Positions 1 through 64,000 of a stretch of DNA of 64,000 nt are shown here, one piece after another. A model generated the notes under the pieces. That model did no database searches. It had not been told where the DNA came from and was given only the letters and a program-made list of their open reading frames with translations. A program made the position numbers and the translations under genes. Where the stretch lies: NCBI GenBank assembly GCA_963707025.1, contig CAVPOM010000018.1:12507-76506 (forward strand), given 5' to 3'. How positions within the stretch are numbered: position 1 is the stretch's first letter; every line of letters begins with the position of its first letter. Origin of the DNA: an uncultured Verrucomicrobiae bacterium. Its GTDB lineage: Bacteria > Verrucomicrobiota > Verrucomicrobiia > Limisphaerales > Palsa-1400.

Positions 1-496
1 CCCACAGGGCGACGGGGAACCAGCGGAGTTTGATGGCGAAGAACATGATGAGGATGGGGCCGATCACCAGCCCGGGCACGCAGATCACCACCAACGCCCC
101 CAGGCTGCCGGCATAATCCTGCCAGCGCCCCCGCCGCGCCGCGGTGTAAAAACCCAGCGGAATCCCCGTGCCCAGCGCGAAGCAAAACGCCGCCGCTCCC
201 AACGTCAGCGAGACCGGCAAACCCTGCCCGATGATGTCGCTGACCGAATGATTCCGGTACTTGAGGGACGGCCCGAAATCGCCGTGCAGCAGGCCGGCGA
301 GGTAGCGGAGGTATTGCTGCCAGAGCGGTTCGTCCAGGTGGTATTGAGCGCGCAGGTTGCGTTCAATTTCCGGCGAGGCCGGTTTGCGTTCGCGATCAAA
401 CGGCCCGCCCGGCACGGCGCGCACCAAGGCGAAGGCGAGGAAGCTGATGACCAGCAGCAACGGAACCAGGAAGAGAATTCGCTTCAGGAAAAACAT
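1..496 (-). CDS. ABC transporter permease, oligopeptide/dipeptide (OppB/DppB-like) family; N-terminal part, gene runs off the left edge
   Basis: Own translation of the minus strand from ATG at 496-494 gives MFFLKRILFLVPLLLVISFLAFALVRAVPGGPFDRERKPASPEIERNLRAQYHLDEPLWQQYLRYLAGLLHGDFGPSLKY... This is the conserved N-terminus of peptide-type binding-protein-dependent permeases. The frame stays open to position 1, so it is absent from the ORF track. Confidence 0.8.
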   Translation of the reverse strand, partial: MFFLKRILFLVPLLLVISFLAFALVRAVPGGPFDRERKPASPEIERNLRAQYHLDEPLWQQYLRYLAGLLHGDFGPSLKYRNHSVSDIIGQGLPVSLTLGAAAFCFALGTGIPLGFYTAARRGRWQDYAGSLGALVVICVPGLVIGPILIMFFAIKLRWFPVALW

Positions 497-638
497 TTTC
501 CGGGAAGTGGTCTGTATCAATAACCATCCAACTCTTTCATTCGTTTTTCAAGCGTCTGCGCCATGACGCCAATATCGTAGTTGGCTGTCCTGCTGACTTC
601 CACAAGGAAACTCAGGCCGTTCCTCTTTCGGTGTTGGG

Positions 639-974
639 TTAAGTTGGGATATGGACCTTCGGCGCGCTTCCGGTCCGGCCGGAGCGGGCCTCAAGCCATC
701 GCCCAAAGGATTTCGCGCCTTCGCCCGAGGCCCTGCCAGCCAGGATGTTCCCGACACTGACATCCTCGTCCAAATCAGGCCAATGAATTCCTTCACCCTC
801 GCCGATAAACCTGTGGTTGGCGCGCTCCTCCGGGGAACCCTGCAACAATCGGGGATACCACGCCAGCGGCACAGAAACGGTGCGGCCATCGGCCAAATCA
901 ACCACCAGAGTGTCCTCAGTCACCCGGACTGCCCTCGCTCGGCTGGCGGCGCTGTCAATCACCAAAGTAGTCAT
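639..974 (-). CDS. DUF2442 domain protein
   Basis: 111-aa ORF. The stretch AVRVTEDTLVVDLADGRTVSVPLAWYPRLLQGSPEERANHRFIGEGEGIHWPDLDEDVSV matches the DUF2442 pattern. It overlaps the upstream DUF4160 gene by 20 nt. Confidence 0.7.
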   Translation of the reverse strand: MTTLVIDSAASRARAVRVTEDTLVVDLADGRTVSVPLAWYPRLLQGSPEERANHRFIGEGEGIHWPDLDEDVSVGNILAGRASGEGAKSFGRWLEARSGRTGSAPKVHIPT

Positions 975-1191
975 GCCATTTTTCCAAGAGTACCACCTGA
1001 TGCTCTGAAATCAACCTGTAAATGTCCACCAGTTCACCCCGGCTGAAACCGCTGCTGGACTCCAACGCCACGGGTTCGAGCCAGTATTTTGCCTTGCTTC
1101 TGTCGCGTTCGACATGCACATGGGGCGGCTCATGGCGGTCTCCGGCGTAGAAGAAGGCGCGATATGGACCTAAACGCAGAACGGTCGGCAT
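955..1191 (-). CDS. DUF4160 domain protein
   Basis: Internal ATG at 1191 of ORF 955..1350 gives MPTVLRLGPYRAFFYAGDRHEPPHVHVERDRSKAKYWLEP..., the typical DUF4160 N-terminus. The upstream part of that ORF is Arg-rich and looks non-coding. Confidence 0.7.
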   Translation of the reverse strand: MPTVLRLGPYRAFFYAGDRHEPPHVHVERDRSKAKYWLEPVALESSSGFSRGELVDIYRLISEHQVVLLEKWHDYFGD

Positions 1192-1241
1192 GAGCAAATC
1201 TGGCCGGTTTTTCCGCGGGTTCCAAGCAATCTTCGCCGGCG

Positions 1242-2444
1242 TCAGGTTCGGAAGAGGACGTCTTCGCGTTTGAAGAGGGCGACGGCCACGGCCACGGCCA
1301 CGGCGGCATAAAGACACATGGAAAGGAAAACCACGGCGATGTAGTTCCAATGAAACAGGCCCGACATGATCTCGCGTCCGGCCAGACTGACGTTCAACAC
1401 CGGCACCAAGGCCAGCCCATAATTGAGTTCCACGCCGGGCAGGGCGGCCACCGCCGCCGGCATGACGGTGAGAATCAGCAGCGGCTGGAGATAAGAGTTG
1501 GCCTCCTTGGCGCTGCGCGAATACAAGCCGATGGCCAGCATGGCGCCGGAAAAGAAAATGGCCAGGGGCAGCAACATCACCATCACGGCCAGCAGCGCGG
1601 AGGGATCAATGGTCAGCGGCAACGGATTGCCCTTGGCAGCGTCGCCCACCACTTTCTTGACCATCACCAGGGCCGCGCCGTTGGAAGCCAGGGAGAGGCA
1701 GGCGGTGGCCAGCGACACGGTCAGCACCACCAGTCCCTTCCCCAATACCAGGTGCGTGCGCGCCACCGGACTGCACAACAGGGTTTCCATCGTCCCCCGC
1801 TCCTTCTCGCCGGCCGTCAAATCTATCGAAGGATAAATCGCCCCGGTCATGCACATGACAATCACCAGGTAGGGCAGAATCATCCCGATGAGGTTGCCGC
1901 CGACTTTGCTGGGCGAGGCGACGTTGGTCTTTCGGATGTCAAAAGGCGTGAGCAGTTTTTCCGGCAACTGGTGTTCGGCCAGCCGGTCGCGGACGATGTG
2001 GTCGCGCCGCGATCGGAAAAACTGATCCAGCGACTGCCAGGCAATCATGGATTTGAATTCTCCTTCGTAAGTGTAAATCGTGACGGCCGTGGTCTCGCCC
2101 GCCTGGATGGCGGCATCAAAGTTTGTGGGAAGGTCCACGGCGGCATTGATTTTCTTGTCGGAAATGAGGTTGGTGAAATCCGGGCTGGGGGGCACGAAGG
2201 AGAAGGCGTTGGTGGCGCGCAAGGCGGCCATGGTCCTGGGGGAAGCCTCGCCGCCCAGGACCATCACCTTGGGAATTTCCTGGCGCACCTTCCCGCCGAG
2301 TTTGACCGCGGCCATAATCATGCCGGTCATGAGCAGCGGCATCACCAGCACGGGCATGACGATCATGGAAATAATGGTGCGCCGGTCGCGCAGCAAATCG
2401 CGCAGTTCCTTGCGATAGACCAGGCTGATATTGCGGCGGCTCAC
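1242..2444 (-). CDS. ABC-2 type transporter permease (NatB-like)
   Basis: Large polytopic membrane protein with a large extracytoplasmic loop after TM1. A GTG start at 2444 overlaps the TGA stop of the upstream ATPase gene (GTGA). The ORF-track N-terminal extension is Arg/Gly-rich and non-coding-like. Confidence 0.75.
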   Translation of the reverse strand: MSRRNISLVYRKELRDLLRDRRTIISMIVMPVLVMPLLMTGMIMAAVKLGGKVRQEIPKVMVLGGEASPRTMAALRATNAFSFVPPSPDFTNLISDKKINAAVDLPTNFDAAIQAGETTAVTIYTYEGEFKSMIAWQSLDQFFRSRRDHIVRDRLAEHQLPEKLLTPFDIRKTNVASPSKVGGNLIGMILPYLVIVMCMTGAIYPSIDLTAGEKERGTMETLLCSPVARTHLVLGKGLVVLTVSLATACLSLASNGAALVMVKKVVGDAAKGNPLPLTIDPSALLAVMVMLLPLAIFFSGAMLAIGLYSRSAKEANSYLQPLLILTVMPAAVAALPGVELNYGLALVPVLNVSLAGREIMSGLFHWNYIAVVFLSMCLYAAVAVAVAVALFKREDVLFRT

Positions 2445-3178
2445 GGCGTTGCCTCCACCACGCGGACGAAAATGTCCTCCAGGTCCTGGCAGGCAAAGCG
2501 CTCGCGCAACTGCCCCAGGCTGCCTTCCGCCATGATCCGCCCGTGATGAATGATGGCGATGGTGTCGCACAGTTTCTCCATCTCGCTCATGACATGGGTG
2601 GAGAAAATCACCGTCTTGCCCCGGGCGCGGCATTCGCGGATGAAAGAAACCACGGCGCGGGCGGCCAGCACATCCAGCCCGTGCGTCGGCTCGTCGAAAA
2701 TCATGACGGGCGGGTCGTGGATGAGGGTGCGGGCGATGGACACCTTTTGTTTCATGCCGCTGGAAAGTTTGTCGCAGCGGCCGTCGCGGAATTCATTCAT
2801 GTCCAGCGCGGTGAAAAGAGCCTGGAGGCGCGGGCGCAAAACGTCCTCGGCCAGCCCGTGCAGGCGGCCAAAGTATTCCACCAATTCCCGCGCGGTGAGC
2901 CGTCCGTAGAGGGCCGTGCCGGTGGAGAGAAAACCGATGTGGGCGCGGACTTTCTCCGGCTGCGTCACCACTTCATAGCCGGCGACGGTGGCAGCGCCGG
3001 AACTGGGCTGAAGAATGGTGGCCAGCAGGCGCAGGCAGGTGGTCTTGCCCGCGCCGTTGCCGCCGAGCAACCCAAAAATCCGCCCCGGCTGGCAACGAAA
3101 GCTCACCTGGTCCACGGCGCGGATTTCTCCGCGCTTTTTATCGCGGAAAACCTTGGTCAGTTGCCGGGCTTCGATCAT
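2441..3178 (-). CDS. ABC transporter ATP-binding protein (NatA-like, ABC-2 exporter type)
   Basis: MIEARQLTKVF... with Walker A GGNGAGKTT, signature LSSGMKQK and Walker B VMIFDEPTHGLD. The ATG at 3178 overlaps the regulator stop (ATGA). Confidence 0.85.
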   Translation of the reverse strand: MIEARQLTKVFRDKKRGEIRAVDQVSFRCQPGRIFGLLGGNGAGKTTCLRLLATILQPSSGAATVAGYEVVTQPEKVRAHIGFLSTGTALYGRLTARELVEYFGRLHGLAEDVLRPRLQALFTALDMNEFRDGRCDKLSSGMKQKVSIARTLIHDPPVMIFDEPTHGLDVLAARAVVSFIRECRARGKTVIFSTHVMSEMEKLCDTIAIIHHGRIMAEGSLGQLRERFACQDLEDIFVRVVEATP

Positions 3179-3859
3179 GGCGTCGTCTCGAAACGATAAC
3201 CGATGTCCCGGATGGTCTGAATAAAAATCGGATGATGCGGGTCCGCTTCCAGCTTGGCGCGCAAGGTGGTGACGCAGCGGTCCACGCTGCGGTCGGTGAC
3301 CACCACCTCCTGGCCCCAGAACGGCGTCGAGGATGCCGTCGCGCGTGAGGGCGCGGCCGGCCCGCCTGAGGAAGAATTCCAGCAGCCGGAATTCCTTGGC
3401 GGTGAGGACGATCTCCGCGCCCTCGCGAAATAATTTGTGGGCGGCGACATCGAGGCGGAAGGGGCCAAAATCATATTCGGCTGAGGCCGCGCCCTGGCGG
3501 CGCAGGAAGGCTTGGACGCGGGCGATCAGCTCGCGAATGCTGAACGGCTTGGTCACATAATCATCCGCCCCCAGTTCCAGGCCGCGCACGATGTCCTCCT
3601 CCTGTCCCTTGGCGGTGAGCATGATGATGGGCATGTCCAGTTGGCGGGCGCGGGCGGCGCGGCAAATCTCGTAGCCATTGACCCTGGGCAGCATGAGGTC
3701 CAGCAGCACCAAATCGGGCGGGTCGGCCAGGAGGGTGTCCAGCCCTTTTTGCCCGTTGTTGGCCAGGCGGACGAGGTAGCCTTGCGTTTCAAAATTGTCC
3801 TTCAACCCGCGCAACAGGGCGGGGTCGTCTTCAATAATCAAAATGGATTGCGGATTCAT
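3175..3859 (-). pseudogene. OmpR/PhoB-family response regulator with one frame disruption (or an assembly indel)
   Basis: The receiver domain MNPQSILIIEDDPALLRGL...LLDLMLPRVNGYE...TKPFS and the start of the winged helix are in one frame. The C-terminus WGQEVVVTDRSVDRCVTTLRAKLEADPHHPIFIQTIRDIGYRFETTP is in another frame (ORF 3175..3474). The switch lies near 3318-3326 (gccgttctggggccag on the minus strand). Confidence 0.8.
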
Positions 3860-3914
3860 GTTCGTAACCGTTCAGCCGCAGCGCAGGGCCTGGCGGGTGC
3901 GCCCGGCCGGGAAT

Positions 3915-3969
3915 GGCAGGGCGGGCAGTCCTCTGCCCGCCGCGGCGCGCACGGAGTGCGCGCCCTACC
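3915..3969. repeat. GC-rich REP-like double-hairpin element (family 1)
   Basis: ggcagggcgggcagtcctctgcccgccgcggcgcgcacggagtgcgcgccctacc contains hairpins GGCGGGCAG/CTGCCCGCC and GGCGCGCAC/GTGCGCGCC. It lies in the 133-nt kinase-regulator spacer. Near-identical copies occur at 7740..7796 and 27687..27775. Confidence 0.75.
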
Positions 3970-3992
3970 TCCCAAGACTGACGCAGGACCAT

Positions 3993-5939
3993 TCATTTTC
4001 CAGCCTCCTGCAAACTGTGGGACCCCGCCGCCGGAAGGGTAATGGTAAACGTGCTCCCCTGCCCCGGCCGGCTTTCCACCCGCACGCCGCCGTGGTGGGC
4101 GGTGACGATGAATTGCACAATGCTCAGGCCCAGGCCGCAGCCCGATCCGGTGCGGGACAGATGCGGGTCCACCTGGTAAAAACGTTTGAAAATGCGGCCG
4201 GTTTCGCCCTCCGGCAGGCCGATGCCGTTGTCCCGGACGGCGAAAGCGACGCCGCCGTTGCGCGCTTCCGCTGTCAAGACGATTTGTTTTTCATCGCCGG
4301 AATACTTCCAGGCGTTGTCCAGGAGATTGAGCAGGGCCGTTACCATCGCGCCGGCATCGGCCAGGACGGGCGGCAGCTCCGGCGGGGCGGCAACGGTGAA
4401 GCGGCAGCCGGGGGTGTTGAAGCGCTCGCGCACGGCAGCGGCGGCGCTGTCCACAATCTGGCGGGCCGGCACGGGGTGGAAGTCGAAGGCGTATTTGTCG
4501 CGCTCGATGCGGGAGAAGGCGAGGAAATTGTCAATGAGATGGCTGAGGCGAAGATTTTCGCGGGCGATGAGCTGGAGATATTCGCGGGCGGTTTTTTCCT
4601 CCAGCGCCGGCGAGTTCAACAGGGTGTCCACCAGCAGGCGCATGGAGGAAAGCGGGGTTTTCAACTCATGGGTGACATTGGCCACCAGGTCGTTCTTCAA
4701 CTGGGCCACCGCCATTTGCCGGCGCAATAAACCAGCGGCGAGCAACCCCAGCGCGATGATCCCGGCGACCGTCAGCACGCCCGTCCACAGCAGGGTGGCG
4801 ATGCCTGCGTCCGCCGCCAGGTCCATCGTTTTCTTGTCTTTCCAGGAAAAAGCGATTTTCCAATCCGGCATGTCCGGGCCGATCGGCCTGGAGAAGAAAG
4901 AATCCGCGGACTCGCCGGGTGCGAGAATGGTGGCTTTGATCTCCGCCGGCACGTCGCCAAGCAAAGCCATCGTCTGGTCACGCAAGCTCTTGGTATGGTA
5001 CAGCAAAAGCAGATGGCCGCGCGGGGAGGGAACTTGCCAAAGATCGGGCACTGCGGTGGGCCGCCAACCCGTCTGGGGCGGAAAGACCGGGTTTGAATCG
5101 AGATAGCGGGCAGCCAGGTCTTCGGCATCGAGCGTATGAAACTTTTCCTCATGCGGAAAGAGTTGCTCAAGCCGGCGCATCAGAAAGCGCCGCTGGGCCG
5201 CGGGCATTTCGTAACGGTCATAATCATTCAACTGCGATTGCAGCTTGTTGAAGAGCCGCTTCGCTTGCGCAGGTTCCGAGGGGACCATCAATTCCAGGGC
5301 CATCAATGCCGCATTGGGCGCGATCAGCCGGCCCTGGGCATCGGTGGCGGCGTGAAATCTTTGTTGCGTGAGCGCATTCGTCAGCGCCTCCAGGGCCGCA
5401 TTGGTTTGTCGCGCTTGCATCAGACATCGCGCCTTCGCCTGAAAAGCGCGCGCAGCCAGCGTATCGTTTGTCGTGGTCTCGCCAAAGCGGCCATAGGCGG
5501 CGGCAGCGGCGGCAGGGTCGTTTGCCTCGAGGCGTTCAGCTTCCTCCCACGCGGCGGGGAGCGATACGGGAGGCGGAGACAAGGCGGGACTCGGGTAGTG
5601 AAGCTTGCCCGCAGAATCAAGATAAATCACGGAATCAGCCCCACCGCCCAGATAAGAAAAAGAGGGCGGGAACACAGAATGAGAGTAATTATCGTCCCAG
5701 GCGTCTATGCTGTTCTTCCAAAAGCCCTCCACGCGCCCCGCGATATCAGTAAGCTGTCCCTGATAAAGATCGAGCATCTTTTGCCGCATGGCCAGCCGCT
5801 CGTTTTGCACCGCGCGGTTCATGAACCAGAGCAGGCAAACCGACGGGACGAGCACCACCAGCAACAGCAGCAGCGTCAACCCGCCGCGGCCGGGCCGGTT
5901 GACGCTGAGCGTGAAATTTCTCAGGAAATTTTTCTTCAC
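3993..5939 (-). CDS. Sensor histidine kinase with a large periplasmic domain
   Basis: N-terminal TM segment, roughly 330-aa extracytoplasmic region and a second TM segment. H-box THELKTPLSS, G1 RDNGIGLP and G2 GSGCGLGLSIV are present. The GTG start at 5939 overlaps the upstream stop (GTGA). Confidence 0.85.
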   Translation of the reverse strand: MKKNFLRNFTLSVNRPGRGGLTLLLLLVVLVPSVCLLWFMNRAVQNERLAMRQKMLDLYQGQLTDIAGRVEGFWKNSIDAWDDNYSHSVFPPSFSYLGGGADSVIYLDSAGKLHYPSPALSPPPVSLPAAWEEAERLEANDPAAAAAAYGRFGETTTNDTLAARAFQAKARCLMQARQTNAALEALTNALTQQRFHAATDAQGRLIAPNAALMALELMVPSEPAQAKRLFNKLQSQLNDYDRYEMPAAQRRFLMRRLEQLFPHEEKFHTLDAEDLAARYLDSNPVFPPQTGWRPTAVPDLWQVPSPRGHLLLLYHTKSLRDQTMALLGDVPAEIKATILAPGESADSFFSRPIGPDMPDWKIAFSWKDKKTMDLAADAGIATLLWTGVLTVAGIIALGLLAAGLLRRQMAVAQLKNDLVANVTHELKTPLSSMRLLVDTLLNSPALEEKTAREYLQLIARENLRLSHLIDNFLAFSRIERDKYAFDFHPVPARQIVDSAAAAVRERFNTPGCRFTVAAPPELPPVLADAGAMVTALLNLLDNAWKYSGDEKQIVLTAEARNGGVAFAVRDNGIGLPEGETGRIFKRFYQVDPHLSRTGSGCGLGLSIVQFIVTAHHGGVRVESRPGQGSTFTITLPAAGSHSLQEAGK

Positions 5940-7386
5940 TTCATTTTAAAGGAATCCACAACCGCGTCGAGCGCGGGACGAAAGGCCTCAAAGTCCTTCG
6001 CCGGGATCGAAAACTGGAAGGCCGCGGCATGGCTGCCGATGATGGCAGTGACGCCGTAGCCAACTTGGGGTTTCTCGCCGTCCATGTAATCCGCCAGGAC
6101 GCCCAGGGCCGGTTGTCCCGCCACGGTCCGTTCCTGCCAGCTATCGGCGCGGACTTGGAAGTTTTTATAGGTCTTGGCGGCGTCGGCCAGTTCCTTTTCG
6201 ACCAGGGCGCGGACGGAGTTGGTGGCCGATTTAGGCTCGATGACCTCCAGGCTGTTCCACTCCAGCAGGCAGGTCCCGGTCAATTCCGGGTCGAGCAGCG
6301 AGAACGGTGGTCTTGGCCTTTTCCTGCGCGGTCGAGCCGATGAGCCAGCCGGCCGGGGCGGCGAGGGAGAAGCCCGCCGGATCAACATAGTTGACAGCAT
6401 CGCTGGGATTGCGCCGGCGTGTGCCGGTCAATTCCATGATCACGCCGCCCCCCTCGATTTTGACGATTTCCCGGGGCGCGTTGGTGGCAATCCAGAAGAC
6501 CTGCCCGATGTGCAGGTCCAATCTGTAGCAGGGAAAGGTTCCCGCCGGAACGGTCACCGTTTCCGTCCCGGTCACTTCCAAGGGCAGCGGCACAATGGAC
6601 CCGCCTGCGAGGCTGGAGAAAACATTGACGGTGGACTTGTAGCCCGTGGCCAGGGGCAAACGCCGGAACAAATGGAATGCCTCTTCATTGTCATAGACCG
6701 GGCTGTCCAAAGGAATCTTGCTGACATCGTCCTTGCCGGCCAGCTTCACCTCCGCGTGATCGGGGGCATAAACGGCATCGGCCTCGCCCAGCAAGGAGTG
6801 TTTCCAAAGGCTGTGGAGCGGTTTCATGGTGTCGGCGTCCACTTCGACACGGCTGCGTTGCCCTATCATGAGGAAGCCGGTCCGCCAGATTTTTTTGCCG
6901 TTCATTTCCCCCGCATCCGCCGTCCAGGCGCCGAAGCCAATTTTGAGGCCGCCGGCCAGCTTGACGTCGAACCGCTCCTCCTCGCCGTCCGCCCACGGCG
7001 CGGGGAGAAGATCGTTGTTGCGCGCCAGGTAATCGCGCGCGCGGGCCACGAGTTCCTTTTGATCGGGATAATCCTTGATCAGCGCCTCAAAGGAGGCGGA
7101 GGCCGCGGCATAGCTTCGTTTCTTGTACTGACAGACGCCCAAACGGGTACTGGGCCTGCGCCGCCAGCGCCTGGCTGGTTTTGGCCTGCGCGATGACCTG
7201 CTGATAGAGAGCCATCGCGCCGTCCAGGTCGCCTTTGGTCTCCTCCGAATAAATGGCCATCTCCAGGGTTTCGGAAGGCGAGTCGGCCCGCGCCAGCGGG
7301 GCGGAACTGGTTAGGATTGCGAATGAAAGCAGGGACAAGATTGCTGTTGCCCGGCCCGAGAGAGAATAGTTTATTTTCATGGGCAA
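5936..7386 (-). pseudogene. Secreted TPR-containing protein, split over three frames (two frame disruptions or assembly indels)
   Basis: ORFs 7087..7386 (signal peptide plus TPR start), 6231..7142 and 5936..6400 read as one continuous protein. Join 1 is ...ALAAQAQY / LGVCQYKKRSYAAASASFEALIKDYP, at a CCC run near 7145. Join 2 is ...STAQEKAKTTV / LLDPELTGTCLLEWNSLEV, near 6300. Confidence 0.6.
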
Positions 7387-7560
7387 TAATCTAACGAGCG
7401 ATTGTTACACAATTATTACCGCCGCATCCTTTTCTTGTCCACGTTGCAATGGCTGGGCGGTCCGGGAAAGGCTTGCGACTCTTTTTTTCGATAGGCCAGC
7501 CAGTGTGGGTGGGGACTTGTTCGACGCCCACTCTTGCAGGCAGGGTGAGGTGCATTACAG

Positions 7561-7638
7561 CCGTTACACCGTTACAGTTGTTGATTATCAACGGTTTACG
7601 AAAACTGCCCCCGTTACACCCCGTTACATCCCGTTACA
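7561..7638. promoter_or_regulatory. Five CCGTTACA direct repeats plus palindrome GTTGAT-T-ATCAAC; candidate regulator-binding array
   Basis: CCGTTACA occurs at 7561, 7569, 7611, 7621 and 7631, the last three at exact 10-bp spacing. The palindrome is at 7580..7592. The array lies 175-250 bp upstream of the start of the TPR-kinase-regulator-NatAB operon (7386, minus strand). Confidence 0.35.
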
Positions 7639-7739
7639 TCCAGCTTTCCCTGCCTCATCAAACCGGTGAGATCGTTGATTATCCTACCTCAGTTCATGGT
7701 CTTATTGCTTTGGGGTACGGGGAGAAGAACATTAACTGA

Positions 7740-7796
7740 GGCAGGGCGGGCAGTCCTCCCGCCCGCCGCGGCGCGGAGCGGAGTGCGCGCCCTACC
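7740..7796. repeat. GC-rich REP-like element (family 1)
   Basis: ggcagggcgggcagtcctcccgcccgccgcggcgcggagcggagtgcgcgccctacc is a near copy of 3915..3969. It sits just downstream of the stop of gene 7826..8941. Confidence 0.75.
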
Positions 7797-7825
7797 AGCC
7801 AAGGCCGGGATGTTGCGTTGCGCGC

Positions 7826-8941
7826 TCACTTCGAGGCGTCCCGTTGCAGGACCAGCGGGATGGGCACGCCTGCCTGGGTGAAGGTGCCGTCGAGCTTGCC
7901 GTCCTTGAGTTCGCCGTCGTAGGCGGCGGCAATGCCACTCCATTCCAGATGAACTTTGGGCGCAGCGCAGGCCACGCTGCTGGCGGGAACGTGGCCCCCG
8001 CCCTGGTCCGGGCTGTCCAGCGTCGCGGTGTAAGCGTCCTCCGGCATTTTGGCGATATTAAAGACGACACGCACTTTGACGGATTGAACGGCCAGGGTTC
8101 CCCGCCAATGACCCTGCAACTCGGCCTGGCTGGTGTAGGCGTAATCGGCTTCCGACTCCGGGGCCGGCGCGTCGCCCGGTTTGGCGCGCTTGAGGGTGAG
8201 CGGAAAAGTTTTGCCGCCTTGCGTCCAAGTTCCGGCCAATTGGCTTTGATCGGCGCTGAGATCGCCCTGGAAGGCCCCGCCGATTTGGTTGAAATTCACC
8301 TTGACTGTCGGCGCGTCAAAGGAGGCCGAGGAGGCCGCCAGCGCGGTGACTCCCTGGTCCACGCTGTCCATCTCGGCGCGACAGGCGCCATCGGCATTGG
8401 CCCCGATTCTGAAGTTCAAGCGCAGGGGGATTGGCCCGGCCCGCAAAGTTCCCTGCCAGGCGCCTTGCGCGGCTGAGCCGGGCTGGTAGTCGCTTTCCGC
8501 CATCGGTTCCGGGATTTTGTCCGGGGTGGCGGTCCATTGCAGCGTCCAGGGGAGTTTGAGATTGGCTTGTTTCAAGGTCCCCGACATTTGCCGGCCCGCC
8601 GGGTCAACCTTTCCCTCGTAAGACGCGCCCAGTGAAGGCAATTCCGCCGTCACCGTCGGATAATCATAAACCAATTTGCTCACCGGAATGTCGGCGAGGC
8701 GCTGATCAATGCTGTCCAGGGTGGCATGATAGAGGCCGTTGCTTTTGCCAATTTTCAAGACCCCCCGCAAGGAGGCTTGCTGGATTTGGAGAGTGCCCTG
8801 CCAGGCGCCTTCGATGTTGGGCGCGCGCGCCGCGCGGATGGCGTGATAGATTTTGGGGGACAAGGAGGCCAGGGCGGCCACGATGAGGAGGATCGAGACC
8901 ACGAGGATGATTTTGTTCAGTTTGGCGGAGTTCATATTCAT
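7826..8941 (-). CDS. Membrane-anchored protein with three roughly 115-aa internal repeats; function unknown
   Basis: N-terminal TM segment (KIILVVSILLIVAALASL). Three modules follow, each starting G(A/H)W(Q/R)GTL and containing DS(I/V/P)DQ and (P/I)L(T/V)L(K/Q)R. Confidence 0.7.
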   Translation of the reverse strand: MNMNSAKLNKIILVVSILLIVAALASLSPKIYHAIRAARAPNIEGAWQGTLQIQQASLRGVLKIGKSNGLYHATLDSIDQRLADIPVSKLVYDYPTVTAELPSLGASYEGKVDPAGRQMSGTLKQANLKLPWTLQWTATPDKIPEPMAESDYQPGSAAQGAWQGTLRAGPIPLRLNFRIGANADGACRAEMDSVDQGVTALAASSASFDAPTVKVNFNQIGGAFQGDLSADQSQLAGTWTQGGKTFPLTLKRAKPGDAPAPESEADYAYTSQAELQGHWRGTLAVQSVKVRVVFNIAKMPEDAYTATLDSPDQGGGHVPASSVACAAPKVHLEWSGIAAAYDGELKDGKLDGTFTQAGVPIPLVLQRDASK

Positions 8942-9149
8942 TTTTGGAAGGCGCCAGGGACGATTCCCGCGTTTTCCACGAACACATTAAACCACCGGTG
9001 TTACCAGATTGTTACCGGCTTGTCCGTTTATCGTGACGGAGACCAATGTCCTCATTTGAGAAACGGCGACGACATGGGCAGGGTTTCGGGGCACGCAATT
9101 GACGCTGAATCGGCTTGAAATCTGGATGCGAAGATGTCAAAATGGTTGT

Positions 9150-9368
9150 ATGAAACAACTAACCGCGATCATCCATCAAGGGGAGCCGAAGGAAGGAGGT
9201 TTCTGGGCGACCTGTTTGGAAGTGCCAGGGGCCAATGGACAAGGTGAAACCAAGGATGAATGCCTGCGCAACCTTGCCCAAGCTGTTCAACTTCTGCTGG
9301 ACACGGGGCGGGAAGAAGCCTTGCGTCTCGACCCCCAGGCAGAGACGGCGGAACTGTTGCTGGCATGA
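9150..9368 (+). CDS. hicB: HicB-family antitoxin
   Basis: MKQLTAIIHQGEPKEGGFWATCLEVPGANGQGETKDECLRNLAQAVQLLL matches the HicB/UPF0150 pattern. Its stop overlaps the hicA start (ATGA at 9365-9368). Confidence 0.75.
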   Translation: MKQLTAIIHQGEPKEGGFWATCLEVPGANGQGETKDECLRNLAQAVQLLLDTGREEALRLDPQAETAELLLA

Positions 9369-9559
9369 AACGCCGGGCCTTGCTCGGCCATCTAAGCGAA
9401 CATGGCTGCAAGCCGGTGCGGGAGGGCGGCAGCCATTCCATTTGGAGCAATCCTCAAACGGGCCGCAAGGAATCCATTCCCCGGCACAACGAAATCAAGA
9501 AACACTTGGCGCGTACCATCTGCCGCAATCTTTCCGTTCCGGTCCCGCCCGGCGATTAA
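9365..9559 (+). CDS. hicA: HicA-family mRNA interferase toxin
   Basis: MKRRALLGHLSEHGCKPVREGGSHSIWSNPQTGRKESIPRHNEIKKHLARTICRNLSV matches the HicA (YcfA) pattern. Confidence 0.8.
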   Translation: MKRRALLGHLSEHGCKPVREGGSHSIWSNPQTGRKESIPRHNEIKKHLARTICRNLSVPVPPGD

Positions 9560-10007
9560 CGCGCCGGCGTCACGCCGGTGTCAATGCCGGACAGCGGGGA
9601 AGTCCCGAATGGCCAGGTCTATAGGGCGGACTCGTTAAAGTGCTGGGTGTCCCGCAATTGGTTTGGAGTGGTGGGCAGATTTCACGGCCAAGCTGTTTTG
9701 CAACGTCGAGTTCTGGATTGCCAGCCCGCCGCAGTTCGCAGAGCGAAGGAGGGAACGTCTGCCGACAATGATCGGGTCTTCTGAGATTATCGCCATTGTA
9801 ATTCCGGATTCCCGCCTTGATCCAATTAGCCATAAGCACTTGCAGTCCAACTGATTACGATTTGCAGTGCGCAAAAGTATAGGTTGACCCATTTGACTTT
9901 GACTTAGACGGCCCCCCATTGGAAGCAGCCAGCCGAGAGCGAGAGGCTAGGAATGCACGACAAAAGGACTTGAAAACATCTCAATCCTGATTGGTCGCGG
10001 GGCCACG

Positions 10008-10662
10008 GTGGCTTGTCTCTCAGCCTCTGACCGCATTTTAATATGGACACCCTCAAACTTAAGGAATATGACTTTCGACACTCCGATGAGCCTTACACAA
10101 ATAATTGCGAATTATGGTTTAGAAATCGCAAGCGTGGCCCTGGGTGCTCTCTTGAGTGCGATTCTACAAAATCTTGACAAAATCAGGGAGTGGTTTCCCA
10201 GGGTTCGTCATTTCAATGGAGAATGGTTTGGGGAATGAAAGGAGTACAGCTCTCTTCATGAAATGTTTGAAGTTGGAAATGACGAGGTTCGCTTGAGGGA
10301 ACGAAGCCGTAGAAAGGGCGAGGTGGCAATCGAGGGTACAATAACAACATTAGCGATGAAGACAGTCCGTGCTTGGACAGTCAAAGGAACGTATTACGAA
10401 AATTATGATTTACTTCTCCTCACTTATCGTCCCGAGGAGCCACGTTAAACGTGGAAGCTTTGGAACCATTTTGCTCAAGGGCCGGCCGCAAGATGGTGTG
10501 TTGATGGGCTGCTGGCTCGGACCTGATCCCGACGAAAAAAGTTTCATGGCAGGACCATATGTATTGGCGCGAGATTTAAAGGAACCCGAAAAGAATCCTC
10601 GGATTAAGAAGTGGATGGACCAGCACTGCCACTCCCAAAAGTGGTCGACGGGGCCATCATGA
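10008..10662 (+). pseudogene. Decayed gene of unknown function in an AT-richer islet (in-frame TGA plus one frameshift)
   Basis: ORFs 10008..10238 and 10263..10448 share a frame and are separated only by TGA at 10236-10238. ORF 10369..10662 continues the protein after a frame change near 10440-10450 (...TYRPEEP / VKRGSFGTILLKG...). The region is visibly more AT-rich than its flanks. Confidence 0.45.
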
Positions 10663-10716
10663 TATTGTGTTTTTTTTAGATTTTCCTATTTAAGGCGAGG
10701 GTTTCGACACCTGAAG

Positions 10717-10765
10717 GGCGTTTGGCGAGACGCCGAACGCGGCGGTCGAGACGACCGCGCTCCCC
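10717..10765. repeat. Small GC-rich hairpin element (REP-like, family 2-like)
   Basis: ggcgtttggcgagacgccgaacgcggcggtcgagacgaccgcgctcccc has short hairpins GGCGT/ACGCC and GCGGTC/GACCGC. It shares the GGCGAGAC and GTCGAG strings with the element at 57661..57720. Confidence 0.4.
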
Positions 10766-10914
10766 AAACACCCGCGGTTTGCGGGTTCAAAATCAAGTGT
10801 ATCATAAGCGAAGACATGGCCGGTGAGGGCGCCGGCCACTACATCCCGATTCGGAATCGGGACGTGTGCTTATAGTCCCTCCCCGAATTAGGACACTGCC
10901 TGACGGCGGCACCG

Positions 10915-12158
10915 TCAGGATTGGGGCAGGGAAAGAAACCAGGGTGTCGTGACCAGCCCGGCCCAACTGCCGGGCTTGTGGTTGGCCAGGAATACTTTGC
11001 GCAGCGTCTGGTCGTAGGGTGTCAGCGCGGTCCACAACACGCCGGGACTGTCCTTCCAGCGCGGGTCAGCCTCGCCGCCGTCCATTCTTTGAAAGGCCGC
11101 GCCCTGCACTTTTTGATTCCACATGAAATCGCGATTGGTCGCGATAAGACGGGCCAGGTCGTCCTGGTCAAAGACCAGCCCGTGCTCGCGAGCACAGACG
11201 ATGGCCTCGAGATCAATGCCATAGTAGCCGCCGTTGGGATGGACGCCCACCCAATGTTTGGGGTCGCCGCCGCTTTTGTAATCCCAGGGGCCGGCGGCTC
11301 CCAATAATTCCAGACGAAGAATTTGCCGTTGTCCCGGGTTTTCATGCGCGATTTCATGAGACGAAACCACTTTTCCGCGCGCGTTTTGTAAGCGGGCTTG
11401 CCCGTGACATCGTGCAGCGCCAGCAGCCAGAGAGCAACGGCGTTGGCCTTGTTGTCGGGATGAGAGAAGCCGGTGGCGGGATCGTTTCTTTTGGCGTAGC
11501 CGTCGGACCATTGGCCGGTGGAGGCGTCCAGGCCAAAGGGCAAAACAATGGAAATAGCGCCGCCGTTGGCCGTGTCGCGCCAAGCGCCGCGCTGGTCCCA
11601 TTTCAGGAATATTTGTTCGGAAAGTTTGAGGTAACTTTCCGCCTTGGCCAGATACTTTGGCTGGAGGGCGGGGTCTTTGAGAATTTGGCCGGCCATGAGC
11701 GTGACGGGCCGCAGGGCCATGGCTTCGCCCAGCAGACTGTCGGCGTTGTAAGAGTTGAGTTGGTCTGTGTCGGTGCCGGCCGCATCCCGTTTTGGCCAGC
11801 CGGTGAAACCGTCCGGCTCGGTCAGGCCGCGGCGCACCCAGGCATCGGTCCAATCCGCCAGCCGGTCCACCCACTCGGTCTGGCGCGTGGCCAGCCAGCC
11901 GTAGTAAAAACCGTTGAGGAACGGGCTGATGAGCCAGCCGATTTCCTCGCCCAATTCCTTGTCGCAGGAGCGGGAGCGCGCGTCGTTGCGGATAGATTGC
12001 TGCCATTGCTCCAGCCACGATTTGGCCAGGGCCGGTTCGATCCACGGCGGCGCGCCTTGGGCCGGGGCCGCCCGGGCCTGGCCGCGGCTGAAAGCCGGCG
12101 CGGCGGCCAGGGCGAGGGCTGTGCCGGAAAGATCCTTGAGAAACTGGCGCCGATTCAT
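10915..12158 (-). pseudogene. TAT-signal exported protein of unknown function, one frame disruption (or assembly indel)
   Basis: MNRRQFLKDLSGTALALAAAPAFS is a TAT-type signal. ORF 11022..12158 loses sense after ...KTRDNGKFFVWNYWEP, and the other frame (ORF 10915..12309) continues AGPWDYKSGGDPKHWVGVHPNGGYYGIDLEAIV... to the stop at 10915. The switch is near 11287-11300. Confidence 0.6.
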
Positions 12159-12253
12159 GGCGTAATGTGGCGGCAGCGCCGCGCCTGGGCAAGGAAAAGA
12201 GAATCCATTTTCCGCGTTTGACTTGAGGGGCGGGGAAATTTAGACTGGGGGAA

Positions 12254-13303
12254 ATGTTGGTTGTTGAACCCAGTCCGGCTGCCGCTCCCGCGGCAGCCCC
12301 GCCGCCCAAGCCGCCACCGGTCTGGACTCAAATTGTCCAGTCGGTGGAGCCGTTTTTGCAGGGCGTGGCCGCGCGGTTGGTGGCCCAAGCGAATGAGTTT
12401 GAACCGCAAATCCTGGCCTATGCCCAATACGCGCTGACGGCGCAGGGAAAACAGTTGCGCCCGGTGCTGGTGGCGCTGAGCGGCGAGGCGGCCGGAGGAT
12501 TGAACGACTCGCATCTGACGGTGGCGGTGATTATCGAGATGGTTCATCTGGCCACCCTGGTGCATGACGATATTATTGATGAGGCCGATTTGCGACGGGG
12601 CCGGCCGAGTCTGGCGGCCAATTGGGGGACGGAAGTTTCGGTGCTGTTGGGGGACTGTCTATTCGCCCATGCCTTGAAGCTGGCGGCCAGTTTTCCGACG
12701 CCGGCAATTTGCCGCGAGGTGGCTTCGGCCACGAACACGGTTTGCGCCGGGGAAATTTTGCAGACGCGCAGCCGGGGGAATTTCGAGGTGGCGCGCAGCC
12801 ATTACTTCAAGATGCTGGCCATGAAAACGGCCGAGCTTTTTGCGTTGTCCTGCCACTTGGGCGGACTGCTGAGCAAGGCGACGGCGCCGCGCCGGGAAGC
12901 CTTGCGCCAATACGGGCTGGCCCTGGGCACGGCCTACCAATTGTACGATGACTGCCTGGATGTGCTGGGTTGCGAAGCGGTGGCGGGCAAGTCGCTCGGG
13001 GCCGATTTGGCCAAGGGCAAAATGACGCTGCCGGTGTTGATGGTGCGGGACCGCGCCCGGCCGGAGGACCGGCAGCAATTGCGGGAATGGCTGCAGAACT
13101 GGGACCCGGCCAATCTGGCCGGTCTGGTGGCCCTGATCGAAAAATACGATGCGTTCACCGAATCCCGCACCGTGATTCAACACTATTTGTCCGCCGCGCG
13201 ACAGGCCCTGGCGGCGTTGCCGGCGTCGGAAGGGCGGGCCAAGCTGGCGGGATTGACGCATTATTTGGCGGAACAAACGGCCGCGCTGGGGGTTGTGTAT
13301 TAG
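12254..13303 (+). CDS. Polyprenyl diphosphate synthase (trans-IPPS, IspB-like)
   Basis: First aspartate-rich motif LVHDDIIDEADLRRGRPS and second motif YQLYDDCLD are present. Chain-length specificity cannot be called. Confidence 0.85.
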   Translation: MLVVEPSPAAAPAAAPPPKPPPVWTQIVQSVEPFLQGVAARLVAQANEFEPQILAYAQYALTAQGKQLRPVLVALSGEAAGGLNDSHLTVAVIIEMVHLATLVHDDIIDEADLRRGRPSLAANWGTEVSVLLGDCLFAHALKLAASFPTPAICREVASATNTVCAGEILQTRSRGNFEVARSHYFKMLAMKTAELFALSCHLGGLLSKATAPRREALRQYGLALGTAYQLYDDCLDVLGCEAVAGKSLGADLAKGKMTLPVLMVRDRARPEDRQQLREWLQNWDPANLAGLVALIEKYDAFTESRTVIQHYLSAARQALAALPASEGRAKLAGLTHYLAEQTAALGVVY

Positions 13304-13369
13304 AACGATTGAGAGCGAGATCCCTGATGTAACCCATTGCTGCGTACGAAAGCAGAACTCGAAAAACCG

Positions 13370-13987
13370 ATGCGCGCCCTGTCCATCCCGGAGCCGGACC
13401 CAACGCCGGCCGCCCAACCGGAGGACGACTTGGCACTGGTTCGCCGCGCCCAGCGCGACGACACCTCGGCCTACGATGAGCTGGTCCGGCGCTATCAGGA
13501 ACGCATTTACGCCACGGTCTATCACATGACCTCCAACCACGAGGACGCCAACGACCTGGCCCAGGAGGCGTTCATCAAGGGGTATCGCGCCCTCAAATCG
13601 TTCAAGGGGGATTCGAGCTTCTACACCTGGGTCTATCGCATCGCCGTGAACAAGACCATCAACTTCCTCAAACAACGCAAGAACCGGGTGCAAATGAGCC
13701 TGAACGACATGGATTTCAACGCCGAGCACGACCCGGACCTGTTGGCGCTGGTTTCGCACAACACGCCGCGGCGGGACCTGGGCCTGGCGGAATTGCAGGA
13801 AAAATTGAACGCGGCCATGCAAAAGCTGTCAGAACACCACAGAATGGTAGTAGTATTGCACGACATCCAGGGGCTGTCCCACGAGGAAATCGGGGCGATC
13901 ATGGATTGCAACGTGGGCACGGTGCGTTCCCGCTTGTTCTACGCCCGGCAACAGTTACAAGCCTGGCTGGCCGATTATTTGCAATAA
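13370..13987 (+). CDS. ECF-type RNA polymerase sigma-70 family factor
   Basis: Region 2 (YDELVRRYQERIYATVYHMTSNHEDANDLAQEAFIKGYRAL...FYTWVYRIAVNKTINF) and region 4 (LSHEEIGAIMDCNVGTVRSRLFYARQQL) are present. The ATG at 13370 is preferred over the TTG at 13337. Confidence 0.85.
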   Translation: MRALSIPEPDPTPAAQPEDDLALVRRAQRDDTSAYDELVRRYQERIYATVYHMTSNHEDANDLAQEAFIKGYRALKSFKGDSSFYTWVYRIAVNKTINFLKQRKNRVQMSLNDMDFNAEHDPDLLALVSHNTPRRDLGLAELQEKLNAAMQKLSEHHRMVVVLHDIQGLSHEEIGAIMDCNVGTVRSRLFYARQQLQAWLADYLQ

Positions 13988-13992
13988 ACCGC

Positions 13993-14448
13993 ATGGACCC
14001 ACAATCAAAACCGACAGTCAAGGTGGAGCGGATCATCGCCTTGAAACGCTATGAGCAGCCGCCGCCCGGTTATTTCCACCTGCTGCCCGACCGCATCATC
14101 AACCGCATCGAATATGGCGAAGGCCAGCCCAGCTTTTGGGAAAGATGGTGGCCGGCCTTCCGCGTCCGGCCCGTGCTGGCTTATGCCTTGGGCCTGGCGG
14201 TTGGCGGTGCCCTGACGGCGGGTTTTTATTTTTCGCCCAAAATGGAGCAGACCGTCGGCGCCGCCGACCCGCCCCCCGGCAACCAGTGGGCCGTGGCGTC
14301 GTCCAGTGCCGCCACCGGGGATGCCTCCCTGGGCGGCTCCCGCTGGCTCGGCAGCACCAATCCGGTCACGGCGCCCCCAACCGGCGACTCCCTTTTCCTT
14401 TCTCCTGAAGCGCATGCCATCCCTGTTTCCCTGTTCCTGGGGAATTAG
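13993..14448 (+). CDS. Putative anti-sigma factor / membrane protein
   Basis: The start is 6 nt after the sigma gene stop (stop ends 13987, ATG at 13993). There is a single TM segment (VLAYALGLAVGGALTAGFYF). The call rests on position only. Confidence 0.5.
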   Translation: MDPQSKPTVKVERIIALKRYEQPPPGYFHLLPDRIINRIEYGEGQPSFWERWWPAFRVRPVLAYALGLAVGGALTAGFYFSPKMEQTVGAADPPPGNQWAVASSSAATGDASLGGSRWLGSTNPVTAPPTGDSLFLSPEAHAIPVSLFLGN

Positions 14449-14473
14449 CCCGTGGGGCGGGCTGATGTTAGCA

Positions 14474-15052
14474 TCATTTGACTACCAGATCGTCCGGGGT
14501 CCACATGATTTTGTCCGGACCAGCGGAATGGATTTCCATGTCTGAGCCGGAAATCTGATGGAAAAAATAGGGCGTGCCCCACGCGTCCACCAATTCGCCG
14601 CCGGCATTGATGCGCATGCCGGGTTGGGGATTAAGGAAGTTGATGTGCCTGGGGTTGTCGCCGCTCAGTTGGCTGGTGATTTCAGGATTGGTGCCCACGG
14701 GGTTTCCGCCAAACATTTCGCCATATTGGCGGACCGCCCGCCGGACATTTTGCAGGGCGGTTTCCGGCGGCACCCCGGTGCGCGGACTGGAATCGGGAAT
14801 GAGTTCGCCCGCCCTGGCGGCCAGACCTTGCGCCGGCGCCTGGTTGGGCGACGGCATGATGGCCGGTGAATGCAAGCCCGTGCCCGCAGTCGGAACGGAA
14901 GGAACCACCGATGAAGTTCCGGCCAGGCTGGCGGCGGAGTTTTGAGCGGCAGAAGCAACCAACGCCGGCTCTGTTTTATTTGGATTGGGCAAATAATACA
15001 GCGCCAAGGCGATGAGCAATAAAAGCGCAGCGAGGCCAACGCGCTGTTTCAT
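14474..15052 (-). CDS. Membrane-anchored hypothetical protein
   Basis: N-terminal TM segment followed by a low-complexity linker. The C-terminal DAWGTPYFFH...HSAGPD stretch is reminiscent of pseudopilin-type domains. The start overlaps the DUF1501 stop (ATGA). Confidence 0.55.
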   Translation of the reverse strand: MKQRVGLAALLLLIALALYYLPNPNKTEPALVASAAQNSAASLAGTSSVVPSVPTAGTGLHSPAIMPSPNQAPAQGLAARAGELIPDSSPRTGVPPETALQNVRRAVRQYGEMFGGNPVGTNPEITSQLSGDNPRHINFLNPQPGMRINAGGELVDAWGTPYFFHQISGSDMEIHSAGPDKIMWTPDDLVVK

Positions 15053-16530
15053 ATAAAGCCCAGATTCGGCGTTGCGAATCGCCCCAGATTTGGAAAGACA
15101 GTCGAAAGATTGCCGTTGTCCACGCCAAACCAGGTGGCGAGGGTGGCAAAGTATTGGTCTATGGCGGTCGTTGGAATCCAGCGGCCGGTGCTGGTGTCGT
15201 TGGGGCCGTTGATGGTGAGGACGGGAAAGGTGCCGTAAGTTCGCTGGCCGTTGACCGCACCGCCCAGGATCAGGTGATGGCTGCCCCAGCCGTGGTCACT
15301 GCCCTGTCCGTTGCTGGGGAAAGTGCGGCCAAAATCGCTGGCGGTAAAGCTGGTCACGTTGTTGGAAAGGCCAAGCTGCTCCATGGCGCGCTGAAAGGCG
15401 AACATGGACTGGCTCAGTTCCGCCAGCAGGTTGGTGTGCGCGCCGAACAGCACATCGTTGGGCGTGTTGGCGTTGTAATCGGTCTGGCCGGTATGCAGAT
15501 CGTAGCCGCCGATCTGGCAGAAAAAAATCTGGCGTTTCATGCCAAAGCCGCCGGAGGCGGCCGGGGTGTTGCCGGCGGCGATCAAGCGCGCGACCATTTG
15601 CAGTTGCGGACTCAAGGCGGAGTTAAAAGCCGCGCCGCCTTCGGGCGGAGTGATTTTCACCGGAAAAGGGGTCGTCCAATAATTGCCCGCCGTGGCGGCG
15701 ATGGCGGAGTTTAAGAGGCTGCCGGTGTTGATGGTATGTTCGGCCACCGCCGCGTAGGCCTGGGATTGGAGGTTGGTGTAAGGCAGGCCGAGGATGTTCA
15801 ACAACGTTGGCAACCGGTTGGTATTGGCTCCGCCGGAGGGAGTGGAGGGCAGGCTTAATGAAATCGCGCCCGAAGTGGAAACGGAATATTGCGAGACGAC
15901 GTTGCCGACTTCAAAAGTATTTGCGCCGGCCAGCGTCACCATCAGCGAAATGGGCGCGCCGGGTTGAATGGAGGCGAGCAAATCGGCGCAACGCCCGCCC
16001 CACCCGGTCAGCGGCGGCTGGTCGGGAATGGACGTCTGCCATTGCGTCTGCTGGTCAGCATGCGAAAAAAGCTGGGGCGGAGTGGCGGTGGAGCCGGCCA
16101 GATACTGGGCGCGGGTAATGGGATAAACCAGCGTGCCGGTGTTGAACAAAAAGGCCAGCTTGCCTTCGCCAAACAGCGTCTGCAGTTCGGGGCAGCTCGG
16201 ATGCAAACCATAGGTGTGGCCATCGCCGTCCAGAGACGTGACCGGCAGAATGGCGCTTTGGGGAATGGCCAGCACGGGAGAGCGGATGGCGGCGTAATTG
16301 CCGTATTCGGACGGGATGGTCGGGAGGATGAGATTGTTGGAGTCGTTGCCGCCCTGCAGGAAGATGCAGACCAGCGCCTTGTAGTCGGTGATGTTGGATT
16401 GGGCGACGGCGGCGTTCATAAACCGCAGATCGCGGATGGCCGAGGTCATGGCGACGGTGCCGACGGCCGCGCAGGCGGCCCGCCGAATAAACTGGCGCCG
16501 CGTCACCCCGGAAAATTGGTTGTGGCTCAT
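15049..16530 (-). CDS. DUF1501 domain protein (sulfatase-fold, TAT signal)
   Basis: MSHNQFSGVTRRQFIRRAACAAVG... is a TAT signal. The motifs LVCIFLQGGNDSNNL and SDFGRT...GSDHGWG are typical DUF1501. It sits immediately downstream of a DUF1800 gene, the usual PVC pairing. Confidence 0.85.
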   Translation of the reverse strand: MSHNQFSGVTRRQFIRRAACAAVGTVAMTSAIRDLRFMNAAVAQSNITDYKALVCIFLQGGNDSNNLILPTIPSEYGNYAAIRSPVLAIPQSAILPVTSLDGDGHTYGLHPSCPELQTLFGEGKLAFLFNTGTLVYPITRAQYLAGSTATPPQLFSHADQQTQWQTSIPDQPPLTGWGGRCADLLASIQPGAPISLMVTLAGANTFEVGNVVSQYSVSTSGAISLSLPSTPSGGANTNRLPTLLNILGLPYTNLQSQAYAAVAEHTINTGSLLNSAIAATAGNYWTTPFPVKITPPEGGAAFNSALSPQLQMVARLIAAGNTPAASGGFGMKRQIFFCQIGGYDLHTGQTDYNANTPNDVLFGAHTNLLAELSQSMFAFQRAMEQLGLSNNVTSFTASDFGRTFPSNGQGSDHGWGSHHLILGGAVNGQRTYGTFPVLTINGPNDTSTGRWIPTTAIDQYFATLATWFGVDNGNLSTVFPNLGRFATPNLGFI

Positions 16531-16534
16531 AAAA

Positions 16535-19500
16535 TCATTTTTGGATGATGAAATCAGGAGAGCTGGCGATCAGGTGAATCACGGCGCGGACGCGGTCGCG
16601 CATCTGCGTTTGCGTGGGCGGCGAACTGTAGGGGAAGTTACTGGCGGTGGCGACATAGTTGACAATGCCCGTCCTGGCGGCGGGGGACAACTGGCCGGCC
16701 AGCAGCAGCGCATTGAGTCCGTCCACCAGACCCGGGATGCCGGCATCGGCCGTGTAAGCCGCCGTCATCCACGGGCCGATGTCCAGGACGATGGAGCCGT
16801 TGCCCCCGGTGAAACTGCTCAAGCCATTGGTGTTGCCCGTATTGTTCAAAAGGCCGCCTTCGAGCGAAATTCATTTGCAGCGCCACGCTGCTGTCGGAGG
16901 TCAGTTGAAATTCCGGCGTGGTCAATCCGGCCGAGGCCAGCGGGCCGGGGAATTCGTAGCCCGGATAAAAGAAATTAAACACGGTCGGCGAGCGCAGCGG
17001 CGATTGTGACAGGCTGGAAGAAGTCCCCGTATCGGTGTAGCTCATGTTCCAGGTGTCCTCCCGCACCAGGACGGCGCCGTTGCGCGCCAACGGCGGTGCG
17101 ACCAGCGGATAAACCGAGAGGCTGTTTTCATTCTGGCTGGCCGAATTGGCCGAGGTGACGGTGAAGTGGGTCGCGTCGGGCACGCTCGCCACCGGGTAAG
17201 TTCCGCTGACCGCGGAGCCGGAAGTGAAGTTGATGAAGACGTTGTTGCCCGCGCTCAAACCGTGCGGTCCGGTGGTGCTGACCGTAATGCTGGTCCCGAC
17301 CTGCGTGTAACCGCCCACGGACAGTTTTGGCATGAGGCAACTGCCCGGCGTGCTGAACCAAATCCGCGTTCGTGACGGTGAAATGCGACGCATCCACCAC
17401 GCTGGCGACCTGGAACAACCCGCTCAAGGCGCCGCCGGTGGTGAACACCAGGTAAAGCGGATCGCCCGCCGCCAAGCCATGGCCTGAAATGGCGGCGGTG
17501 ATGATGCCGTTGGTTTGGCCGTAGCTGCCGGTGGCAAGTTGCGTCGCATTGACGGTGAACGTCGTCGGGCTGGTTGCGGTCACGCTGTAAGCTTGCGCAT
17601 TGCGGCGCGGGATTTCCGGAAGTATCCGTGAAATTGAGCCACACGGTGTCGCCGTTATTCAAGCGATGCGGACTGGGAGTTGTGACGGTGATGAGCTGGT
17701 TGGTGGTCTGGCTGTAGGTGCCGCTGATGGCGGGTGGCGCGGGAAAGGCGCGCGCGACCGCGGTGACGCGGAGGAGCGGCTCGCGTTGTTTGCCGTAGGT
17801 CGGCTGGGAAATCAGGTCCGGGCTGCGCGCTTCGTAATCCAGCAGAATCGCCTGGACGACGGCCTGGAGGTTGCCCCGGACGCCGGTGCCGTCATCGTTG
17901 AAAACCTGGGCGACGCGATAAACATAATCCCGGCTCGGGATTGCTGGTGACCAGGCGCTGGATGAGTTGACGGCAGATGAACGGGGCGACGTTCTGGTTG
18001 TTGAAGATGCCATTCAAGCGCGGATTCCAAATCCTGCGAACAATAAGCGTCGTTGCTGGCCGAGGAGACGGCCTGGCCGCCCCAGGCCGGCGGGAGCATG
18101 ACATTGTCGAGCAATAATTTTGCGCCGAGCTCGTGATGGGCCGGCACCAGCACCATCGGGTTGGTGTAGTTGGCGCCCGGATACCAGTTGGACGGCAGGC
18201 GTCCGTTGGCCTGGTTGGTCTGATAATAATTCCAGCCGGTAAAGACGCTGGCAAAGCCCATGACGACATTTTGATTGTAAGTCGGCACCAGGTTGTCCTG
18301 GGCATTGAGGATCAAGGTGCCATCCGGCCATTGCCGGTTCAGGCCAATGGAAAACAACTGCTGGACTTCGCGCGCGTAATTCTCATTGGCATGGATGCCG
18401 GTGATGATGCTGCCCGCGTCGTTGCCCAGCATGCCCAAATACAAGCCCATGGACGGATGGAGGGTGACGGCTTCCAGCAGGGAGCGGTAATTGCCAAAGG
18501 CATGGTCCAGCAGCATATCGTAGTAGGAGGAAAGCGCGTCGGCATGGTTCTGGAGCGTGCCATTTTCAGAGACGACAAAGATCTCGCTCAAGGCGAAGGC
18601 GACGCGCTGGCGCAATTGGTCCGGGGCGGTGATGGATTGCCGCCACCAGGTGTTGAACCACAAAGGGCTTTGATAAAGATCGGTTGGGTCCGAGTTCGGA
18701 TTGGCCAGCACATTGCTCAAGCAATGCGTGGCGGGGAGGGAAAACTGATTGGCCAGCCAGTTGCTGTAACCGAGCGCCTGCACGGCGGCGATGTCGTTGG
18801 AGCTTGCGCCAAAGGTCGCCTGGGTCAGGAAGCGGGCGGCCGCGCTGGCATTGGCGGAATCATCCGTCCAGGCGGGCGGCGGGGGCGGCGGGGAGAACGT
18901 CTGCGAGCCGTTGGCCAGAGTGAAATGGCCGCCGATTTCGCCATTGGCAAAAGCGGTGGTTTCGATGACGATGGCGGCCTTGCCCTCATTGATGATTTCC
19001 AAAATGTCCGGCGCCGCCAGAGGGCCGGTGGCTTTAATTTTCCAGAGATAGCTGCCGTCGGCCTGCGGCTTGGCGGCGGAAATGTCAAAGATCAGTTCGC
19101 CCGGATCGCTCAAATAGGGATCCGAATTGATGGACTGGCCGGTGGGAGCGCCCGACAGGTTGTTGTCCGAATAATTCAAGGCGGCCTGGGAACCGTCCGC
19201 ACTGACCCGCAAGGTGGCCGAGCCGACGCCCTGGCTGACCACCCCAGGCAGCGCCAGCAGGTTGGCGGTGTAAAGCGTGCCGGGAGTATTGGCCGGCAAC
19301 GGCGGATAATAGCGCGACAACAGATAACCCGGCACCACGCCGGCGGGGGTGGTGTTGGTCCCGGTCGGGTCTTGCATCCAGCCCACCGACCAGTTGTCGC
19401 CCGCGCCGGCGCCCGCCTTGTGCAAAACCTCGAGGTAGTATTGCTGGCCGGCGACGAGCGCGAGCCAGGGGGATTGCTGGCTGGCTTGCACATTCCATTG

Positions 19501-21530
19501 CTGCGGGCCGTGCCATTTTGCCCCGGCATGGTTGGATTGTTGGTGGGAGCGACCCAGGAGCGCAGCACCTGGTTGACTTGCTGGTTGTCGTCGGAAATCC
19601 AAAGCTGCGCCGCATCGCTGCCCGCGATCCAGAAATAATAATTGCCCGTGACCGGGGCGGTGAAATAACCGCGAATGCGTTCGCCGTAATTGACCCCGTA
19701 ATTGGAGATGCCTTCGAGCGCGCCCAAAACGTTGGTGAGGCTGGCCGGCGTGCCCGTCGGGATATCGGTGACATTGGCGCCGGGAACATTCGTCCAGATT
19801 TCCTGAACGACGGAACTGCCGGTGTTCAAAACCGAAATGTCCACGACCGACGCGCCAAGGCCGGTTAAATTGCTGGCGGTGAGGGTGACTTGGAAACTGC
19901 CGGCGAGAGCGGGCACGCCGGCGATGAGCGCCGTTGGTGTTGTTGAAAGTCAGGCCCGGCGGCAGGCCATTGGCGGTGAAGCCAAGCGGCGTGTTCGCAG
20001 CCGTCACCGTGAAGCTGAAGGGCTGGCCGAGAAAGGCGACCGCGCTCAAGGCGCTCGTCACCACCGCCGGCGCGTTGGAACTGGTGTTGCCGACGCTGTT
20101 GGACGGATACAAACAAGCGGTCGGGATGATTTCTTCCGCCTGGTCCGCGCTGTACCAGGAAAGATGCGCCCGGGCAGAGGCGCCGGACTGGAGATAATCC
20201 AGCCTGAGATCGTAGCGCACGCCGGCCTGCAAAGCGAGGGCGTTGGTCCAGTCGGTGGCGCCTTGCGTCTGCCATTTGTCAATGAGCAACTGGTCGTTCA
20301 CCCAGAGCCGGCAGCCATCGTCGCTTCTCACATCAAAGAAATAAGTGTCGGAAAACTGGGGCTGCACCTGGCCCGTCCAGCGCACGGTGTAATACCCGTT
20401 GCTCAGGTTGGGCGACAGGCCGTTGCTCCAAATAAAACTAATGACCGGGTCAAGGCGGGTCAGGAAAAGATTGCTGGGATTGAAATTCTTGCTGTTGGTG
20501 TAGGTCGTGCTCGAATTGGTATAATACTGGCCGAGCAGCCCGCTGCCGCCCGGGTGGGAGAAGGATAGATGACGACACTGGCGTTGCTTGCAACGCCCAG
20601 GGTGTAATTGGAGCCCGGCAACAGTTGCAGTTGAGCCAGCACGGGCGCCGGCAAATTCGTGTTGGCCATCGGCGTCACTGTGACCGTCTGGGAACTCACG
20701 CCCACCCCTAAAGCGACCGAAGACGGCAGGGCCACATAATCCACGCCCGCCGCCGCAAAACCAATTCCCGGCCCGCCCAGTCCCAGATTGACCGTGATGG
20801 GGTCCAACGGAAAGCCGCCGCGCGTCACGGTGAACTGTCCGGTGAGCGTGGATTTTTGTCCAGGGTCAGGCTGGGTGGCGCCCGCGCCTGTGGCCGTGAT
20901 GGAGATCACATTTTGCGAGGCCAGCAGGTTGGTGACGCAGGCGTAATCACTCAGGGCATTGCCGTTGGCATCTTGCTGGCCGTTGCTAAATGGGTTGAAC
21001 GGGTCCAGGCCCAGTTGATATTTTTCCCAATCGTTCATCCCGCTGCCGGCCGTATCCACGTCCGAGATGGCCACGCGGTAAAACTTCGCGGCCGTCGCCG
21101 CCGGCGCGGTCAAGGTGACATTGCTTCCCGAGCGGGCCACCAGATTGGTTTCGACAAACCAATTCGTGCCGCCCAGCAGGGTGATGCTTTGCAACTGATA
21201 TTGCTTTCCCAGCGCGCAGGGCATGGTCACCGAGAAATTGGACGGCGAATTGGCGATGATGGGGATAAAAGGATAGGAGTTGGAATCGAACGGGTTGGTG
21301 CCGGCGATGGATTCCTGCAAATTGGAAAAGCTGTCGCCGTCTGGATCGGTCCGCGGATCAATGCCGTAGGCATTGTAAATCCATTCCCAAATATCGCTCA
21401 TGCCGTTGCCGTTCAGGTCTATCATCTGGGCATGGGCAGCGCCCAGCCCGAATGCAAACAGCATCAGGCAAATCGCTCTCGAAAAACCGCCATGCCTCCT
21501 TTTCCCGCGAAACAGGCAACTGCGCGACAT
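16535..21530 (-). pseudogene. Giant secreted PA14/Calx-beta-like/DUF1800 protein (about 1660 aa) broken by about 8-9 frame changes
   Basis: ORFs 20460..21530, 17812..20385, 19176..19916, 17892..18305, 17255..18013, 17128..17583, 16638..17393 and 16535..16849 concatenate into one sensible protein. That protein has a signal peptide, TSP3-like DPDGD repeats, PA14 (RWTGQVQPQFSDTYFFDVRSDDGCRLWVNDQLL), a second PA14-like module, and DUF1800 (FLTQATFGASSNDI...LSEIFVVS...). Frame switches are near 20555, 19925, 19525, 18010, 17945, 17600, 17340 and 16860. Confidence 0.7.
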
Positions 21531-21594
21531 AACTCGTTTAACTTATCTGATGGGATTGATTTGTCAAATTTTTGAATCAACTCCGGCTGGATTT

Positions 21595-22602
21595 TAGAGC
21601 GTTTCCATAAATGATATAGCTTGACTGGGGCGAGAGGGCTGGCAGGCTTGAGCCATGCGAGCGATACCCGTGTCTGCGCGCGAGCGCATCCTGCAACTCT
21701 ATGAACAAGGCAAAAGCACCCGCGAGATCGCGGACTTTTTCGGCTTTTGCGTGGCGGCGGTGCGCCGGGTCCGGCAGCAGTTCCAAGAGCGCGGCACGCT
21801 CCAGCCGCAAACCCATTTGTGCGGGCGCAAAACGCTGCTGAACGCCGGACGCCAGGCTCGCCTGCAAAAGCTGGTGGCGGCCCAGCCCGACGCGACGTTG
21901 GCCGAGTTGGGGGCGCGTCTGGACCGCCCTTTCGGGACCTCCACTGTGGATTTGTGGCTGCGCAAACTGGGGTTGAGCTATAAAAAAAACGCTCTGCGCC
22001 GCCGAGCAGAACCGTCCGGACGTGGCCGAAAAGCGGGCCCATTGGCATGAGCGTCTGGCAAGTGACCCACCTGCCCGACTGGTCTTCGTGGATGAAAGCG
22101 GGGCCAACACCAAGATGACCCGTTTTTGCGGGCGGTCACCCGTGGGCCGAAGACTGGCGGCCCACGTCCCGCAGGGACATTATCAGACCACCACCCTGGT
22201 CTGCGCCATTCGTCTGGCCGGGCCTGCGGCCCCCTGCCTCTTTGAGGGGGCCATGGACGGGGAAATGTTTTTGGCCTGGATCCAGCAGGGGCTGGTGGTG
22301 GAGTTGCGCAAGGGTGACTTGGTCATCATGGACAACTTGGCCACGCATAAGGTGACCGGAGTCCGCCAAGCCATCGAAGAGGCCGGGGCAACGCTGCTGT
22401 ATCTGCCGCCCTATTCGCCAGACTTTAATCCCATCGAAAATATGTGGAGCAAGGTCAAACAAATTATGCGAGGTCTCGCGCCGCGAACCGCCAAGGAACT
22501 GCTCCAAGCGGCGAAGATTGCCTTTGAAGCCATCTCCACCGCCGATTGCCGGGGCTTCTTTTTAAACGCCCGCTACGCTACATGATTTATGGAAATGCTC
22601 TA
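21595..22602 (+). mobile_element. IS630-family insertion sequence
   Basis: Terminal inverted repeats are tagagcgtttccataaatgat (21595..21615) and atgatttatggaaatgctcta (22582..22602), matching at 19 of 21 positions. The TA at each outer end fits the TA target duplication of IS630/Tc1. A DDE transposase lies inside. Confidence 0.8.
21655..22585 (+). CDS. IS630-family transposase, two frames joined at an A8 run
   Basis: The HTH part (21655..) reads MRAIPVSARERILQLYEQGKSTREIADFFG. After the A8 run at 21982..21989 the +1 frame reads KKTLCAAEQNRPDVAEKRAHWHERL...LVFVDESGANTKMTR...DNLATHK...LPPYSPDFNPIENMWSKVK, a DDE catalytic domain. Confidence 0.8.
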
Positions 22603-22839
22603 ATCCCGCGATGAGAGGCGGCCGGCCGCCGCCTTGCTCGCGAGGCAGTTTGGCGGCCTGGGCGGGCCAGGCGTCGTCGAGTTGGATCGGGGTCCGCCTG
22701 TTTGAAAGATCACCGCCAAGCCAGCCGGCGGTCGCAGCATCCTCCGCGAGGCATCCCCTGGCGGAGCAAGGACGACAGGTTTCCCTTTTTTGGTTTTTTT
22801 GGATGCGCGCCGCTGTTTTGCGTGTAGATTCCTTGCGCG

Positions 22840-24093
22840 ATGACTGCGCCTTTCCTCATTGTCTGCGCCGGGTTGATCGTGAGCAAATGGATGGCTCAAC
22901 TCTGGCTGGAATGGCTCAACCAGCGGCAGGTCCGCCGGCATGCCCGGCAAGTCCCGCCCGCTTTCGCCAACACCGTCACGCCCGAGACTTACGCCAAATC
23001 GGTTGATTATACGCTGGCGAAAAGCCGGTTTGAGATGGTGGAGTTGACCTGGGGCGCGATGGTTCTGGCCGGGGTTCTTTTTAGCGGGGTTCTGCCGTGG
23101 TTCTACCAAGATTTCCGGCGCGCCGCCGGCTCCTCCATCTGGGCCGGGGCGGGTTTTCTGGCGGCGGCGGGGGTGGCGCTGTCGGCCGCGGATTTGCCCT
23201 TCGAGTGGCATGGGCAATTTGGCCTGGAGGAGCGGTTCGGCTTCAACACCACCACAGCGGCCACTTGGTGGATGGACCGGGTGAAGGGATTGTTGCTGGC
23301 GCTGGCCTTGGGCTATCCGCTGCTGGTGTTGATTTTGCATCTGGCGGGGTGGCTGGGGGCGGGCTGGTGGTTTTGGGCGTGGGTTTGCCTGGCGGTCTTT
23401 CAACTGGTTCTGCTGCTGGCGGGGCCGGTTTTGATTCTGCCGCTGTTCAATAAATTCACGCCGCTGCCGCCGGGCGAATTGCGCGAGGGCCTGCTCGCCC
23501 TGGGCCGGCGCGCCGGCTTTGGCGCGCGCGACATCCAGGTGATGGACGGGAGCAAACGGTCCCGCCACTCCAACGCCTTTTTCACCGGACTGGGCCGGTT
23601 CCGCAAAATTGTTTTATTTGACACATTGGCGCAGCAACTGGACCGCGGGGAAATGGAGGCCGTCCTGGCCCACGAGATCGGCCACTACAAGAAAGGGCAT
23701 GTTCCCAAAATGATCGCCTTGAGCCTGGGCGCCGGGCTGCCGGGCTTTTACCTGCTGGCCGTGCTGGCGCGGCAGGAATGGTTTATGGGCGCCTTTGGTT
23801 TCCAGCCCGGCGACATGGCGCCGGCCTTGCTGCTCTTCGCCTTGCTTTCGGGGGTGGTGACGTTTTGGCTGTCACCGCTGTTCCACGCCCTGTCGCGCCG
23901 CCATGAATACGAGGCGGACGCCTTTGCCGCCCGGCTGATGCAGCAGCGGCAGCCCTTGATCGCGGCCCTGCGCAAATTGAACGAAAAAAACCTGAGCAAT
24001 CTCACGCCGCATCCTTTTTACAGCGGTTTTTACTATTCGCATCCCACCTTGCTGGAACGCGAAGCGGCGCTGGCCGCAACGGCGGGGGATTGA
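22840..24093 (+). CDS. M48-family zinc metallopeptidase (Ste24/CAAX prenyl protease 1-like)
   Basis: Multi-TM N-terminal part, HEIGHYKKGH zinc motif, C-terminal NLTPHPFYSGFYYSHPTLLER. Confidence 0.85.
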   Translation: MTAPFLIVCAGLIVSKWMAQLWLEWLNQRQVRRHARQVPPAFANTVTPETYAKSVDYTLAKSRFEMVELTWGAMVLAGVLFSGVLPWFYQDFRRAAGSSIWAGAGFLAAAGVALSAADLPFEWHGQFGLEERFGFNTTTAATWWMDRVKGLLLALALGYPLLVLILHLAGWLGAGWWFWAWVCLAVFQLVLLLAGPVLILPLFNKFTPLPPGELREGLLALGRRAGFGARDIQVMDGSKRSRHSNAFFTGLGRFRKIVLFDTLAQQLDRGEMEAVLAHEIGHYKKGHVPKMIALSLGAGLPGFYLLAVLARQEWFMGAFGFQPGDMAPALLLFALLSGVVTFWLSPLFHALSRRHEYEADAFAARLMQQRQPLIAALRKLNEKNLSNLTPHPFYSGFYYSHPTLLEREAALAATAGD

Positions 24094-24126
24094 TCGGGAT
24101 TGCCGTTCCCGGCTCCTCTCATTCCT

Positions 24127-24208
24127 CTTAATCTTAATCTTAATCCTAATCTTAATCTCTTTGGAGGATTTGGCGCATTAAGATTAAGATTAAGATTAGG
24201 ATTAGGAG
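24127..24208. repeat. Hexamer-repeat element, inverted pair (locus 1)
   Basis: Five units of CTTAAT/CCTAAT (24127..24156), a 17-nt spacer, then five units of ATTAAG/ATTAGG (24177..24206). Together these can form a roughly 30-bp stem with one mismatch. Confidence 0.9.
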
Positions 24209-24304
24209 AACAAACCGTTGAAGAAAGTGGCCTGCCCCGATTGCCGGGCCGGCGCAAACCCCGGCCTTGCCAAATGGGCGGCGGGAGTTAATGCTTTGTC
24301 CCCT

Positions 24305-25684
24305 ATGAAAAAATTGCCCTCTGCCTGTTGGCTGGCCTTGCCCGCGCTGGTCCTGGCCGCCTGTCAGACAACCCGCCAGCCGACCGCCATCGCCCAGCCC
24401 GGGCCCGTCGCACCGGCGGCGGCGCCGGCGGCTTACGAGACCAAACCGAGAGATCCTTATTTCGCCAAGTTCAATCCGCGCCTGGCCCCAGCCCCGGGAC
24501 CGCTGCTGCTGGAAGCGGGCGACCGCCTGGCCATCGTGGGGGATTCCATCACCGAGCAGAAAATGTATTCCCGCATCCTGGAGACTTACCTGACGGTGTG
24601 CGTGCCCCAACTGAAAATCACGGTGCGCCAGGTCGGTTGGAGCGGCGAAACGGCGGAAGGATTCCGCCGGCGGATGGAGTCCGATTGCCTGCGCTTCAAG
24701 CCGACCGTCGCCACTTTTGCCTACGGCATGAATGATTCCAAGTACCGGCCGTATGACGACATCAACGGGCAGTGGTATGCCTCCAACTATACGGCCATCG
24801 TGCGGGCCTTCAAGGCGGCCGGGGCCAGGGTTGTTCTCGGCTCGCCCGGTTCGCTCGGCACGCTCAACAAAGCGCGCAACGCCGGCGGCGGCACTTTGGA
24901 CGAGCGCAATTTGAATCTGTGCGCCATGCGCGACCTGGACGTTCGCATCGCGCAAAGCGAGGGGGTGCGCTTCGCGGACGTTTTCTGGCCGATGTTGCAG
25001 GCGGCCTACGAGGGTGAAAACCGCTACGGCACGGCCGACAAGCCCTTCGCGCTGCCCGGACCCGACGGACTTCATCCCAACTGGGCCGGGCATCTGGTCA
25101 TGGCGCATTGCTTCCTCCGGGCGCTGGGTCTGGACGGGGACATTGGCACTTTCACCGTGGATTTGAAGGGCGGACACGCCGAGGTCACCGCCGGGCATAA
25201 GATGGAGTCCTTTGCCAACGGCGAACTGGCCATCAGCAGCACGCGCTATCCGTTCTGCGATGGGGGGGCCAGCAACGCGACCAGCGCGATTCGCGGGGGC
25301 ATGTCGCTGGTGCCGTTCAACCGGGAACTCAACCGGCTCATGCTGGTGGTCAGGAACATCGGCGCGCCGCGCTGCCAGGTGATCTGGGGCGGCGTCACCA
25401 ATGCCTACCTGGCCGATCAACTCTCCGCCGGCATCAATCTGGCGGACGAGTTTGCGGTCAATCCCTTCTCGGAGGCTTTCCAGAAGGTGGACAAGGCCGT
25501 GGCCGCCAAGCAGGCCTACGAGACCCGGCAGATCAAGACCTCCTTTCACAGCGCGGAAGCCCGGACCAACATGGACGCGGTCGTCAGCAGGACGGAGGCG
25601 GAGCGCGCGCCGCTGGTGGAGGCGATGGCGGCGGCCTTCGTGCCGGTGCGGCATGTGCTGCGCCTGGTCCCCATGCAGGAATAG
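24305..25684 (+). CDS. SGNH/GDSL-family hydrolase lipoprotein
   Basis: MKKLPSACWLALPALVLAACQ is a lipoprotein signal. LAIVGDSITEQ (block I) and GLHPNWAGH (block V) are present. Confidence 0.75.
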   Translation: MKKLPSACWLALPALVLAACQTTRQPTAIAQPGPVAPAAAPAAYETKPRDPYFAKFNPRLAPAPGPLLLEAGDRLAIVGDSITEQKMYSRILETYLTVCVPQLKITVRQVGWSGETAEGFRRRMESDCLRFKPTVATFAYGMNDSKYRPYDDINGQWYASNYTAIVRAFKAAGARVVLGSPGSLGTLNKARNAGGGTLDERNLNLCAMRDLDVRIAQSEGVRFADVFWPMLQAAYEGENRYGTADKPFALPGPDGLHPNWAGHLVMAHCFLRALGLDGDIGTFTVDLKGGHAEVTAGHKMESFANGELAISSTRYPFCDGGASNATSAIRGGMSLVPFNRELNRLMLVVRNIGAPRCQVIWGGVTNAYLADQLSAGINLADEFAVNPFSEAFQKVDKAVAAKQAYETRQIKTSFHSAEARTNMDAVVSRTEAERAPLVEAMAAAFVPVRHVLRLVPMQE

Positions 25685-25708
25685 GACGGGCCGGGGCCGA
25701 TGGGGTTT

Positions 25709-25812
25709 CTTAATCTTAATCTTAATCATAATCTTAATCGCACTGGTGGTGATCAGAGATTAGGATTAGGATTAGGATTAGGATTAGGATTAAGATTGGG
25801 ATTGAAGATTGG
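25709..25812. repeat. Hexamer-repeat element, inverted pair (locus 2)
   Basis: Five CTTAAT-type units (25709..25738), then a spacer, then five ATTAGG units and one ATTAAG unit (25759..25794), then three degenerate units. Confidence 0.9.
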
Positions 25813-25839
25813 AGACGGATCGGACAAGGTGGGCCCACC

Positions 25840-27126
25840 ATGAGATATGCGCCGATAGACAAGGAATTGTTCCGGCTCAACCGGGCCAACCTGAAGAAAT
25901 TGCTGCCGCCCAACGCGCTGGCGGCGGTCAACGCCAATGATATTCTCCCGGTCAATGGCGACGCGGTTTTGCTGCTGCAGCAAAATTCGGACTTGTTTTA
26001 TCTGACGGGAATTGAACAGGAGGAAAGCCTGCTGCTGCTTTACCCGGAGGCCCACGAACCCAAGCATCGCGAGATTCTGTTCCTGCGCCAGCCCAATCCG
26101 CTGTTGGAAACCTGGGAGGGCCACAAGCTGACCAAGGAGGAGGCGCAAAAGATTTCCGGCGTGGAGCAGGTGCAATGGCTGCCGGATTTTCCGGCGCTGT
26201 TTCACCGGCTGATGTGCGAGTGCTCGCAGGTCTGGCTCAATTCCAACGAGCACAAGCGCGCCCGCGTGGTGGTGGAAAGCCGCGACGCCCGCTTCATCAA
26301 GGAGGTGCAGGCACGCTATCCCCTGCACGATTACCGCCGCCTGGCCCCGCTCCTGCACCGCTTGCGCGCCGTCAAGTCCGACGCCGAAATCGCCCTGCTG
26401 CGCCAGGCCTGCGCGATCACCGAGGCCGGTTTCCGGCGGGTTTGCCGGCTGGTCAAACCGGGGGTCAATGAGATGGAGGTGGAAGCGGAATTTTCCCGCG
26501 AATTTCTGCGGCGGGGCGGGCGCTTCGCCTACAACCCGATCATCGCCTCCGGGCGCAACGCCTGCGCCCTGCATTATGTGCAGAACGACCAGCCTTGCCG
26601 GAAAGGCGAGTTGTTGCTGCTGGACGTGGGGGCCAGCTACGCCAACTACAACGCGGACATGACGCGCACCATTCCGGTCAGCGGGCGGTTCACCCGCCGG
26701 CAAAAACAGGTCTATAACGCCGTCTTGCGGGTGCTGCGCGCCGTCAGCCGGGCGGCGGCGCCGGGGAAATTGCCGCGGGACTGGCAGACGGAGGCGGACC
26801 AATTGGTGGAAAAGGAACTGGTGGATTTGGGTTTGTTGACCCTGGCGGAGATCAAAAAACAGGATCCCGAGGACAAGGCCTTTCGCAAGTATTTTATGCA
26901 CGGCGTGGGCCATCCGCTGGGGCTGGACGTGCATGACCTGGCGCTGACGGTGGAACCGATCCAGGCGGGCTGGGTGCTGACGGTCGAGCCGGCCATTTAC
27001 CTGCGCGAAGAGGGATTTGGCGTGCGCCTGGAAAACAACATCCTTGTGCAAGAGGGCGGCAACGTGGACTTGATGGAAAGAATTCCCATCGAGGCCGGGG
27101 AAGTGGAGCGGCTGATGAGCCGGTGA
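25840..27126 (+). CDS. Xaa-Pro aminopeptidase (M24B family)
   Basis: Creatinase-like N-domain plus pita-bread fold, with LLLDVGASYANYNADMTRT, HGVGHPLGLDVHD and VEPAIYL...GVRLENN. Confidence 0.85.
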   Translation: MRYAPIDKELFRLNRANLKKLLPPNALAAVNANDILPVNGDAVLLLQQNSDLFYLTGIEQEESLLLLYPEAHEPKHREILFLRQPNPLLETWEGHKLTKEEAQKISGVEQVQWLPDFPALFHRLMCECSQVWLNSNEHKRARVVVESRDARFIKEVQARYPLHDYRRLAPLLHRLRAVKSDAEIALLRQACAITEAGFRRVCRLVKPGVNEMEVEAEFSREFLRRGGRFAYNPIIASGRNACALHYVQNDQPCRKGELLLLDVGASYANYNADMTRTIPVSGRFTRRQKQVYNAVLRVLRAVSRAAAPGKLPRDWQTEADQLVEKELVDLGLLTLAEIKKQDPEDKAFRKYFMHGVGHPLGLDVHDLALTVEPIQAGWVLTVEPAIYLREEGFGVRLENNILVQEGGNVDLMERIPIEAGEVERLMSR

Positions 27127-27141
27127 GGGCCGGCTCTTCCT

Positions 27142-27174
27142 CTTAATCTTAATCCTAATTTTAATCTCATAATC
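27142..27174. repeat. Hexamer-repeat element, single arm (locus 3)
   Basis: cttaatcttaatcctaattttaatctcataatc lies between the aminopeptidase stop and the next start. It shares CTCTTAATCTTAATCCTAAT with locus 5. Confidence 0.85.
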
Positions 27175-27192
27175 AACCAACGAGAGGAGCCA

Positions 27193-27621
27193 ATGAAAAA
27201 ATCAACAGAAATGATGTCCGGTTTGGCCCTGGTCTTTTTGGCCGCGCTGCTGGGAGCGCCGGGATGCTCGAAAACACCCAAGCCGGACGCGAAAGTCCTG
27301 CAGGGAAACTGGAAAGGCCAGGAAACCAATGCGACTGGTTCCGATTCCCTCGTGCTGACGGGAACAAATCTGGAGTTCCACGGGTCGGACCCCCGCGAAT
27401 GGTACAAGGCGACTTTTACGCTGCTGGAAGACAAAAATCCAAAGCAGATGATCGCCATCATCACCGACTGTGCCGATCCGAAGTATGTGGGCAAAACCGC
27501 ATACGCCATCTACCAAATCCAGGACGGCATCTTCACCCTCGCCGCCCATGAGCCGGGCGATACGAACGTGCCCGCCAGTTTCGACGATCCGCAGGTGCGG
27601 AAGGTCATGTTCAGACAATAA
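27193..27621 (+). CDS. TIGR03067-family lipoprotein
   Basis: Lipobox LLGAPGCS, then LQGNWKGQE...GTNLEFHG...YKATFTLLEDKNPKQMIAII...AIYQIQDGIFTLA, the PVC-typical TIGR03067 pattern. Confidence 0.7.
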   Translation: MKKSTEMMSGLALVFLAALLGAPGCSKTPKPDAKVLQGNWKGQETNATGSDSLVLTGTNLEFHGSDPREWYKATFTLLEDKNPKQMIAIITDCADPKYVGKTAYAIYQIQDGIFTLAAHEPGDTNVPASFDDPQVRKVMFRQ

Positions 27622-27686
27622 TGCGCTCCCGAAAAAGTCACCCCGTATCGGGGTTGACCATCGCGCCGCGGAATGCCGTCTTGGTT

Positions 27687-27775
27687 GGTAGGGCGGGCAG
27701 TCTTCTGCCCGCCGCGCCGCGACGTTGATTCCTCTGCCAATGCTGGACGGCGGGCAGAGGACTGCCCGCCCTACC
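27687..27775. repeat. Composite GC-rich REP-like element (two inverted family-1 hairpin units)
   Basis: ggtagggcgggcagtcttctgcccgcc ... ggcgggcagaggactgcccgccctacc. Confidence 0.75.
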
Positions 27776-27860
27776 TTTCCCGGCCCGTCCAAGACAACCG
27801 CATTCTGGCGCGACGGCGTTTGGGCTTGACTGGGAGCAAAGCGGGCGTTTGACTCAGACC

Positions 27861-29273
27861 ATGAACAAGCCATTCCAGATTTCCCGCAGGTCCTTTCTAA
27901 AACGCGGCGCGGCCACCGCCGCCGCCACGGGGTTGCCCCTTTGGTTCGTCGAAAGGGAATTGGCCGCCGCGCAGGAAGTGGCGCCCCAACCCGCCAGCCC
28001 GAACGACCGCCCCGGCCTGGCCTTGATTGGCTGTGGCGGCCAGGGCCGGGGCGACGCGGGCGCCGCCAGCCGGTGGGGCGACATCGTCGCGGTCTGCGAC
28101 GTGGACGACAATCACGCGGCGGCGGCGGCCAAGCAGTTCACGCGCAATGGCAAGACGCCGGACAAATTCAACGATTTCCGCAAGGTGCTGGCGCGGGAGG
28201 ACGTCCATGCCATCATCCACGCCACCCCGGATCATTGGCACACCCTAGTCAATCTGGCGGCGGCCAAAGCCAGGAAGGATGTATATGGGGAAAAACCGCT
28301 GACGCTGACGATTGACGAAGGGCGGCTCATCACTAAAGCGGTGCGCGACAACAAAATTGTGTTTCAGACCGGGACGCAGCAGCGCAGCGACCGCAATTTT
28401 CATCTGGCCTGTCAATTGGTGCGCAACGACCGCATTGGCAAGCTCAAAACGGTGAAGGTGTTTGTCCCGGCGGGGTTGCGCGCCGGGCCGTTCCAGACCG
28501 TGCCGGTGCCCGCGGAATTGAACTGGGACTTCTGGCTGGGCCAGGCGCCCAAGGTGGACTATATGAAGGAGCGGTGCCACGCCAACTTTCGCTGGTGGTG
28601 GGATTACTCGGGCGGCCCGGTCACCGACTGGGGCGCGCATCACAACGACATCGCCCGCTGGGGCATCGGCCAGGACGGCCCGGAAAGCGTCGAAGCCAAA
28701 GTGGTGACGCCGCCGATCCCCGGCGGCTACACCACGCCCAGCGAATATGAAGCCACCCTGACCTGGGCCAACGGGATCACGCAAATTGTCAAGACGACGC
28801 TCGATGACAGCCCTTATGGAGCGGTGCTGAAGAAAGAGGGACAGCGCAATGGCATCCGATTCGAGGGGACAAACGGCTGGATCTGGGTCAACCGCGACGG
28901 GTTCTCCTCCAGCGATGAGGATCTTGCGACCCAGCCGCTGCCGGAGAATGCGGTGCGGCTGGAAAGCTCCGGCAATCACATGAAGAATTTCTTTGACTGC
29001 ATGAAATCAAGGAAGGATCCCGTCTCCGCGGTGGAGTCGGGCCATCGCTCGGCCTCGGTCGGCCATCTCATCGTCATCGCCCTGCGTCTGGGCCGCAAAT
29101 TCCAATGGGACCCGGTGAAGGAAGTCTTCATCGGCGACGGGGCCAAGGAAGGCAATGCCTGCGTGGCGCGGGAAATGCGCCAGCCTTACGAACGTCAGTT
29201 TCGCCGGTTGACCTATCAGATAAACGCCGTTCTTTCGGAAGAAGAACCGCGGATGGTTTTTATTCGTGGTTGA
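27861..29273 (+). CDS. Gfo/Idh/MocA-family oxidoreductase with TAT signal
   Basis: MNKPFQISRRSFLKRGAATAAATG is a TAT signal. The Rossmann motif GLALIGCGGQGRGD is followed by a C-terminal alpha/beta domain. Confidence 0.85.
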   Translation: MNKPFQISRRSFLKRGAATAAATGLPLWFVERELAAAQEVAPQPASPNDRPGLALIGCGGQGRGDAGAASRWGDIVAVCDVDDNHAAAAAKQFTRNGKTPDKFNDFRKVLAREDVHAIIHATPDHWHTLVNLAAAKARKDVYGEKPLTLTIDEGRLITKAVRDNKIVFQTGTQQRSDRNFHLACQLVRNDRIGKLKTVKVFVPAGLRAGPFQTVPVPAELNWDFWLGQAPKVDYMKERCHANFRWWWDYSGGPVTDWGAHHNDIARWGIGQDGPESVEAKVVTPPIPGGYTTPSEYEATLTWANGITQIVKTTLDDSPYGAVLKKEGQRNGIRFEGTNGWIWVNRDGFSSSDEDLATQPLPENAVRLESSGNHMKNFFDCMKSRKDPVSAVESGHRSASVGHLIVIALRLGRKFQWDPVKEVFIGDGAKEGNACVAREMRQPYERQFRRLTYQINAVLSEEEPRMVFIRG

Positions 29274-29327
29274 CAAATCCGGCCAATGAACACAGATTGT
29301 ATGCGTGCGGATCATTTGCGGAGGATT

Positions 29328-29753
29328 ATGAAGACAAAGACGAAACTCCGCTTTCAAGACTTGCCAAAGGACTACGCGGCCCTGTGTCGCGTGTTCCTGC
29401 CGCGCCCCATCCACGACGCGGTGGACTACGCAAACATTGTGGAAGTGGCCGACGCGATGGTCCTGTGGCACGATGAATTCACCCCCGACCAGGCGGATTA
29501 TTTTGACCTGCTTTGCTCGCTCATCGAAGAGTACGATGCGAAGAATGTCAAGTGGCCGAAGGCAACGGGAGTGGATGCGCTCAAACACCTGCTTGGCGAA
29601 CAGGGCCTTGCGGCGGCGGATCTCTCGCGCCTTTTGGGCGGCAGCCGCAACTTGGGTGCCATGATTTTGCGCGGCGAACGCAAACTCACGCTCAATCATG
29701 TGCGGACGCTGGCGGGGCGCTTTGGCGTCTCTGCCGACCTCTTCCTGCCGTGA
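29328..29753 (+). CDS. HTH (XRE-type) antitoxin-like regulator, HigA/COG5499-like, with no adjacent toxin gene
   Basis: ...DYAALCRVFLPRPIHD...DLLCSLIEEYD...ALKHLLGEQGLAAADLSRLLGGSRNLGAMILRGERKLTLNHVRTLAGRFGVSADLFL. Confidence 0.65.
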   Translation: MKTKTKLRFQDLPKDYAALCRVFLPRPIHDAVDYANIVEVADAMVLWHDEFTPDQADYFDLLCSLIEEYDAKNVKWPKATGVDALKHLLGEQGLAAADLSRLLGGSRNLGAMILRGERKLTLNHVRTLAGRFGVSADLFLP

Positions 29754-30030
29754 AGGCGCCGGCCTCCCCAACTATGTATAATCCTTCACCAGAGGCATGA
29801 TCTCCAACCACAGGACTTCGGCCATGCGCTTGTGACCGCCCTGGAGGATGTTGACGGGTTCGGTTGTCTTCTCTTGCTGGTTCGAAACCTGGAGAACGGT
29901 TTCACTAAAACTAATGATGGAGATTACCCTTTCCTAATTCGTGAAAAATTTCACAAACTCTCTTGCCGGGGGCATGGTTTTTGCGTAAAAAAGCACCCGT
30001 TGTTTGTAGAGACGATTTAATGACGCAGCG

Positions 30031-30684
30031 ATGTCCGATATCTTTCCAAAGTGGACCAACCGGTTGCCGCGCAACATTATTATTGGGGCGGTGCTGGTGG
30101 GTTCCGGGGTGCTGGCCGGGGTGACCTATTATTTCACGCCGAAGTACACGCGGGTGGGTTATGAACCGATCCAGCCGGTGGCCTTTGCCCACAGCGTGCA
30201 TGTGGAGCAATTGGGGCTGGATTGCCGCTATTGCCATAATACGGTGGAGAAATCCTGGTATTCCAACATCCCGGCCACGTCCACCTGCATGAACTGCCAT
30301 GTCCAGGTGTTGAAGGACGATGCCCGGCTGGCGCTGGTGCGGGAAAGCGCGGCCTCGGGCCAGCCGATTCCCTGGGTGCAAATCCACAAGATGCCCGATT
30401 TTGTCTATTTCAACCATTCCGTCCATGTCAACCGGGGTGTCAGTTGCGTGGAATGCCACGGGCAGATCAACCAGATGGACGAAGTGTATCATGCCAAACC
30501 TTTGAGCATGTCCTATTGCCTGGACTGCCATCGCGACCCGACGATGCGGGTTCGTCCGCTGGCCGAGATCACGCATTTGGATTGGAAACCCGAGTCCGCG
30601 GCCAGGCAAAGGGAGGATGGCGAAAAGATGATGCATGATTGGCGGATTCAATCCTTGCAAACCTGCTCGACTTGTCACCGATGA
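30031..30684 (+). CDS. actA: Alternative complex III subunit ActA, pentaheme cytochrome c
   Basis: N-terminal TM segment. Five CxxCH motifs are present: CRYCH, CMNCH, CVECH, CLDCH and CSTCH. Confidence 0.85.
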   Translation: MSDIFPKWTNRLPRNIIIGAVLVGSGVLAGVTYYFTPKYTRVGYEPIQPVAFAHSVHVEQLGLDCRYCHNTVEKSWYSNIPATSTCMNCHVQVLKDDARLALVRESAASGQPIPWVQIHKMPDFVYFNHSVHVNRGVSCVECHGQINQMDEVYHAKPLSMSYCLDCHRDPTMRVRPLAEITHLDWKPESAARQREDGEKMMHDWRIQSLQTCSTCHR

Positions 30685-33600
30685 AAAACCCACCCACACC
30701 CGCACCGGCAGGCCCGGCCTATTGGCGCAGTTTGGACGAACTGGCGGACACGCCGCAGTTCCGCCAATGGGTGGAAAAGGAGTTTCCGGCCGGGGCGAGC
30801 GAATTGTTTGATCCGGTGACGCGGCGCAATTTCGTCAAGATCATGTCGGCGTCCTTCCTCCTGGCGGGCCTCGGGGCGACGGGCTGCCGCCGGCCGGTGG
30901 AGAACATTTATCCGTTCGCCAAGATGCCGGAGAATTATGCGCATGGCCTGCCGCAGTTTTTTGCCACGGCCATGCCGTCCCGCCGCGGGGCGGTGCCGCT
31001 GGTGGTGAAATCCAGCGACGGGCGCCCGACCAAAGTGGAGGGCAATCCCGACCACCCGGACAGCAACGGCGGCACGGACCCGTTTGCGCAGGCGTCGGTG
31101 TTGAGTCTTTATGATCCCGACCGGGCCCAACGCTACGCCAGGAACGGGAGCCTGAGCACCAAGGCGGCGGCGTTGGATGCCTTGGCCGCGCTGGCCGGGA
31201 AGTTTGGGAACGGGGACGGGGTGGCGTTTCTCATGGAGCAAAGCAGCTCGCCTTCCCGCGCGCGGCTGCAACGGATGGTCAGCGAAAAATATCCGAAGGC
31301 GCGCTGGTTTGTTTATGAGGCGGTGGATCTGGATGCGGCGCGCATTGCGGCCTCGCTGGCTTACGGCATCCCGGTGGCGCCTTATTACAACCTGGAAAAG
31401 GCGGAAAAAATTCTGGCGCTGGATTGTGATTTTATCGGCACCGAGGAAAATGCGACGGTCAACATCCGGCGCTTCGCCCAGGGCCGGCATGTCGCGGGCA
31501 AGGACGACCCAATGAGCCGGCTCTATGCGGTGGAGAGCTTGTTCACCTTGACAGGGATGAACGCGGACCATCGTTTGCGCGTCGCGCCCAGCCTGATGGT
31601 CGCGGTGGTGGCGCGGATGGCGCTCAATATCCTGCCTTCCGGCGATTGGGACGCCAAGCTGAAGGAATTGTCCGCCCCGGCGCAGGGCTTTGATGATTGG
31701 ATCGTGCCTTGCGCGAAGGATTTGAAGGCAAGCGGCGGGAAAGGTTTGGTGATGGGCGGTTATCGTTTGCCGCCAGCGGCCCATTTGCTGGTGCTGGCGA
31801 TGAACGAGGCTCTTGGTGCGGTGGCGGATCACACGATTGAATTTCATGAAGTTCCCGAGGCAACCGAAGAGGACATTAGCATCCTCGTGAAGGCGCTGGG
31901 CGCTGTCCAATTCCAGACTTTGATCATGTTGGGCGGCAATCTGGCTTACAATGCTCCGGCGGACTTGAACTGGTCGCAGGCGTATCCAGGGGGGAAACTC
32001 CAAAGGACAATCGTGCGGCTCGGTTATTATGAAGATGAAACGTCGTGCCCCCCTCCTCCAACGATGACGAGTCAATGGGATTTGCCGATGGCGCATTTTC
32101 TGGAGTCGTGGGGCGACGCGCGCACGGCCAACGGAACTTTGGTCCCGATTCAGCCGCTGATCGAGCCGCTGTTTGACGGGCTGACGGAATTGGAAGTGCT
32201 GGCGATTCTGGCGGGCGCGGAAAAGACCAAGCCTTACGAAATCGTGCGCGAAACATTTCGCCTCCTTGGCGGCCCCGGCGAGAATGATTGGCGGAAGTTT
32301 TTGCACGACGGTTTCCTCGCAGGCAGCGCGGCGGTGCCGGCCACTGTACAGTTCAACGCCAAGCTGCTCGCGCCGGTGTTGGATTTGTTGAAGCCCGCGG
32401 CCGCGCCCGGACCGGGCAACTTGGACGTCGTTTTCCATCGCGATTCCAAGATGGACGACGGACGGCATAATAATAACGGCTGGTTGCAGGAATTGCCGGA
32501 CCCGATCACCAAGCTGACCTGGGACAACGCGATTTTGGTAAGCCCCAAGACGGCCCATGAGCTGAAGCTCGCGCCCGATGAGCAGAAGCGCGACCAGACG
32601 CAGCGATTTTACGACCAGGTGGTGGAAATTCAATTGGGCGAGCGGAGAGTGCGCGGCACGATCTGGGTCCAGCCCGGCATGGCGGATTATACCGTGGGGC
32701 TGGCGCTGGGATATGGTCGCGTGAAGACGGGGCGGATCGGGCGCGGTTGCGGCTACAACGCGTATAAAGTGCGGACGACCGACGCCATGCATTACGGGTC
32801 GAACGCCAAGTTGACGAAAGTGGGCACGGCGTATCAATTGTCCACCACGCAGAGCCATTGGAGCATGGAAGGGCGCGCGCCGGTGCGGGAAGCCAATCTG
32901 GAGGATTTTCGCAAGCAGCCGGATTTCGCGGCGAAAATGGACTTGGAAAAGCCGCCCACCATAGCGCCGATGTATCCCAACCCATTCGACACCACCAAGG
33001 CCAAAGGATTGCATCAGTGGGGCATGGCCATAGATTTGAGCAAATGCGTGGGATGCTCGGCCTGCATGGTGGCGTGCCAGAGCGAGAACAACGTCCCCAT
33101 TGTGGGCAAGGAAATGGTGGGCAAGAGCCGCGAGATGCACTGGATACGGATTGACCGTTATTATTCCGGTGTGGGCAAGAATCCCGAGGATGATCCGCAG
33201 GCGGTGGTCCAGCCGATGCTCTGCCAGCATTGCGAAGCCGCCCCGTGCGAGAATGTTTGCCCGGTCAATGCCACCTCGCATGATGACGAAGGGCTGAACG
33301 TGATGGTGTATAACCGCTGCGTCGGCACGCGTTATTGCTCCAACAACTGCCCCTACAAAGTGCGCCGCTTCAATTTCTTTGATTACAACCGCCGCCCGCT
33401 GGACAAACTTTACGACAGCCCGCTCGATCCGCTCAACCGGAAGGACGGCAAATGGGAGTTCCTGCGATGGTGGGACAATCCGGACCGGGGCAACCTGCCG
33501 GAAGACCAGTGGCAACTGGTGCGCATGGTCAAGAACCCCGACGTGTCGGTGCGGATGCGCGGGGTGATGGAGAAATGCACCTTCTGCGTGCAACGGCTGG

Positions 33601-33968
33601 AGCAGGCCAAGATCGCCGCGAAGGTCAAGGCGCGCGCTTCGGACCACATCCGCTTGTCGGAGAAGGAAGGGACCATTCCCAGGACGGCGTGCCAGCAGGC
33701 CTGTCCGGCGGAGGCGATTGCCTTTGGCGACATTTTGGACAAGGAAAGCACCGTGAGCAAATGGAAGGACAATCCGCGCAATTACACGGTGCTGGACGTT
33801 CTCCACACCAAACCGCGCCTGACTTACCTGGCCAAGGTGCGCAATCCCAATCCCGAGATGCCCGATTACAAGCAGCACCCCGCGCCTTACAGCTACGACG
33901 ACTATTCCAAAACCATGGGCCGGCCCGCCTTGGAGGAGGGTGAGGCGACTGAGAAAGGAGCCCGGTAA
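30681..33968 (+). CDS. actB: Alternative complex III subunit ActB (molybdopterin-oxidoreductase-like B1 fused to 4Fe-4S B2)
   Basis: The ATG at 30681 overlaps the actA stop (ATGA). TAT-like TRRNFVK is present. Fe-S cluster motifs are [49 protein letters not shown] and [10 protein letters not shown]. Confidence 0.9.
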
Positions 33969-35458
33969 TGGCGGACGCCACTCCAGCCCCGATGTTGACG
34001 CAGGACGCGCCGCTGGTGGTGCAGGCGCCGCCCGTGGAGTTGGAACGCGAGCCGCTCGTGGCCAACGGCCACGGCATCGGCTGGCTGTCCGACACCATAG
34101 CGGGAGTGGCCGAAGGCAAGCCCAAGTTCTGGTGGTGGATTTGTTTCACCATCAGCGCGACCATGATGACGGTGTGCTTTCTGTGCATACTATATCTGAT
34201 GTCCACCGGGGTGGGGGTCTGGGGTGTGGCGCACCCGGCCATGTGGGGCTATGCCATCGTCAATTTCGTGTGGTGGATCGGCATCGGCCATGCCGGAACC
34301 CTGATCTCGGCGATTTTGTTTCTGCTGCGGCAGAAATGGAGGACTTCCATCAACCGCGCGGCCGAAGCGATGACCATCTTCGCCGTGATGTGCGCCGGCA
34401 TCTTTCCTCTCATCCATATTGGGCGAATCTGGCTGGGCTACTGGCTGTTCCCCATCCCCAATGCCAACGGCATCTGGCCGCAATTCCGCTCGCCCCTGAT
34501 GTGGGACGTTTTCGCCGTCTCCACCTACTTCACCGTCTCGGTGCTGTTCTGGTACATGGGATTGATACCCGATCTGGCCGTGATGCGGGACCGGGCCACG
34601 ACGAAAAGCCGGAAGTTCGGCTACGGCCTCTTCGCCCTGGGCTGGACCGGCTCCAACCGGCACTGGAGCAATTATGAGAAGGCCTACCTCATTCTGGCGG
34701 GCCTGTCCACGCCGCTGGTGCTCTCGGTCCATTCCATCGTCTCGCTGGATTTTTCGGTCTCGCAAATCCCCGGCTGGCACACCACCATTTTCCCCCCCTA
34801 CTTTGTGGCGGGGGCCGTTTACTCCGGTTTTGGGATGGTGCTGACGCTGCTGGTGCCGCTGCGGCGGATGCTGAAACTGGAAGACATCATCACGGTGCGG
34901 CATGTGGAGTTGATGTGCAAAGTGACCCTGCTCACCGGCTCCATCGTGGGCTATGCCTATGTGATGGAGTTTTTCATCGCCTGGTACGGGGGCAATCCTT
35001 ATGAGAAATACCTCTTTCTCCATGAGCGCGCGGCGGACCCGTTCATCATTGCCCCGCTCTACGGAATCGAGCCGGCGCCCTACTGGTGGGCCTGGTGGAT
35101 GATGATTATCTGCAACGTGCTGGTGCCGCAGCTATTCTGGTTCAAGAAGGTGCGGACCACCATGATCCTGGTTTTCATCCTGTCCATTTTAGTCAACGTC
35201 GGCATGTGGTTCGAACGATTTGTCATCATCATCGTTTCGTTGACCCGTGAATTCATTCCGGCCAACTGGGGATATTACCGTCCGTCGTGGGTGGATATTT
35301 TGCAATTTTTGGGAACGTTTGGCTTGTTCTTTACGTTCTTCCTGTTGTTCCTGCGCTACGTCCCGTTGATCGCCATTGCGGAGGTCAAGGGCGTGACGCC
35401 GCAAGCCGACCCGCACCATCCGCTGGGCGGGGCGAAAAGCGGAGGGCACCACCCATGA
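33968..35458 (+). CDS. actC: Alternative complex III subunit ActC (NrfD/PsrC-like quinol-interacting membrane subunit)
   Basis: Polytopic membrane protein of NrfD type, sitting directly after actB with a TAATG overlap. Confidence 0.9.
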
Positions 35459-35988
35459 GCGGACGGCCTTACGCGATCCTGGCGGAATTTGAAAGCCCGG
35501 CGGCCATCCTGCAGGCGGCGGACAAGGTGCGCGGGGAGGGATACCGCAATTGGGACGTTTTCACCCCGTTCCCGATCCACGGCATGGACCGGGCGATGGG
35601 GATCAAGAACTCCAAAGTGGGCTGGTTTTCTTTCATTGGCGGCGTGACGGGGTACGCCACGGGGATGTTGATGATCTGGTTTATGAACACGGTGGATTAT
35701 CCGATCGTCATCGGCGGCAAGCCGATGTTCAGCCCGTTTTCCGCTTTTCCGCCGTCCTACGAATTGACGATTTTGTTCGGGGCCTTCGGGGCGCTGCTGG
35801 GGATGCTGTTCCTCAACCGGCTGCCCCGGCTGCATCATCCCCTGCTCAAGCACGGGCGGTTCAAGCTGGCCAGCCACGACCGTTTTTACGTGGTGATCGA
35901 AACCAACGATCCCAAATACGCCGAGCCGGCGACCCGGCAAATGCTGGAGTCGCTGGGGAGCAAGCACGTTGAATTCGTCGAGGAATAA
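35455..35988 (+). CDS. actD: Alternative complex III subunit ActD (DUF3341)
   Basis: [49 protein letters not shown]... matches the DUF3341 pattern, followed by two TM segments. ATGA overlap with actC. Confidence 0.85.
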
Positions 35989-36656
35989 TGCGCTACTTTT
36001 ACCTCATTTTTTTTCTGACCTGCGTGACGGTGATCGGCCTGGCCGGTTTTCGCGGCAGCAAGTCGCGCCAGCCGCCCATTGAGCTGTTTAACGACATGGT
36101 GCGCCAAAACAAGGTGCGCCCGCAGACGCCGAGCGATTTCTTCGCCGACGGCCGCAGTTCGCGGGCGCGGCCCGAAGGCACGGTGGAGCGCAGCCTGCCT
36201 TATGAACTCAACGGCCAATTGGTGCTGGTCAACGGCAAACCGGTTTATCCCTACGAAGAGGCCCCCATGAACACCGGGCGGATGACGGGCACGACCAATT
36301 TCATCGAAACCGGCCCGCTGGCCATCACGCGGGAATTGCTGGACCGGGGCCAGGAGCGTTATCAGATTTATTGCCTGCCGTGCCACGGCCCGGCGGGAGA
36401 CGGCAAGGGGATCACGGGCAAATACGGCATGGTGAGCATGGCCGATTTTCACGCCCAGCGCCTGGTGGAGATGAAGGACGGTGAGATTTTTAATACCATG
36501 ACGGTCGGGAAATTGCCGCTCATGCCGGCCTACGGGGCGCTGCTTGGGGTGGAAGACCGCTGGGCGATCATCTCCTACATCCGCGCCTTGCAACGCAGCC
36601 AGTTGGCGACGGTGGAAGACGTGCCCGAGGCGAAACGGGGAGAATTTAAGAAATGA
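35988..36656 (+). CDS. actE: Alternative complex III subunit ActE, monoheme cytochrome c
   Basis: N-terminal anchor, a single CLPCH haem site and a distal Met region (MPAYG). TAATG overlap with actD. Confidence 0.85.
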   Translation: MRYFYLIFFLTCVTVIGLAGFRGSKSRQPPIELFNDMVRQNKVRPQTPSDFFADGRSSRARPEGTVERSLPYELNGQLVLVNGKPVYPYEEAPMNTGRMTGTTNFIETGPLAITRELLDRGQERYQIYCLPCHGPAGDGKGITGKYGMVSMADFHAQRLVEMKDGEIFNTMTVGKLPLMPAYGALLGVEDRWAIISYIRALQRSQLATVEDVPEAKRGEFKK

Positions 36657-36708
36657 GATTAAGATTAAGAAAAGAGATTAAGATTAAGATCAAGATTAAG
36701 AAATAAGG
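36656..36708. repeat. Hexamer-repeat element, single arm (locus 4), filling the actE-actF spacer
   Basis: gattaagattaagaaaagagattaagattaagatcaagattaagaaataagg starts at the actE stop codon and ends 8 nt before the actF ATG. Confidence 0.85.
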
Positions 36709-36716
36709 CCAGGATT

Positions 36717-37988
36717 ATGAACAAGGACACTCCATCCTCATCGGTTGCGCCGCTGGATTTGGCCAAATGGCGGCATGTGCCCGTGATCTTGATGGCGGCG
36801 GGCGGGATCGGGGCGGGGCTGGGCGCGGCGGCCTGCGGGAGCCGGCAGTTCGCCTTTTCCTGGCTGGTGGCCTTCATGTTTTACTTGAGCTTGTGCCTGG
36901 GCGCCTGGTTTCTGGTGATGGTGCATCATTTGTTTGACGCAAACTGGTCGGTGCCGACGCGGCGGTTTTGCGAACACCTGGCCTGTCTGGCGGGCTGGCC
37001 GATGCTGCTGCTGTTTGTCCCCATTGCCGTCCTGGCGCCGCGCCTCTATGAATGGATGAACGAGCTGCGGCATCCGGATCATGCCTTGGCGGCCAAATAT
37101 CCGTTGTTCACCATGAAGGGTTTTTATATCGTGGCGGCGGTTTGCTTCGGCGTCTGGTGGCTCTTTACCAACCGTTTGCGGCACTGGTCGCTGCAGCAGG
37201 ACAAGACGGGCGCGGCCCATTGCATGCGCCGCATGCGGTTTTATTCCGCCCTGGGCATCATCCTTTTTGCGGGGACGCTCACCCTGGCCGCGATCGTGTG
37301 GATGAAGGGGCTGATGTATGAATGGGCCTCGACCATGTACGGGGTCTGGTATTTCGCGGCGAGCGTCTGGGTGGCGCTGGCCACAGTGTATGTCATTACG
37401 CTGATCTTGCAGCGCACGACGGCGTTGCGGGATGTGGTGACGGAAAAGACGTATTACATGATTGGCTCGCTCTTGTTCGCCTTTACCGTGTTCTGGGCCT
37501 ACATCAGCTTTGGGCAGTACTTTATCGTCTGGAACGCGAACATGCCGGAAGAGACCTTCTGGTACGTGCTGCGCGAAAAGGGGACGTGGTGGTTCACGGG
37601 GGCCATCATCATCATCTTCGGCCATTTCTTCCTGCCCTTTCTGGCGCTGCTGCGGATAGATGTGAAACTGAAGCTGGCGGCCATGCTGCCGTTGTGCGCC
37701 TGGGCCTGGCTCATGCACCTGGTGGACGTGGAGTTCCAAGTCATGCCCAGCCTGCATGAGAACGGGGTATTCACTTTCACCTTTCCCTTCCTGACGGCCA
37801 GCCTGCTGGTGGACTTGGCCTGCCTGATGTTCATCGGCGGATTCCTCGCCAAACTTTTTCTGTGGTCGCTCAACCGGCATCCCGTCTATCCCTTGCAGGA
37901 CCCGCGCATGGCGGAAGCTCTGGACGTTTATGTGCCGCCGGCCAGCGCCGCCGCCATTATTCCCGGTCCCGGGGTAAAAGAACTATAA
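36717..37988 (+). CDS. actF: Alternative complex III subunit ActF (second NrfD-like membrane subunit)
   Basis: Polytopic membrane protein, 423 aa, in the position expected for ActF. Confidence 0.85.
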   Translation: MNKDTPSSSVAPLDLAKWRHVPVILMAAGGIGAGLGAAACGSRQFAFSWLVAFMFYLSLCLGAWFLVMVHHLFDANWSVPTRRFCEHLACLAGWPMLLLFVPIAVLAPRLYEWMNELRHPDHALAAKYPLFTMKGFYIVAAVCFGVWWLFTNRLRHWSLQQDKTGAAHCMRRMRFYSALGIILFAGTLTLAAIVWMKGLMYEWASTMYGVWYFAASVWVALATVYVITLILQRTTALRDVVTEKTYYMIGSLLFAFTVFWAYISFGQYFIVWNANMPEETFWYVLREKGTWWFTGAIIIIFGHFFLPFLALLRIDVKLKLAAMLPLCAWAWLMHLVDVEFQVMPSLHENGVFTFTFPFLTASLLVDLACLMFIGGFLAKLFLWSLNRHPVYPLQDPRMAEALDVYVPPASAAAIIPGPGVKEL

Positions 37989-38002
37989 ATGATAAATGAA
38001 CC

Positions 38003-38371
38003 ATGAGCACTGAATCCATCCGCGGAAAATGCGGCCAGGGCCTGACCGTGCTGGGGGTGGCGGGAGCGTTTTTAGTGATGGCCTGGCTGGTCTGGCTGAT
38101 GCGCGCCTACACGCACCCGCCCGCCCTGGCTGAGGCCCGCGCCGTGGAGCGGCTGAAGATCAAGGCCGAGTTCGACGCGGCCAACGCCCCGCTGCTCAAC
38201 GGGTATGACTGGGCCGACAAGGAGAAGGGATTTGTGCGCATCCCGGTGGAGCGGGCCAAGGAATTGATCTTGCAGGAATGGCAGAATCCGGCGGCGGGCC
38301 GCTCCAATCTGACCAACCGGGCGGCCAGGGAATTCGCCCCCGCCGCCGTGGCGAAAAACCCGTACGAGTAG
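38003..38371 (+). CDS. Small single-TM protein in the ACIII cluster (possible accessory subunit)
   Basis: 122 aa with TM segment LTVLGVAGAFLVMAWLVWLM. The gap to actF is 14 nt. No family recognised. Confidence 0.6.
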   Translation: MSTESIRGKCGQGLTVLGVAGAFLVMAWLVWLMRAYTHPPALAEARAVERLKIKAEFDAANAPLLNGYDWADKEKGFVRIPVERAKELILQEWQNPAAGRSNLTNRAAREFAPAAVAKNPYE

Positions 38372-38434
38372 CGGCACAGAATTATAAATGATAAATGAAG
38401 AGGGCGAATGTTGCTTTGGGTGGTGCTTCCCTCT

Positions 38435-38609
38435 CTTAATCTTAATCCTAATCTTAATCTTAATCTCATTCGTGCAATCGGTAATCAGAATTGGCTTTGA
38501 TCAAGCCCACGAGCAGCGAAACGATGATATACTTGCAGCTTTTCGTGGTCGAAGACTCGATTCACTCGGATTAGGACGATTAAGATTAAGATTATGATTA
38601 AGATTAAGA
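38435..38609. repeat. Hexamer-repeat element, inverted arms flanking a 101-nt unique core (locus 5)
   Basis: Left arm 38435..38467 (CTTAAT/CCTAAT units), core 38468..38568, right arm 38569..38609. The stretch 38576..38603 is identical to 54025..54052 (28 nt). Confidence 0.85.
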
Positions 38610-38625
38610 CCAGGAGCAGATACCC

Positions 38626-40098
38626 ATGAGCGTGACTGAGGCACCAGCGGCAACGGCGGCAACGGCGGCTGGCCCGCAGGTTTCGAGGACCCAACTCGAA
38701 ACTTCCGGGGCGGTGCCGCTCCTGGGCCTGTTCGCCGGCGCGGCGGTCTGGCTCCTGCTGGGTTTGCTGCTGGCGCTGCTCTGTTCGCTCAAACTGCATG
38801 CCGCCGGCTTGCTGGCCTCCGGGCCGATGTTCACTTATGGGCGCGTCCACGCCGCGGCGGACACGGCGCTGCTCTATGGCTTTGGCGTTCCGGCCGCGCT
38901 GGGAACCGGGCTGTGGCTGCTCTGCCGCCTGGGGCGGACGCGATTGGCGGCGCCGGCGGTGGCCGCCGTGGGAGCGCTGGCCTGGAATGCGGCGGTGGCC
39001 GCGGGTCTCTGGGCCATCCTGCGCGGCGGCGGGACCGGCTACCAAGGGTTTGAGATGCCGGGGGCCATCGCGCCGGTTCTGCTGTTGTCGTACCTGCTGA
39101 TCGGAATCTGCGGGGTCGTCACCTTTGGGCAGCGGGAGGCGGGGCCGCTTTATCCGTCGCAATGGTTCGTGCTCGGGGCGCTTTTTTGGTTTGGGTGGAT
39201 TTTTTCCACGGCGGGGCTGCTGCTGCTGGGCGCGCCGGTGCGCGGCGTTCTCCAGGCCTTGGTCAACTGGTGGTATGAGCATAATCTGGGCACGGTGTTT
39301 TTTGGGTTTGCCGGGCTGGCTTCGATTTTTTATTTCATCCCCAAACTGACCGGGCGGCCGCTGCACAGTTATTATCAGGCGGCGCTGGCGTTCTGGATGC
39401 TGGCGCTGGCGGGCAGTTGGGGCGGAATTCCCGGCGGCGCGCCGCTGCCGGGCTGGCTGGTCAGCGTGTCCGTGGCGGGGACGGTGCTGACGGTCATCCC
39501 CATCGCGGCGGTGGCGATGAATTTGTATTTGACGGTGAGAGGGGAGGCGCTGGCGCGGGAGGCCTGCCCCAGCCTTCGTTTCACCTGCGCGGGCCTGATT
39601 TTTTGGGTGATCGCCAGCGCGCAGGAGGTGGCGGGGGCGCTGCCGTCGGTCGGGGCGCTGACCGATTTCACCTGGTTCACCACGGCGCAACGGGACCTGT
39701 TCCGCTACGGTTTCGTGGGGATGACGATGTTCGGGGCGATTTATTACATCGTGCCGCGGCTGGCCGATGCCAAGTCCGCCGCGCCGGACGGACTGTGGAA
39801 AGGGTGGTTAAGCCAATGGCATTTCCGGCTGATGCTGGCGGGGGTGGTGATTGGATACATGGCCTTGCTGGTGGCGGGCGTCTGGGAGGGAGTGGAGTTC
39901 CAAAGCCCCGCCCATTCGTTCGCGGCGGTGATGAGGGGCACGATGATGGCGCTGCGCCTGAGCACGCTGGGTCCCCTGTTGCTCACGCTGGGGATGATCG
40001 CCTTTCTGCTGAATTTTGCGCTGCTGCTGAAAGGTTGCTGCGCCCGCTGCCGCCGGGAAAGATGGGGCGGCCGGGAGATGCGAAAGGGGGACGCATGA
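38626..40098 (+). CDS. CcoN-like (cbb3 oxidase subunit I-like) membrane protein lacking most metal-ligand histidines
   Basis: Colinear similarity to CcoN: FTYGR...LLYGFG, LYPSQWFVLGA, NWWYEHNLGTVFFGFAGLASIFYFIPKLTGRPLHSY, LTDFTWFT...YGFVGMTMFGAIYYIVPR, SQWHFRL. There are only six His in 490 aa. The CuB HH site reads GGIPGG and the haem HxH site reads TAQRD. Confidence 0.8.
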   Translation: MSVTEAPAATAATAAGPQVSRTQLETSGAVPLLGLFAGAAVWLLLGLLLALLCSLKLHAAGLLASGPMFTYGRVHAAADTALLYGFGVPAALGTGLWLLCRLGRTRLAAPAVAAVGALAWNAAVAAGLWAILRGGGTGYQGFEMPGAIAPVLLLSYLLIGICGVVTFGQREAGPLYPSQWFVLGALFWFGWIFSTAGLLLLGAPVRGVLQALVNWWYEHNLGTVFFGFAGLASIFYFIPKLTGRPLHSYYQAALAFWMLALAGSWGGIPGGAPLPGWLVSVSVAGTVLTVIPIAAVAMNLYLTVRGEALAREACPSLRFTCAGLIFWVIASAQEVAGALPSVGALTDFTWFTTAQRDLFRYGFVGMTMFGAIYYIVPRLADAKSAAPDGLWKGWLSQWHFRLMLAGVVIGYMALLVAGVWEGVEFQSPAHSFAAVMRGTMMALRLSTLGPLLLTLGMIAFLLNFALLLKGCCARCRRERWGGREMRKGDA

Positions 40099-40868
40099 AC
40101 AACGGGCCGATGCTTTATTTGGGATTGTTTGCCGCGATGGCGATTTCGTGGGTAACCTTTGTACTCGGCCCGCAGGTGCAAATGGCCGGCCTGCTGCCCG
40201 CCCGGACGGTGGGGTCGCTGCCGGTCAGTTATCCGAACACCCCGCCCGGCCTGGCGCGGCAGGGGGCCGAGGTGTACCGGGCCTGCGGGTGCGTCTATTG
40301 CCATACCCAGCAGGTCCGCCCCGAGGAGCTGGGCTCGGACTTGGCCCACGGCTGGGGCATCCGGCGGAGCGTGGCGCATGACTACATTTATGATCGTCCG
40401 GTCCTGCTGGGCACGCAGCGGGTCGGGCCGGACCTGGCCAATGCGGGGTTGCGCATGGATGCCATGGCCGTGCTGGTGCGGCTGTGGGATGCCCGCACCA
40501 TCAATCATCTGGACGCCGCCCATTCCATTATGCCGTCCTACAAGTATTTGTTTGAAGTGCGCAAAATCGGGCGGATGCCATCGCCCGACGCCCTGGTGGT
40601 TGCGCCGCAATTTGCGGCGGCGCCAGGTTATGAGATTGTGCCGCGGCCGGCGGCGCGCGCCCTGGCGGCGTATGTGGCGAATATGCGCCAGGAGCCGTAT
40701 CTTTTTGAAGCACCGCCGCCGCCGGGTGCGATCAACACCAACACGCCGGCGGGAGGAACCAACGCGCCGGCCGGCGGGACCAATGCGCCGGCGGGAGGCA
40801 CCAATGCACCCGCGGCGGGCAGCGGAGCGCCCGGCCTGCCTGGCGGCACGAATGCGGCCAAACCGTAA
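40095..40868 (+). CDS. CcoO-like monoheme cytochrome c subunit (cbb3 subunit II-like)
   Basis: ATGA overlap with the upstream gene. TM anchor, then GAEVYRACGCVYCHTQQVRP (CxxCH), RRSVAHDYIYDRPVLLGTQRVGPDLANAG and MPSYKYLF. The C-terminal tail carries three PAGGTNA repeats. Confidence 0.8.
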   Translation: MNNGPMLYLGLFAAMAISWVTFVLGPQVQMAGLLPARTVGSLPVSYPNTPPGLARQGAEVYRACGCVYCHTQQVRPEELGSDLAHGWGIRRSVAHDYIYDRPVLLGTQRVGPDLANAGLRMDAMAVLVRLWDARTINHLDAAHSIMPSYKYLFEVRKIGRMPSPDALVVAPQFAAAPGYEIVPRPAARALAAYVANMRQEPYLFEAPPPPGAINTNTPAGGTNAPAGGTNAPAGGTNAPAAGSGAPGLPGGTNAAKP

Positions 40869-40884
40869 TCCGCCATCCGCAACC

Positions 40885-40933
40885 ATTAAGATTGAGAATG
40901 GAGATTAAGATTAGGATTAAGATTAAGATTAGA
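40885..40933. repeat. Hexamer-repeat element, single arm (locus 6)
   Basis: attaagattgagaatggagattaagattaggattaagattaagattaga lies between the CcoO-like stop and the cytochrome c start. Confidence 0.85.
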
Positions 40934-40950
40934 ATGCAATCCGTCACGCC

Positions 40951-41577
40951 ATGAACCAGAATCCTCCAGAGCCAGCCGCCGCTGTGGAACGGGATGAGCC
41001 TGCCGTCGGGCCGTCGGCTGTTCCCATCTGGCTGATTCTTCTGCTGGGCTTGCTGGTTTACTGGGGATTGAATTATGTCAATGAGCACGGCGGCTGGTTC
41101 AATGCGCAAGTTTATGAGCCGTTCACCACCTATGCGGAAGTGGCGCAATGCCAGCCGCACAATCCGGAAGGTGACTATCTGGCGTTGGGCGAGTCGGTGT
41201 TTAAAGAATCCTGCATTCTGTGCCATCAAGCCAATGGCGCGGGCAAGGAAGGCCAGTTCCCGCCGCTGGCCGGGTCGGACTGGCTGAATGCACCGGGGCC
41301 AAACCGGATCGTCCGCATTGTTTTGAACGGCCTGACCGGGCCCATCCGGGTTGAAGGAGGTCCCAACGGCCCGGTCGGCCTCAATGCCACCATGGCGCCG
41401 CTGGGAGGCACTTACACCGATGAGAAAGTGGGGGCGGCCTTGACCTACGTGCGCCAGCAGTGGGGCAACAAAGCATCGAAGATCACGCCCGATCAGGTCA
41501 GAACCATCCGGGAAGCGATCAAAGCGCATCCCGCGCCGTTCACGCCGGATGATTTGTTGAAGATTCCGGTGCAATAA
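40951..41577 (+). CDS. Membrane-anchored class I monoheme cytochrome c
   Basis: TM segment IWLILLLGLLVYWGL. Haem site CILCHQANGAG, then PPLAGSDWL and a distal MAPLG. Confidence 0.8.
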   Translation: MNQNPPEPAAAVERDEPAVGPSAVPIWLILLLGLLVYWGLNYVNEHGGWFNAQVYEPFTTYAEVAQCQPHNPEGDYLALGESVFKESCILCHQANGAGKEGQFPPLAGSDWLNAPGPNRIVRIVLNGLTGPIRVEGGPNGPVGLNATMAPLGGTYTDEKVGAALTYVRQQWGNKASKITPDQVRTIREAIKAHPAPFTPDDLLKIPVQ

Positions 41578-41641
41578 GAATAGTGAATTGAGAATTGAGA
41601 ATAGTGAAGTTTCTGAATTCTCAATTCTACATTCTCAATTC
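41578..41641. terminator. AT-rich imperfect hairpin built from GAATTGA-type repeats, between convergent genes
   Basis: gaatagtgaattgagaattgagaatagtgaag-tttctg-aattctcaattctacattctcaattc, with core stem GAATTGAGAAT/ATTCTCAATTC. It lies between the cytochrome c stop (41577) and the M20 peptidase stop (41635). Confidence 0.5.
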
Positions 41642-43008
41642 ATCTTTCCCAGCCGGCGCCAAAGGAGGGCGCTCATGCGCGAGCCTTTTTCGTAGCAATC
41701 CAGGTTGAATTTTTCGTTGGGAGAATGGGCGTTGTCATCGGGCAGGGCCAAACCCAGGAGCAAGGAATCGGCGCGCAGAACTTTTCTGAACTGGGTGACG
41801 ATGGGAATGGAACCGCCTTCGCGGATGAGAATGGGTTCGCAGCCAAAGGCTTCCCTGAGGGTGGCCAAGCCGGCCTGGGCCAGCGCGCCGGAGGGGGAAA
41901 CCAGATACGGCTCGGCGCCGTGTCCCGCCTCGGCTTGCAAACGCACGGTGGGCGGACAGATTTTTTTGAGCTGCTTGAGAATCGCCTTGCGGATGCGCTC
42001 CGGGTTTTGCTCGGGCACCAGGCGAAAGGTCAGCTTGGCCCTGGCCCAGGCCGGAATGATCGTCTTGCTCCCCTCCCCCTGATAACCGCTGGTCAGGCCG
42101 TTGATCTCGATGGTCGGACGGGAACTGCGTTGCTCGATGAAATTATAGCCGCGCTCGCCAAACAGCCGCGGCACGCCCAGGGACTTCCGATAGGCCGCTT
42201 CCGTCATGGGAAAGCGGGCCATTTGTTTTCTCTCGTAGGCGGAGAGCGGGGCAACGTCGTCGTAAAAACCGGGAATGGCGACGCGCCCGTTTTTGTCGCG
42301 CAACCGGGCGAGCAACTGGCTCAGGGCCAGGGCGGGATTGTCCACCGTGCCGCCGTAGATGCCGGAATGCAAATCGCGGGCCGGCCCGTGGAGGGTGATT
42401 TCCACGGCGCAGATGCCGCGCAAGGCATAAGTCAGGGCGGGATGATCCAGGCCGGGCATGCCGGTGTCGGAAATGACGACGGCCCGGCAGTGCAGTTCGT
42501 CGTGGTTGGCCAGCAGGAAGCTGTCCAGGCTTTTGCTGCCCACTTCCTCCTCCCCTTCGATGATGAAGGTGAGGTCGCAGGGGAGCGAAGTTTTTGTGGC
42601 CAGATAAGCCTCCACCGCGTTGAGGTGGGCGAGGTTTTGCCCCTTGTTATCGCTGGCGCCCCGGGCGAAGAGGGAACGGCCTTCGAGGCGCGGCTCGAAG
42701 GGAGGGCTTTTCCAAAGGTCAAACGGCTCGGCCGGTTGCACATCGTAATGGCCGTAAATGAGAAACGACGGCTTGGTGGAATGAGGCGAGCGCGGCGTTT
42801 TGGCGACGACGACGGGATGGCCGGCGGTGGGACAAAGGCGGCTTTCCAGGCCGATGTCTTTGCAGTGCGCCACCAGCCACGCGGCGCAGGCGGCCAGATC
42901 GCCGCGATGGGCCGGTTGGGCGGAGACGCTGGCAAAGCGGACGTACTGACAAAGCTGGTCCAGGAAATGCGCCTTCTTTTGCTCCAGATAATTCAAAACG
43001 GCTTGCAT
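41635..43008 (-). CDS. M20-family dipeptidase / peptidase
   Basis: 457 aa with ...FLIYGHYDVQPAEP..., RGASDNKGQ, IIEGEEEVGS and ...HSPNEKF..., which match the M20 metal-ligand blocks. Confidence 0.85.
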   Translation of the reverse strand: MQAVLNYLEQKKAHFLDQLCQYVRFASVSAQPAHRGDLAACAAWLVAHCKDIGLESRLCPTAGHPVVVAKTPRSPHSTKPSFLIYGHYDVQPAEPFDLWKSPPFEPRLEGRSLFARGASDNKGQNLAHLNAVEAYLATKTSLPCDLTFIIEGEEEVGSKSLDSFLLANHDELHCRAVVISDTGMPGLDHPALTYALRGICAVEITLHGPARDLHSGIYGGTVDNPALALSQLLARLRDKNGRVAIPGFYDDVAPLSAYERKQMARFPMTEAAYRKSLGVPRLFGERGYNFIEQRSSRPTIEINGLTSGYQGEGSKTIIPAWARAKLTFRLVPEQNPERIRKAILKQLKKICPPTVRLQAEAGHGAEPYLVSPSGALAQAGLATLREAFGCEPILIREGGSIPIVTQFRKVLRADSLLLGLALPDDNAHSPNEKFNLDCYEKGSRMSALLWRRLGKMN

Positions 43009-43105
43009 AAGTGGTTGCCAACATAAGGGAGGAGGACGGCGTTGTCGAAACGAAATTGCGCCTGGGCGCCTTTCAACTTTTTGGGTCGCTGCTCCTGCTC
43101 TGCTT

Positions 43106-43182
43106 CCTAATCTTAATCTTAATCTTAATCTTAATCTTAATCCTAATCCTAATCCGCTGGCACGAAGCAGATTAAGATTGGG
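43106..43182. repeat. Hexamer-repeat element (locus 8): long left arm, short right arm
   Basis: Eight CTTAAT/CCTAAT units (43106..43153), spacer cgctggcacgaagcag, then attaagattggg (43171..43182). Confidence 0.9.
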
Positions 43183-43240
43183 CGCAGAAACCGCCGCCCT
43201 GAAAATTAAATTGCCCCCTGCGCCCGACGCGCGGCCGGGC

Positions 43241-45038
43241 TTACTTCAGGGCCAGAACTTTGCGCTCGTTGTCAAATTCGAGCGTGACGGAGGAAGGGCC
43301 GATGGCCACGACGGTCGCGCCCGCGGGAAGCCGGTCTTGCGGCCGCACCCGCCTGCCGCTGATGACGGCGGTGGGGTTGCTTTGGGAATAGAAGATGGAT
43401 TGCAATCGCAAATTGGCAAAGGCCAGGTCCTTGGCCGTGGGAGGCGGCGGCGCGGCGGGAGGGGTTTCCACGGGCGCGGTCACCGCAGGGGGAGCCTCCG
43501 CGACTTTGACCGGAGGAGCCACGGGCGCCGGGGCGGGGGCAGGAGGCGTGACGTCGGCGACGGTGACGGGCGGCTTTGCAGCCATGTTCTTGTCCGGTGG
43601 CACTGCCGGCGGCAGCGCCAGGCGCAAGAAAGCTTGTGTGCCCAGGAGGAAAGTGAGAACAAACAGCACGACCAGGATGCCCGGCGTAAACCCAACGCTG
43701 CCGCGGAATGGAAAAAACAGCCGGGAGGGCGGGCGCTGGCTTGACCGGCTTGGGCGCCGGCTTGGGCGCCGGCTTGGGGCTGGCCGCGGCGGGCTTTTTG
43801 GCGGCGCCGCTTTCGCCGGGCCGGGTGCGGGCTTCGGGGCCTTCCAATTCCGGTGTCAGGACCATTTCGCGCCAGTATTGCAACCGGCCGTCCAGTCCCA
43901 AATCGGCCAGGTAGGCCTCATCAACTTGGGCGGGGACATAGCCTTCCTTGTCCGGCTTGGCTTCATAAAGCAGGGCATTGGCCACATGGACGGCGGTCAG
44001 CGGGGTGAAGCGTTTGGACAGGCAGCGGGACGGGTTGTGATGGAGGGCGGCCGCTTCCACCAAGTCCAGCGGCATCCCCCACAGCCCCAGCAAATAGGCC
44101 CCGATCTCGCCGTGACTGGCCCCAAAAATCTGCTTCTCCACTTCCCAGAGCGGGATTTGCTGCCGGCGCGCCAGCGCCTGGGCGCCGCTGTACTGCTCGT
44201 CAAAGTTGGAGGCCAGCACCAGCTTGCCCAAATCATGCATCAAGCCCGCCGTGAAAGCCGACTCGGCCAGCACCGGGTCATCCTGCTGGGTGAAAGCCAG
44301 CCGGCGGCTGATCCGCGCCACCTCCGTGCTGTGGCGCCACAGCCGGTCAATGGAAAAATACACCGGCTTGACTTTATCGTACTGACTGAGAAGTTTGAGC
44401 GTGATGACCATGGACTTGACCGTCTCAAAACCGAGGATGCCGACCGCCTCCACCGGGTCGCTGATCTTGCGCGGCAATCCGAAACAGGCCGAATTGGTCA
44501 CCTGCAGCAGCTTGGTCATCATGGCCATGTCCTTGGCGATGATCGCCCCCACTTCGGCCGTGGTGGTGTGCGGGGATTTCAGGGCGTTGATCACTTCCAG
44601 GTAAAGGGAGGGGACAATGGGGAAGGTGCGCAGACGGGAGATCAGTTCGCGCAGGCTGTCGTTGGTCAGCCAGAGGTCAATGGACAGGGCCCGTTCGATG
44701 GCGTTTTTCAGGGTCTCGCTGTCGCACGGCTTGGTCAAAATCAGGTGCGATCCTTCCACGTCGGCCATCCGGTTTTCCTTGTCCAGCTCTCCGGCCAGCA
44801 GAATGCGGATGGTTTTGGGATATTCGGCATGGACTCGATCCAATAATTCGACTCCCTCGTTGGCTCCCGGCAAGGCGCAATCGGCCACCAGCACATCGCT
44901 GGGGTGGGCGGCCATTTCAGCCAGGGCTTCGTTCGGGCTGGCCACTAATTTGACTGTCCACTCCTTCCCCAGGGCGCGGCCGTATTCCTCCAGCGTGGGC
45001 GGATCAGCGTTCGCGATTAAAATGTGTTTATTGCCCAT
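43241..45038 (-). pseudogene. Response-regulator receiver + HDOD domain protein; the C-terminal TM/GspC-like part is in another frame (frameshift, or a separate small gene)
   Basis: Receiver (HILIANADPP...VLVADCALPG...TKP) and HDOD (...LLQVTNSACFGLPRKISDPVEAVGILGFETV...HDLGKL...). After KPAPALPAVF the frame turns into Arg-rich nonsense. The frame of ORF 43241..43669 reads FFPFRGSVGFTPGILVVLFVLTFLLG...AFANLRLQSIFYSQSNPTAVISGRRV...VTLEFDNERKVLALK. The candidate switch is the T6 run (A6 on the plus strand) at 43712..43717. Confidence 0.7.
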
Positions 45039-45424
45039 ATATCATCATTGGACAGGAACGATCTTGGCAGGATGTTCGCTATCTTACAAGTTTTATCGGC
45101 GGAACCGGAGGCGGACTTGAGGGGAAATAAAGCGCCCAGGAACGAGGAAGAATGGAGGAGGAACTGGCAACCAAAAAGAGCCTCCGCCGGCCCGGCGTGC
45201 CCATTCGCCTTCTTGCAGCCCGGCCTTTTCTCAAACCGTTGAGCGGCAAGGGCGCATCCCGCCGGCGCCCTCGCTCCAATCCGTCTCCCTCTGCCCCACG
45301 GGTCTGTGGAGCGGAGGGAGAGCCGGCGGGAGGTTTCCCTGCAGGAGCCAGCCGTGCCAGCCACGGGACTTGGCTTGAATTTCACTGGCCTTCCCGCGCC
45401 GGGGCCGGTAGAGTCCACCCTTTC

Positions 45425-46240
45425 ATGGCACTGCCCATAAAACTGATCTCAACGGATTTTGACGGGACTTTGTTTGCCGAATTCGAGAACCCTCCGGTTC
45501 CACCCGCCCTGCAAACCATCCTCGGCCAGTTGCAGGGGCGCGGCGCCCGCTGGGTCATCAATACCGGACGCGATCTTTCCAGCCTCCTGGAATCGCTGGG
45601 GCGCGCCCATCTGCCTGTCAAACCTGATTTTCTGGTGGTGGTGGAACGGGAGATTTACGTTCGCCGCGATTCCCAGTACCTGGAGTGCGAGGCATGGAAT
45701 CGCGCCTGCTCGGAGGCCCACCGCCAGTTGTTCGAGCGGGTGCGCCCGGATTTGACGCGTTTGACCGCCTGGGTGCGCCAGCGCTTCAGCGCCACCCTCT
45801 ACGAGGATTCCTATTCCCCACTCTGCCTCATCGCGGAGAAAAACCAGGACGCCGAGGCCATTCACCAGTACCTGGATGGTTATTGCCGGGAAGTGCCGGG
45901 CCTGACGGTGGTGCGCAACGATGTCTATGCCCGCTTCAGCCACCGCGACTTCAACAAGGGAAGCGCCCTGGGCGAAATCGCGCGTCTGCTCAGCGTGGGC
46001 CGCGAGGAAACCTTCGCCGCCGGCGACCACTTCAACGATCTGCCGATGCTGTTGCGCGAGCATGCCCGCTGGCTGGTCGCGCCCGCCAACGCCATTGACC
46101 CGGTCAAAGACGCCGTGCGCCGCCAGAATGGATATGTCAGCCAGCTCCTGCATGGCCATGGCGTGGCCGACGGCCTGGAATTCTGTCTCAAGCGGGCCAC
46201 CGTCCTGGGTCTCGTGGACCTGATGGGCAGCCGAAGTTAG
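45425..46240 (+). CDS. HAD-superfamily hydrolase (Cof/SPP-like)
   Basis: MALPIKLISTDFDGTLF (motif I DxD), INTGRD (motif II), and GDHFNDLPML (motif IV). Confidence 0.75.
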   Translation: MALPIKLISTDFDGTLFAEFENPPVPPALQTILGQLQGRGARWVINTGRDLSSLLESLGRAHLPVKPDFLVVVEREIYVRRDSQYLECEAWNRACSEAHRQLFERVRPDLTRLTAWVRQRFSATLYEDSYSPLCLIAEKNQDAEAIHQYLDGYCREVPGLTVVRNDVYARFSHRDFNKGSALGEIARLLSVGREETFAAGDHFNDLPMLLREHARWLVAPANAIDPVKDAVRRQNGYVSQLLHGHGVADGLEFCLKRATVLGLVDLMGSRS

Positions 46241-46378
46241 AGCAGGCTGGCTTTGCGAATACGGAACCCGCTCGGCAACCGGCGCAGCCATTCCCGCTCC
46301 GGGCGGGTCTTGCTTCAGCGCCATCGGTGAAGCGGGTCCTGCGCTCGATGTGCTGGCCGGGTGGACGGAGTCGCGGGC

Positions 46379-46663
46379 ATGAAAAAACCAAATCGCGCGG
46401 TCGGGCTTGACGCCGGCTGGCAGGTGATTCAAATAGAAAAGGTGAACGTTCGAGAGTTGAAAAAGAAGGTGAGCGGTGGCGGCTTTCGTCCGTTTTCGAT
46501 CTGCACGGCCGATGGGCGGCAGTTTGAGGTCCCGCATCCCGAATTCATTCTCTTCGGGAAATACAGCATTGCGGTTCTCGACAGGCAAGGTTTCATAAAC
46601 AATATAGATCCTTTGCAGATCGTCTCCGCCAGGGAGCTTTCCCGCCGCAATGGCGGCTCTTGA
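46379..46663 (+). CDS. Hypothetical small protein
   Basis: MKKPNRAVGLDAGWQVIQIEKVNVRELKK...; no family recognised. Called as coding on ORF length and composition only. Confidence 0.45.
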   Translation: MKKPNRAVGLDAGWQVIQIEKVNVRELKKKVSGGGFRPFSICTADGRQFEVPHPEFILFGKYSIAVLDRQGFINNIDPLQIVSARELSRRNGGS

Positions 46664-46783
46664 ATCCTTCATCCGGGAAACGCCGCCATCCATCCGCGCG
46701 CGACGCCCCTGGCATGGGGCTGATGCCTCAATTTCGCAGGACCCCGCCTTTTCGCGCGCTGCCCGGCGAAGGAACAAAGTCCG

Positions 46784-47401
46784 CTAACAAGCTTTCATCG
46801 CTTCGGCCGCCAGCGCCGTGATTTTTTCCCAGGCACGCCGCGCCAGCAGCTCCCTTTCCGCCATCCACGATCCGCCCACCGCCGCCACTTGCGGCAAGGC
46901 CAGGTAGGCTGGCAGCGTCGCCGCGGTGATGCCGCCGGTGGGCACGAATTGCACGCCGGTGTGGGCGAACGGCCCGGCCAGCGCCTTGAGCATCGCCACC
47001 CCGCCCGAGGCTTCGGCGGGAAAAAACTTAAGCAGCTTGCATTTCAAGTTCAGCGCCCGCCCCACTTCCGTCGGCGTCACCACCCCGGGAATATACGGCA
47101 GGTTGCGCGCCAGGGCCGCCGCCAGCACCGACTCATCCAGGCCCAGCGCCACCAGGAATTGCGCGCCCGCCTCCGCCGCCTGCGCCGCCTGATAGGGCGT
47201 GAGCACCGTCCCCGCGCCGACGGTCATCGCCGGCAGGTCCCGGCGAATGCGCCGGATGGCCTCCGCCGCGCCCTCGGTGCGGAACGTCACCTCGATGGTG
47301 TGCAATCCCCCCGCCAGGAGCGCCCGGGCCAGCGCCACCGCATCTTCGGGATGGTCAATCACCGCCACGCAAACCAGCCTTTGCTGGAGAACATTTTCCA
47401 T
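46784..47401 (-). CDS. eda: KDPG / 4-hydroxy-2-oxoglutarate aldolase
   Basis: Internal ATG at 47401 gives MENVLQQRLVCVAVIDHPEDAVALARALLAGGLHTIEVTFRTEGAAEAIRRI...GAGTVL...PGVVTPTE...LKFFPAEASGG...FVPTGGI. Confidence 0.85.
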   Translation of the reverse strand: MENVLQQRLVCVAVIDHPEDAVALARALLAGGLHTIEVTFRTEGAAEAIRRIRRDLPAMTVGAGTVLTPYQAAQAAEAGAQFLVALGLDESVLAAALARNLPYIPGVVTPTEVGRALNLKCKLLKFFPAEASGGVAMLKALAGPFAHTGVQFVPTGGITAATLPAYLALPQVAAVGGSWMAERELLARRAWEKITALAAEAMKAC

Positions 47402-47706
47402 GGTTTGAATTATTTGAATTCCTGAAACGTGCCGCCAAACTACACCAGGGCTGTGGCAATGAAACTGCAAAATGGGGGGCGGGAGCGGCAAAGCGGCGCG
47501 GTCGCCCGCGCACTCCTTGACCTGCCGCCACATCGGCCGCGCGCCCGGAACGCCAAGCACCGTGGAGCGCTTAAGGCCGGTTCCGCTGTGGCCCGGACGC
47601 AGGCGTGGTCGCCCCATCTGGAGAAGTCTGTCCCAGACCCGGCCCATTTGTTTTCGCGTGGAATAATTTGCCAACCCCTGACCCAAAGGCTTACTATTCC
47701 GCCCCT

Positions 47707-49215
47707 ATGAGAAGGATTGCAACCCTGGCGTTTTTGCTGGCCCTGGCCGGCGTGGCTCTGGCTGCCGGGCCGGACGATGATTTTTTGGTTATCTACACTC
47801 AAATCCAGCGGGCGGACGCCCTCCAAAAAGGCGGCCAATTGCCGGCCGCGGCCACTGAATATCTCCACGCCCGCGAGGCCTTGCAAAAATTGCACGCCGA
47901 TTTCCCGGCCGCCAACGCGGCGGCGGTTACCTACCGGCTGGATTACCTGGCGGACAAGCTCAAGGAACTCGCCCCCTACCTCCCTTCGGCCAACGCTGGC
48001 GCCGCCGCCCCCAAACCGGCCGTCCCTCTGACCCCCCAACAGCAGGCGGCCATGTGGCAGGAAGAAATCAGTGCTTTGACCAAAGACAAGGCCGAGTTGG
48101 AAATGAAACTCAAGGACACCCTTTCCGCCCAACAGCAGGCCGCGATGTTGCAGGAAAGAATCGGCCAGTTGACCAACGCCAATGCCCGGTTGGAGATGAA
48201 ACTCAAGGAAGCCCTTTCTGTCCAGCCGGCCGCGGTCGCCCCCGATGAATTGGCCAAGGCCCGGGCGAGAATCACTGATCTCGAAAAAGAGCGCGACCTC
48301 CTCAAGGTTACCCTGGAGCAACAAAAGGCGGCCAAACCCGGCGCCAAACCATCGGCCTCCAACGCCGACGCCGACAAGCTCAAGGCGGTGGAAAAGGAGA
48401 GGGACGACTTGAAGAAACAGATCGCCGCCATGAAACCAGGTCCCCCGCCTCAGCGCGCCACGGCGTCGGCCGCCGGCTCCAGCGCGGAACTCGAATCGTT
48501 GCGCGCGCGCCTGGCCGTGCTGGAAGCCGCGGCGGTGCCCTATACCGCCGAAGAACTGGCCGTGCTGAAAAGTTCGCCTTCCGCCGGTCTGCCCGCTGCT
48601 CCCTTGGCCGCGAAGGAACTCCCGTCCAAGGCGCATTCGGTCAAGGATTTGTCTTTCGGCCTCGTCGCCATTATGCGGCAGGCGCGGGGGGACGCCGAGG
48701 CGCGGCGTTACGCCGACGCGGAAAAAGAATATCTCCAAGTGCTCCGGCAGGATGAGAACAACGTGGATGTGCTCTACTACCTCGGCCATGTCCAGTTTGC
48801 CGCCGGCCGTCTGGACGATTGCGAAAAAACGGTGCATCGCGCCCTCGCCCTCGCCCCCAACGACCCCGGCAACCTTTATTTGCTCGGCATTTTGCGCTAT
48901 GGCCAGGAGAAACTGGACGACGCCCTCGATGCCTTGAGCCGGTCCGCCGCCCTCAACTCGACCAACGCCGCCACCCAATTCTCCCTCGGCAGCGTTTTGG
49001 CCGCCAAAGGATTGCGCGCCGAGGCGCAGACGGCCTTCCGCAAAGCCCTGGAGATAGACCCGGCCTTCGCCGATGCCCACTTCAACCTCGCCTTGGTCTA
49101 TGCGGCGGAGAAGCCGCCCTCCCTGGCGCTGGCCCGCTGGCATTATCAGAAGGCGGTTGATGATGGCCATGAAAAGAGCGACAAGCTGGAAAAAATGCTG
49201 GCCGAAGGAAAATAA
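47707..49215 (+). CDS. Secreted TPR-repeat protein with a coiled-coil middle region
   Basis: Signal peptide MRRIATLAFLLALAGVALAAG, duplicated QQQAAM(W/L)QE...LEMKLK(D/E) segments, and C-terminal TPR repeats. Confidence 0.75.
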   Translation: MRRIATLAFLLALAGVALAAGPDDDFLVIYTQIQRADALQKGGQLPAAATEYLHAREALQKLHADFPAANAAAVTYRLDYLADKLKELAPYLPSANAGAAAPKPAVPLTPQQQAAMWQEEISALTKDKAELEMKLKDTLSAQQQAAMLQERIGQLTNANARLEMKLKEALSVQPAAVAPDELAKARARITDLEKERDLLKVTLEQQKAAKPGAKPSASNADADKLKAVEKERDDLKKQIAAMKPGPPPQRATASAAGSSAELESLRARLAVLEAAAVPYTAEELAVLKSSPSAGLPAAPLAAKELPSKAHSVKDLSFGLVAIMRQARGDAEARRYADAEKEYLQVLRQDENNVDVLYYLGHVQFAAGRLDDCEKTVHRALALAPNDPGNLYLLGILRYGQEKLDDALDALSRSAALNSTNAATQFSLGSVLAAKGLRAEAQTAFRKALEIDPAFADAHFNLALVYAAEKPPSLALARWHYQKAVDDGHEKSDKLEKMLAEGK

Positions 49216-49278
49216 CCGCCCCGGCGCGGCGGGTCCTGCCACGGAGGCCCATCCGCCCGCCACCCGCCGCTTCCAACT

Positions 49279-49644
49279 TTGAAACCTCTGGCGCTATTGT
49301 GTTGTTCCAATTCGTTGCTCGGCGGTCAATTGGCCGGCCGTTTGCAGGACTTGGGCTATCGCGTCCAGACCGTCCGCGATGCGGCCACGCTCCAGGAGCA
49401 ATGCGCGCGCGAAAAACCGCTCGTCCTTCTGACCGAAGTGTCCAACCGCCCCGGGGCCTGCGACGGCATCGCCCTGGTCAAAAAATCTCCCGCCACCAGC
49501 CACATTCCCGTCCTGGCCTTCTCCGCCTCGCGCGGCAAGGCCTTGCAAGCCGCCGCCGGGCAGGCGGGCGTCTCCCTCCTGGCGGGCACCGCGGCGATGC
49601 TGGAACATTTGCCGCAGTTGCTCGAGCAAGTCCTTCAGCTCTAA
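49279..49644 (+). CDS. Receiver-like (pseudo-receiver) small protein
   Basis: CheY-like alternation of hydrophobic strands, but the expected phospho-acceptor position reads VLLTEVS (no Asp). TTG start, so support is weak. Confidence 0.45.
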   Translation: MKPLALLCCSNSLLGGQLAGRLQDLGYRVQTVRDAATLQEQCAREKPLVLLTEVSNRPGACDGIALVKKSPATSHIPVLAFSASRGKALQAAAGQAGVSLLAGTAAMLEHLPQLLEQVLQL

Positions 49645-49667
49645 GCCGTGCAAAATCCCACCGCGAA

Positions 49668-50490
<823 letters not shown>

Positions 50491-50495
50491 ACCGG

Positions 50496-51434
50496 TCATT
50501 CCCCGGCTTCCACCTCGTCGAACAGGCTTTCCAGACTGTTGAGGGCGGCCTTTTGCGGGGCGGGATTGAGATGGGCGCGCATATAATCCAGGGCGTCGGC
50601 AATGCTCTTGACCGAGCGCGGCAAGGTGGCTCCGCTGGCGTTGGCATGACCGCCCCCGTGCAGTTGTTCGGCGATCTTGAGCGCCTCGCCGTTGCGGCTG
50701 CGCAAGCTGACCACGACCGTGCTGTTGGCTTTGCGGAACAACGTCAACAATACCGGATAAGGGGTCGCGCCCTGCTCCAGCATTCGATGGACGATGGCAT
50801 TGGTGTTGCCCACCACCGTGTCCACAAAACCCACCGTCGGGCTGATTTCCGCCACGTTGCGCTTGCTCCATTCCAGGCCGATGGGGTCTTCGATGCGCCG
50901 CTTGACCGCCATGACTTCGAGCAAGGGATGCTCCAGCAGCCGTTCCAACTGGCCGCCGATGAGGGCGTGCAGATTCCAGAAGCCGTAGGTCTTGACCAGG
51001 TTGGCGCAATCGTTGGCCGGGACAAAATCGGCATCGTCCTCCAGGAACAAGTCGGCCACATCGTTCAAGCGCACCAGCCGGTCCAATTCCGGCGAGCCCA
51101 GGCCGTGTTGCCGGCACAAATCATAGCACAGCAGCCCGGCCGACTTGGTCAAATCGTGGATCAACACCGCATTTTTCGGGCGCGCCTCCGTGGCGTGATG
51201 GTCAATGATCAGCCAGTCCGGTTTATCCAGCCGCGGTTCAAAACTGAAATCGCACACCCAGGCGGATTTTTCCCGCAGCTCGCGCAATTTCCAGCCGTTA
51301 TAATTGTAAGCCTCCAGCCGCGTCTCCGACTTGAAAAGATGCCGGGCCAGCCGCTGCAGGAGCAACCCCGCGACGAAGCCGTCGAGGTCGCTTTCATGCG
51401 TCAGGATGACATCAGGCTTGGGCAATGCGTCCAT
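50496..51434 (-). CDS. DHH/DHHA1-family phosphoesterase (NrnA-like)
   Basis: Motifs THESDLDGF, IIDHH and GGGHANASG (DHHA1). Confidence 0.8.
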   Translation of the reverse strand: MDALPKPDVILTHESDLDGFVAGLLLQRLARHLFKSETRLEAYNYNGWKLRELREKSAWVCDFSFEPRLDKPDWLIIDHHATEARPKNAVLIHDLTKSAGLLCYDLCRQHGLGSPELDRLVRLNDVADLFLEDDADFVPANDCANLVKTYGFWNLHALIGGQLERLLEHPLLEVMAVKRRIEDPIGLEWSKRNVAEISPTVGFVDTVVGNTNAIVHRMLEQGATPYPVLLTLFRKANSTVVVSLRSRNGEALKIAEQLHGGGHANASGATLPRSVKSIADALDYMRAHLNPAPQKAALNSLESLFDEVEAGE

Positions 51435-51476
51435 GGCCGCAAACTATTCCACTCGAGCCGCACACGCCAGAACAAA

Positions 51477-52178
51477 TCAAGGTTTCTCCCGGAGCTGAAC
51501 GCTTTGCCCAAGGTTTTCCAAACGCGTCAGCCATTGGCCGAAGTGAGGGCATTTCTCACGAAGAACAGGAAGGCCGATCTCTCCGGCGGCCCGAGCGCCC
51601 ACAAGCACTTTGGCGCGATGGTAGCCGGGCAGATGTTTTTCCAGCCGTGCGGATGGATGCGTGCTCGATCCATCGTCCACCTCTTCGGGTGGAGTGGAAC
51701 CAATTTCAGCCTTCAAGTTGGCGATGCCTCGGTCGCGACCGGGGAGGCGGCGGGCCACCGTGATCAGGTCGCAAAAGAGAAGAGCTTCAAACTCATGCAG
51801 GGTGAAGAACGGCAGGAGGCGGGGGGAGTTGAAATGCGTTTGGACGGTGGCGGCGACGGTGGCGGCGCGGTCTGCCGCTTGGGCAAGTTTGCGAGCTTCG
51901 CCGACTCCTGGAAAATGCGGGTCAAGTTTGTACCAATCAATCATCGTAGAGAAACGGTCTGATATGCCGGCGAACTGCTTGAGCAGGCGGCCTACATTGT
52001 AACGGAAGCGATCCCACGACAACGCGCCGCCTGCTGCGCCCAGGCTTCGGTTCGTGGGCAGCATGAATGGGTTAACGGAGACGTGGTACTGGGCGAGGTG
52101 AGGTTTCAGGGTGTCGCGGGCGAAGGCCAGTTCCGTTTCCCCCTCCACGATCAGGTGCAGTTTCACCCAGGCCGTCAC
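51477..52178 (-). CDS. DUF4276 domain protein (Toprim-like); partner of the upstream ATPase
   Basis: LHLIVEGETELAF..., TMIDWYKLDPHFPG, PFFTLHEFEALLFCD and REKCPHFGQWLTRLENL match the DUF4276 pattern. The preferred GTG start at 52178 overlaps the ATPase TGA (GTGA). Confidence 0.75.
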   Translation of the reverse strand: MTAWVKLHLIVEGETELAFARDTLKPHLAQYHVSVNPFMLPTNRSLGAAGGALSWDRFRYNVGRLLKQFAGISDRFSTMIDWYKLDPHFPGVGEARKLAQAADRAATVAATVQTHFNSPRLLPFFTLHEFEALLFCDLITVARRLPGRDRGIANLKAEIGSTPPEEVDDGSSTHPSARLEKHLPGYHRAKVLVGARAAGEIGLPVLREKCPHFGQWLTRLENLGQSVQLREKP

Positions 52179-53353
52179 GGCCGCCCTCCGAAAAGGTTGC
52201 TCTCCCACATTTGGCTTAGGGAATAATCTTGCAACCAGTCCGCCAGGCTTTCCCGATCGAGCCGTTTAAGATTCGTTGCGCCTTCTTCCAAGTCGGCGAC
52301 AATCACATCTGCCGGCTCCATTTGATCCACCAAACCGGCGGATTGGGTGGCCACAATGATCTGTGTAAAATTGGCAGCATCCTGAAGAAGGGACGCCAGA
52401 ATCTTGATGGCGTATGGATGCAACCCCAGTTCCGGCTCATCAATGGCAATCAACGGCGGCAACCAGTCGTGAGGCTGGAGGAGCAGCGTCGCAAGCGCAA
52501 TGAACCGGAGTGTGCCGTCCGAGATTTGGTGGGGTCCGAATTCGTATTCCGCTGAACCAGCCGCTCTCCATCGGAGCATCACATAAGTCCCGCCATTATC
52601 AGGCTCCAAAACGAAGTCTTTGAAGAGAGGAAAAACTAAATGGACAGTCTCAACCACACGCTTATAGCACTCCGGTTGCTTTTCACGCAAAAGATGGAGG
52701 TGAGCGGCCAAATTGCTGCCATCGTCGTAGAGATATGGCGGACCACTAAGATCACTGCGGCTGCGCATGCGAGACTGATCCGATGTGTCGTGAAAATGAT
52801 AGAGTCGAACGCGACTGAGCGTGCTTCTCCAGAATTTGGCCTCCTCATTCTCCGCCAATTTGGGGGAGAGGAGGGCAGATTCGAGGTGGCCGAGATCCAA
52901 GATTCCAACGCCCTGGGACGAGTATGGGGTGGTCACCATTGAAATGCACTTCAGTGGCTGGAAACTGCTCCGCTGTGAAAACTAGGGTTTTGGGGGGCGA
53001 CTCGGTTTCTGGAATTCGACTCCTTTAAAGCCAAAGTGTCGGGTGCAGCATCCACAAGTGCCATCCGGTAGTTGTAACTTAACACCCGAATCAGAGGTCA
53101 TATCCAGTTCCGCGGCAAGGAATTCAGTCACCTTGGCTCCTAGATACAGCAAAGAATCTCTGCCGCCAATGCGGCCAATAAACTCTTGAAGCGCTCCGAT
53201 CATCTCGAAATGCAACAGTTTGAACAGCGAAAGGAAATTGGACTTCCCAGACCCGTTGGCCCCGATGAGGACATTCAGGTTTTCCAGCCTCAGTTCTCGG
53301 CATTGCCTGATGGATTTGTAGCCCTCTAGCGAGACTTTGGTCAGCTTTAACAT
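52175..53353 (-). pseudogene. ABC-type (AAA_15/AAA_21-like) ATPase interrupted by an in-frame TAG
   Basis: N-terminal part MLKLTKVSLEGYKSIRQCRELRLENLNVLIGANGSGKSNFL (Walker A). C-terminal part ...QISDGTLRFIALATLLL...PPLIAIDEPELGLHP (signature-like and Walker B). ORFs 52982..53353 and 52175..52939 are in the same frame, separated by TAG at 52982..52984 plus 14 codons. Confidence 0.75.
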
Positions 53354-53471
53354 GGTTGCATTCTGTCAGAAGCATCCCCGCGCCGCAAGACGGGTTTGGA
53401 GGCACAAATCACCCCACCGCGTCCAGCCGGAACCAGGGCGAAACCGATCAAAAATCGGCCCGTTTATTGAC

Positions 53472-53495
53472 AGCGGCGGTCATAGACCCGCCGCT
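53472..53495 (-). terminator. Possible terminator hairpin downstream of the glutaredoxin-like gene
   Basis: AGCGGCGG-tcatagac-CCGCCGCT is an 8-bp GC stem. No clear U-tract follows. Confidence 0.3.
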
Positions 53496-53530
53496 ACAGG
53501 CGCGCGCAAACCTGCTCCCCAACCGGCCCG

Positions 53531-53872
53531 TTACGTCTTGAACCGGATGTGGGCGGGCGCGGCGGGCGTCTCGTGGGCGCAGGCCTGGTTGGTGGGCGCT
53601 TCGGGCACGCGCTCGTTGGGGCTGATCAGCGCGCTGGCCAGCAGATAAGCCTCCACTTCCTCCCCGCTCACGTCCGGCAGCATCTTGCCGTTGACTTCCA
53701 CGCAGGGGCTTAACATTTGGCCGGTCTTCTCAATCATTTCCTGGCGTTGCGCCGGGTCGTTGATGATGTCGCGGTCCTCGAAAGGCAGGTCGTATTTGCG
53801 CAGCACGGCGCGCACGCCCTGGCTCCAGCCGCAACTGGGTTTCAAATAAGCGATGATCTTGGGCTTTTCCAT
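53531..53872 (-). CDS. Glutaredoxin-like / thioredoxin-fold protein
   Basis: MEKPKIIAYLKPSCGWSQGVRAVLRKYDLPFEDRDI...SPCVEVNGKML is a glutaredoxin-like fold with an SCGWS active-site region. Confidence 0.7.
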   Translation of the reverse strand: MEKPKIIAYLKPSCGWSQGVRAVLRKYDLPFEDRDIINDPAQRQEMIEKTGQMLSPCVEVNGKMLPDVSGEEVEAYLLASALISPNERVPEAPTNQACAHETPAAPAHIRFKT

Positions 53873-53953
53873 ATTCCAATCAATTCAGATTTACCAACAC
53901 GTCCATTCTGCCACAGATCACGCGATTGGCAACCTCCTATCTTCAGGGGGGTT

Positions 53954-54056
53954 CTTAATCCTAATCCTAATCCTAATCCTAATCCTAATCTTAATCTCAA
54001 TCCTCAGGATCCCAGAAGGAGATTACGATTAAGATTAAGATTATGATTAAGAATCA
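53954..54056. repeat. Hexamer-repeat element, inverted pair (locus 9)
   Basis: Eight CTTAAT/CCTAAT units (53954..54001), spacer cctcaggatcccagaagg, then a right arm of ATTACG/ATTAAG/ATTATG units (54020..54056). Confidence 0.9.
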
Positions 54057-54092
54057 GAAACAACTGCCGGAGCAAAGGCCCTCCGCCGTCCT

Positions 54093-55155
54093 CTATCCTT
54101 GGCTTCCGCCGGCCAGCGCCCCGGCGGCCCAGCGCAGCAATCGCTCCGTGGCCTCCCAGCCCAGGCAGGCGTCGGTGATGGAGACGCCGTAGCGCAGGGC
54201 GGCCGGGTTTGGCACGGGGAAGGGCTGGTTGCCTTCGTGCAAAAAGCTTTCCAGCATCAGGCCGATGAGCGAACGGGTGCCTGCCAGGCGCTGCTGGAGG
54301 ACGCTGCGCCAGGCTTCTTCTTGACGCGCATGGAGTTTGCCGGAGTTGGCATGGCTGCAATCCACCATCAGCACGCGCGGCAGCCCGGCCTGGACCAGTT
54401 TGGCTTCGGTGTCGCGGATGCTTTCGGCGTCGTAATTGCTGCGCACCCGGCCGCCGCGCAGGACAATGTGGCCCGCCGGATTGCCCGTCGTGCGCACGAT
54501 GCTGGTCACCCCGTCCTGATCAATGCCGATGAAACTGTGCGGCCGCATGGCCGCGCCCATGGCGTCAATGGCGGTCTGGCAACTGCCGTCCGTGCCGTTT
54601 TTGAAGCCGACCGGCATGGAAAGTCCGCTGGCCATTTCGCGGTGGGTCTGGGATTCGGTGGTGCGGGCGCCGATGGCGGCCCAGGTGACCAGGTCGTCAA
54701 TGTACTGCGGCACAATCGGGTCCAGAAACTCGGTGGCGGCGGGCAGGCCCATGACGGCGAGCTGGAGGAGAAGGCGGCGGGCCAGTTTGAGGCCGCCCTC
54801 GATGTCGTGGCTGTTGTCCAGATGCGGATCGTTGATCAGCCCCTTCCAGCCGATGGTGGTGCGCGGTTTCTCGAAATAAACGCGCATGATGATTTCCAGC
54901 CGCCCCCGCAGTTCCTGGCGCAGGGCGTGGAGCTTGCCGGCGTATTCCAGCGCGGCGGGAACATGGTGAATGGAGCAAGGCCCCGCCACCACGAGCAGAC
55001 GCGGATCTTCCAGGCCGAGGATGCGGCGGATGGTTTCCCGGCCCTGCGTGACGGTCAGGCCTGGCCGCATCGCTCATGGGCAGTTCCGCCTTCAAGGCGC
55101 GCGGGGGCAGCAGGCGGACGATTTCCGCGACATGTAGATCCTGGGTGGCGATCAT
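54093..55155 (-). pseudogene. aroG: Class I DAHP synthase (AroF/G/H family), one frame disruption (or assembly indel)
   Basis: The N-terminus [31 protein letters not shown] is in the frame of ORF 54697..55206. The remainder, [30 protein letters not shown]...[18 protein letters not shown]...[29 protein letters not shown]..., is in ORF 54093..55070. The switch is near 55062-55075. Confidence 0.85.
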
Positions 55156-55222
55156 GGGCGGAAAGGAAGGCGGGCCGGGGTTTGCATTTTCAGGACGGCG
55201 CTTCAATTATAATTGACACAGC

Positions 55223-57304
55223 CTACCAGATGACCGCGCGCAGGGCGGGGGCGCGCCAGACGGGCGCGCCCTCCTTGATGCCGAAGGCGTCGTAAAACGG
55301 CTGGAAATTCTCCTCCGGACCGATGGCGCGGAACTGGCCCGGGGAATGAACATCGGTGACGAGCCGCTGGCGCAAAGCAGCCTGACGCCAGTTGGTGCGC
55401 CAGATTTGCGCGAAGGATATGAAAAAGCGCTGCTCCGGGGTGAAGCCGTCCACGCTTTTGCGCCGGGAGGGGTCTTTGGCCAGGGCCCGTTCCAGGGCGT
55501 CGTATGCGATGGTAATGCCGCCCAGGTCGGCCAGATTCTCGCCCAGGGTCAGGCGTCCGTTGACATGGACGCCGGGCAGGGCCTCGAAGCCGTTGTATTC
55601 GTCCACCACCAATTGGGCGCGGGCTTCGAAGGCCGCGGCGTCGGCGGGCGTCCACCAATCGTTGAGGTTGCCGTTGGCGTCATATTTGCGGCCCTGGTCG
55701 TCGTAGCCGTGGGTCATTTCATGGCCGATGACCACACCGATGGCGCCGTAATTGACGCCGTCGTCCATGGCGGGGTCAAAAAACGGCGGCTGGAGAATTC
55801 CGGCGGGGAAAACAATTTCGTTCTGTTCGGGATTGAAGTAGGCGTTGACGGTTTGCGGGGTCATGTGCCATTCGGCTTTGTCCACCCGTTTGCCGACGCG
55901 GGCCCGCTGGCGTTTGGACTCGAAGCTGACGGAGCGGCGGACGTTGCCGATCAAGTCATCGGGGAGCAGCTTGACGGAGGAATAATCGCGGAACTTGGCG
56001 GGACAGCCGATTTTCTGGGTGAAGCGGTCGAATTTCTCCTGCGCCTTGGCGCGGGTGGCGGGGGACATCCAGGGGACTTTTTGCAAATGGTCGCGGAAAA
56101 CAGCCTTGAGGTTCTCCACCAGCTCATTCATGCGGGCGCGGGCTTCGGGTGGAAAATTCTTCTCGACATAAAGCCGGCCCAGGGCCTCGCCGATGTGGGA
56201 ATCAATGGTGCGGGCGGAGCGTTGCCAGCGGGGTTCCTGCTGGAGCTGGCCGCTGAGGACGGTGCCGTAAAAGGCGAACGATGCGGTTTCGGCGGCGGCG
56301 TTCAGATAGGGGGCGGAGGCGTGCAGGACGTGCCAGCGCAGGTAGGTTTTCCAATCGTCCAGCGGGCGCTGGTTGACCAGGGTGTCGAGGGCGGCGAAAA
56401 AGTCGGGCTGGCGGATAATGACCTCGCGCAACGAAGGCATGCCGGAAGCGTCCAGGAATTCGCGCAAGGCCAGGTGGGGATAATTTTGCACGGCATCGGC
56501 GACGGTGAATTTGTGGTAATTGGCGATGGGATCGCGCAGATCGGCGCGGGCTTTGCAGGCTTTGGCCAGGGCCGTTTCCAGGTCAAGAATGGTCGCGGCG
56601 TGGGTCTTGGCGTCGGATTCCGTTTCGCCGGCCAGGACAAGCATTTTGGTGATGTGAGCCTGATAGGCTTCGCGTTTGCCGGCAAAATCGGCGGACAAAT
56701 AGTAATCGCGGTCGGGCAGGCCCAGGCCGCCCTGGCTGAATTGCAAGGCGTAGAAGCCGCTGTTTTTCGCGTCGGGGGAAACGGCGGCGCCGAAGAGAGC
56801 CGGAATGCCGCTGTCCTGGAAGTAAGCGACGAGGCGGAGAATTTCAGCGGAGGACTTGAGCGCGGCGATGCGCGCGAAATCATCCCGCAGCGGGGTCAAC
56901 CCCAGTTCCTCCAGGCGGTTGGTGTTCATGGCCGAGGCGTAGAAGGCGGCCACCTCGCCGATGGGCGAGCGCGGCGGCGGCGGCTTGGCGTCGCAGTCCG
57001 CGAGGGTGGAGAGGAGAATGTCGTGGATCAGGGCCAGGTTGCGTTCGTTCAGCTCCTCGAAGGCGCCCCAGCGCGATTTGTCGGCGGGCACGGGATTGTT
57101 GGTCAGCCAGCCGCCGCAGGCGAAGCGGAAAAAGTCCGCGCCGGGATCAACGGAGGCATCCATGTAGTTGACGGAAAAGCGCGGGACAGGCGGCGGCGTG
57201 GCGGGCTGGGCCTCGGGCGGGCAAGCCACCGGTTGGTGGGCGCATCCTTGAGCAAAGGCGAGGCCCGCAGCGGCCAGAAAAAGAGGCAAGTTGAGTTTGT
57301 TCAT
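55223..57304 (-). CDS. M13-family zinc metallopeptidase (PepO / endothelin-converting-enzyme-like)
   Basis: Signal or lipoprotein N-terminus, then VNAYFNP, VIGHEMTHGYDD (HExxH) and GENLADLGG. Confidence 0.9.
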   Translation of the reverse strand: MNKLNLPLFLAAAGLAFAQGCAHQPVACPPEAQPATPPPVPRFSVNYMDASVDPGADFFRFACGGWLTNNPVPADKSRWGAFEELNERNLALIHDILLSTLADCDAKPPPPRSPIGEVAAFYASAMNTNRLEELGLTPLRDDFARIAALKSSAEILRLVAYFQDSGIPALFGAAVSPDAKNSGFYALQFSQGGLGLPDRDYYLSADFAGKREAYQAHITKMLVLAGETESDAKTHAATILDLETALAKACKARADLRDPIANYHKFTVADAVQNYPHLALREFLDASGMPSLREVIIRQPDFFAALDTLVNQRPLDDWKTYLRWHVLHASAPYLNAAAETASFAFYGTVLSGQLQQEPRWQRSARTIDSHIGEALGRLYVEKNFPPEARARMNELVENLKAVFRDHLQKVPWMSPATRAKAQEKFDRFTQKIGCPAKFRDYSSVKLLPDDLIGNVRRSVSFESKRQRARVGKRVDKAEWHMTPQTVNAYFNPEQNEIVFPAGILQPPFFDPAMDDGVNYGAIGVVIGHEMTHGYDDQGRKYDANGNLNDWWTPADAAAFEARAQLVVDEYNGFEALPGVHVNGRLTLGENLADLGGITIAYDALERALAKDPSRRKSVDGFTPEQRFFISFAQIWRTNWRQAALRQRLVTDVHSPGQFRAIGPEENFQPFYDAFGIKEGAPVWRAPALRAVIW

Positions 57305-57666
57305 GCAATTAGGTCACGTTCCATGACGAATGGGAATTGTGGCGTGGTTCCAAGGCAAAAGCAAAATGAAAACCGGGCGGTGTTGGGCCGCGAAATACGG
57401 ATACCTCAGCGGAGTGGCGGAGTGATGGAGTGGTGCAGTGATGGAGTGGTGTGAGGCGGGGGTGAACAGAAGCAATTGAAACGAAGGGGGATGGAAACTG
57501 CAAGATAGCGAAGGCGGCGCGGAGGAACCCCTTCCTGGTTCCGTCGCCGTCCGATGCCACTGTTTGCCTTTCCCCATCTCACTATGCTAGTTTTAGCATG
57601 TAAAGTATGGCTGTCAACGGAAAAACGCGGGAAAATGCGATGCGCCGGTCATGGGGGTGGGGCGAG

Positions 57667-57720
57667 ACTCCGTCGAGCCGAAACTCGATTTCCTGGGAAG
57701 AAGTCACGGCTCGACGGAGT
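57667..57720. repeat. REP-like hairpin (family 2): 14-bp perfect stem
   Basis: actccgtcgagccg (57667..57680) pairs with cggctcgacggagt (57707..57720), leaving a 26-nt loop. Confidence 0.7.
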
Positions 57721-57773
57721 TGCCCTGCCTTCACTGTGGTGTTACGCGAGAACAACGATTTCGTTTTTATTTT

Positions 57774-57815
57774 TCTGACCCCATCTTTCTGACTGTCAAA
57801 AAAAATGGGGTCAGA
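57774..57815. repeat. Hairpin TCTGACCCCAT / ATGGGGTCAGA
   Basis: An 11-bp perfect inverted repeat (57774..57784 and 57805..57815) around an A-rich loop. Confidence 0.65.
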
Positions 57816-57923
57816 AAAATGGCTCGAAATTGACCATGATATTTTTTAGGAGTCCACAAACCTCATCCTGGCCAATGTTGACAGGGTGAAGGGAACCCAT
57901 CCGCTGCAAGGCCCAACAGCAGA

Positions 57924-58130
57924 TCAGTATCGAGCCCCAGTTGTTTTCCAGGCCTGCGTGCCTCCATAAATAATGGACATCGCCTTTTTCAGGGACTCCT
58001 CCCGTTGCGCGGAGGTCATCTTATTGGCCCGTTGTCGAATTCGAGCCGCCAGGCGGCTGCCTTCGGTTTCGTCCGGATAATCCAGTTTTTTCTTTTTGAT
58101 CGGCGGCGGCATTTTGTTTTGAGGCTGCAA
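57924..58130 (-). CDS. Hypothetical small basic protein
   Basis: 68 aa, MQPQNKMPPPIKKKKLDYPDETEGSRLAARIRQRANKMTSAQREESLKKAMSIIYGG... It reads as plausible protein, but no family is recognised. Confidence 0.4.
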   Translation of the reverse strand: MQPQNKMPPPIKKKKLDYPDETEGSRLAARIRQRANKMTSAQREESLKKAMSIIYGGTQAWKTTGARY

Positions 58131-58314
58131 TAATGTCCAACAAAGCGGCGCTTTGTCAATCTTCGCGCCTGCCCATCCCCGTCAGGCGCCTTTTCCGGCA
58201 GCGCGCCTGCGTCCACAGGAACCGGAAGCCTCATCCCCGATCCTGCGCCCGGCGGTTCTGCCAAGTGATTCGTTTTCGCTTTGCACCCGGACATTTTTTC
58301 CACATAGTTGCCGC

Positions 58315-59331
58315 ATGAAATCATCCCGCTGCCAACCGGCGCTTCTTCTCCTCGGTTTGTTTTGCCTGCTCCATTATTCACGGGGCGCCGAAGCCCAAAA
58401 TCCTTTTGTTGGCGGCTGGGCTTTGACACTGCCGGGCGGCTACCCCGGCTGGCTCGGCGTCGAATCGGATGGGAATCAAATCAACGCTGAAATGCTTTGG
58501 CGCTCGGGCAGCGTCTTCAAATTGGATGGAGCGCGTCTCGACGGGGAAAGGCTGGTGCTCACACGGCTGCACCAGGTGGACAGCAAAAAGCCGGACGGCA
58601 CGACTGCCAAAATCAAGCTGGCTGAAACCATCACCGTGACGCGGGACGGCGCATCGCTCCAACTCGTCAGCGTCACGCCCAAGGCCGATGGCAACGGCCA
58701 GGACCGCTCCGAATTCACCGGCAAACGTCTCCCGCCCATGCCGCCCGCGCCCGACTTGAGCAAAGTAAAATTCGGCGAAAGCGTGCCGTTGTTCAACGGC
58801 CACAACCTCGACGGCTGGCGGCTGGTCGAAACCGGCGCGGTCAACGGCTGGAGCGTTCACGATGGACTTCTCTGCAACAACGCGACCCAGCAAGAAGGCC
58901 AGCCGCACAAGAATTACGGAAACCTCCGCACCGTCGCGGAATTTGAGGATTTTATGCTGCACGCTGAAACGCGCGTGCCGAAGAACGGCAACAGCGGCAT
59001 CTATTTGCGGGGCCTCTATGAGGTGCAGGTGTTTGACAGTTTCGGCAAGCCGCTGGACTCGCACAACATGGGGGCCATTTACAGCCGCATCAGGCCGGCG
59101 GTCAACGCCGAGAAGCCTGCCGGCGAATGGCAGACGCTGGACATTACCTACGTAAATCGCCACGTCACCGTGGCGCTCAACGGCGCCAGGATCATAGACA
59201 ACCAGCCCATTGCCGGCCCAACCGGTGGCGCCCTCTGGCCGGAAGTGGACCGGCCCGGCCCGATTTATCTGCAAGGCGACCACACTGGCATCGAATATCG
59301 AAACCTCGTGTTGCGGCCGGTGGTGAATTGA
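58315..59331 (+). CDS. DUF1080 domain protein (3-keto-disaccharide-hydrolase-like) with an N-terminal extra domain
   Basis: Signal peptide MKSSRCQPALLLLGLFCLL. The C-terminal half FNGHNLDGWR...W.V.DG.L...GNLRT..EFEDF.L..E......NSGIYLRG.YEVQV.DS...GAIY...P......P.GEW...DI......V....NG........IYLQ.H...IEYRN is the classic DUF1080 pattern. Confidence 0.8.
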   Translation: MKSSRCQPALLLLGLFCLLHYSRGAEAQNPFVGGWALTLPGGYPGWLGVESDGNQINAEMLWRSGSVFKLDGARLDGERLVLTRLHQVDSKKPDGTTAKIKLAETITVTRDGASLQLVSVTPKADGNGQDRSEFTGKRLPPMPPAPDLSKVKFGESVPLFNGHNLDGWRLVETGAVNGWSVHDGLLCNNATQQEGQPHKNYGNLRTVAEFEDFMLHAETRVPKNGNSGIYLRGLYEVQVFDSFGKPLDSHNMGAIYSRIRPAVNAEKPAGEWQTLDITYVNRHVTVALNGARIIDNQPIAGPTGGALWPEVDRPGPIYLQGDHTGIEYRNLVLRPVVN

Positions 59332-59342
59332 CACCCCGGCCG

Positions 59343-60875
59343 CTATTTTTGAAGGCGGAAAAGACTGTTGCTGGCCGGAGCGATGATGGTTGAGGCCAGG
59401 CCGGTGCCATTGGTGACCGTTGTCAGTGGCGCGGTGAGCCAGGTGATTGGCCCGCTCAGACCGGAAGCTTCGAGTTGATAATCCTGCGCGAATAACGGCC
59501 AGGAAAGCACCGCGTTTCGGCCGGAGGGGGCAATGTTGAGGAGGGGTTGCGGCGCGGCATCATAGGGACCAACCGGGCTGCCCGTGGTCGTGCTCTCCAA
59601 CGCGCCAACGTCCAGGGCCGACGGGCGCGGGCGCCACATTCGATTGGTCGTTTCGTTCAAATAGTATTCCTTGCCAGGCAGGCCATAGACCGACGTGTTG
59701 GCGGCGCCGAGGCACGCGCTGCCGGCGCCCGGATGAAAGTCTTCCTGGGCGGGATTGCCAAAGCCGGGGGAGGCGGACTTCACCGGATTGGTCAGGGGTG
59801 AGGCGGCGGCATTGGACGGTTGCCAATTACTCACGCCCGTGACACTGGCGGCGGCGGCATCTTCGATCAGGGTCGCGACGGTGGTGCCGGAAAGGATATT
59901 GTCGGAAATCTCCGCGCTCATCGCCGTGCCGTCGGCGTTCGAGACGTGGACGAAGGCGGATGATCCACCGTTGCCGGCGAAGGTGTTGTAGAGGGAGACC
60001 AACGACAGGGTCAGGCCGCTCAGACCGGTGTCATTGTAAAGGGCGATGACCTGGGAATGATTTCCGGGAACGGCATTCTGCACGATGACATTGCCGCGCA
60101 AGGTCAACGTTTGTTGGAAAGGACCCGCCCCGCTGAAATCGTCGTCGCTCATCAAATCGCCCTCGTAATTTGCGGCGCGGGCGAACCAATTATATTCCAG
60201 CGTGGCCGCGCGGCAACGCAGATGGAAATTCTGGCCTTGCACACTGTCATGCACGAAACAATAGCGCATGGCGAAATAGCCGCCGTAAATGTAGAGGTTG
60301 TGGGTCGGCGCCGAGGAGGAGGCGTTGGTATTGCCATTGGCGTTGAATTCGCAGTACTCGACCGTCGCCTGGCTGTCCTGGGTGCCGCCAGTCATCCCGT
60401 TGTCGTTCAAGGTGAAGACGCAATCCTTGATGTAGAGATTGCTCGTCGCCTCATAATAGCGGATGGCGCCGCAGTTCGCCGCCGCGTTGCGGCAATGGCG
60501 GAACACGATCCCCGAGATGTTGTAATTCCGCGCCCCGCTGAACTGCCAGGCGCCCCGCGCCCGGTCCCCGGCCGTGTAGTCGCCCGGCGCGTCATCCACC
60601 AGGGTCGTCCCAAAATCCCATACCGGCGGGTTGGCCGGGTCCTGCGCTTGAATCACGATCGGTTTGGCGGCGGTCGCCTGCTTCGTCAAATAGACGCGAA
60701 ACGCATAGGTCCCGGGCGCAATGAGGACCTGGTCGCCGGGCTGGGCGCCTTCGATCTTCGAATAATTGTCACCCGGCCCGACCATGATGACCGACGCCTG
60801 GACCGCGCTCCAGCCTCCGACCAGCGCGACGCAGCAGAGCCGCCTCGAAAAACTTCCTGTCCACGATTGAATCAC
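59343..60875 (-). CDS. Secreted right-handed parallel beta-helix repeat protein
   Basis: Signal peptide followed by repeated beta-helix rungs (NISGIVFRHC, YIKDCVFTLN, VEYCEFNAN, RYCFVHDS, LRGNVIVQN). Confidence 0.7.
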   Translation of the reverse strand: MIQSWTGSFSRRLCCVALVGGWSAVQASVIMVGPGDNYSKIEGAQPGDQVLIAPGTYAFRVYLTKQATAAKPIVIQAQDPANPPVWDFGTTLVDDAPGDYTAGDRARGAWQFSGARNYNISGIVFRHCRNAAANCGAIRYYEATSNLYIKDCVFTLNDNGMTGGTQDSQATVEYCEFNANGNTNASSSAPTHNLYIYGGYFAMRYCFVHDSVQGQNFHLRCRAATLEYNWFARAANYEGDLMSDDDFSGAGPFQQTLTLRGNVIVQNAVPGNHSQVIALYNDTGLSGLTLSLVSLYNTFAGNGGSSAFVHVSNADGTAMSAEISDNILSGTTVATLIEDAAAASVTGVSNWQPSNAAASPLTNPVKSASPGFGNPAQEDFHPGAGSACLGAANTSVYGLPGKEYYLNETTNRMWRPRPSALDVGALESTTTGSPVGPYDAAPQPLLNIAPSGRNAVLSWPLFAQDYQLEASGLSGPITWLTAPLTTVTNGTGLASTIIAPASNSLFRLQK

Positions 60876-61165
60876 GCCGGAAGTTTAATCGCCTCGCGCC
60901 CCGCCGTCAGGGATTATTTGGCCGCCGCGTTCGCCTCCGGGCGGCCGCGGAGGGGCGGATGCGCTTTTCCCAGGGCGGCGCTCGCCTGGCAAACCGGAGA
61001 AACTAGCCGCTTGAAATCACGGCTCGCCTTTGGCAGCATCGGATTATGATGAGTGGGAACAAAGGTTATTCTTCCTCCCCGCGCAGCGCGCAGCACCTGC
61101 GGAGCCGCAACAGCACTTGCTTGGAAGATCAAAAACCGAATTCCCATCCCTTCGCTTAAACCGAT

Positions 61166-62584
61166 ATGAAGACCACGACCCCCAAGACCCGCATCACCCG
61201 CCGGCGATTTCTGCGCGGCGCGGCGCTTTCCACGGCCGCCTTCACCTTTGTGCCCGGCGCTTTCCCCGGCCTGGGCGGGGCTGCGGCCCCTGGGGAGAAG
61301 CTCAACCTGGCCGGCATCGGCATCGGCGGCCAGGGGGCCGTGGATCTCGACCTGCTGAAGAGCGAGAACATCGTGGCGTTGTGCGATGTTGACCGGGACT
61401 ACGCGGCCAAGACGTTCAAACAATACCCGGACGCGCGTCAATTCACCGACTATCGGCAAATGCTCGATCAAGTCAAAGAGATTGACGGGGTGGTCATCGC
61501 CACGCCCGACCATCACCACGCTTTCGCCGCGATGGAAGCCATCCGGCGCGGCAAGCATGTCTATTGTGAGAAGCCGCTGACCCACTCGGTGTTTGAAGCG
61601 CGCCATCTGGCCGAGGCGGCCCGGGCGGCCAAAGTAGCCACGCAGATGGGCAATGGCGGCCAGGCTTCCAAGGAGACGCGTCGTCTTTGCGAGTACGTGT
61701 GGGCGAGCGCCATCGGCGACGTGCGGGAAGTTCACATCTGGACCGATCGCCCTTCCAATGGGCTGTTCGCCGAGTACCGGCCCCAAGGGGTGGCTCGCCC
61801 CCAGGACGCGCCGCCGGTGCCCGCCACGCTGGACTGGGATCTGTGGCTCGGGCCGGCGCTGGCGCGCCCCTTCCATCCAGCCTATCTGCCGTTCAAATGG
61901 CGCGGCTGGTGGGATTTTGGCACCGGGGCCTTGGGGGATATTGGCTGCCATACGATGGACTCGGTGTTCCGCGCGCTCAAACTCGGCGCGCCGCTCACCG
62001 TGCAAGCTTCCTCCACGCGCGTCAACGAAGAGACTTTCCCGCTCAGCTCGATTGTCACCTACCAATTCCCGGCCCGCTCCGCCGAGCCTCAAGCCATCAA
62101 CTGCCACGTCGCCGGACTGAGCGGCGCGGCCGCCGGCGCGGTCGCCATGCCGGCCTGCAAGCTGGTTTGGTATGATGGCGGCCTGCGCCCGGCGCGGCCG
62201 GAGGGCCTGCCCGACGGCAAACAGATGGGCGCCAACGGACGCCTGCTCGTCGGCGACAAGGGGTTTATCTTGAACAACTCGGTTTATCCCGAGGCCTGCG
62301 CCAAGGCCGTCGCCAATTTGCCGGAGTCCATTCCCCCTTCGCCAGGGCACCATCGCGAATGGGTCGAGGCCTGCAAAGGCGGCAAACCGGCCGGCTCCAA
62401 CTTCGATTGGGCGGGGCCGCTGGCCGAGTCTGTGCTGGCCGGCAACGTCGCCTTGCGCGTGCAACTTCGCGAAGAGCTGACCTTGCGCAGGTTGAATTGG
62501 GATTCCGCCGCGCTGCGCTTCACCAACCTCGATGACGCCAACAAGTTCGTCCGCCGGGAGTACCGCCCCGGCTGGACCTTGTAA
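61166..62584 (+). CDS. Gfo/Idh/MocA-family oxidoreductase with TAT signal
   Basis: MKTTTPKTRITRRRFLRGAALSTAAF is a TAT signal. Rossmann motif LNLAGIGIGGQGAVD, then EKPLTHS. Confidence 0.85.
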   Translation: MKTTTPKTRITRRRFLRGAALSTAAFTFVPGAFPGLGGAAAPGEKLNLAGIGIGGQGAVDLDLLKSENIVALCDVDRDYAAKTFKQYPDARQFTDYRQMLDQVKEIDGVVIATPDHHHAFAAMEAIRRGKHVYCEKPLTHSVFEARHLAEAARAAKVATQMGNGGQASKETRRLCEYVWASAIGDVREVHIWTDRPSNGLFAEYRPQGVARPQDAPPVPATLDWDLWLGPALARPFHPAYLPFKWRGWWDFGTGALGDIGCHTMDSVFRALKLGAPLTVQASSTRVNEETFPLSSIVTYQFPARSAEPQAINCHVAGLSGAAAGAVAMPACKLVWYDGGLRPARPEGLPDGKQMGANGRLLVGDKGFILNNSVYPEACAKAVANLPESIPPSPGHHREWVEACKGGKPAGSNFDWAGPLAESVLAGNVALRVQLREELTLRRLNWDSAALRFTNLDDANKFVRREYRPGWTL

Positions 62585-62720
62585 AACGCCCGGTTGCTGG
62601 TCACCGGAGCAGACAGCAGGTTGATCGGTAACACAGCCGCTTTTGGAGAGCGGAGGCACCCTAAGTCTGACTTCCCATCTCACAGGCGGCTGGCTCTCCC
62701 CAGCCGCCTTTTTGTCCCAT

Positions 62721-63557
62721 TCAACGCGCACTGCTCATGGCACGGTTTTCGATTGTTCCCGCAACCGGCGAATTTTTACGCAGTCCCCGCCGGGCCAGCA
62801 AAACCATGGTCACAACCAAAACGACATTGACCCATCCCGTAAAGAACATCCATCTTCCCAAATCCAACATTGTAAAATATTGGTCTGCAAGGAACGCCCC
62901 AAGAGCGGGTAGAATTGTTAGAATGAAGACCAACACGACCAAACTCAGTGTGGTGCGGATTGGCTTGGTGCGTACAAGGATCTCAAAGCCCGCAACAACA
63001 AATGCAGCGAAACCGCGCCAACGACCCGTGGTCAAACGCCAAATTACGAGCAAAGCCAATACCATGACCAATAAAAACACCATCGCATAACCACCCATCC
63101 AATCAAAAAGCGAATAGTGCAGTGGCAGCAATTGCGATGACAGCATGGGCCTTGGAGTGGATGGAACCGCATAACCACACAGGCAATCAAAAAGCGTATA
63201 GCGGCGCGGCGCGGACACTGGGAAAATCCACCCGAAAAAGTCAGCCCATGAACGGATTCCCCGCATGAGGAACAGGCCTGCGACGGCACAAAATAAAAAT
63301 CCCGGCAACGACAAATTCAGGGCCGGGTTCACCTTGGCAAATTCCTGTTCCAGCGCACGGCGCTCTCCAAGCCGCCGCGTGGCGATTTGAAACGCCGCCT
63401 CCTCCGAAAGCCCAGTGGCCTTCAGTCTCTGGACAGAGGCGCGCAAGTGCGAAGCCAGTTCCTCCAGATTATCTGCGCCAAAAGAGGGTGAGGCGCTGAA
63501 CTTTTGCTGCCAGCGACGAATCGCTTCGTTTAAGTCAAACGGGGTTTGGTTTTCCAT
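62721..63557 (-). CDS. Membrane protein with a permease-prefix-type N-terminal domain (PadR-associated)
   Basis: The ATG at 63557 gives MENQTPFDLNEAIRRWQQKFSASPSFGADNLEELASHLRASVQRLKATGLSEEAAFQIATRRLG, followed by several TM segments. It overlaps the padR-type gene by 28 nt. Confidence 0.6.
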   Translation of the reverse strand: MENQTPFDLNEAIRRWQQKFSASPSFGADNLEELASHLRASVQRLKATGLSEEAAFQIATRRLGERRALEQEFAKVNPALNLSLPGFLFCAVAGLFLMRGIRSWADFFGWIFPVSAPRRYTLFDCLCGYAVPSTPRPMLSSQLLPLHYSLFDWMGGYAMVFLLVMVLALLVIWRLTTGRWRGFAAFVVAGFEILVRTKPIRTTLSLVVLVFILTILPALGAFLADQYFTMLDLGRWMFFTGWVNVVLVVTMVLLARRGLRKNSPVAGTIENRAMSSAR

Positions 63558-63868
63558 AATTTTGTGAGCAGATTGTGGACGGTCATCCATTGTTCTTTTT
63601 CCGTGTGCAGTGCCTTTTGGCCCTTCTGCCGCAGGCGGTAATACTTGCGCCGATGCCCGCTTTCCGCCTCGCGCCATTCCGATTCGATCAAATCCTCCTT
63701 CTCCATCCAATGCAACACCGGGTAAAGCATGCCCTCACTCCATTGCACCTCGCCCCCGGATAATTCGGTCACACGCTGGATGAGCGCGTAACCGTAATTC
63801 TCCCCCTCGCCCAAGATCGAAAGCACCAGGGTGGTGGTGGAGGCGGCGACCAGTTCTTTTGAAAGCAT
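63530..63868 (-). CDS. PadR-family transcriptional regulator
   Basis: LVLSILGEGENYGYALIQRVTELSGGEVQWSEGMLYPVLHWMEKEDLIESEWREAESGHRRKYYRLRQKG. Confidence 0.85.
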   Translation of the reverse strand: MLSKELVAASTTTLVLSILGEGENYGYALIQRVTELSGGEVQWSEGMLYPVLHWMEKEDLIESEWREAESGHRRKYYRLRQKGQKALHTEKEQWMTVHNLLTKLWKTKPRLT

Positions 63869-64000
63869 GATGGCAAGTTACATAACATTGTTAGGCATGT
63901 CAAGGGTCAATCGTAAAAAATCGGTAGTCGCCAACCCGCTCCGTCCACACTCGTTATTTGTGAACAAAAAGGCCCGGTCCATGGTCAACCGCCTGATTTG

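Follow-up and report, generated by a model that had tools for sequence, protein, structure and literature searches.

Intergenic GATTAN hexamer repeats in a Verrucomicrobiae genome: a conserved family that recurs across PVC bacteria

The closest described kind of element to the repeats reported here is the intergenic family built from 6-7-nt units, as represented by the cyanobacterial STRR and the Xanthomonas GGGAATC repeats. The initial annotation of this DNA suggested a likeness to REP elements and to the ends of MITEs. However, REP elements carry a GTAG/CGTC tag and GC-rich palindromes of 20-40 nt, and the copies described here have neither; MITEs have outer terminal repeats and a target-site duplication, neither of which was noted by eye in these copies. 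The REP-like and MITE-like labels are thus not upheld for them. The motif is absent from Rfam, and a paper describing it was not found in the literature.

In the window – the whole 64,000-nucleotide stretch analysed here – tandem hexamers of the form YTAATC (Y arms) or of the complement GATTAR (R arms) are present at eight loci, all of them in the region from 24 to 54 kb. Dimer matches to YTAATCYTAATC number 41 in the window compared to 0.01 expected from shuffles, while outside the eight clusters only 7 copies of the hexamer were found (both strands summed), where base composition predicts approximately 27, or 13.3 on each strand. Every locus listed in the initial annotation was recovered at its coordinates by TRF and by motif matches (Table 1), and, as it had noted, no hexamer cluster is present at 1-24 kb or 54-64 kb. 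All eight hexamer loci fall within the gaps of a gene map based on third-position GC and backed by Pfam: they are, as claimed, strictly intergenic. The five loci described as containing both orientations (24127, 25709, 38435, 43106 and 53954) do so, and as RNA are predicted to fold into A-U hairpins of -27 to -70 kcal/mol, with z from -4.5 to -8 in every pair but that at 43106, where z is -2.1.

Table 1. Hexamer and heptamer arrays of the window, their neighbours and their predicted RNA folds (kcal/mol; z).
Element	Position	Strand	Arrangement	TRF array (period)	Neighbouring genes	Predicted fold
1	24127..24208		Y arm (CTTAAT x3, CCTAAT, CTTAAT) - 24-nt loop - R arm (ATTAAG x3, ATTAGG x2)	24126-24204 (6)	M48 protease gene stop 24093; GDSL hydrolase gene putative TTG start 24218	-37.7; z -6.2
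2	25709..25812		Y arm (5 units) - 18-nt loop (GCACTGGTGGTGATCAGA) - R arm (GATTAG x5, GATTAA, then degenerate GATTGG/GATTGA units)	25708-25803 (6)	GDSL gene stop 25684; aminopeptidase P gene start 25840	-48.8; z -7.9
3	27117..27174	+	G+C-rich hairpin 27117-27136 across aminopeptidase P stop codon, then single Y arm 27142-27174	27141-27167 (6)	Y arm 19 nt before ATG at 27193	z -2.9
4	36656..36708	+	single R array (GATTAA units, interrupted) filling ActE-ActF spacer	36656-36701 (6)	from last base of ActE stop codon to 9 nt before ATG at 36717; alternative complex III operon	-5.4; z -1.0 (essentially unstructured)
5	38435..38609		Y arm 38435-38467 - 101-112-nt insert - R arm 38569-38609	38434-38466 + 38578-38609 (6)	R arm ends 17 nt before ccoN/COX1 ATG at 38626	-69.6; z -7.2
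6	40885..40933	+	single R array, starting past true CcoO/FixO stop	40885-40931 (6)	ccoO/FixO (stop 40868); cytochrome c gene (ATG 40951)	z +0.8 (unstructured)
Heptamer	41578..41641		inverted arrays (GAATTGA/GAATAGT ... TCAATTC), different, related unit type	41577-41641 (7)	convergent: cytochrome c stop 41577; M20 peptidase stop 41635	-23.6; z -4.4
8	43106..43182	-	short Y arm - loop - long R array (8 units), read on minus strand, the sense of both neighbours	43108-43154 (6)	98 nt upstream of M20 peptidase start (43008); 90 nt past HDOD response-regulator stop (43272)	-27.4; z -2.1; 14-bp hairpin + free R tail
9	53954..54056		Y arm (7 units) - 24-nt loop - R arm	53956-54052 (6)	DAHP synthase gene stop 54093, minus; glutaredoxin gene start 53872, minus	-49.2; z -4.5 (minus strand, sense)
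ATAAATG mini-array	37982..37999	+	heptamers		after ActF stop	
Second ATAAATG mini-array	38377..38398	+	heptamers		after stop of 122-aa gene, just upstream of element 5	

Among arrays not picked by our own search pattern, the first five positions of the unit are nearly fixed (G1 99%, A2 100%, T3 93%, T4 93%, A5 96%), whereas the sixth is free (A 50, G 26, C 16, T 8%). The best explanation is that GATTAN repeats are a large conserved family of intergenic repeats, with the unit GAUUA (complement UAAUC) every six bases. That the loci are not independent microsatellites had been argued from shared strings. The common entry string CTCTTAATCTTAATC is present at 24125, 27140 and 38433, and a 28-nt string is identical at 38576-38603 and 54025-54052. 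However, when sixth bases were permuted among units, 300 of 300 permutations gave a string of at least 28 nt shared between loci (mean 33; observed maximum 38), and the 28-mer alone is therefore no proof of copying. What stands is membership of one dispersed family: the loci are not independent because the motif recurs genome-wide and across taxa.

The same motif was found in at least 114 genome contigs – approximately 70% of those classified being labelled Verrucomicrobiota, Planctomycetota, Kiritimatiellia or Lentisphaerae – and in metagenomes and GC-rich viral contigs. The closest protein homologues of the window agree with the placement in Verrucomicrobiota assumed by the initial annotation. 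It is thus abundant beyond the window, to which the initial annotation had allowed that it might be confined, and recurs across PVC (Planctomycetes-Verrucomicrobia-Chlamydiae) bacteria and some of their likely phages. Local slippage and a species-specific mobile element were rejected as explanations, given this recurrence and conservation at orthologous sites.

Orthologous spacers of close relatives hold the same arrays, including the GATTATG variant unit, and not the unrelated sequence that had been envisaged as the alternative. R arrays occupy the ActE-ActF spacer in the window and in L115, L116, L118 and L237; L119 has two GATTAR units there, and L120 and L121 have no array. A Y-loop-R element lies upstream of ccoN in the window, L116 and L237, the L116 orthologue of element 5 having the same arms and a 31-nt loop. 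Compared to L237, a 93.4%-identical relative, the Y arm and insert of element 5 are 100% identical, and element 6 is identical at 48 of 49 bases, with 4 changes in the next 10 nt. Over all arrays 167 of 172 positions are identical (268 of 273 counting the element-5 insert), that is 97-98%, against 88.5% for third codon positions (P = 4e-5 without and 2e-9 with the insert). Judged by these identities, the arrays are under purifying selection.

Analysis of arrangement shows that paired arms are organized as Y-loop-R in 67 cases and as R-loop-Y in 7. Within pairs the length of one arm shows no correlation with that of the other (rho -0.03), and the variant units of one arm have no mirror image in its partner: full pairing is thus not maintained. 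At five of the eight window loci the sense-strand distance from the end of the R arm to a start codon is 9-28 nt, and among bacterial R-sense arrays 10 of 21 end 9-15 nt before a start compared to 15% expected (P = 4e-4; starts in fetched loci from a crude third-position-GC caller), often running in register into GGAGG or AGAGG. Purine-arm arrays lie right against ribosome-binding sites in the window and, in phage contigs, 2-30 nt ahead of start codons. This points to an action on the 5' side of genes, an option missing from the earlier list of candidates; the roles on that list – RNA stabiliser or terminator, protein-binding array, MITE ends – all stay candidates, and the initial interpretation as a whole is partly supported. 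Among single arms on bacterial chromosomes there is no significant preference relative to co-directional neighbours (29 R-sense, 21 Y-sense), and arms within 20 nt of a start (12 of 29 R-sense vs. 4 of 21 Y-sense) do not differ significantly (P = 0.13). A Y-sense array stands just upstream of several credible genes, including the window gene at 27193, and convergent, divergent and co-directional spacers carry elements roughly in proportion to background.

Predicted folding around starts (-40 to +20) is weaker for six array-adjacent genes than for 32 other genes (-4.6 vs. -13.2 kcal/mol; P = 7e-4), as follows automatically from A/T richness. A sense strand is defined for four window pairs, and in all four its RNA folds as well as or better than the antisense, by 1-16 kcal/mol: by 4 for element 1, by 16 for element 2 (because of G-U pairs) and by 15 for element 9 (array-trimmed segment). 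Across taxa the sense transcript is not the better-folding strand (15 vs. 10). In the predicted folds the stem bases of window pairs include the ribosome-binding site: CUCU pairs with GGAG just upstream of the start in element 1, and the outer pairs of element 5 sequester AGGAG. At element 3 a CU-rich run before the array pairs with the GAGGAG ribosome-binding site.

Likely phages use the motif in one sense: every single array close to a start in the GC-rich viral contigs is R-sense, 15 of 15 when counted by array and 5 of 5 by contig. One contig, L211, encodes a major head protein and has six near-identical arrays, (GATTAA)2 GATTAN GAGTAA GATTAAGA, of which five stand 2-30 nt ahead of a plus-strand start and the sixth 109 nt ahead, the start of the major head gene being among those so preceded; related GAGTAA and GATTAA leaders precede other genes.

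The reading we tentatively favour, at somewhat less than an even chance, is that of a transcribed element acting on RNA, in which the purine-rich arm would be an unstructured leader by the ribosome-binding site and the complementary arm would form a hairpin that punctuates or masks. Being almost C-free, (GAUUAR)n should be unable to self-fold, and would provide an open A/U-rich leader that runs straight into the ribosome-binding site of the next gene, favouring ribosome loading. The pyrimidine arm, (YUAAUC)n, would be its built-in antisense. With both arms on one transcript, an A-U hairpin of 20-35 bp could form between cistrons. As a stem protecting the 3' side, and a likely substrate of RNase III, it would mark where the upstream message stops, and its CU-rich/AG-rich base could also mask the downstream ribosome-binding site. 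Only in the order Y-loop-R does a gene reading outward, on whichever side it lies, have an R arm facing it, which would explain the near-uniform order of pairs. We counted for this reading the unit constraint, purifying selection, kept position in relatives, proximity to starts, use by phages, open initiation regions, the hairpins, the Y-loop-R arrangement and the unstructured R-only arrays. Counted against it were the absence of a chromosomal strand preference and of a cross-taxon sense-fold advantage, the unmaintained pairing, the use of all spacer types, the dependence of low start folding on A/T richness, and the crude start caller. The strict five-base word also suggests a sequence-specific reader that this RNA model does not name, which counts against it.

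The arrays could instead be selfish repeats of REP, MITE or microsatellite type, spread by transposition, gene conversion and slippage and tolerated with no host function, their conservation reflecting concerted evolution: we regard this as somewhat unlikely. In Akkermansia and peat Verrucomicrobiota the hexamer hairpin is embedded in longer, lineage-specific palindromes resembling MITEs; unit number differs by whole units between close relatives, period-12 and period-18 sub-patterns within arrays are the product of slippage, and sister genomes have different unit types in the same spacer. Relatives at 68-73% protein identity have no arrays, their operons working with junctions that are 4-6 nt or overlapping, and the occupation of all spacer types and uncorrelated arm lengths fit as well. 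Slippage alone, however, is insufficient where substitutions gather at position 6 and not at 1-5, and arrays and element-5 insert are far better kept than synonymous sites in the 93% relative. REP and MITE sequences are as a rule confined to one species, but this word is retained from phylum to phylum; the window copies lack outer terminal repeats and target duplications; a phage has placed six copies precisely before start codons; and no transposase or RAYT gene was noticed in an unsystematic look. That the repeat tracts are assembly or sequencing artefacts is effectively refuted: low-complexity A/T-rich tracts can in principle be mis-assembled, but no evidence of this was found, and independent assemblies made from other samples and with other technologies (L116, L118 and the long-read contig L237) have these arrays at identical places. 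The arrays also turn up in more than a hundred unrelated contigs of genomic, metagenomic or viral origin.

A word with five fixed positions and one free looks like a recognition word rather than a mere hairpin, and its retention across a superphylum would suit double-stranded DNA sites of a PVC-wide protein (a nucleoid-associated protein or global regulator) that reads GATTA and polymerises in 6-bp register. E. coli Fur, which is reported to do so on GATAAT hexamer arrays of either orientation, is a precedent for such an array-binding protein. Chromosomal single arms without significant orientation to transcription and the use of all spacer types agree with this; the strong Y-loop-R bias could mirror dimer geometry, and arm mismatches make poor DNA cruciforms, so that pairing need not be the point. 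We nevertheless judge such sites improbable. A symmetric duplex site does not predict phage-like contigs with R-sense arrays only, 2-48 nt from start codons; R-sense arrays concentrate at 9-15 nt ahead of starts and keep register with the ribosome-binding site; the genes downstream are unrelated housekeeping genes and hence not a regulon; arrays lie inside tight operons; heptamer arrays with other words can replace the hexamers at orthologous spacers; and no candidate protein was identified. Quite improbable is a role in stopping transcription, with the Y arm either supplying a U-rich tail to a small terminator hairpin rich in G+C or offering Rho a G-free loading site, or with the A-U hairpin terminating or pausing RNA polymerase. 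At element 3 a terminator-like stem of 8 pairs (6 of them G-C, then TTCCTCTTAA) spans the stop codon, with TTCCTC and the Y array directly after it; in L115 a long G+C-rich palindrome takes the place of this element in the spacer after the aminopeptidase P gene. Weaker stems precede Y arms at 25693 and 27125, the arms are G-free with a UC/CC dinucleotide every 6 nt, and the 41578 heptamer hairpin sits between convergent genes. Yet no U run follows the R arms, convergent spacers are not enriched (14 of 67 vs. 10-13 expected), arrays lie inside operons that need co-expression (alternative complex III and cbb3 oxidase genes), and R-only arrays and phage leaders are left unexplained.

The heptamer hairpin at 41578 has a similar counterpart at the same place in L115 and L237, and evolves at about the neutral rate (85.9% identity). 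In L115 and L119, orthologous spacers hold AAATGAT arrays in place of the hexamers; the two ATAAATG mini-arrays are of that class.

Tandem Repeats Finder confirms all the loci named in the initial annotation: eight in 30 kb with period-6 arrays of 4.5–8.2 copies, and a related heptamer hairpin with period-7 arrays. The dimer pattern YTAATCYTAATC matches the window 41 times, as against 0.01 expected from dinucleotide-preserving shuffles. Almost all hexamer copies lie within eight clusters between 24.1 and 54.1 kb, with seven isolated copies outside them, and a hexamer count over the window bears out the earlier remark that the first 24 kb and the last 10 kb are free of clusters. Intergenic placement also holds: in a gene map drawn from third-position G+C, then checked with Pfam, every locus falls in a spacer, locus 40885 being downstream of the true CcoO stop at 40868. 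The adjoining genes are those for an M48 protease, a GDSL hydrolase, aminopeptidase P, a small exported protein, an M20 peptidase, an HDOD response regulator, DAHP synthase and glutaredoxin, together with an alternative complex III operon and a cbb3-type oxidase cluster. Both orientations are present at the five loci for which they had been described, each a Y array followed by the complementary R array and foldable as a long A-U hairpin; three loci have a single arm.

Positions of hexamer elements and other repeats in the window and in fetched contigs (L-numbers). Y, (YTAATC)n; R, (GATTAR)n
Feature	Source	Position	Content
Element 1	window	24127-24208	Y then R
Element 2	window	25709-25812	Y then R
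Element 3	window	27117-27174	single Y at 27142
Element 4	window	36656-36708	single R
Element 5	window	38435-38609	Y then R
Element 6	window	40885-40933	single R
Element 8	window	43106-43182	Y then R
Element 9	window	53954-54056	Y then R
Heptamer hairpin	window	41578-41641	period-7 arrays at 41577-41641
Element 5 insert	window	38468-38568	101 nt
Palindrome in element 5 insert	window	38493-38507	GGCTTTGATCAAGCC
Region of the frame opened by the GATTATG unit	window	38594-38629	11-codon frame
Counterpart of 11-codon frame	L116	about 11703-11741	
Heptamer mini-array	window	37982-37999	ATAAATG type
Heptamer mini-array	window	38377-38398	ATAAATG type
Inverted heptamer hairpin	L115	11701-11820	
Heptamer repeats	L119	8360-8400	
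Inverted heptamer hairpin	L119	10050-10170	
Akkermansia-type copy	L008	4518-4650	
Akkermansia-type copy	L008	4714-4834	
Akkermansia-type copy	L086	5141-5255	
Akkermansia-type copy	L030	878-1010	
Akkermansia-type copy	L025	2769-2973	
ARAGORN tRNA call	window	43745-43825	tRNA-Pro(GGG)
HDOD response-regulator ORF	window	43272-45038	minus strand
CcoO/FixO coding repeats	window	40737-40821	21-nt, GGTNAPA-like
Junction repeats	L116	13974-14013	AATCCGC
Junction repeats	L118	about 13870-13895	AATCCGC
Tandem duplication	window	48035-48218	93 nt, 2 copies
ORF containing the duplication	window	47605-49215	plus strand
G+C-rich palindrome	L115	1115-1240	GGCAGGGCGGGCAGTCCCCTGCCCGCC...
Spacer repeats	L116	880-1130	CAACCCTGGG/AACCCTG type

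A search for the motif beyond the window, as the initial annotation had advised, was made in one genome per GTDB species with four consecutive TAATCY units required, and gave matches in at least 114 contigs. Among the matches listed, 72 of the 114 contigs carry a label from the Planctomycetes-Verrucomicrobia-Chlamydiae (PVC) phyla, and since these phyla make up a few percent of species the enrichment is very strong. The label is Verrucomicrobiota for 55 of the 114 listed (Akkermansia, Chthoniobacter flavus Ellin428, Lentimonas and Methylacidiphilales included), Planctomycetota for 10, Kiritimatiellia for 4 and Lentisphaerae for 3; 13 are unclassified and the remainder are scattered. Odd labels – GC-rich gut bins called Klebsiella or Bifidobacteriaceae, for example – may be binning errors. 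Carriers of the motif include a cultured isolate, C. flavus Ellin428, as well as MAGs classified as A. muciniphila; that the repeat tracts are an artefact is excluded by the same arrays in independent assemblies. A metagenome scan gave at least 120 stretches, 84 of those listed being GC-rich, and a scan of viral sequences gave 115, of which 14 are GC-rich; the other 101, AT-rich and mostly from giant-virus bins, were discounted as ordinary microsatellites. Rfam has no match in the window at the gathering threshold; at a permissive E-value the sole hits to the elements are generic models of A-U hairpins (miRNA precursors, Phe_leader, HepC_CRE), which score far below threshold. A literature search with the repeat 12-mers as strings found them in no relevant paper, and a keyword search on PVC repeats found nothing specific. 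The genome paper on the verrucomicrobial methanotroph M. fumariolicum SolV lists 54 short tandem repeats of 27.9% G+C, with no further analysis (PMC4210602): the composition, by G+C only, is suggestive of the GATTAN unit.

In arrays not chosen by the search pattern, the first five bases of the purine-strand unit are G (99%), A (100%), T (93%), T (93%) and A (96%), and the sixth is free (A 50, G 26, C 16, T 8%); degenerate neighbouring units such as GAGTAA and GAGCAA retain GA and A. This variable base decides how a 28-nt string identical at two window loci should be read. The string exists as described, as does an entry string common to several loci, but the 28-nt identity is no valid argument for copying: when the sixth base is permuted, identical strings of at least 28 nt between such arrays are expected by chance.

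Pairs of arms are found in the order Y-loop-R in 67 cases and R-loop-Y in seven (among the matches listed). The loop, usually 13–33 nt, is not conserved in sequence, and no common motif was found in loops, which are diverse except in one Akkermansia family. Arm lengths within pairs are uncorrelated (rho -0.03), and variant units fall differently in the two arms, which are thus not mirror images. Elements in the other contigs lie mostly outside called genes (106/124 and 88/99, among the matches listed) and occupy co-directional, convergent and divergent spacers in roughly background proportions (46/14/7 among the matches listed, compared with 324/73/67), with no bias towards any of these spacer types. 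The five paired window loci have predicted folding energies of -27 to -70 kcal/mol (z from -4.5 to -8 in four, -2.1 in the fifth), and in the predicted hairpins of the window a CU-rich run before the Y arm pairs with the ribosome-binding site; R-only window arrays are predicted to be unstructured. The sense strand is favoured in the fold of all four window pairs that have a defined sense strand, and across taxa the comparison of sense with antisense folding as a test of RNA-level selection (15 vs. 10) is not significant.

At five window loci the R arm ends 9–28 nt before a start codon on the sense strand, with GGAG, AGGAG or AAGG directly 3' of the arm. From -40 to +20 the six array-adjacent genes fold at -4.6 kcal/mol, compared to -13.2 kcal/mol for 32 other genes (P = 7e-4): this weak structure is largely a product of composition. 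In other bacterial contigs, 10 of 21 R-sense arrays among the matches listed end 9–15 nt before a start, as opposed to an expected 15% (P = 4e-4). Y-sense arrays too stand upstream of credible genes in bacterial contigs; with the metagenome loci (at least 120) included, the strand preference of single arms is a trend only (29 R-sense vs. 21 Y-sense), and the difference in placement within 20 nt of a start (R-sense 12/29, Y-sense 4/21, among the matches listed) is not significant (P = 0.13). In the window, an 11-codon frame (MIKIK...) is opened by the rare GATTATG unit of the R arm upstream of ccoN, and its TGA overlaps the ATG of ccoN (ATGA). The overlap is also found, with a different intervening sequence, in the syntenic relative L116; the frame may serve as a mini-ORF for coupling, or may be due to chance, since one frame in three would match.

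The start-codon signal is clearest in GC-rich viral contigs, where every single array close to a start codon (15 of 15, in 5/5 contigs) has the R-sense orientation. One of these sequences, the IMG/VR contig L211 (1-12614, G+C 62%), is a block of phage structural genes that includes the major head protein. It carries six near-identical 30-nt arrays, (GATTAA)2 GATTAN GAGTAA GATTAAGA, each upstream of a gene: five lie 2–30 nt from a plus-strand start, that of the head gene among them, and one lies 109 nt away. Further genes on it are preceded by GAGTAA arrays, by related GATTAA leaders or by a single GATTAAGAAAGGAAA leader.

Syntenic loci were reached via homologues of the ActF-like protein (86–68% protein identity), and a contig 93.4% identical in DNA (L237) was added. 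R arrays occupy the ActE-ActF spacer in the window, L118 and L237; they follow (AAAGGCT)n in L115 and L116, two R units follow (AAATGAT)n in L119, and in L120 and L121 only 4–6 nt, without an array, separate the genes. The spacer before ccoN holds a Y arm, about 110 nt and an R arm in the window and in L237, the same arms with a 31-nt loop in L116, a hairpin of inverted AAATGAT heptamers in L115 and L119, and nothing in L118, L120 and L121. The comparison of orthologous spacers that had been recommended thus finds arrays common to close relatives and absent from distant ones, and in the two spacers compared the elements are lineage-specific additions, stable in position in close relatives and exchangeable in unit type.

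Compared with L237, codon positions 1, 2 and 3 are 96.0%, 97.5% and 88.5% identical. The hexamer arrays are 97.1% identical (167/172; P = 4e-5 against the third-position rate), or 98.2% with the insert of element 5 included (268/273; P = 2e-9), a single array has changed in unit number, by exactly one unit, and such substitutions as the arrays have accumulated fall at position 6. The heptamer hairpin at 41578 has changed at about the neutral rate. Given that array identity exceeds third-position identity, the arrays are under purifying selection on the time scale of this divergence. The element 5 insert is by itself 100% identical in this relative and holds a perfect palindrome; it may contain the cbb3 oxidase promoter or operator, or else a small RNA.

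The nearest described kind of repeat is the intergenic family of 6–9-nt simple-sequence repeats known from Xanthomonas, Nostoc and, as STRR, cyanobacteria: a tandem unit of 6–9 nt, many dispersed and mainly intergenic loci, and a unit that is lineage-wide are all found here. The heptamers GGGAATC of Xanthomonas and GGGGAYT of Nostoc occur as arrays of, typically, about 4 copies or more. Each genome has some hundreds of these intergenic loci, near stop or start codons, in conserved locations beside unrelated housekeeping genes and without IS association, and in Xanthomonas 70–75 pairs of nearby arrays per genome have convergent inverted orientation (Rehm et al. 2015, PMC4692102). Tandem 6–7-nt units, intergenic position, many inverted pairs and unrelated housekeeping neighbors are common to both, whereas the GATTAN family differs in period (6 rather than 7) and in having a word common to a superphylum rather than a genus. 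The Xanthomonas and Nostoc units are also G-rich and have been studied as G-quadruplex formers, whereas GATTAN units are A/T-rich (17–33% G+C in a genome of 61%) and cannot form quadruplexes. Use by phages just before start codons, as seen in the GATTAN family, is not reported for these heptamers (PMC4692102). Heptamer arrays (AAATGAT, AAAGGCT, GAATTGA) accompany the hexamers in the window lineage. The STRR heptamers were reportedly described by Mazel et al. in 1990 (cited in PMC4692102) as short tandemly repeated repetitive sequences of Calothrix and Nostoc. STRRs are short tandem units, dispersed between genes in about a hundred copies per genome and lineage-wide: by description the GATTAN arrays are likewise a dispersed intergenic short-tandem-unit family, although STRRs are heptamers of other sequence.

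REPs, a further class of repeat, are species-specific and mobilised by RAYT transposases. They are imperfect palindromes of 20–40 nt, rich in G+C, that carry a GTAG or CGTC tag (PMC3733652). Like the REPs and BIMEs of proteobacteria – for which mRNA 3' stabilisation, termination and protein binding have been proposed – the elements are high-copy extragenic palindromes, often in inverted pairs. Membership was rejected: the arms consist of A/T-rich hexamers repeated in tandem a variable number of times, no tag stands at either end of the window elements, and the word is common to phyla. Pfam annotation of 20 window proteins includes no transposase domain, and no RAYT was seen. Correia elements of Neisseria are small palindromic intergenic MITEs, co-transcribed with their neighbors and processed by RNase III, and a likeness to MITEs of this type exists in Akkermansia and peat Verrucomicrobiota, where the hexamer hairpin is embedded in longer lineage-specific palindromes with terminal inverted repeats. 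The window copies were rejected as MITEs, the five paired loci having no outer terminal repeats, flanking direct repeats or target-site duplication, and arms that vary in unit number; as to recent transposition, arrays are absent in distant relatives and positionally stable in close ones, and their shared strings are explained by chance. Phase-variation microsatellites were set aside on account of the 6-nt units, the intergenic position, the housekeeping neighbors and the high conservation in the 93% relative. Each array contains words resembling a sigma-70 promoter (TAAGAT/TAATCT, TAnnnT), but with no -35 at usable spacing; a consensus scan puts no promoter on the arrays, which also vary too much in their distance from start codons. 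By inspection, for CsrA sponges (GGA), TRAP-like sites (GAG/UAG triplets), the Hfq ARN motif, and CtrA and CcrM sites, the word fails or only units with certain sixth bases fit.

Tentatively, we favor a transcribed element that acts on mRNA. The R arm would provide a leader that stays open, poor in C and rich in A/U, right next to the ribosome-binding site. The Y arm would be its antisense, and the two would pair into a hairpin between cistrons, where the upstream message would end and the start downstream would be masked or gated. Transcription of the elements, ribosome loading, masking and cleavage by RNase III are steps that we infer. Among the models examined this one alone accounts for the Y-loop-R rule: no other order gives an outward-reading gene on either side an R arm, and a gene reading inward gets a Y arm after it. 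Such an element would work like two known devices, the A/U-rich translational enhancers or ribosome standby sites (unstructured leaders just upstream of the Shine-Dalgarno sequence, targets of ribosomal protein S1) and the intercistronic RNase III hairpins of phage T7 (long hairpins between cistrons that define mRNA ends), although known A/U-rich enhancers, unlike GATTAN arrays, are not fixed hexamer repeats. A more far-reaching proposal, which we think unlikely, is that (GAUUAN)n is a previously unrecognised expression signal of the whole PVC superphylum that loads ribosomes through a sequence-specific reader (protein S1, rRNA or a dedicated RNA-binding protein), with (NUAAUC)n as its built-in gate or processing site, and that phages copy the signal for their structural genes.

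That the arrays are instead selfish, or maintained by slippage without host function, is somewhat improbable: purifying selection and the position-specific constraint within the unit count against it, even if MITE-like embedding in other genomes, exchange of units at orthologous spacers and the dispensability of arrays in relatives are what it would predict. The free sixth base can also be read at the level of duplex DNA, as the mark of a protein that polymerises along the array in a 6-bp register. Fur-box arrays, (GATAAT)n, are the precedent: they have the same register, specify five positions and leave one free, combine direct with inverted units, and use a similar word (GATAAT vs. GATTAA). 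The weak orientation bias in chromosomes would fit. However, the Fur regulon consists of tens of promoter sites at iron-related genes, whereas GATTAN arrays stand at an estimated hundreds of sites, beside unrelated housekeeping genes, within operons and upstream of genes for phage capsids. A duplex-DNA role is decidedly unlikely in view of the phage data and of arrays being in register with ribosome-binding sites. Very little probability attaches to the elements being termination signals: intrinsic terminators were rejected because the stems consist of A-U pairs and the R arm has no U run behind it; in the window, element 3 alone has a G+C stem of its own, with a U-rich Y arm after it.

To our knowledge, the signals for translation and mRNA processing in Verrucomicrobiota and Planctomycetota have hardly been studied, and the genetic tools available for these phyla lag. 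Should the hexamers tune ribosome loading or cut operons into separate messages, they would constitute a new type of bacterial expression signal, and would offer a part ready for use in the engineering of Akkermansia and planctomycetes. The role of bacterial intergenic 6–7-nt repeat families, a question since the STRRs of 1990, is now testable because here there is clear positional logic, purifying selection, phage use, and presence in A. muciniphila MAGs and C. flavus Ellin428. As a marker of composition, the motif points strongly to PVC contigs in metagenome bins; annotators should mask the arrays, which produce spurious ORF ends.

Several other repeats were noted. A second A/T-rich heptamer family (ATAAATG / AAATGAT / AAATGCT, and the related AAAGGCT) is represented in the window by just two mini-arrays after stop codons, and forms full inverted hairpins in relatives at spacers that have hexamer elements in the window. 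Akkermansia-type copies are palindromic and MITE-like, about 130 nt long; their outer arms read TGGCGCTAAGTTAAG...CTTAACTTAGCGCCA, and they share a loop, TACTGGTGGAGAACG, with which the loop GCACTGGTGGTGATCAGA of window element 2 has ACTGGTGG in common. Repeats in the coding sequence for the C-terminal part of CcoO/FixO, and heptamers across the ccoO/cytochrome c junction in relatives, show that short tandem repeats in this lineage are not confined to non-coding DNA. A tandem duplication (80% identical) inside an ORF is unrelated to the hexamers. The ARAGORN tRNA call falls within the HDOD response-regulator ORF, which Pfam supports, and coincides in part with a tandem repeat of 12 nt; Rfam has no tRNA there, and the call is probably a false positive. 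In L115 a long G+C-rich palindrome follows the aminopeptidase P gene, in the spacer of window element 3, and in L116 a neighboring spacer contains repeats of another type. Some hexamer-bearing genomes (L018, L024 and L045, which are one Anaerolineae-labelled MAG; L104; L031; L002) have many other intergenic 6–7-nt arrays, with AATGCGT, ACTGATC, ACCTGCC, AAACGTG, AAAGCC and other units, which suggests that certain lineages are generally prone to such arrays.

Follow-up and report, generated by a model that had tools for sequence, protein, structure and literature searches.

The three hexamer-repeat loci that interrupt the ACIII/CcoNO-like operon are probably decayed copies of a single mobile-element family, carried as passengers and not part of ACIII design. 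In the window (the whole 64,000-nt stretch of DNA that was analyzed), three spacers of this operon are filled by AT-rich (GATTAR)n hexamer arrays, and GATTAAGATTAA is matched 42 times with no more than one mismatch, against 0.05 matches expected from shuffled sequence. All three loci had been noticed in the initial annotation and all were recovered. The stop codon of ActE lies at 36654-36656 and the start of ActF at 36717; the intervening 60 nt (36657-36716) are, as first described, nearly all repeat, with (GATTAA)-type units continuing as far as about 36708 (36656-36701 according to TRF) and AGGA at 36711-36714, shortly upstream of the ActF ATG. This single (GATTAA)n array (36657-36708, plus strand) lies on the sense strand and is unstructured as RNA. 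The 82-nt spacer between the CcoO-like stop codon (40866-40868) and the cytochrome c start (40951) likewise holds the one arm reported for it, a sense (GATTAR)n array (40885-40936, plus strand) that is also unstructured.

The third locus is the 254-nt gap upstream of the CcoN-like gene (38372-38625), in which two inverted arms were confirmed (38434-38466 and 38578-38609). The element in this gap has a degenerate left outer flank (gctttgggtggtgcttccctc; 38413-38433, plus strand), which pairs with 38610-38631 in the lower stem and is similar to ...CATTTCACTTTTTTGGGTGGCGGTTTCC..., the consensus left end in full-length copies. The left arm, (YTAATC)5.5, occupies 38434-38466 (plus strand), and the right arm, (GATTAR)n, occupies 38568-38609 (plus strand), strict at 38578-38607 and with degenerate units at 38568-38577. 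A truncated right outer flank (ccaggagcagataccc; 38610-38628, plus strand) carries AGGAG at 38612-38616 and abuts the CcoN-like ATG (38626-38628).

A second repeat type, beyond the hexamers, was observed in the same operon: short arrays of ATAAATG heptamers are located in the 14-nt spacer between ActF and the small ORF (37985-37999, plus strand) and, in the same orientation, directly 3' of the small ORF stop codon (38380-38398, plus strand). At the operon end, between convergent genes, inverted GAATTGA-type heptamer arrays (41578-41641, unstranded) make a hairpin (-23.6 kcal/mol, z -4.4) of broadly the same kind but from another arm family.

Neighboring junctions are tight (ActB/ActC TAATG, ActC/ActD ATGA, ActD/ActE TAATG, CcoN/CcoO ATGA), which agrees with the short overlaps noted earlier at these sites. 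The proposal that the arrays stand out as insertions, and the suggested comparison with ACIII operons of relatives, were both borne out: array-free operons, found in the other genera sampled and in two genomes of the same genus (G002 and G004), have junctions that overlap or measure 1-7 nt. Operon arrays were detected in four of the six same-genus genomes only. The ActE-ActF array is present in the genome studied here (G000) and in G003, G001, and G005, where its length ranges from 13 to 84 nt; G002, G004, and the other genera sampled lack it and have junctions of 4-7 nt. The ATAAATG array between ActF and the small ORF was identified in G000, G003, and G005 and not in G001, and the array between the CcoO-like and cytochrome c genes in G000 and G003 only, the corresponding junction being an ATGA overlap in G001, G002, and G004. 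Some hairpin is found at the small ORF/CcoN junction in G000, G001, G003, and G005. That of G003 belongs to a different arm family, and the loops of G000, G001, and G005 differ in length, content, and orientation, with the core flipped relative to the operon in G000 as against G001 and G005. The window, G001, and G005 share the CcoN boundary gagcagataccc directly followed by ATG; insertion-free relatives have ...cggccATGAGCG before the CcoN-like ATG. Since arm family, loop content, and presence vary between sister genomes, these data argue against a conserved regulatory design. The elements would have entered stop/start junctions that were once overlapping or 1-7 nt long, two of them in the ancestor shared by four of the six species sampled in the genus and the third in the common ancestor of G000 and G003.

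The GATTAR repeats are genome-wide and not operon-specific. We identified 177 arms at 134 loci in this genome, including 43 pairs, every one of which is ordered (YTAATC)n-loop-(GATTAR)n; most sister hairpins enclose unrelated loops of 7-56 nt. Dozens of unrelated loci have the unit, the outer flanks, and the gene relics in common. For 31% of the arms a coding start is located no more than 40 nt from the GATTAR end, compared with 10% of random intergenic positions, and single arms near start codons show a mild sense bias (30 vs. 17). No orientation bias of single arms by flanking-gene class was detected with our crude home-made gene calls.

The core between the two arms had been described as unique and non-repetitive. 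This did not hold, as homologs of the 101-nt core were found at three other loci of this genome (C12:158857-158967, 83% over 111 nt; C12:163964; C6:745835). On the minus strand, 38434-38525 matches the final ~65 nt of the ORF and the right arm of an intact cassette (L070) at 83%, and 38525-38615 matches the left arm and the initial ~41 nt of the same ORF at 85%. As judged from these alignments, the core is a minus-strand relic of both ends of a PF05635 ("23S rRNA intervening-sequence protein") gene, antisense to the operon: 38467-38525 (minus strand) corresponds to the 3' end (...LVGLIKANSDYRLHE), with the stop codon at the arm, and 38525-38567 (minus strand) to the 5' end of the same gene (NRVFDHEKLQVY). 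The relic of the gene ends measures 112 nt; 271 internal nucleotides of the 378-nt ORF are deleted and the frame is broken. A C-terminal relic (TGCACGAAGGA) abuts 12 of the 177 arms, vs. ~0.1 expected. The initial annotation had suggested a MITE or a small structured RNA, and of these the MITE-like part stands, based on the inverted termini of full-length copies and on their candidate target duplications. There is only a slight chance that arms and core form a discrete small RNA (sRNA or riboswitch-like) acting on the operon. The strong fold and the 83% conservation of the core with another locus would fit such an RNA; however, descent from both ends of a protein gene accounts for the conservation, the core changes orientation between G000 and G001/G005, most sister hairpins have unrelated loops, and no Rfam family was found even at E <= 1. 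The scan with Rfam 15 covariance models (36000-43500, E <= 1) returned one chance snoRNA match, far below threshold.

Five further genomes of the family, and many Verrucomicrobiota MAGs, were found to contain intact GATTAR-armed PF05635 ORFs. The ORF (125 aa) scores 65.6 bits against PF05635 (cut-off 33.8) and also matches TIGR02436; in the intact cassette the first unit of the right arm, GAT-TAA, provides the stop codon of the gene. The PF05635 product is a four-helix bundle, the sole PDB relative of the cassette protein being Xanthomonas XCC0516 (2gsc), and this small helical protein has no known catalytic motif. PF05635 is the sole ORF of the full-length element, which contains no recognizable transposase. 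The parent would thus be a ~0.5-kb cassette with terminal inverted repeats GCATTTCAC...GTGAAATGC and a 125-codon PF05635 gene in a hairpin loop, the arms of which are inverted tandem GATTAR arrays. The terminal repeats were found outside the arrays at about 13 left and about 13 right ends in this genome, and also in ORF-bearing copies; the termini of the window copy are degenerate (left) and truncated (right). GATTAR loci found in this genome are gene-less, MITE-like derivatives only, and no intact GATTAR-armed gene was found in it or its congeners (64-92% complete MAGs). The paired locus (38413-38628) would be a gutted copy made of two arms and a relic of the two ends of the gene, and 36657-36708 and 40885-40936 would be single-arm remnants.

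The association of this gene family with repeat arrays is not limited to the hexamers. Each of the seven PF05635 genes in this genome lies between short tandem-repeat arrays, mostly inverted, as do the PF05635 genes of five congeners; the seven are flanked by protein genes where the flanks are readable (e.g., a transketolase junction). In G003:C205 and G005:C290, ATAAATG units make up the inverted arms of a PF05635 cassette. At 16 loci, against 2, an intact cassette points in the same direction as the genes on both sides, indicating that cassettes ride on host transcripts. The GATTAR cassette and the "intervening sequences" found in rRNA genes are related. It is scarcely credible that the elements are REPINs moved by a RAYT (Y1/IS200-type transposase), or else protein-binding arrays or promoters. 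Many intergenic inverted doublets and 10 Y1_Tnp matches in the genome recall the former, but GATTAR arrays flank not one of the 10 Y1_Tnp genes (the shortest distance to an array is 2.5 kb) and the gene between the arms in relatives is PF05635 and not a transposase; against the latter, no array contains a sigma-70-like promoter match. The terminus GCGCATTTCAC (<=1 mismatch) occurs at 208 sites, of which 12 are beside arrays; against a high background (~110 sites estimated by chance), no transposase-sized unit with arrays was found.

Several observations indicate that the family moves or has moved: inverted termini, candidate target duplications, and orthologous sites that are filled in one genome of the genus and empty in another, as at C18:181851 and C9:296826, where the empty sites are those of G003 and G005, respectively. 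An intact copy at a bioF-bioA junction (L098) is flanked by a 14-bp exact direct repeat, the copies at C10:212657 and C9:153202 by 10-bp direct repeats with 1 mismatch (exact run of 7 bp at C9:153202), and that at C18:181851 by a 7-bp repeat. Exact flanking runs of at least 7 bp were found for 3 of the 10 copies examined, compared with a chance rate of 1.7%. The duplications vary in length (7-14 bp), some of them lying in GC-rich low-complexity DNA, and none was visible at two truncated junction copies aligned to empty sites (C9:296826 and C6:745777). The distribution of the family is patchy (20 of 121 genomes of the order). We consider it very unlikely that the arrays are instead microsatellites grown in place by replication slippage of a seed unit, with no mobile element involved. 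A TTAAGA is present in the ancestral ActE stop region (TTTAAGAAATAA) in all genera, array length varies from 13 to 84 nt between sister genomes, and the "empty" G005 site at C6:745777 ends in cttgatcctgatcttaa, all as slippage would have it; yet unit, outer flanks, and gene relics are shared across dozens of unrelated loci, full-length copies possess inverted termini and candidate target duplications, and the empty site of C18:181851 in G003 is clean, with no seed unit. Slippage does explain the variation in array length after insertion, and microhomology or slippage may have contributed at two junctions with an ancestral sequence already similar to a single repeat unit (TTTAAGAAATAA for the ActE stop, CTTGATCCTGATCTTAA for C6:745777).

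At the RNA level the paired copy and the single arms behave differently. The predicted fold of 38395-38640 (-84.4 kcal/mol, z -5.4) pairs the ~30-nt arms and the outer flanks in a hairpin of ~100 nt per side that extends over the CcoN-like ribosome-binding site and AUG; the lower stem includes GGAG and two of the three bases of the AUG. Single arms showed no structure beyond shuffled controls (z -0.98 for ActE-ActF, z +0.82 for CcoO-like/cytochrome c), so the REP-like stabilization proposed for them earlier is inapplicable. Attenuation of read-through, also proposed, was not upheld either: no array coincides with an intrinsic-terminator-like or sigma-70-like promoter site, and the right arm of the paired copy is followed by gaccaggagcagataccc, with no GC-rich stem and U-tract. 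Selection of the hairpin and arrays as REP-like post-transcriptional regulators, i.e., stabilizers, attenuators, or stoichiometry setters for ACIII vs. the CcoNO-like oxidase, is on the whole unlikely. The fact that all four genomes of the clade have a hairpin of some kind at the small ORF/CcoN junction, the sequestration of the Shine-Dalgarno sequence and AUG by the stem, and the above-chance position of arrays near start codons with the mild sense bias of single arms speak for it. Against it, the G003 hairpin derives from another arm family and the loops of the other three differ, two same-genus genomes and all other genera have no insert, the same element occurs at 134 unrelated loci, terminator-like features are missing, and the single arms are unstructured. 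In addition, A/G variants of the left and right arms are not mirrored (mismatch 0.061 within a locus vs. 0.059 between loci, permutation p = 0.70) and therefore give no fine-scale support for selection on the stem. The arrays are probably selfish insertions and not a built-in control device.

On the polycistronic mRNA the hairpin of the paired copy, made of the arm stem and the flank stem, would bury both the AGGAG and the AUG from which the CcoN-like gene is translated. The genome encodes RNase III and the hairpin is, by analogy, a plausible substrate; it is probably cut, as rRNA intervening sequences with 28-bp stems are. Cleavage would part the ACIII message from the CcoNO-like message and leave the downstream piece with an unstructured (GAUUAA)n-AGGAG leader, and an uncleaved hairpin would damp CcoN-like translation. 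The single arms would only replace translational coupling by an unstructured A/U-rich spacer, a change that is probably near-neutral.

As probable passengers, the unusual spacers are not to be taken for ACIII/CcoNO regulation. Even so, the CcoN-like gene has come to take its ribosome-binding site from one of the insertions, which locks this site in a predicted hairpin, so that expression of the oxidase-like genes in this lineage may depend on RNase III. The origin of rRNA intervening sequences is unsettled, and a genome with more than 130 copies of one arm type bears on this question. Intact parents in sister genera, together with filled and empty sites within the genus, inverted termini, and candidate target duplications, make movement experimentally approachable, and likewise the role of the PF05635 protein. 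It is possible, and we suggest it tentatively, that PF05635 cassettes represent a general class of bacterial mobile element that has yet to be described, classical 23S rRNA intervening sequences being only its known tip. Members of such a class would insert at stop/start junctions of transcribed operons, duplicate a variable length of target, provide the downstream gene with a ribosome-binding site, and neutralize themselves at the RNA level because RNase III would cut the tandem-repeat stem. Movement through an RNA intermediate would be compatible with the variable duplications (7-14 bp), with the relationship between PF05635 and the Avd cofactor of diversity-generating retroelements, and with 17 reverse-transcriptase matches in the genome.

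A literature search with the GATTAR hexamer string returned only unrelated papers, and no description of operon-borne PF05635/TIGR02436/S23p cassettes was found. Among known systems, the gene-less derivatives resemble MITEs in being short, non-coding, multi-copy remnants of a longer element that form hairpins when transcribed and have terminal inverted repeats, candidate target duplications, and filled and empty sites among relatives. They differ from MITEs in a parent with no recognizable transposase, in duplications of 7-14 bp and no fixed length, and in arms that are mostly tandem microsatellite. REP/BIME and REPIN-RAYT systems are similar in their hundreds of intergenic palindromic doublets, often in operons, and in a single-gene "parent" flanked by repeats, and REPs can stabilize mRNA. 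The GATTAR family, in contrast, has no RAYT, its arms are ~30-bp tandem hexamers as opposed to the imperfect palindromes of 20-40 nt in REPs, and the flanked gene encodes a four-helix-bundle protein.

Cyanobacterial STRR heptamers are likewise dispersed short-unit tandem arrays; in the STRR/heptanucleotide literature nothing was found that ties arrays to the PF05635 gene family. The heptamer arrays of Xanthomonas and Nostoc (GGGAATC/GGGGAYT) are similar to GATTAR in being dispersed, single or in convergent inverted pairs (70-75 such pairs in Xanthomonas), and mostly located between co-directional ORFs close to stop and start codons (Rehm et al., 2015, PMC4692102). They are transcribed, vary in length between relatives while the type is kept, and, being G-rich, have been read as G-quadruplex formers; no link to a PF05635 cassette or to mobility is drawn there (PMC4692102). 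GATTAR arrays, unlike these, have no G-runs: G-tracts (>=4 per array) were not found, and at most two G are adjacent, at GATTAG-GA joints.

A close parallel in architecture comes from the ORF-bearing intervening sequences of 23S rRNA (Leptospira; S23p of Coxiella burnetii), which share with the GATTAR cassette a PF05635 ORF in the loop of a long inverted-repeat stem, and which also ride on a host transcript the function of which survives. In Coxiella the S23p ORF lies inside a 28-bp stem that is cut mid-stem by RNase III (PMC4990558); cleavage has been demonstrated for that stem, and the GATTAR hairpin is known here from sequence and predicted fold. No function has become known for the PF05635 family since it was reported from Leptospira in 1993 (cited in PMC4990558). 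GATTAR elements differ from the 23S rRNA intervening sequences in their location at mRNA operon junctions (all three loci described here lie between protein-coding genes), in their tandem-hexamer arms with visible outer inverted termini and candidate target duplications, and in the accumulation of one arm type at 134 mostly gene-less loci in one genome.

The region covers the final genes of an alternative complex III operon and, downstream of them, CcoNO-like genes. ActB (30639-33968), ActC (33968-35458), ActD (35455-35988), ActE (35988-36656) and ActF (36717-37988) precede a conserved 122-aa ORF (38003-38371; the small ORF), a COX1-family "CcoN-like" gene (38626-40098), a CcoO-like gene (40095-40868), and a cytochrome c gene (40951-41577). 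Most junctions overlap (TAATG, ATGA, TAATG, ATGA). Three long spacers in the operon are packed with GATTAR hexamers or the complementary unit, and the arrays lie precisely where the initial annotation had placed them. Allowing one mismatch at most, the window contains 42 matches to GATTAAGATTAA, where 0.05 would be expected.

Other repeats were observed nearby. Direct, not inverted, ATAAATG heptamer arrays are present on either side of the small ORF (37985-37999 and 38380-38398). The 3′ end of the CcoO-like gene is a 21-nt tandem repeat of 3.8 copies (40737-40819; TNAPAGG-like), and the spacer after its stop codon opens with an AATCCGC-type array trace, tccgccatccgcaacc (40869-40884); a similar trace was found in the corresponding coding tail of the same-genus genome G001. 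At the operon end, between cytochrome c and a convergent gene, lies an inverted GAATTGA-type heptamer hairpin (41578-41641; predicted fold −23.6 kcal/mol, z −4.4).

The core between the inverted arms upstream of the CcoN-like gene spans 112 nt (38466-38577). It had been described as unique; however, homologues were identified at three other loci of the genome under study, G000 (contig and position C12:158857, 83%; C12:163964; C6:745835). Translation of its minus strand reads ...NRVFDHEKLQVY..., and another frame reads ...VGLIKANSDYRLHE followed by a stop. Aligned with an intact cassette (L070), a PF05635 ("23S rRNA intervening-sequence protein") gene between inverted arms, the window matches both cassette ends and lacks the internal 271 nt: 38525-38615 aligns to the left arm and first ~41 nt of the ORF, and 38434-38525 to its last ~65 nt and the right arm. 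The suggestion of a structured RNA core is thus not upheld. The C-terminal relic TGCACGAAGGA adjoins 12 of the 177 GATTAR arms of G000 (~0.1 expected; none in a mirrored control). A DNA search of the taxonomic family revealed intact genes within GATTAR-type arms in four more distant relatives (G020, G021, G042 and G046) and frameshifted counterparts in G045. The intact cassette runs (YTAATC)n, a few bases, ATG, a 125-codon ORF and an end reading ...RLHEG-GAT-TAA, in which the right arm's first unit provides the stop codon. The encoded proteins reach 65.6 bits with PF05635, above its cut-off of 33.8, and TIGR02436 is a second match; in the PDB, only XCC0516 of Xanthomonas is related to them.

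In G000, all seven PF05635 genes have arrays of some short tandem repeat on either side, as do the PF05635 genes of five same-genus genomes. For most genes the arrays are clearly inverted, and the unit varies by cassette (AATGCAA, GGCTAAA, TTGCGGA, ATAAATG, GTGAATA and others). An orthologous cassette located between transketolase genes has AATGCAA arms in G000 (C6:41193) and ATAAATG arms in G003 and G005; these sequences therefore indicate that the arms turn over while the stem persists. The ATAAATG unit of this junction cassette is the one seen beside the small ORF. Arms of the type GAGAATTGGTCATTGA, resembling the GAATTGA-type heptamers, occur around PF05635 genes of G002 and G003. In G005 they flank a gutted hairpin, whose position is orthologous to window 53954-54056. 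Of 25 loci with intact cassettes of the GATTAR subfamily, 16 have the cassette in the same orientation as both adjacent genes and two have it reversed; the cassettes thus ride on host transcripts.

A search of the G000 assembly (6.96 Mb, 18 contigs, 60% G+C) detected 177 GATTAR arms at 134 loci: 45 single "+" arms, 46 single "−" arms, and 43 pairs, all in the order (YTAATC)n-loop-(GATTAR)n, with loops mostly of 7-56 nt. Paired loci show strong predicted folds (e.g., −44 and −52 kcal/mol; z −4.8 and −6.9), and A/G variants are not mirrored between arm partners (p = 0.70). The loci are overdispersed; the window lies in the 64-kb bin richest in them, which has seven strict loci where the mean is 1.15. 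Across the order the family is patchy, present in 20 of 121 genomes and blooming in a few.

A very homogeneous subfamily of ~130 nt, catttcagatttttgggttcccctcttaatcttgctc-arms-gcatcgccctcccgcattcggattaagagcaa-arms-gaaagaaaacccaaaaatgtgaaatg, has at least nine copies in G000 (C3:175241, C4:269679, C5:65440, C7:87069, C9:153228, C10:212694, C16:117245, C18:542934 and C18:709769); its homogeneity suggests recent multiplication. A conserved ~110-nt repeat (ggggcgcatcttgacactgctaccgg.gtcaggcgcaagaa...gtgcgcccgtcctcggg...) lies just past the right end of several elements (C4:269790-269880, C18:160190-160300 and C18:543040-543150) and, in G003 and G005, at the ends of many contigs. Arrays of (YTAATC)n were also found in frame inside long, well-scoring ORFs, translated as (P/L)N repeats (C7:251029-251058, C7:300025-300048, C3:184374-184403, C7:297273 and C5:31453). 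One host ORF resembles leucyl-tRNA synthetase (MPQWAGSCWYYLRF); a second has, by eye, the appearance of a UvrA-type ATPase. In G003, two GATTAR hairpins (L166, C42:35500-36210; L167, C77:23550-24150) carry in their left portion an inserted second repeat, GC-rich and ~150 nt long (ccatgaaccctcacctcaccctaaccctctcccctcccatcggatggg...), and a peptide-like string similar to it, SPLPSDGRGEGQGEVRV, follows the in-frame array of the synthetase-like ORF of G000.

The order ActE-ActF-small ORF-CcoN-like is kept across the taxonomic order, and G002, G004 and the other sampled genera have the three junctions without an element. This comparison bears out the earlier proposal of insertion into tight junctions. 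The ActE/ActF junction is 4-7 nt when insert-free and holds a sense GATTAR array of 13-84 nt in G000, G003, G001 and G005. Without an insert, the small ORF/CcoN-like junction is 9-15 nt (G002 and three genera, those fully aligned); GATTAR hairpins occupy it in G000, G001 and G005, and another heptamer hairpin in G003. CcoO and cytochrome c overlap by ATGA in G001, G002 and G004, and only G000 and G003 carry the array. The three GATTAR hairpins before the CcoN-like gene share the right boundary gagcagataccc|ATG. Relative to the operon, their loop relic lies in antisense orientation in G000 and in sense in G001 and G005, a sequence difference consistent with flipping between inverted arms.

Movement was examined by comparing filled and empty sites, with flank-only queries run on three genomes of the genus. 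Most paired loci of G000 are common to G003, with informative exceptions. At C18:181851, G003 is cleanly empty, and the surplus DNA of G000 spans terminus to terminus, bracketed by two copies of CGGCCGG (7 bp). G000 and G003 are both filled at C9:296826, where G005 has an intact stop-7 nt-ATG junction. A pair at C3:76102 corresponds to a single arm in G003, and at several sites the corresponding gap of a sister genome contains a hairpin of another family. In some copies the sequence continues outside the arrays and ends in inverted termini, ...GCATTTCAC(T)nGGGTGGCGGTTTCC-arms-...CCCAAAAAAGTGAAATGC..., which are present too in ORF-bearing copies of other genomes. Full-length copies have direct repeats at their sides. 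A 14-bp exact repeat, CTTGAACCTCAGAC, surrounds an intact copy at a bioF-bioA-like junction (L098); 10-bp repeats with one mismatch lie at C10:212657 and, with an exact run of 7 bp, at C9:153202. Exact runs of at least 7 bp occur at 3 of 10 copies, compared with 1.7% by chance. No transposase association was found; the Y1 transposase genes of G000 do not adjoin GATTAR arrays. Reverse-transcriptase ORFs were also noted in G000: sixteen near-identical ones (open frames 538-593 aa; e.g., C3:11345-11992, C4:331746 and C18:745571), probably representing a group II intron, together with a distinct one (C15:110931-111596) that has a lone GATTAR arm ~770 nt away (C15:110158).

A single long hairpin is predicted for the RNA 38395-38640 (−84.4 kcal/mol, z −5.4), with the ~30-nt arms as upper stem and the outer flanks as lower stem. 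GGAG of AGGAG (38612-38616) and A and G of the AUG (38626-38628) are paired in the lower stem. This AGGAG belongs to the element, so that the CcoN-like gene now takes its ribosome-binding site from the insertion. G000 has one RNase III gene, and in the Coxiella IVS an S23p ORF lies within a 28-bp stem cut mid-stem by RNase III (PMC4990558). Given the predicted hairpin, the RNase III gene, the Coxiella analogy and cassette co-orientation, the paired copy is most likely cut by RNase III. This would divide the message in two and release an unstructured (GAUUAA)n-AGGAG leader; an uncleaved copy would keep expression of the CcoN-like gene repressed. Neither single arm is better structured than shuffles (z −0.98 and +0.82), and promoter- or terminator-like features are absent from both. 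They would merely exchange coupling for an A/U-rich spacer.

Our literature search found no paper tying such arrays to operon-borne PF05635 cassettes. For the arrays themselves, the nearest parallel in print comes from Xanthomonas and Nostoc, whose GGGAATC arrays have been interpreted as G-quadruplex formers (PMC4692102); unlike them, GATTAR cannot form G4. Membership of the REPIN-RAYT class was rejected. ORF-bearing rRNA intervening sequences are nearest in mechanism and gene content, but the elements do not belong among them, the defining rRNA location being absent. MITEs are nearest in genomic behavior. The inverted termini are present, putative target duplications are seen in only part of the copies and with variable length, and there is no transposase parent. 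The initial interpretation is partly supported: its "MITE-like insertion" holds, its structured RNA core and attenuator do not. As regards the operon, the elements are ordinary selfish DNA, and they provide useful evidence on the spread of intervening-sequence cassettes.

Follow-up and report, generated by a model that had tools for sequence, protein, structure and literature searches.

The ORF at positions 38626-40098 (+ strand) of the window, by which we mean the whole 64-kb stretch of DNA analysed here, encodes a 490-aa CcoN-like pseudo-oxidase that has the haem-copper oxidase (HCO) subunit I fold but is without the ligand sets for haems b and b3 and for CuB. We consider it probable that this protein is a cofactor-depleted, non-catalytic descendant of CcoN, serving as a platform for c haem subunits that relay electrons from ACIII. 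There is good support for a loss of catalysis at the level of sequence, from which we also infer the absence of cofactors, and the gene order, together with what remains of the proteins, points to the scaffold and relay role.

Fold and ligand columns of the CcoN-like protein

The ORF is uninterrupted and encodes a full-length CcoN homologue; its ATGA overlap with the following gene (CcoN-like TGA at 40096-40098, CcoO-like ATG at 40095-40097) was likewise as predicted. The protein matches PF00115 (E 4e-37; 128.5 bits vs. a gathering cutoff of 34.8), and scores 115.4 bits against the ccoN equivalog TIGR00780, below the cutoff of 583.15; databases label the gene as a working oxidase. In an AlphaFold model (pLDDT 90.1, pTM 0.90) the 12-helix subunit I fold is retained, with 3mk7_A as the best Foldseek match (TM 0.84/0.89, rmsd 2.1 Å), at an identity to solved CcoN chains of ~21-22%. 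Nitric oxide reductase (cNOR/qNOR), which has three His plus Glu at FeB and His ligands at haems b and b3, was considered and rejected: the corresponding ligand columns are empty, and the Foldseek match to cNOR 3o0r_B (TM 0.75/0.81) is weaker than that to CcoN.

Ligand columns were read from phmmer alignments to the solved CcoN chains 9g6b_A, 6xkw_n and 3mk7_A, and also from a MAFFT alignment including two solved CcoN references. The original prediction had held that the protein contains only six histidines and lacks five of the six ligand histidines, and the alignments to solved CcoN bear this out; there are exactly six His (58, 75, 219, 247, 399 and 430), and the profile and structure-anchored alignments place none in a ligand column beyond H219. 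This sole remaining canonical ligand (39280-39282, +; the CuB His of the WWYxHN motif, equivalent to H207) is itself poorly conserved in the clade, where the column holds H in 44 and N in 52 of 186 non-canonical sequences. Of the seven catalytic residues, 104 of these 186 full-length sequences have none at all and 56 have a single one.

In helix 2 (H75-A-A-A78; 38848-38859, +) the haem b His column holds A78, and H75 lies three residues earlier, again as predicted; this column reads A in 85, Q in 23, S in 17 and H in 17 of the 186. At the HxH columns, which canonically hold the haem b3 proximal His and the second haem b His, the protein has Q355-R356-D357 (39688-39696, +). The low-spin haem b bis-His pair (H60 and H347, P. 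stutzeri numbering) is absent, with A78 and D357 in these columns, which are variable in the clade, and the haem b3 proximal His (H345) column holds Q355, the commonest residues there being Q (54), L (40) and R (20), with H in 7 of the 186. The TAQRDL string proposed for this site was correct, but it spans residues 353-358 and not 352-357.

The CuB region (G263 and W265-GGIPGGAP-273; 39412-39444, +) departs from the original prediction in one respect and agrees with it in another. WGGIPGGAP (nt 39418-39444) does stand for canonical WAGPHHLHY, with a two-residue deletion, so that the CuB HH pair (H257, H258) is represented by P269 plus a gap or G270; the cross-link Tyr column, however, which had been read as Ser, aligns to G263, S264 being the next residue. 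This column (Y251) is G or A in 161/186 non-canonical sequences. Residues 266-275 are non-helical in the AlphaFold model. The query's ligand losses as a whole are shared by 116 homologues of nearly full length (53-88% identity), which speaks against chance, and across these GSWGGIPxGAPLP is almost invariant.

We also considered T215, Y223, S240, Y251, N289 and Y317, which we take to be the residues of the C-family proton-uptake channel. Five of the six are replaced (T by G227, Y by F235, S by A252, Y by G263 and Y by W327) and N299 is kept; these assumed channel columns are 100% conserved within the canonical comparison group. Several clade-specific polar residues are kept in close relatives of the query (H58, H247, H399, Q355, E/D357, R206 and Q210), and these could carry some further role.

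The ACIII cluster and its cytochromes

A full ACIII set, ActABCDEF, lies directly upstream on the same (+) strand. It begins with ActA (30031-30684), a pentahaem cytochrome c subunit (Pfam Cytochrome_C7/CIII; five CxxCH) that is syntenic in ~60 loci, and ActB (30639-33968), an Fe-S subunit of 1109 aa with Fer4_7/Fer4_11 domains and conserved synteny. These are followed by ActC (33968-35458), an NrfD-type quinol-binding membrane subunit (PF03916 NrfD, E 3e-20), and by ActD (35287-35988; PF11821 ActD, E 5e-64, ORF residues 63-229), whose ORF overlaps ActC, so that its true start probably lies beyond 35287 in the downstream direction; in L084 (CP074694.1) ActC and ActD form one fused gene. ActE (35988-36656) is a monohaem cytochrome c (Cytochrome_CBB3/Cytochrom_C domains; one CLPCH), and ActF (36717-37988) a second NrfD-like membrane subunit (phmmer to 6f0k_F 1.2e-50 and to 6lod_F 7e-46). 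A 122-aa protein with a hydrophobic N-terminal stretch (38003-38371, +), which gave no match in Pfam and NCBIfam searches, was assigned as ActG-like solely from its position between ActF and CcoN and from the single TM helix predicted for ActG (PMC5928083). Its homologue is syntenic in nearly all loci, in canonical and ligand-less clusters alike, and the counterpart in L084 (orf153) matches the equivalent ORF of L083.

The gap between the ActG-like and CcoN-like genes amounts to a few bases only in most related loci; here it holds a palindromic (TAATCT)n/(AGATTA)n element (38433-38616), an inverted repeat with 41-nt arms that are 83% complementary and a predicted RNA fold of -69.6 kcal/mol (z -5.5). 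The 3' arm of this element covers the Shine-Dalgarno AGGAG (38612-38616).

Downstream, the CcoO-like gene (40095-40868, +) encodes a monohaem cytochrome c (FixO 63.5 bits vs. a cutoff of 29.6; phmmer to 6xkw_o and 3mk7_B ~1e-11) in which C66-VYCH and M146-PSY both align to solved CcoO, so that the CxxCH site and MPSY methionine are indeed kept; a low-complexity PAGGTNA-repeat tail begins at ~nt 40713. The next gene (40951-41577, +) encodes a CcoP-like cytochrome c with Cytochrom_C/Cytochrome_CBB3 domains and a weak TIGR00782 ccoP match. It had been described as a membrane monohaem cytochrome, and the single CILCH at residue 88 agrees with the monohaem part, while its hydrophobic N-terminal stretch is a putative membrane anchor. 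CxxCH is kept in the CcoP-like cytochrome c and in ActE at 47/47 clade loci, and in the CcoO-like gene at 45/47, the remaining two being split ORFs. Gene order is nearly always ActABCDEF, ActG-like, CcoN-like, CcoO-like, cytochrome c, and ACIII linkage was found in nearly all loci with upstream DNA, as well as in two further members checked separately.

Canonical relatives at the equivalent ACIII-linked position have the full set of seven catalytic residues. In L084 and in 19 further loci, all 20 of them canonical, CcoN has a FixS/CcoS homologue directly upstream; the 19 come from a total of 21 canonical loci with upstream DNA. A CcoI-type ATPase lies downstream in seven canonical loci. A tblastn search gave no match to ccoS or ccoI, whether in the window or in the ligand-less and partial loci. 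With five of the six ligand His, the Tyr and five of the six assumed channel residues gone and these maturation genes missing from ligand-less loci, the claim that the protein is not a conventional O2 reductase is supported. No ligand-less locus showed another terminal oxidase within 10 kb, and the window contained none either; in 6/7 partly degenerate loci a same-strand A-family CoxA gene lies 2-8 kb downstream, followed in L075 by COX2, CtaA and SCO1 genes, which we count as further support for the non-catalytic reading.

Conservation of the clade and alternative readings

When 1.84 billion cluster representatives were searched with a profile, 145 of 149 newly retrieved top matches proved to be non-canonical. 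The clade, mainly of Verrucomicrobiota, comprises at least 145 clusters at the 50% identity level, all with the full-length fold; trees were built by neighbour-joining, without bootstrap support. Judged from substitution patterns, the clade is under purifying selection (dN/dS 0.27-0.37 for the CcoN-like gene, as compared with ActC at 0.10-0.13 and the CcoO-like gene at 0.19-0.35). The survey of homologues thus upheld the expectation that ligand loss defines a conserved clade next to act genes, with hundreds of orthologues. A few CcoN-like ORFs are split, which suggests assembly error as the same contigs have other cluster genes fragmented, and six cluster representatives carry CcoN-like::CcoO-like fusions with CxxCH retained; these would favour the platform reading, though a frameshift in the ATGA overlap could have produced them artificially. 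Conservation of the whole 12-helix protein may exceed the needs of a simple anchor. A pseudogene in the strict sense (disrupted frame, lineage-restricted, neutral) was rejected, the ORF being intact, the orthologues numbering in the hundreds and dN/dS being 0.27-0.37; the lineage-specific decaying pseudogene that the original prediction had named as a refuting case fares no better.

It is highly improbable that the CcoN-like gene is a functionless relic en route to loss, carried inside a useful operon, even though every catalytic feature is gone, dN/dS lies above that of the ACIII subunits and ligand-region sequences vary highly across the clade. Both here and in most of the ~57 loci examined that are ligand-less or partial, the reading frame is unbroken; the fold is full-length throughout the clusters, dN/dS is well below 1 and the GSWGGIPxGAPLP stretch is nearly invariant among close relatives, while 40 structural columns (mostly W/G/P/R/Y/F, and all common to canonical CcoN) reach at least 85% conservation across the 186 non-canonical sequences; this conservation already largely refutes such a reading. 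We also regard as very unlikely a protein that is still a redox enzyme, holding haem or another metal on non-canonical ligands and catalysing a different reaction, much as NOR diverged from the oxygen reductases. Against it, conservation across the 186 sequences reaches 85% in no His, Cys, Met or Lys column, such Tyr columns as are conserved are all shared with canonical CcoN, the ligand columns rank with the most variable, every ligand-less locus is without ccoS and ccoI, and non-protonatable residues stand in the assumed proton-channel positions. Residues other than His can ligate haem, however, and the fold is wholly kept under purifying selection; close relatives retain H58, H247 and H399, often with H75, H219 and H360, and some partial relatives (L054, L055 and L066) keep both haem b histidines. 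HCO families with altered ligand sets, for example gNOR and nNOR, are also known (bioRxiv 10.1101/2021.10.15.464467).

Unlikely, too, is a re-use of the protein as an ion- or proton-conducting or conformational-coupling module adding to energy conservation by ACIII, on the pattern of ActF, a paralogue of ActC without the quinone site. A 12-helix membrane protein that is conserved without cofactors and tightly linked to ACIII in one operon is consistent with this, and ACIII does have a cofactor-less paralogous membrane subunit for which proton transfer has been proposed (PMC5928083). However, we saw no clade-wide conserved chain of buried acidic, basic or polar residues, the conserved Arg being common to canonical CcoN, and such a subunit would be without a driving redox centre. 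The assumed C-family proton path is moreover lost, with G, F, A and W in its place, and we know of only one proton path in the C-family. Among the roles originally proposed, the proton channel is therefore less favoured, as its assumed residues are gone, whereas the scaffold or docking role is the one we infer; the broader claim of a conserved non-catalytic HCO offshoot linking ACIII to c-type cytochromes is supported.

Proposed role and comparison with known systems

Since nearly all haem- and copper-holding residues are lost, the CcoN-like protein is probably a non-catalytic membrane platform. Having abandoned O2 reduction, it would carry the CcoO-like subunit, probably along with the CcoP-like cytochrome c, assembled beside ACIII; quinol-derived electrons would pass from the ActA and ActE haems to the two extra c haems of these partners and exit from there to a separate acceptor. 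For the partly degenerate relatives this would likely be the A-family oxidase encoded just downstream, and in the source genome it may be some other oxidase or a periplasmic reductase. More tentatively, and falling somewhat short of what we would call probable, this may be the first recognised HCO subunit I family without any redox cofactors, a fixed structural part of an ACIII module (ACIII plus a pseudo-cbb3 with two extra c haems) that is widespread in soil and peat Verrucomicrobiota and of stepwise origin. A working ACIII-linked cbb3 would have lost ccoS and ccoI, then the binuclear centre and then haem b. If true, genome calls of high-affinity (microaerobic) respiration that are based on 'ccoN' would be wrong in these lineages.

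The protein resembles CcoN (PDB 3MK7, 5DJQ, 6XKW, 9G6B) in its fold, its PF00115 match and the shared structural W/G/P/R columns, and the locus resembles cbb3 in that a FixO-type monohaem subunit and then a further cytochrome c follow the CcoN-like gene; unlike CcoN, it is without five of the six His ligands and the cross-link Tyr, and has no ccoS or ccoI nearby. Its nearest canonical relatives (33-41% identity) are CcoN proteins encoded in canonical cbb3 clusters that are linked to ACIII in Planctomycetota and Verrucomicrobiota (L084, L040, L053, L062 and L076, among others). These clusters likewise have, in the same order, ActA-F, a small ActG-like ORF, CcoN, CcoO and a monohaem cytochrome c, but they encode FixS/CcoS directly upstream and, in many cases, a CcoI-type ATPase downstream, both of which are missing from the query's clade. 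Co-location of ACIII and cbb3 genes has been reported for Methylacidiphilum as well (PMC6688271), and the PDB entries and literature we searched contained no structure of an ACIII-cbb3 assembly and no published description of a ligand-less ACIII-linked CcoN family. In the ACIII-aa3/caa3 supercomplexes of Flavobacterium johnsoniae (6BTM) and Rhodothermus marinus (6F0K) the ACIII operon is followed by oxidase genes and electrons are handed over directly via extra c haems (PMC5928083, PMC8552683); the partner there is a working A-family oxidase, whereas here the adjacent subunit I is without cofactor ligands.

An experimental precedent for cofactor-free CcoN as an assembly platform comes from the ccoS mutant of Rhodobacter capsulatus. 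As the original studies (Koch 2000, Kulajta 2006) are cited in PMC8267372, CcoS is required for haems b and b3 as well as CuB in CcoN, and without it the CcoNOQP complex still assembles but is inactive; going by that account, this is a laboratory state of a canonical protein, whereas the CcoN-like case would be natural, fixed and conserved. HCO variants with altered or lost cofactor sites include gNOR, the haem-less cytochrome c domain of qNOR and the CuA-less subunit II of bo3 (bioRxiv 10.1101/2021.10.15.464467, where gNOR is presented as the first family in which even a single active-site His is replaced). These cases are alike in that a cofactor site is changed or lost and the fold is kept; however, in them one ligand or an accessory subunit is altered and subunit I stays catalytic, whereas here essentially the whole ligand set is gone.

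Metal ligands and fold of the CcoN-like protein

In the haem-copper oxidase superfamily, the set of six His in subunit I counts as a defining feature. The 490-aa CcoN-like protein (38626-40098, + strand) is matched over its full length by PF00115 (128.5 bits) and reaches only 115 bits with the ccoN equivalog model, against a cutoff of 583. To locate its ligand columns, we aligned it with phmmer to three CcoN chains of known structure (9g6b_A, 6xkw_n and 3mk7_A); a second reading, from a MAFFT alignment with two of these three chains as references, agreed. In the numbering of P. stutzeri CcoN, the CuB ligand H207 is retained as H219, the haem b ligand H60 is replaced by A78 (with H75 one turn earlier), the CuB ligands H257 and H258 by P269 and a gap or G270 (within WGGIP--GGAP), the haem b3 ligand H345 by Q355, and the haem b ligand H347 by D357; the cross-linking Y251 falls on G263. 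The original prediction therefore holds in that only the histidine of WWYxHN is kept, profile alignment placing none at any other ligand column, in that the protein has six histidines in total, and in that the helix-2 haem b position is Ala with a His three residues earlier; it was wrong to give the cross-link column as Ser, and its TAQRDL motif at the HxH site is real but occupies residues 353-358, not 352-357. Misalignment was ruled out as the cause of the missing ligands, since the three phmmer alignments, the MAFFT alignment with references and a Foldseek fold match are concordant. A subunit with these residues cannot carry haem b, haem b3 or CuB at their canonical sites.

An AlphaFold model of the protein (89 sequences; pLDDT 90.1) has as its closest structure 3mk7_A (TM 0.84/0.89, rmsd 2.1 A, identity 22%; Foldseek), with cNOR and ba3 oxidases as poorer matches to the predicted fold. 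A protein database search returned 361 homologues at E <= 1e-10, and the same ligand losses are common to 116 near full-length homologues (identity 53-88%), in which the motif GSWGGIPxGAPLP is almost invariant. Searching 1.84 billion cluster representatives with a profile yielded 499 matches at E <= 1e-30, and just 4 of the 149 newly retrieved top representatives carry the full canonical residue set. For column statistics we pooled 186 full-length non-canonical sequences, in which none of the seven catalytic residues (the six ligand His and the cross-link Tyr) is kept in 104, one in 56 and two in 20. Forty columns are conserved at >= 85% in this set, and every one of them is common to canonical CcoN. 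No His is among them, and with few exceptions they are W, G, P, R, Y or F; the fold is thus constrained and the former active site unconstrained. No clade-specific conserved His, Cys, Met, Lys or Tyr column was found among the 186 sequences, and no replacement site is visible in the clade. Relative to canonical CcoN, periplasmic loops are slightly more conserved than cytoplasmic ones (entropy ratio 1.5 vs. 2.0), but the groups are of unequal size and we place no weight on this difference.

Comparison of the gene with three close relatives gave dN/dS values of 0.27-0.37, which indicate purifying selection, and those of ActC are lower (0.10-0.13). A pseudogene reading was rejected on conservation, intact reading frames and dN/dS; the lineage-restricted, decaying gene against which the original prediction had warned is not what we find, orthologues being conserved and selection purifying. 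That the protein is a functionless relic is likewise contradicted by the breadth and conservation of its clade.

The ACIII cluster and its cytochromes

The gene lies in a single tight cluster on the + strand (30031-41577) that begins with the alternative complex III (ACIII) genes ActA (five CxxCH motifs), ActB (Fe-S domains), ActC (NrfD type), ActD (PF11821), ActE (one CxxCH) and ActF (matching the solved ActF chain 6f0k_F at 1.2e-50), continues with a 122-aa ORF that has a hydrophobic stretch at its N-terminus, and ends with the CcoN-like gene, the CcoO-like gene (40095-40868) and a monohaem cytochrome c (40951-41577). The ATGA coupling given in the original prediction is real, the stop of the CcoN-like frame overlapping the start of the CcoO-like one. 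The genes that flank the cluster have housekeeping functions unrelated to it (peptidases, a GFO/IDH oxidoreductase, an HDOD response regulator, KDPG aldolase). Downstream of the cytochrome c comes an M20 peptidase gene in the opposite orientation (41635-43008, - strand), as it does in L081 (13513-14452), a relative with ~54% CcoN-like identity, so that the downstream boundary of the cluster is conserved. ActD, as called, shares ~170 nt with the 3' end of ActC (35287-35458), and the true start of ActD is therefore probably later; in CP074694.1 (5088-7091 of locus L084) ActC and ActD form a single fused 667-aa protein. A promoter and terminator scan of the operon gave counts not above those of shuffled sequence.

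AT-rich (TAATCT)n hexamer arrays occupy intergenic gaps of the window (24129-24204, 25711-25768, 27144-27167, 36656-36698, 38433-38616, 40902-40931, 43108-43180 and 53980-54049) in a genome of 61% GC; three lie inside the act/cco operon, and most are inverted pairs able to form long hairpins. TAATCTTAATCT, allowing <= 1 mismatch, has 42 matches vs. 0.03 expected. The array before the CcoN-like gene is predicted to fold at -69.6 kcal/mol (z -5.5) and to pair with the Shine-Dalgarno AGGAG. These arrays may form a family of REP- or MITE-like elements, or may serve in translational control. The closest relative, L001 (~88% protein identity), has an AT-rich hexamer-repeat palindrome in the same intergenic gap (9875-9960), but with different units, GAATGAA-type in one half and TTTGCATT-type in the other; the two genomes seem to use different hexamers.

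Aligned to solved CcoO, the CcoO-like protein has its CxxCH and Met ligand in place, as had been predicted. Its haem motif is intact in 45 of 47 clade loci (the remaining two are split ORFs), and those of the cytochrome c and ActE are intact in all 47; with the motifs of ActA, the operon still encodes eight c-type haem sites. In six ligand-less representatives (P0122, P0125, P0138, P0179, P0232 and P0257) the CcoN-like protein continues in frame into a CcoO-like domain that retains its CxxCH, which suggests that the two still work as a unit; these fusions may be real, or may be artefacts of a frameshift within the overlapping ATGA. A low-complexity tail of 51 residues (40713-40865) closes the CcoO-like protein of the window, with PPPP and three PAGGTNA repeats before a P/A/G/T/N-rich stretch; T, N, A, P-rich tails also occur in L024, L033 and L050, and the CcoO-like protein of L033 has in addition a long Ala-rich insertion.

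Canonical, partial and ligand-less loci

A scan of species-representative genomes gave 80 loci, every one in a different metagenome-assembled genome, and nearly all with sufficient upstream DNA show the order ActABCDEF, small ORF, CcoN-like, CcoO-like, cytochrome c, as do two further members that we examined separately, one on a 4.3-Mb contig. Twenty-four loci (group a) are canonical, with 7/7 catalytic residues; they come from Planctomycetota and some Verrucomicrobiota, and many are ACIII-linked. Group b comprises 49 ligand-less loci and the query, has the two-residue deletion, and is labelled almost entirely Verrucomicrobiota (Verrucomicrobiia, Limisphaerales, Pedosphaera), the few odd labels probably being binning errors. 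Group c holds seven partial forms, among them three from Chthoniobacterales (L054, L055, L066) in which both haem b His remain and the CuB ligands, Tyr and haem b3 His are gone. Ligand loss next to act genes, which the original prediction had proposed to survey, thus marks a large, conserved, mostly verrucomicrobial clade. Eight loci with an ACIII/cco cluster of verrucomicrobial/planctomycetal type (L012, L026, L030, L041, L043, L052, L073, L078) sit in genomes labelled Saccharimonadales, Baltobacteraceae, Bifidobacteriaceae, Angelobacter, Aquilonibacter, Alcaligenaceae or Methylomirabilota, most likely through binning contamination. In neighbour-joining trees, which carry no support values, the ligand-less sequences form one large clade with a few separate losses (L080, P0169), and two such trees conflict on the branching of the partial forms; we would claim only this much of the loss history, one large loss clade and a few separate losses.

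The canonical cluster of CP074694.1, a complete genome, reads ActA-F, small ORF, FixS/CcoS, CcoN, CcoO, cytochrome c and a P-type ATPase (CcoI type), and its maturation proteins served as tblastn queries against all loci and the window. A CcoS homologue stands directly upstream of CcoN in 19 further loci, which all belong to group a, where upstream DNA is available for 21 loci, and a CcoI-type ATPase lies downstream in seven group a loci; tblastn found neither in group b, group c or the window. According to work cited in PMC8267372 (Koch 2000, Kulajta 2006), CcoN depends on CcoS to obtain haem b, b3 and CuB, and its copper comes from CcoI. The missing maturation genes are independent evidence of cofactor loss; with neither these genes nor the ligands of the canonical haem b/b3/CuB centres, the subunit cannot work as a conventional oxidase. 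We consider it very likely that catalysis has been lost, and class the protein as a CcoN homologue lacking what marks catalytic members, and as a new non-catalytic variant.

An A-family CoxA gene lies 2-8 kb downstream on the same strand in six of the seven group c loci. In these clusters, of Chthoniobacterales/Spartobacteria type (L075, 9974-20204, and also L054, L055, L059, L066 and L079), a single strand carries first ACIII, then the partly degenerate CcoN/O/cytochrome c genes and then a complete A-family oxidase, whose set includes CoxA (437 bits), a COX4_pro-domain protein and, after CoxA in L075, COX2, CtaA and SCO1. When the window and every locus were scanned by motif and by tblastn, A-family CoxA turned up only behind the partly degenerate group; the 64-kb window has no other oxidase motif, and no acceptor gene was found within 10 kb of the fully ligand-less loci. 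In the group c loci with CoxA, a working oxidase follows the degenerate module.

Alternatives and a possible electron relay

If the protein were a hidden redox enzyme with new ligands, conserved candidate ligands would be expected and none is seen, and the maturation genes have been lost; we regard this as unlikely. Re-use as an ion or proton module is possible but unsupported: of six positions that we take to form the C-family proton-uptake channel, five are invariant in the canonical loci, and the query has replacements at all five (G227, F235, A252, G263, W327). We favour, somewhat above even confidence, a non-catalytic CcoN-like platform that relays ACIII electrons, and the original proposal of an offshoot that is no conventional O2 reductase and links ACIII to c-type cytochromes is supported by the ligand loss, the ACIII synteny and the kept CxxCH.

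It is established that oxidase genes can follow ACIII operons and that ACIII forms supercomplexes with aa3/caa3 oxidases (PMC5928083), and ACIII-cbb3 co-location has been reported in Verrucomicrobia (PMC6688271). Our full-text literature search found no description of an ACIII-cbb3 structure or of a ligand-less CcoN, the 'unknown group' of Muntyan et al. 2015 (mentioned in PMC5492636) lying outside the comparison; according to a 2021 superfamily survey (bioRxiv 10.1101/2021.10.15.464467), no family before gNOR was described with so much as one active-site His replaced. A large conserved clade that has lost almost all ligand His and kept the fold shows that the scaffold is useful beyond catalysis, and canonical, partial and fully degenerate forms at one locus offer a rare readable series from respiratory enzyme to pseudoenzyme. 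JGI and NCBI label the clade proteins 'cbb3-type cytochrome c oxidase subunit I', and in genome papers ACIII-linked cbb3 genes are taken for high-affinity oxidases, an inference that may be false for many peat and soil Verrucomicrobiota. Electron exit from ACIII and its docking partners are an open question (PMC8552683), for which ACIII with a pseudo-cbb3 module is a natural system.

We propose that the CcoN-like protein is kept because, next to ACIII, it would serve in the membrane as the platform for assembly of the CcoO-like subunit and probably also of the CcoP-like cytochrome. The haem wire of ActA/ActE would be lengthened by their c haems, and electrons would pass from these two extra haems to a separate acceptor. 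We hold this scaffold and relay mechanism with moderate confidence, and the CoxA genes behind the partial forms lend it support. At both ACIII and cbb3, extra c haems are known sites of electron hand-over (PMC8552683), and a platform role has an experimental precedent in the R. capsulatus ccoS mutants, in which, as cited in PMC8267372, CcoNOQP assembles though its CcoN is without cofactors.
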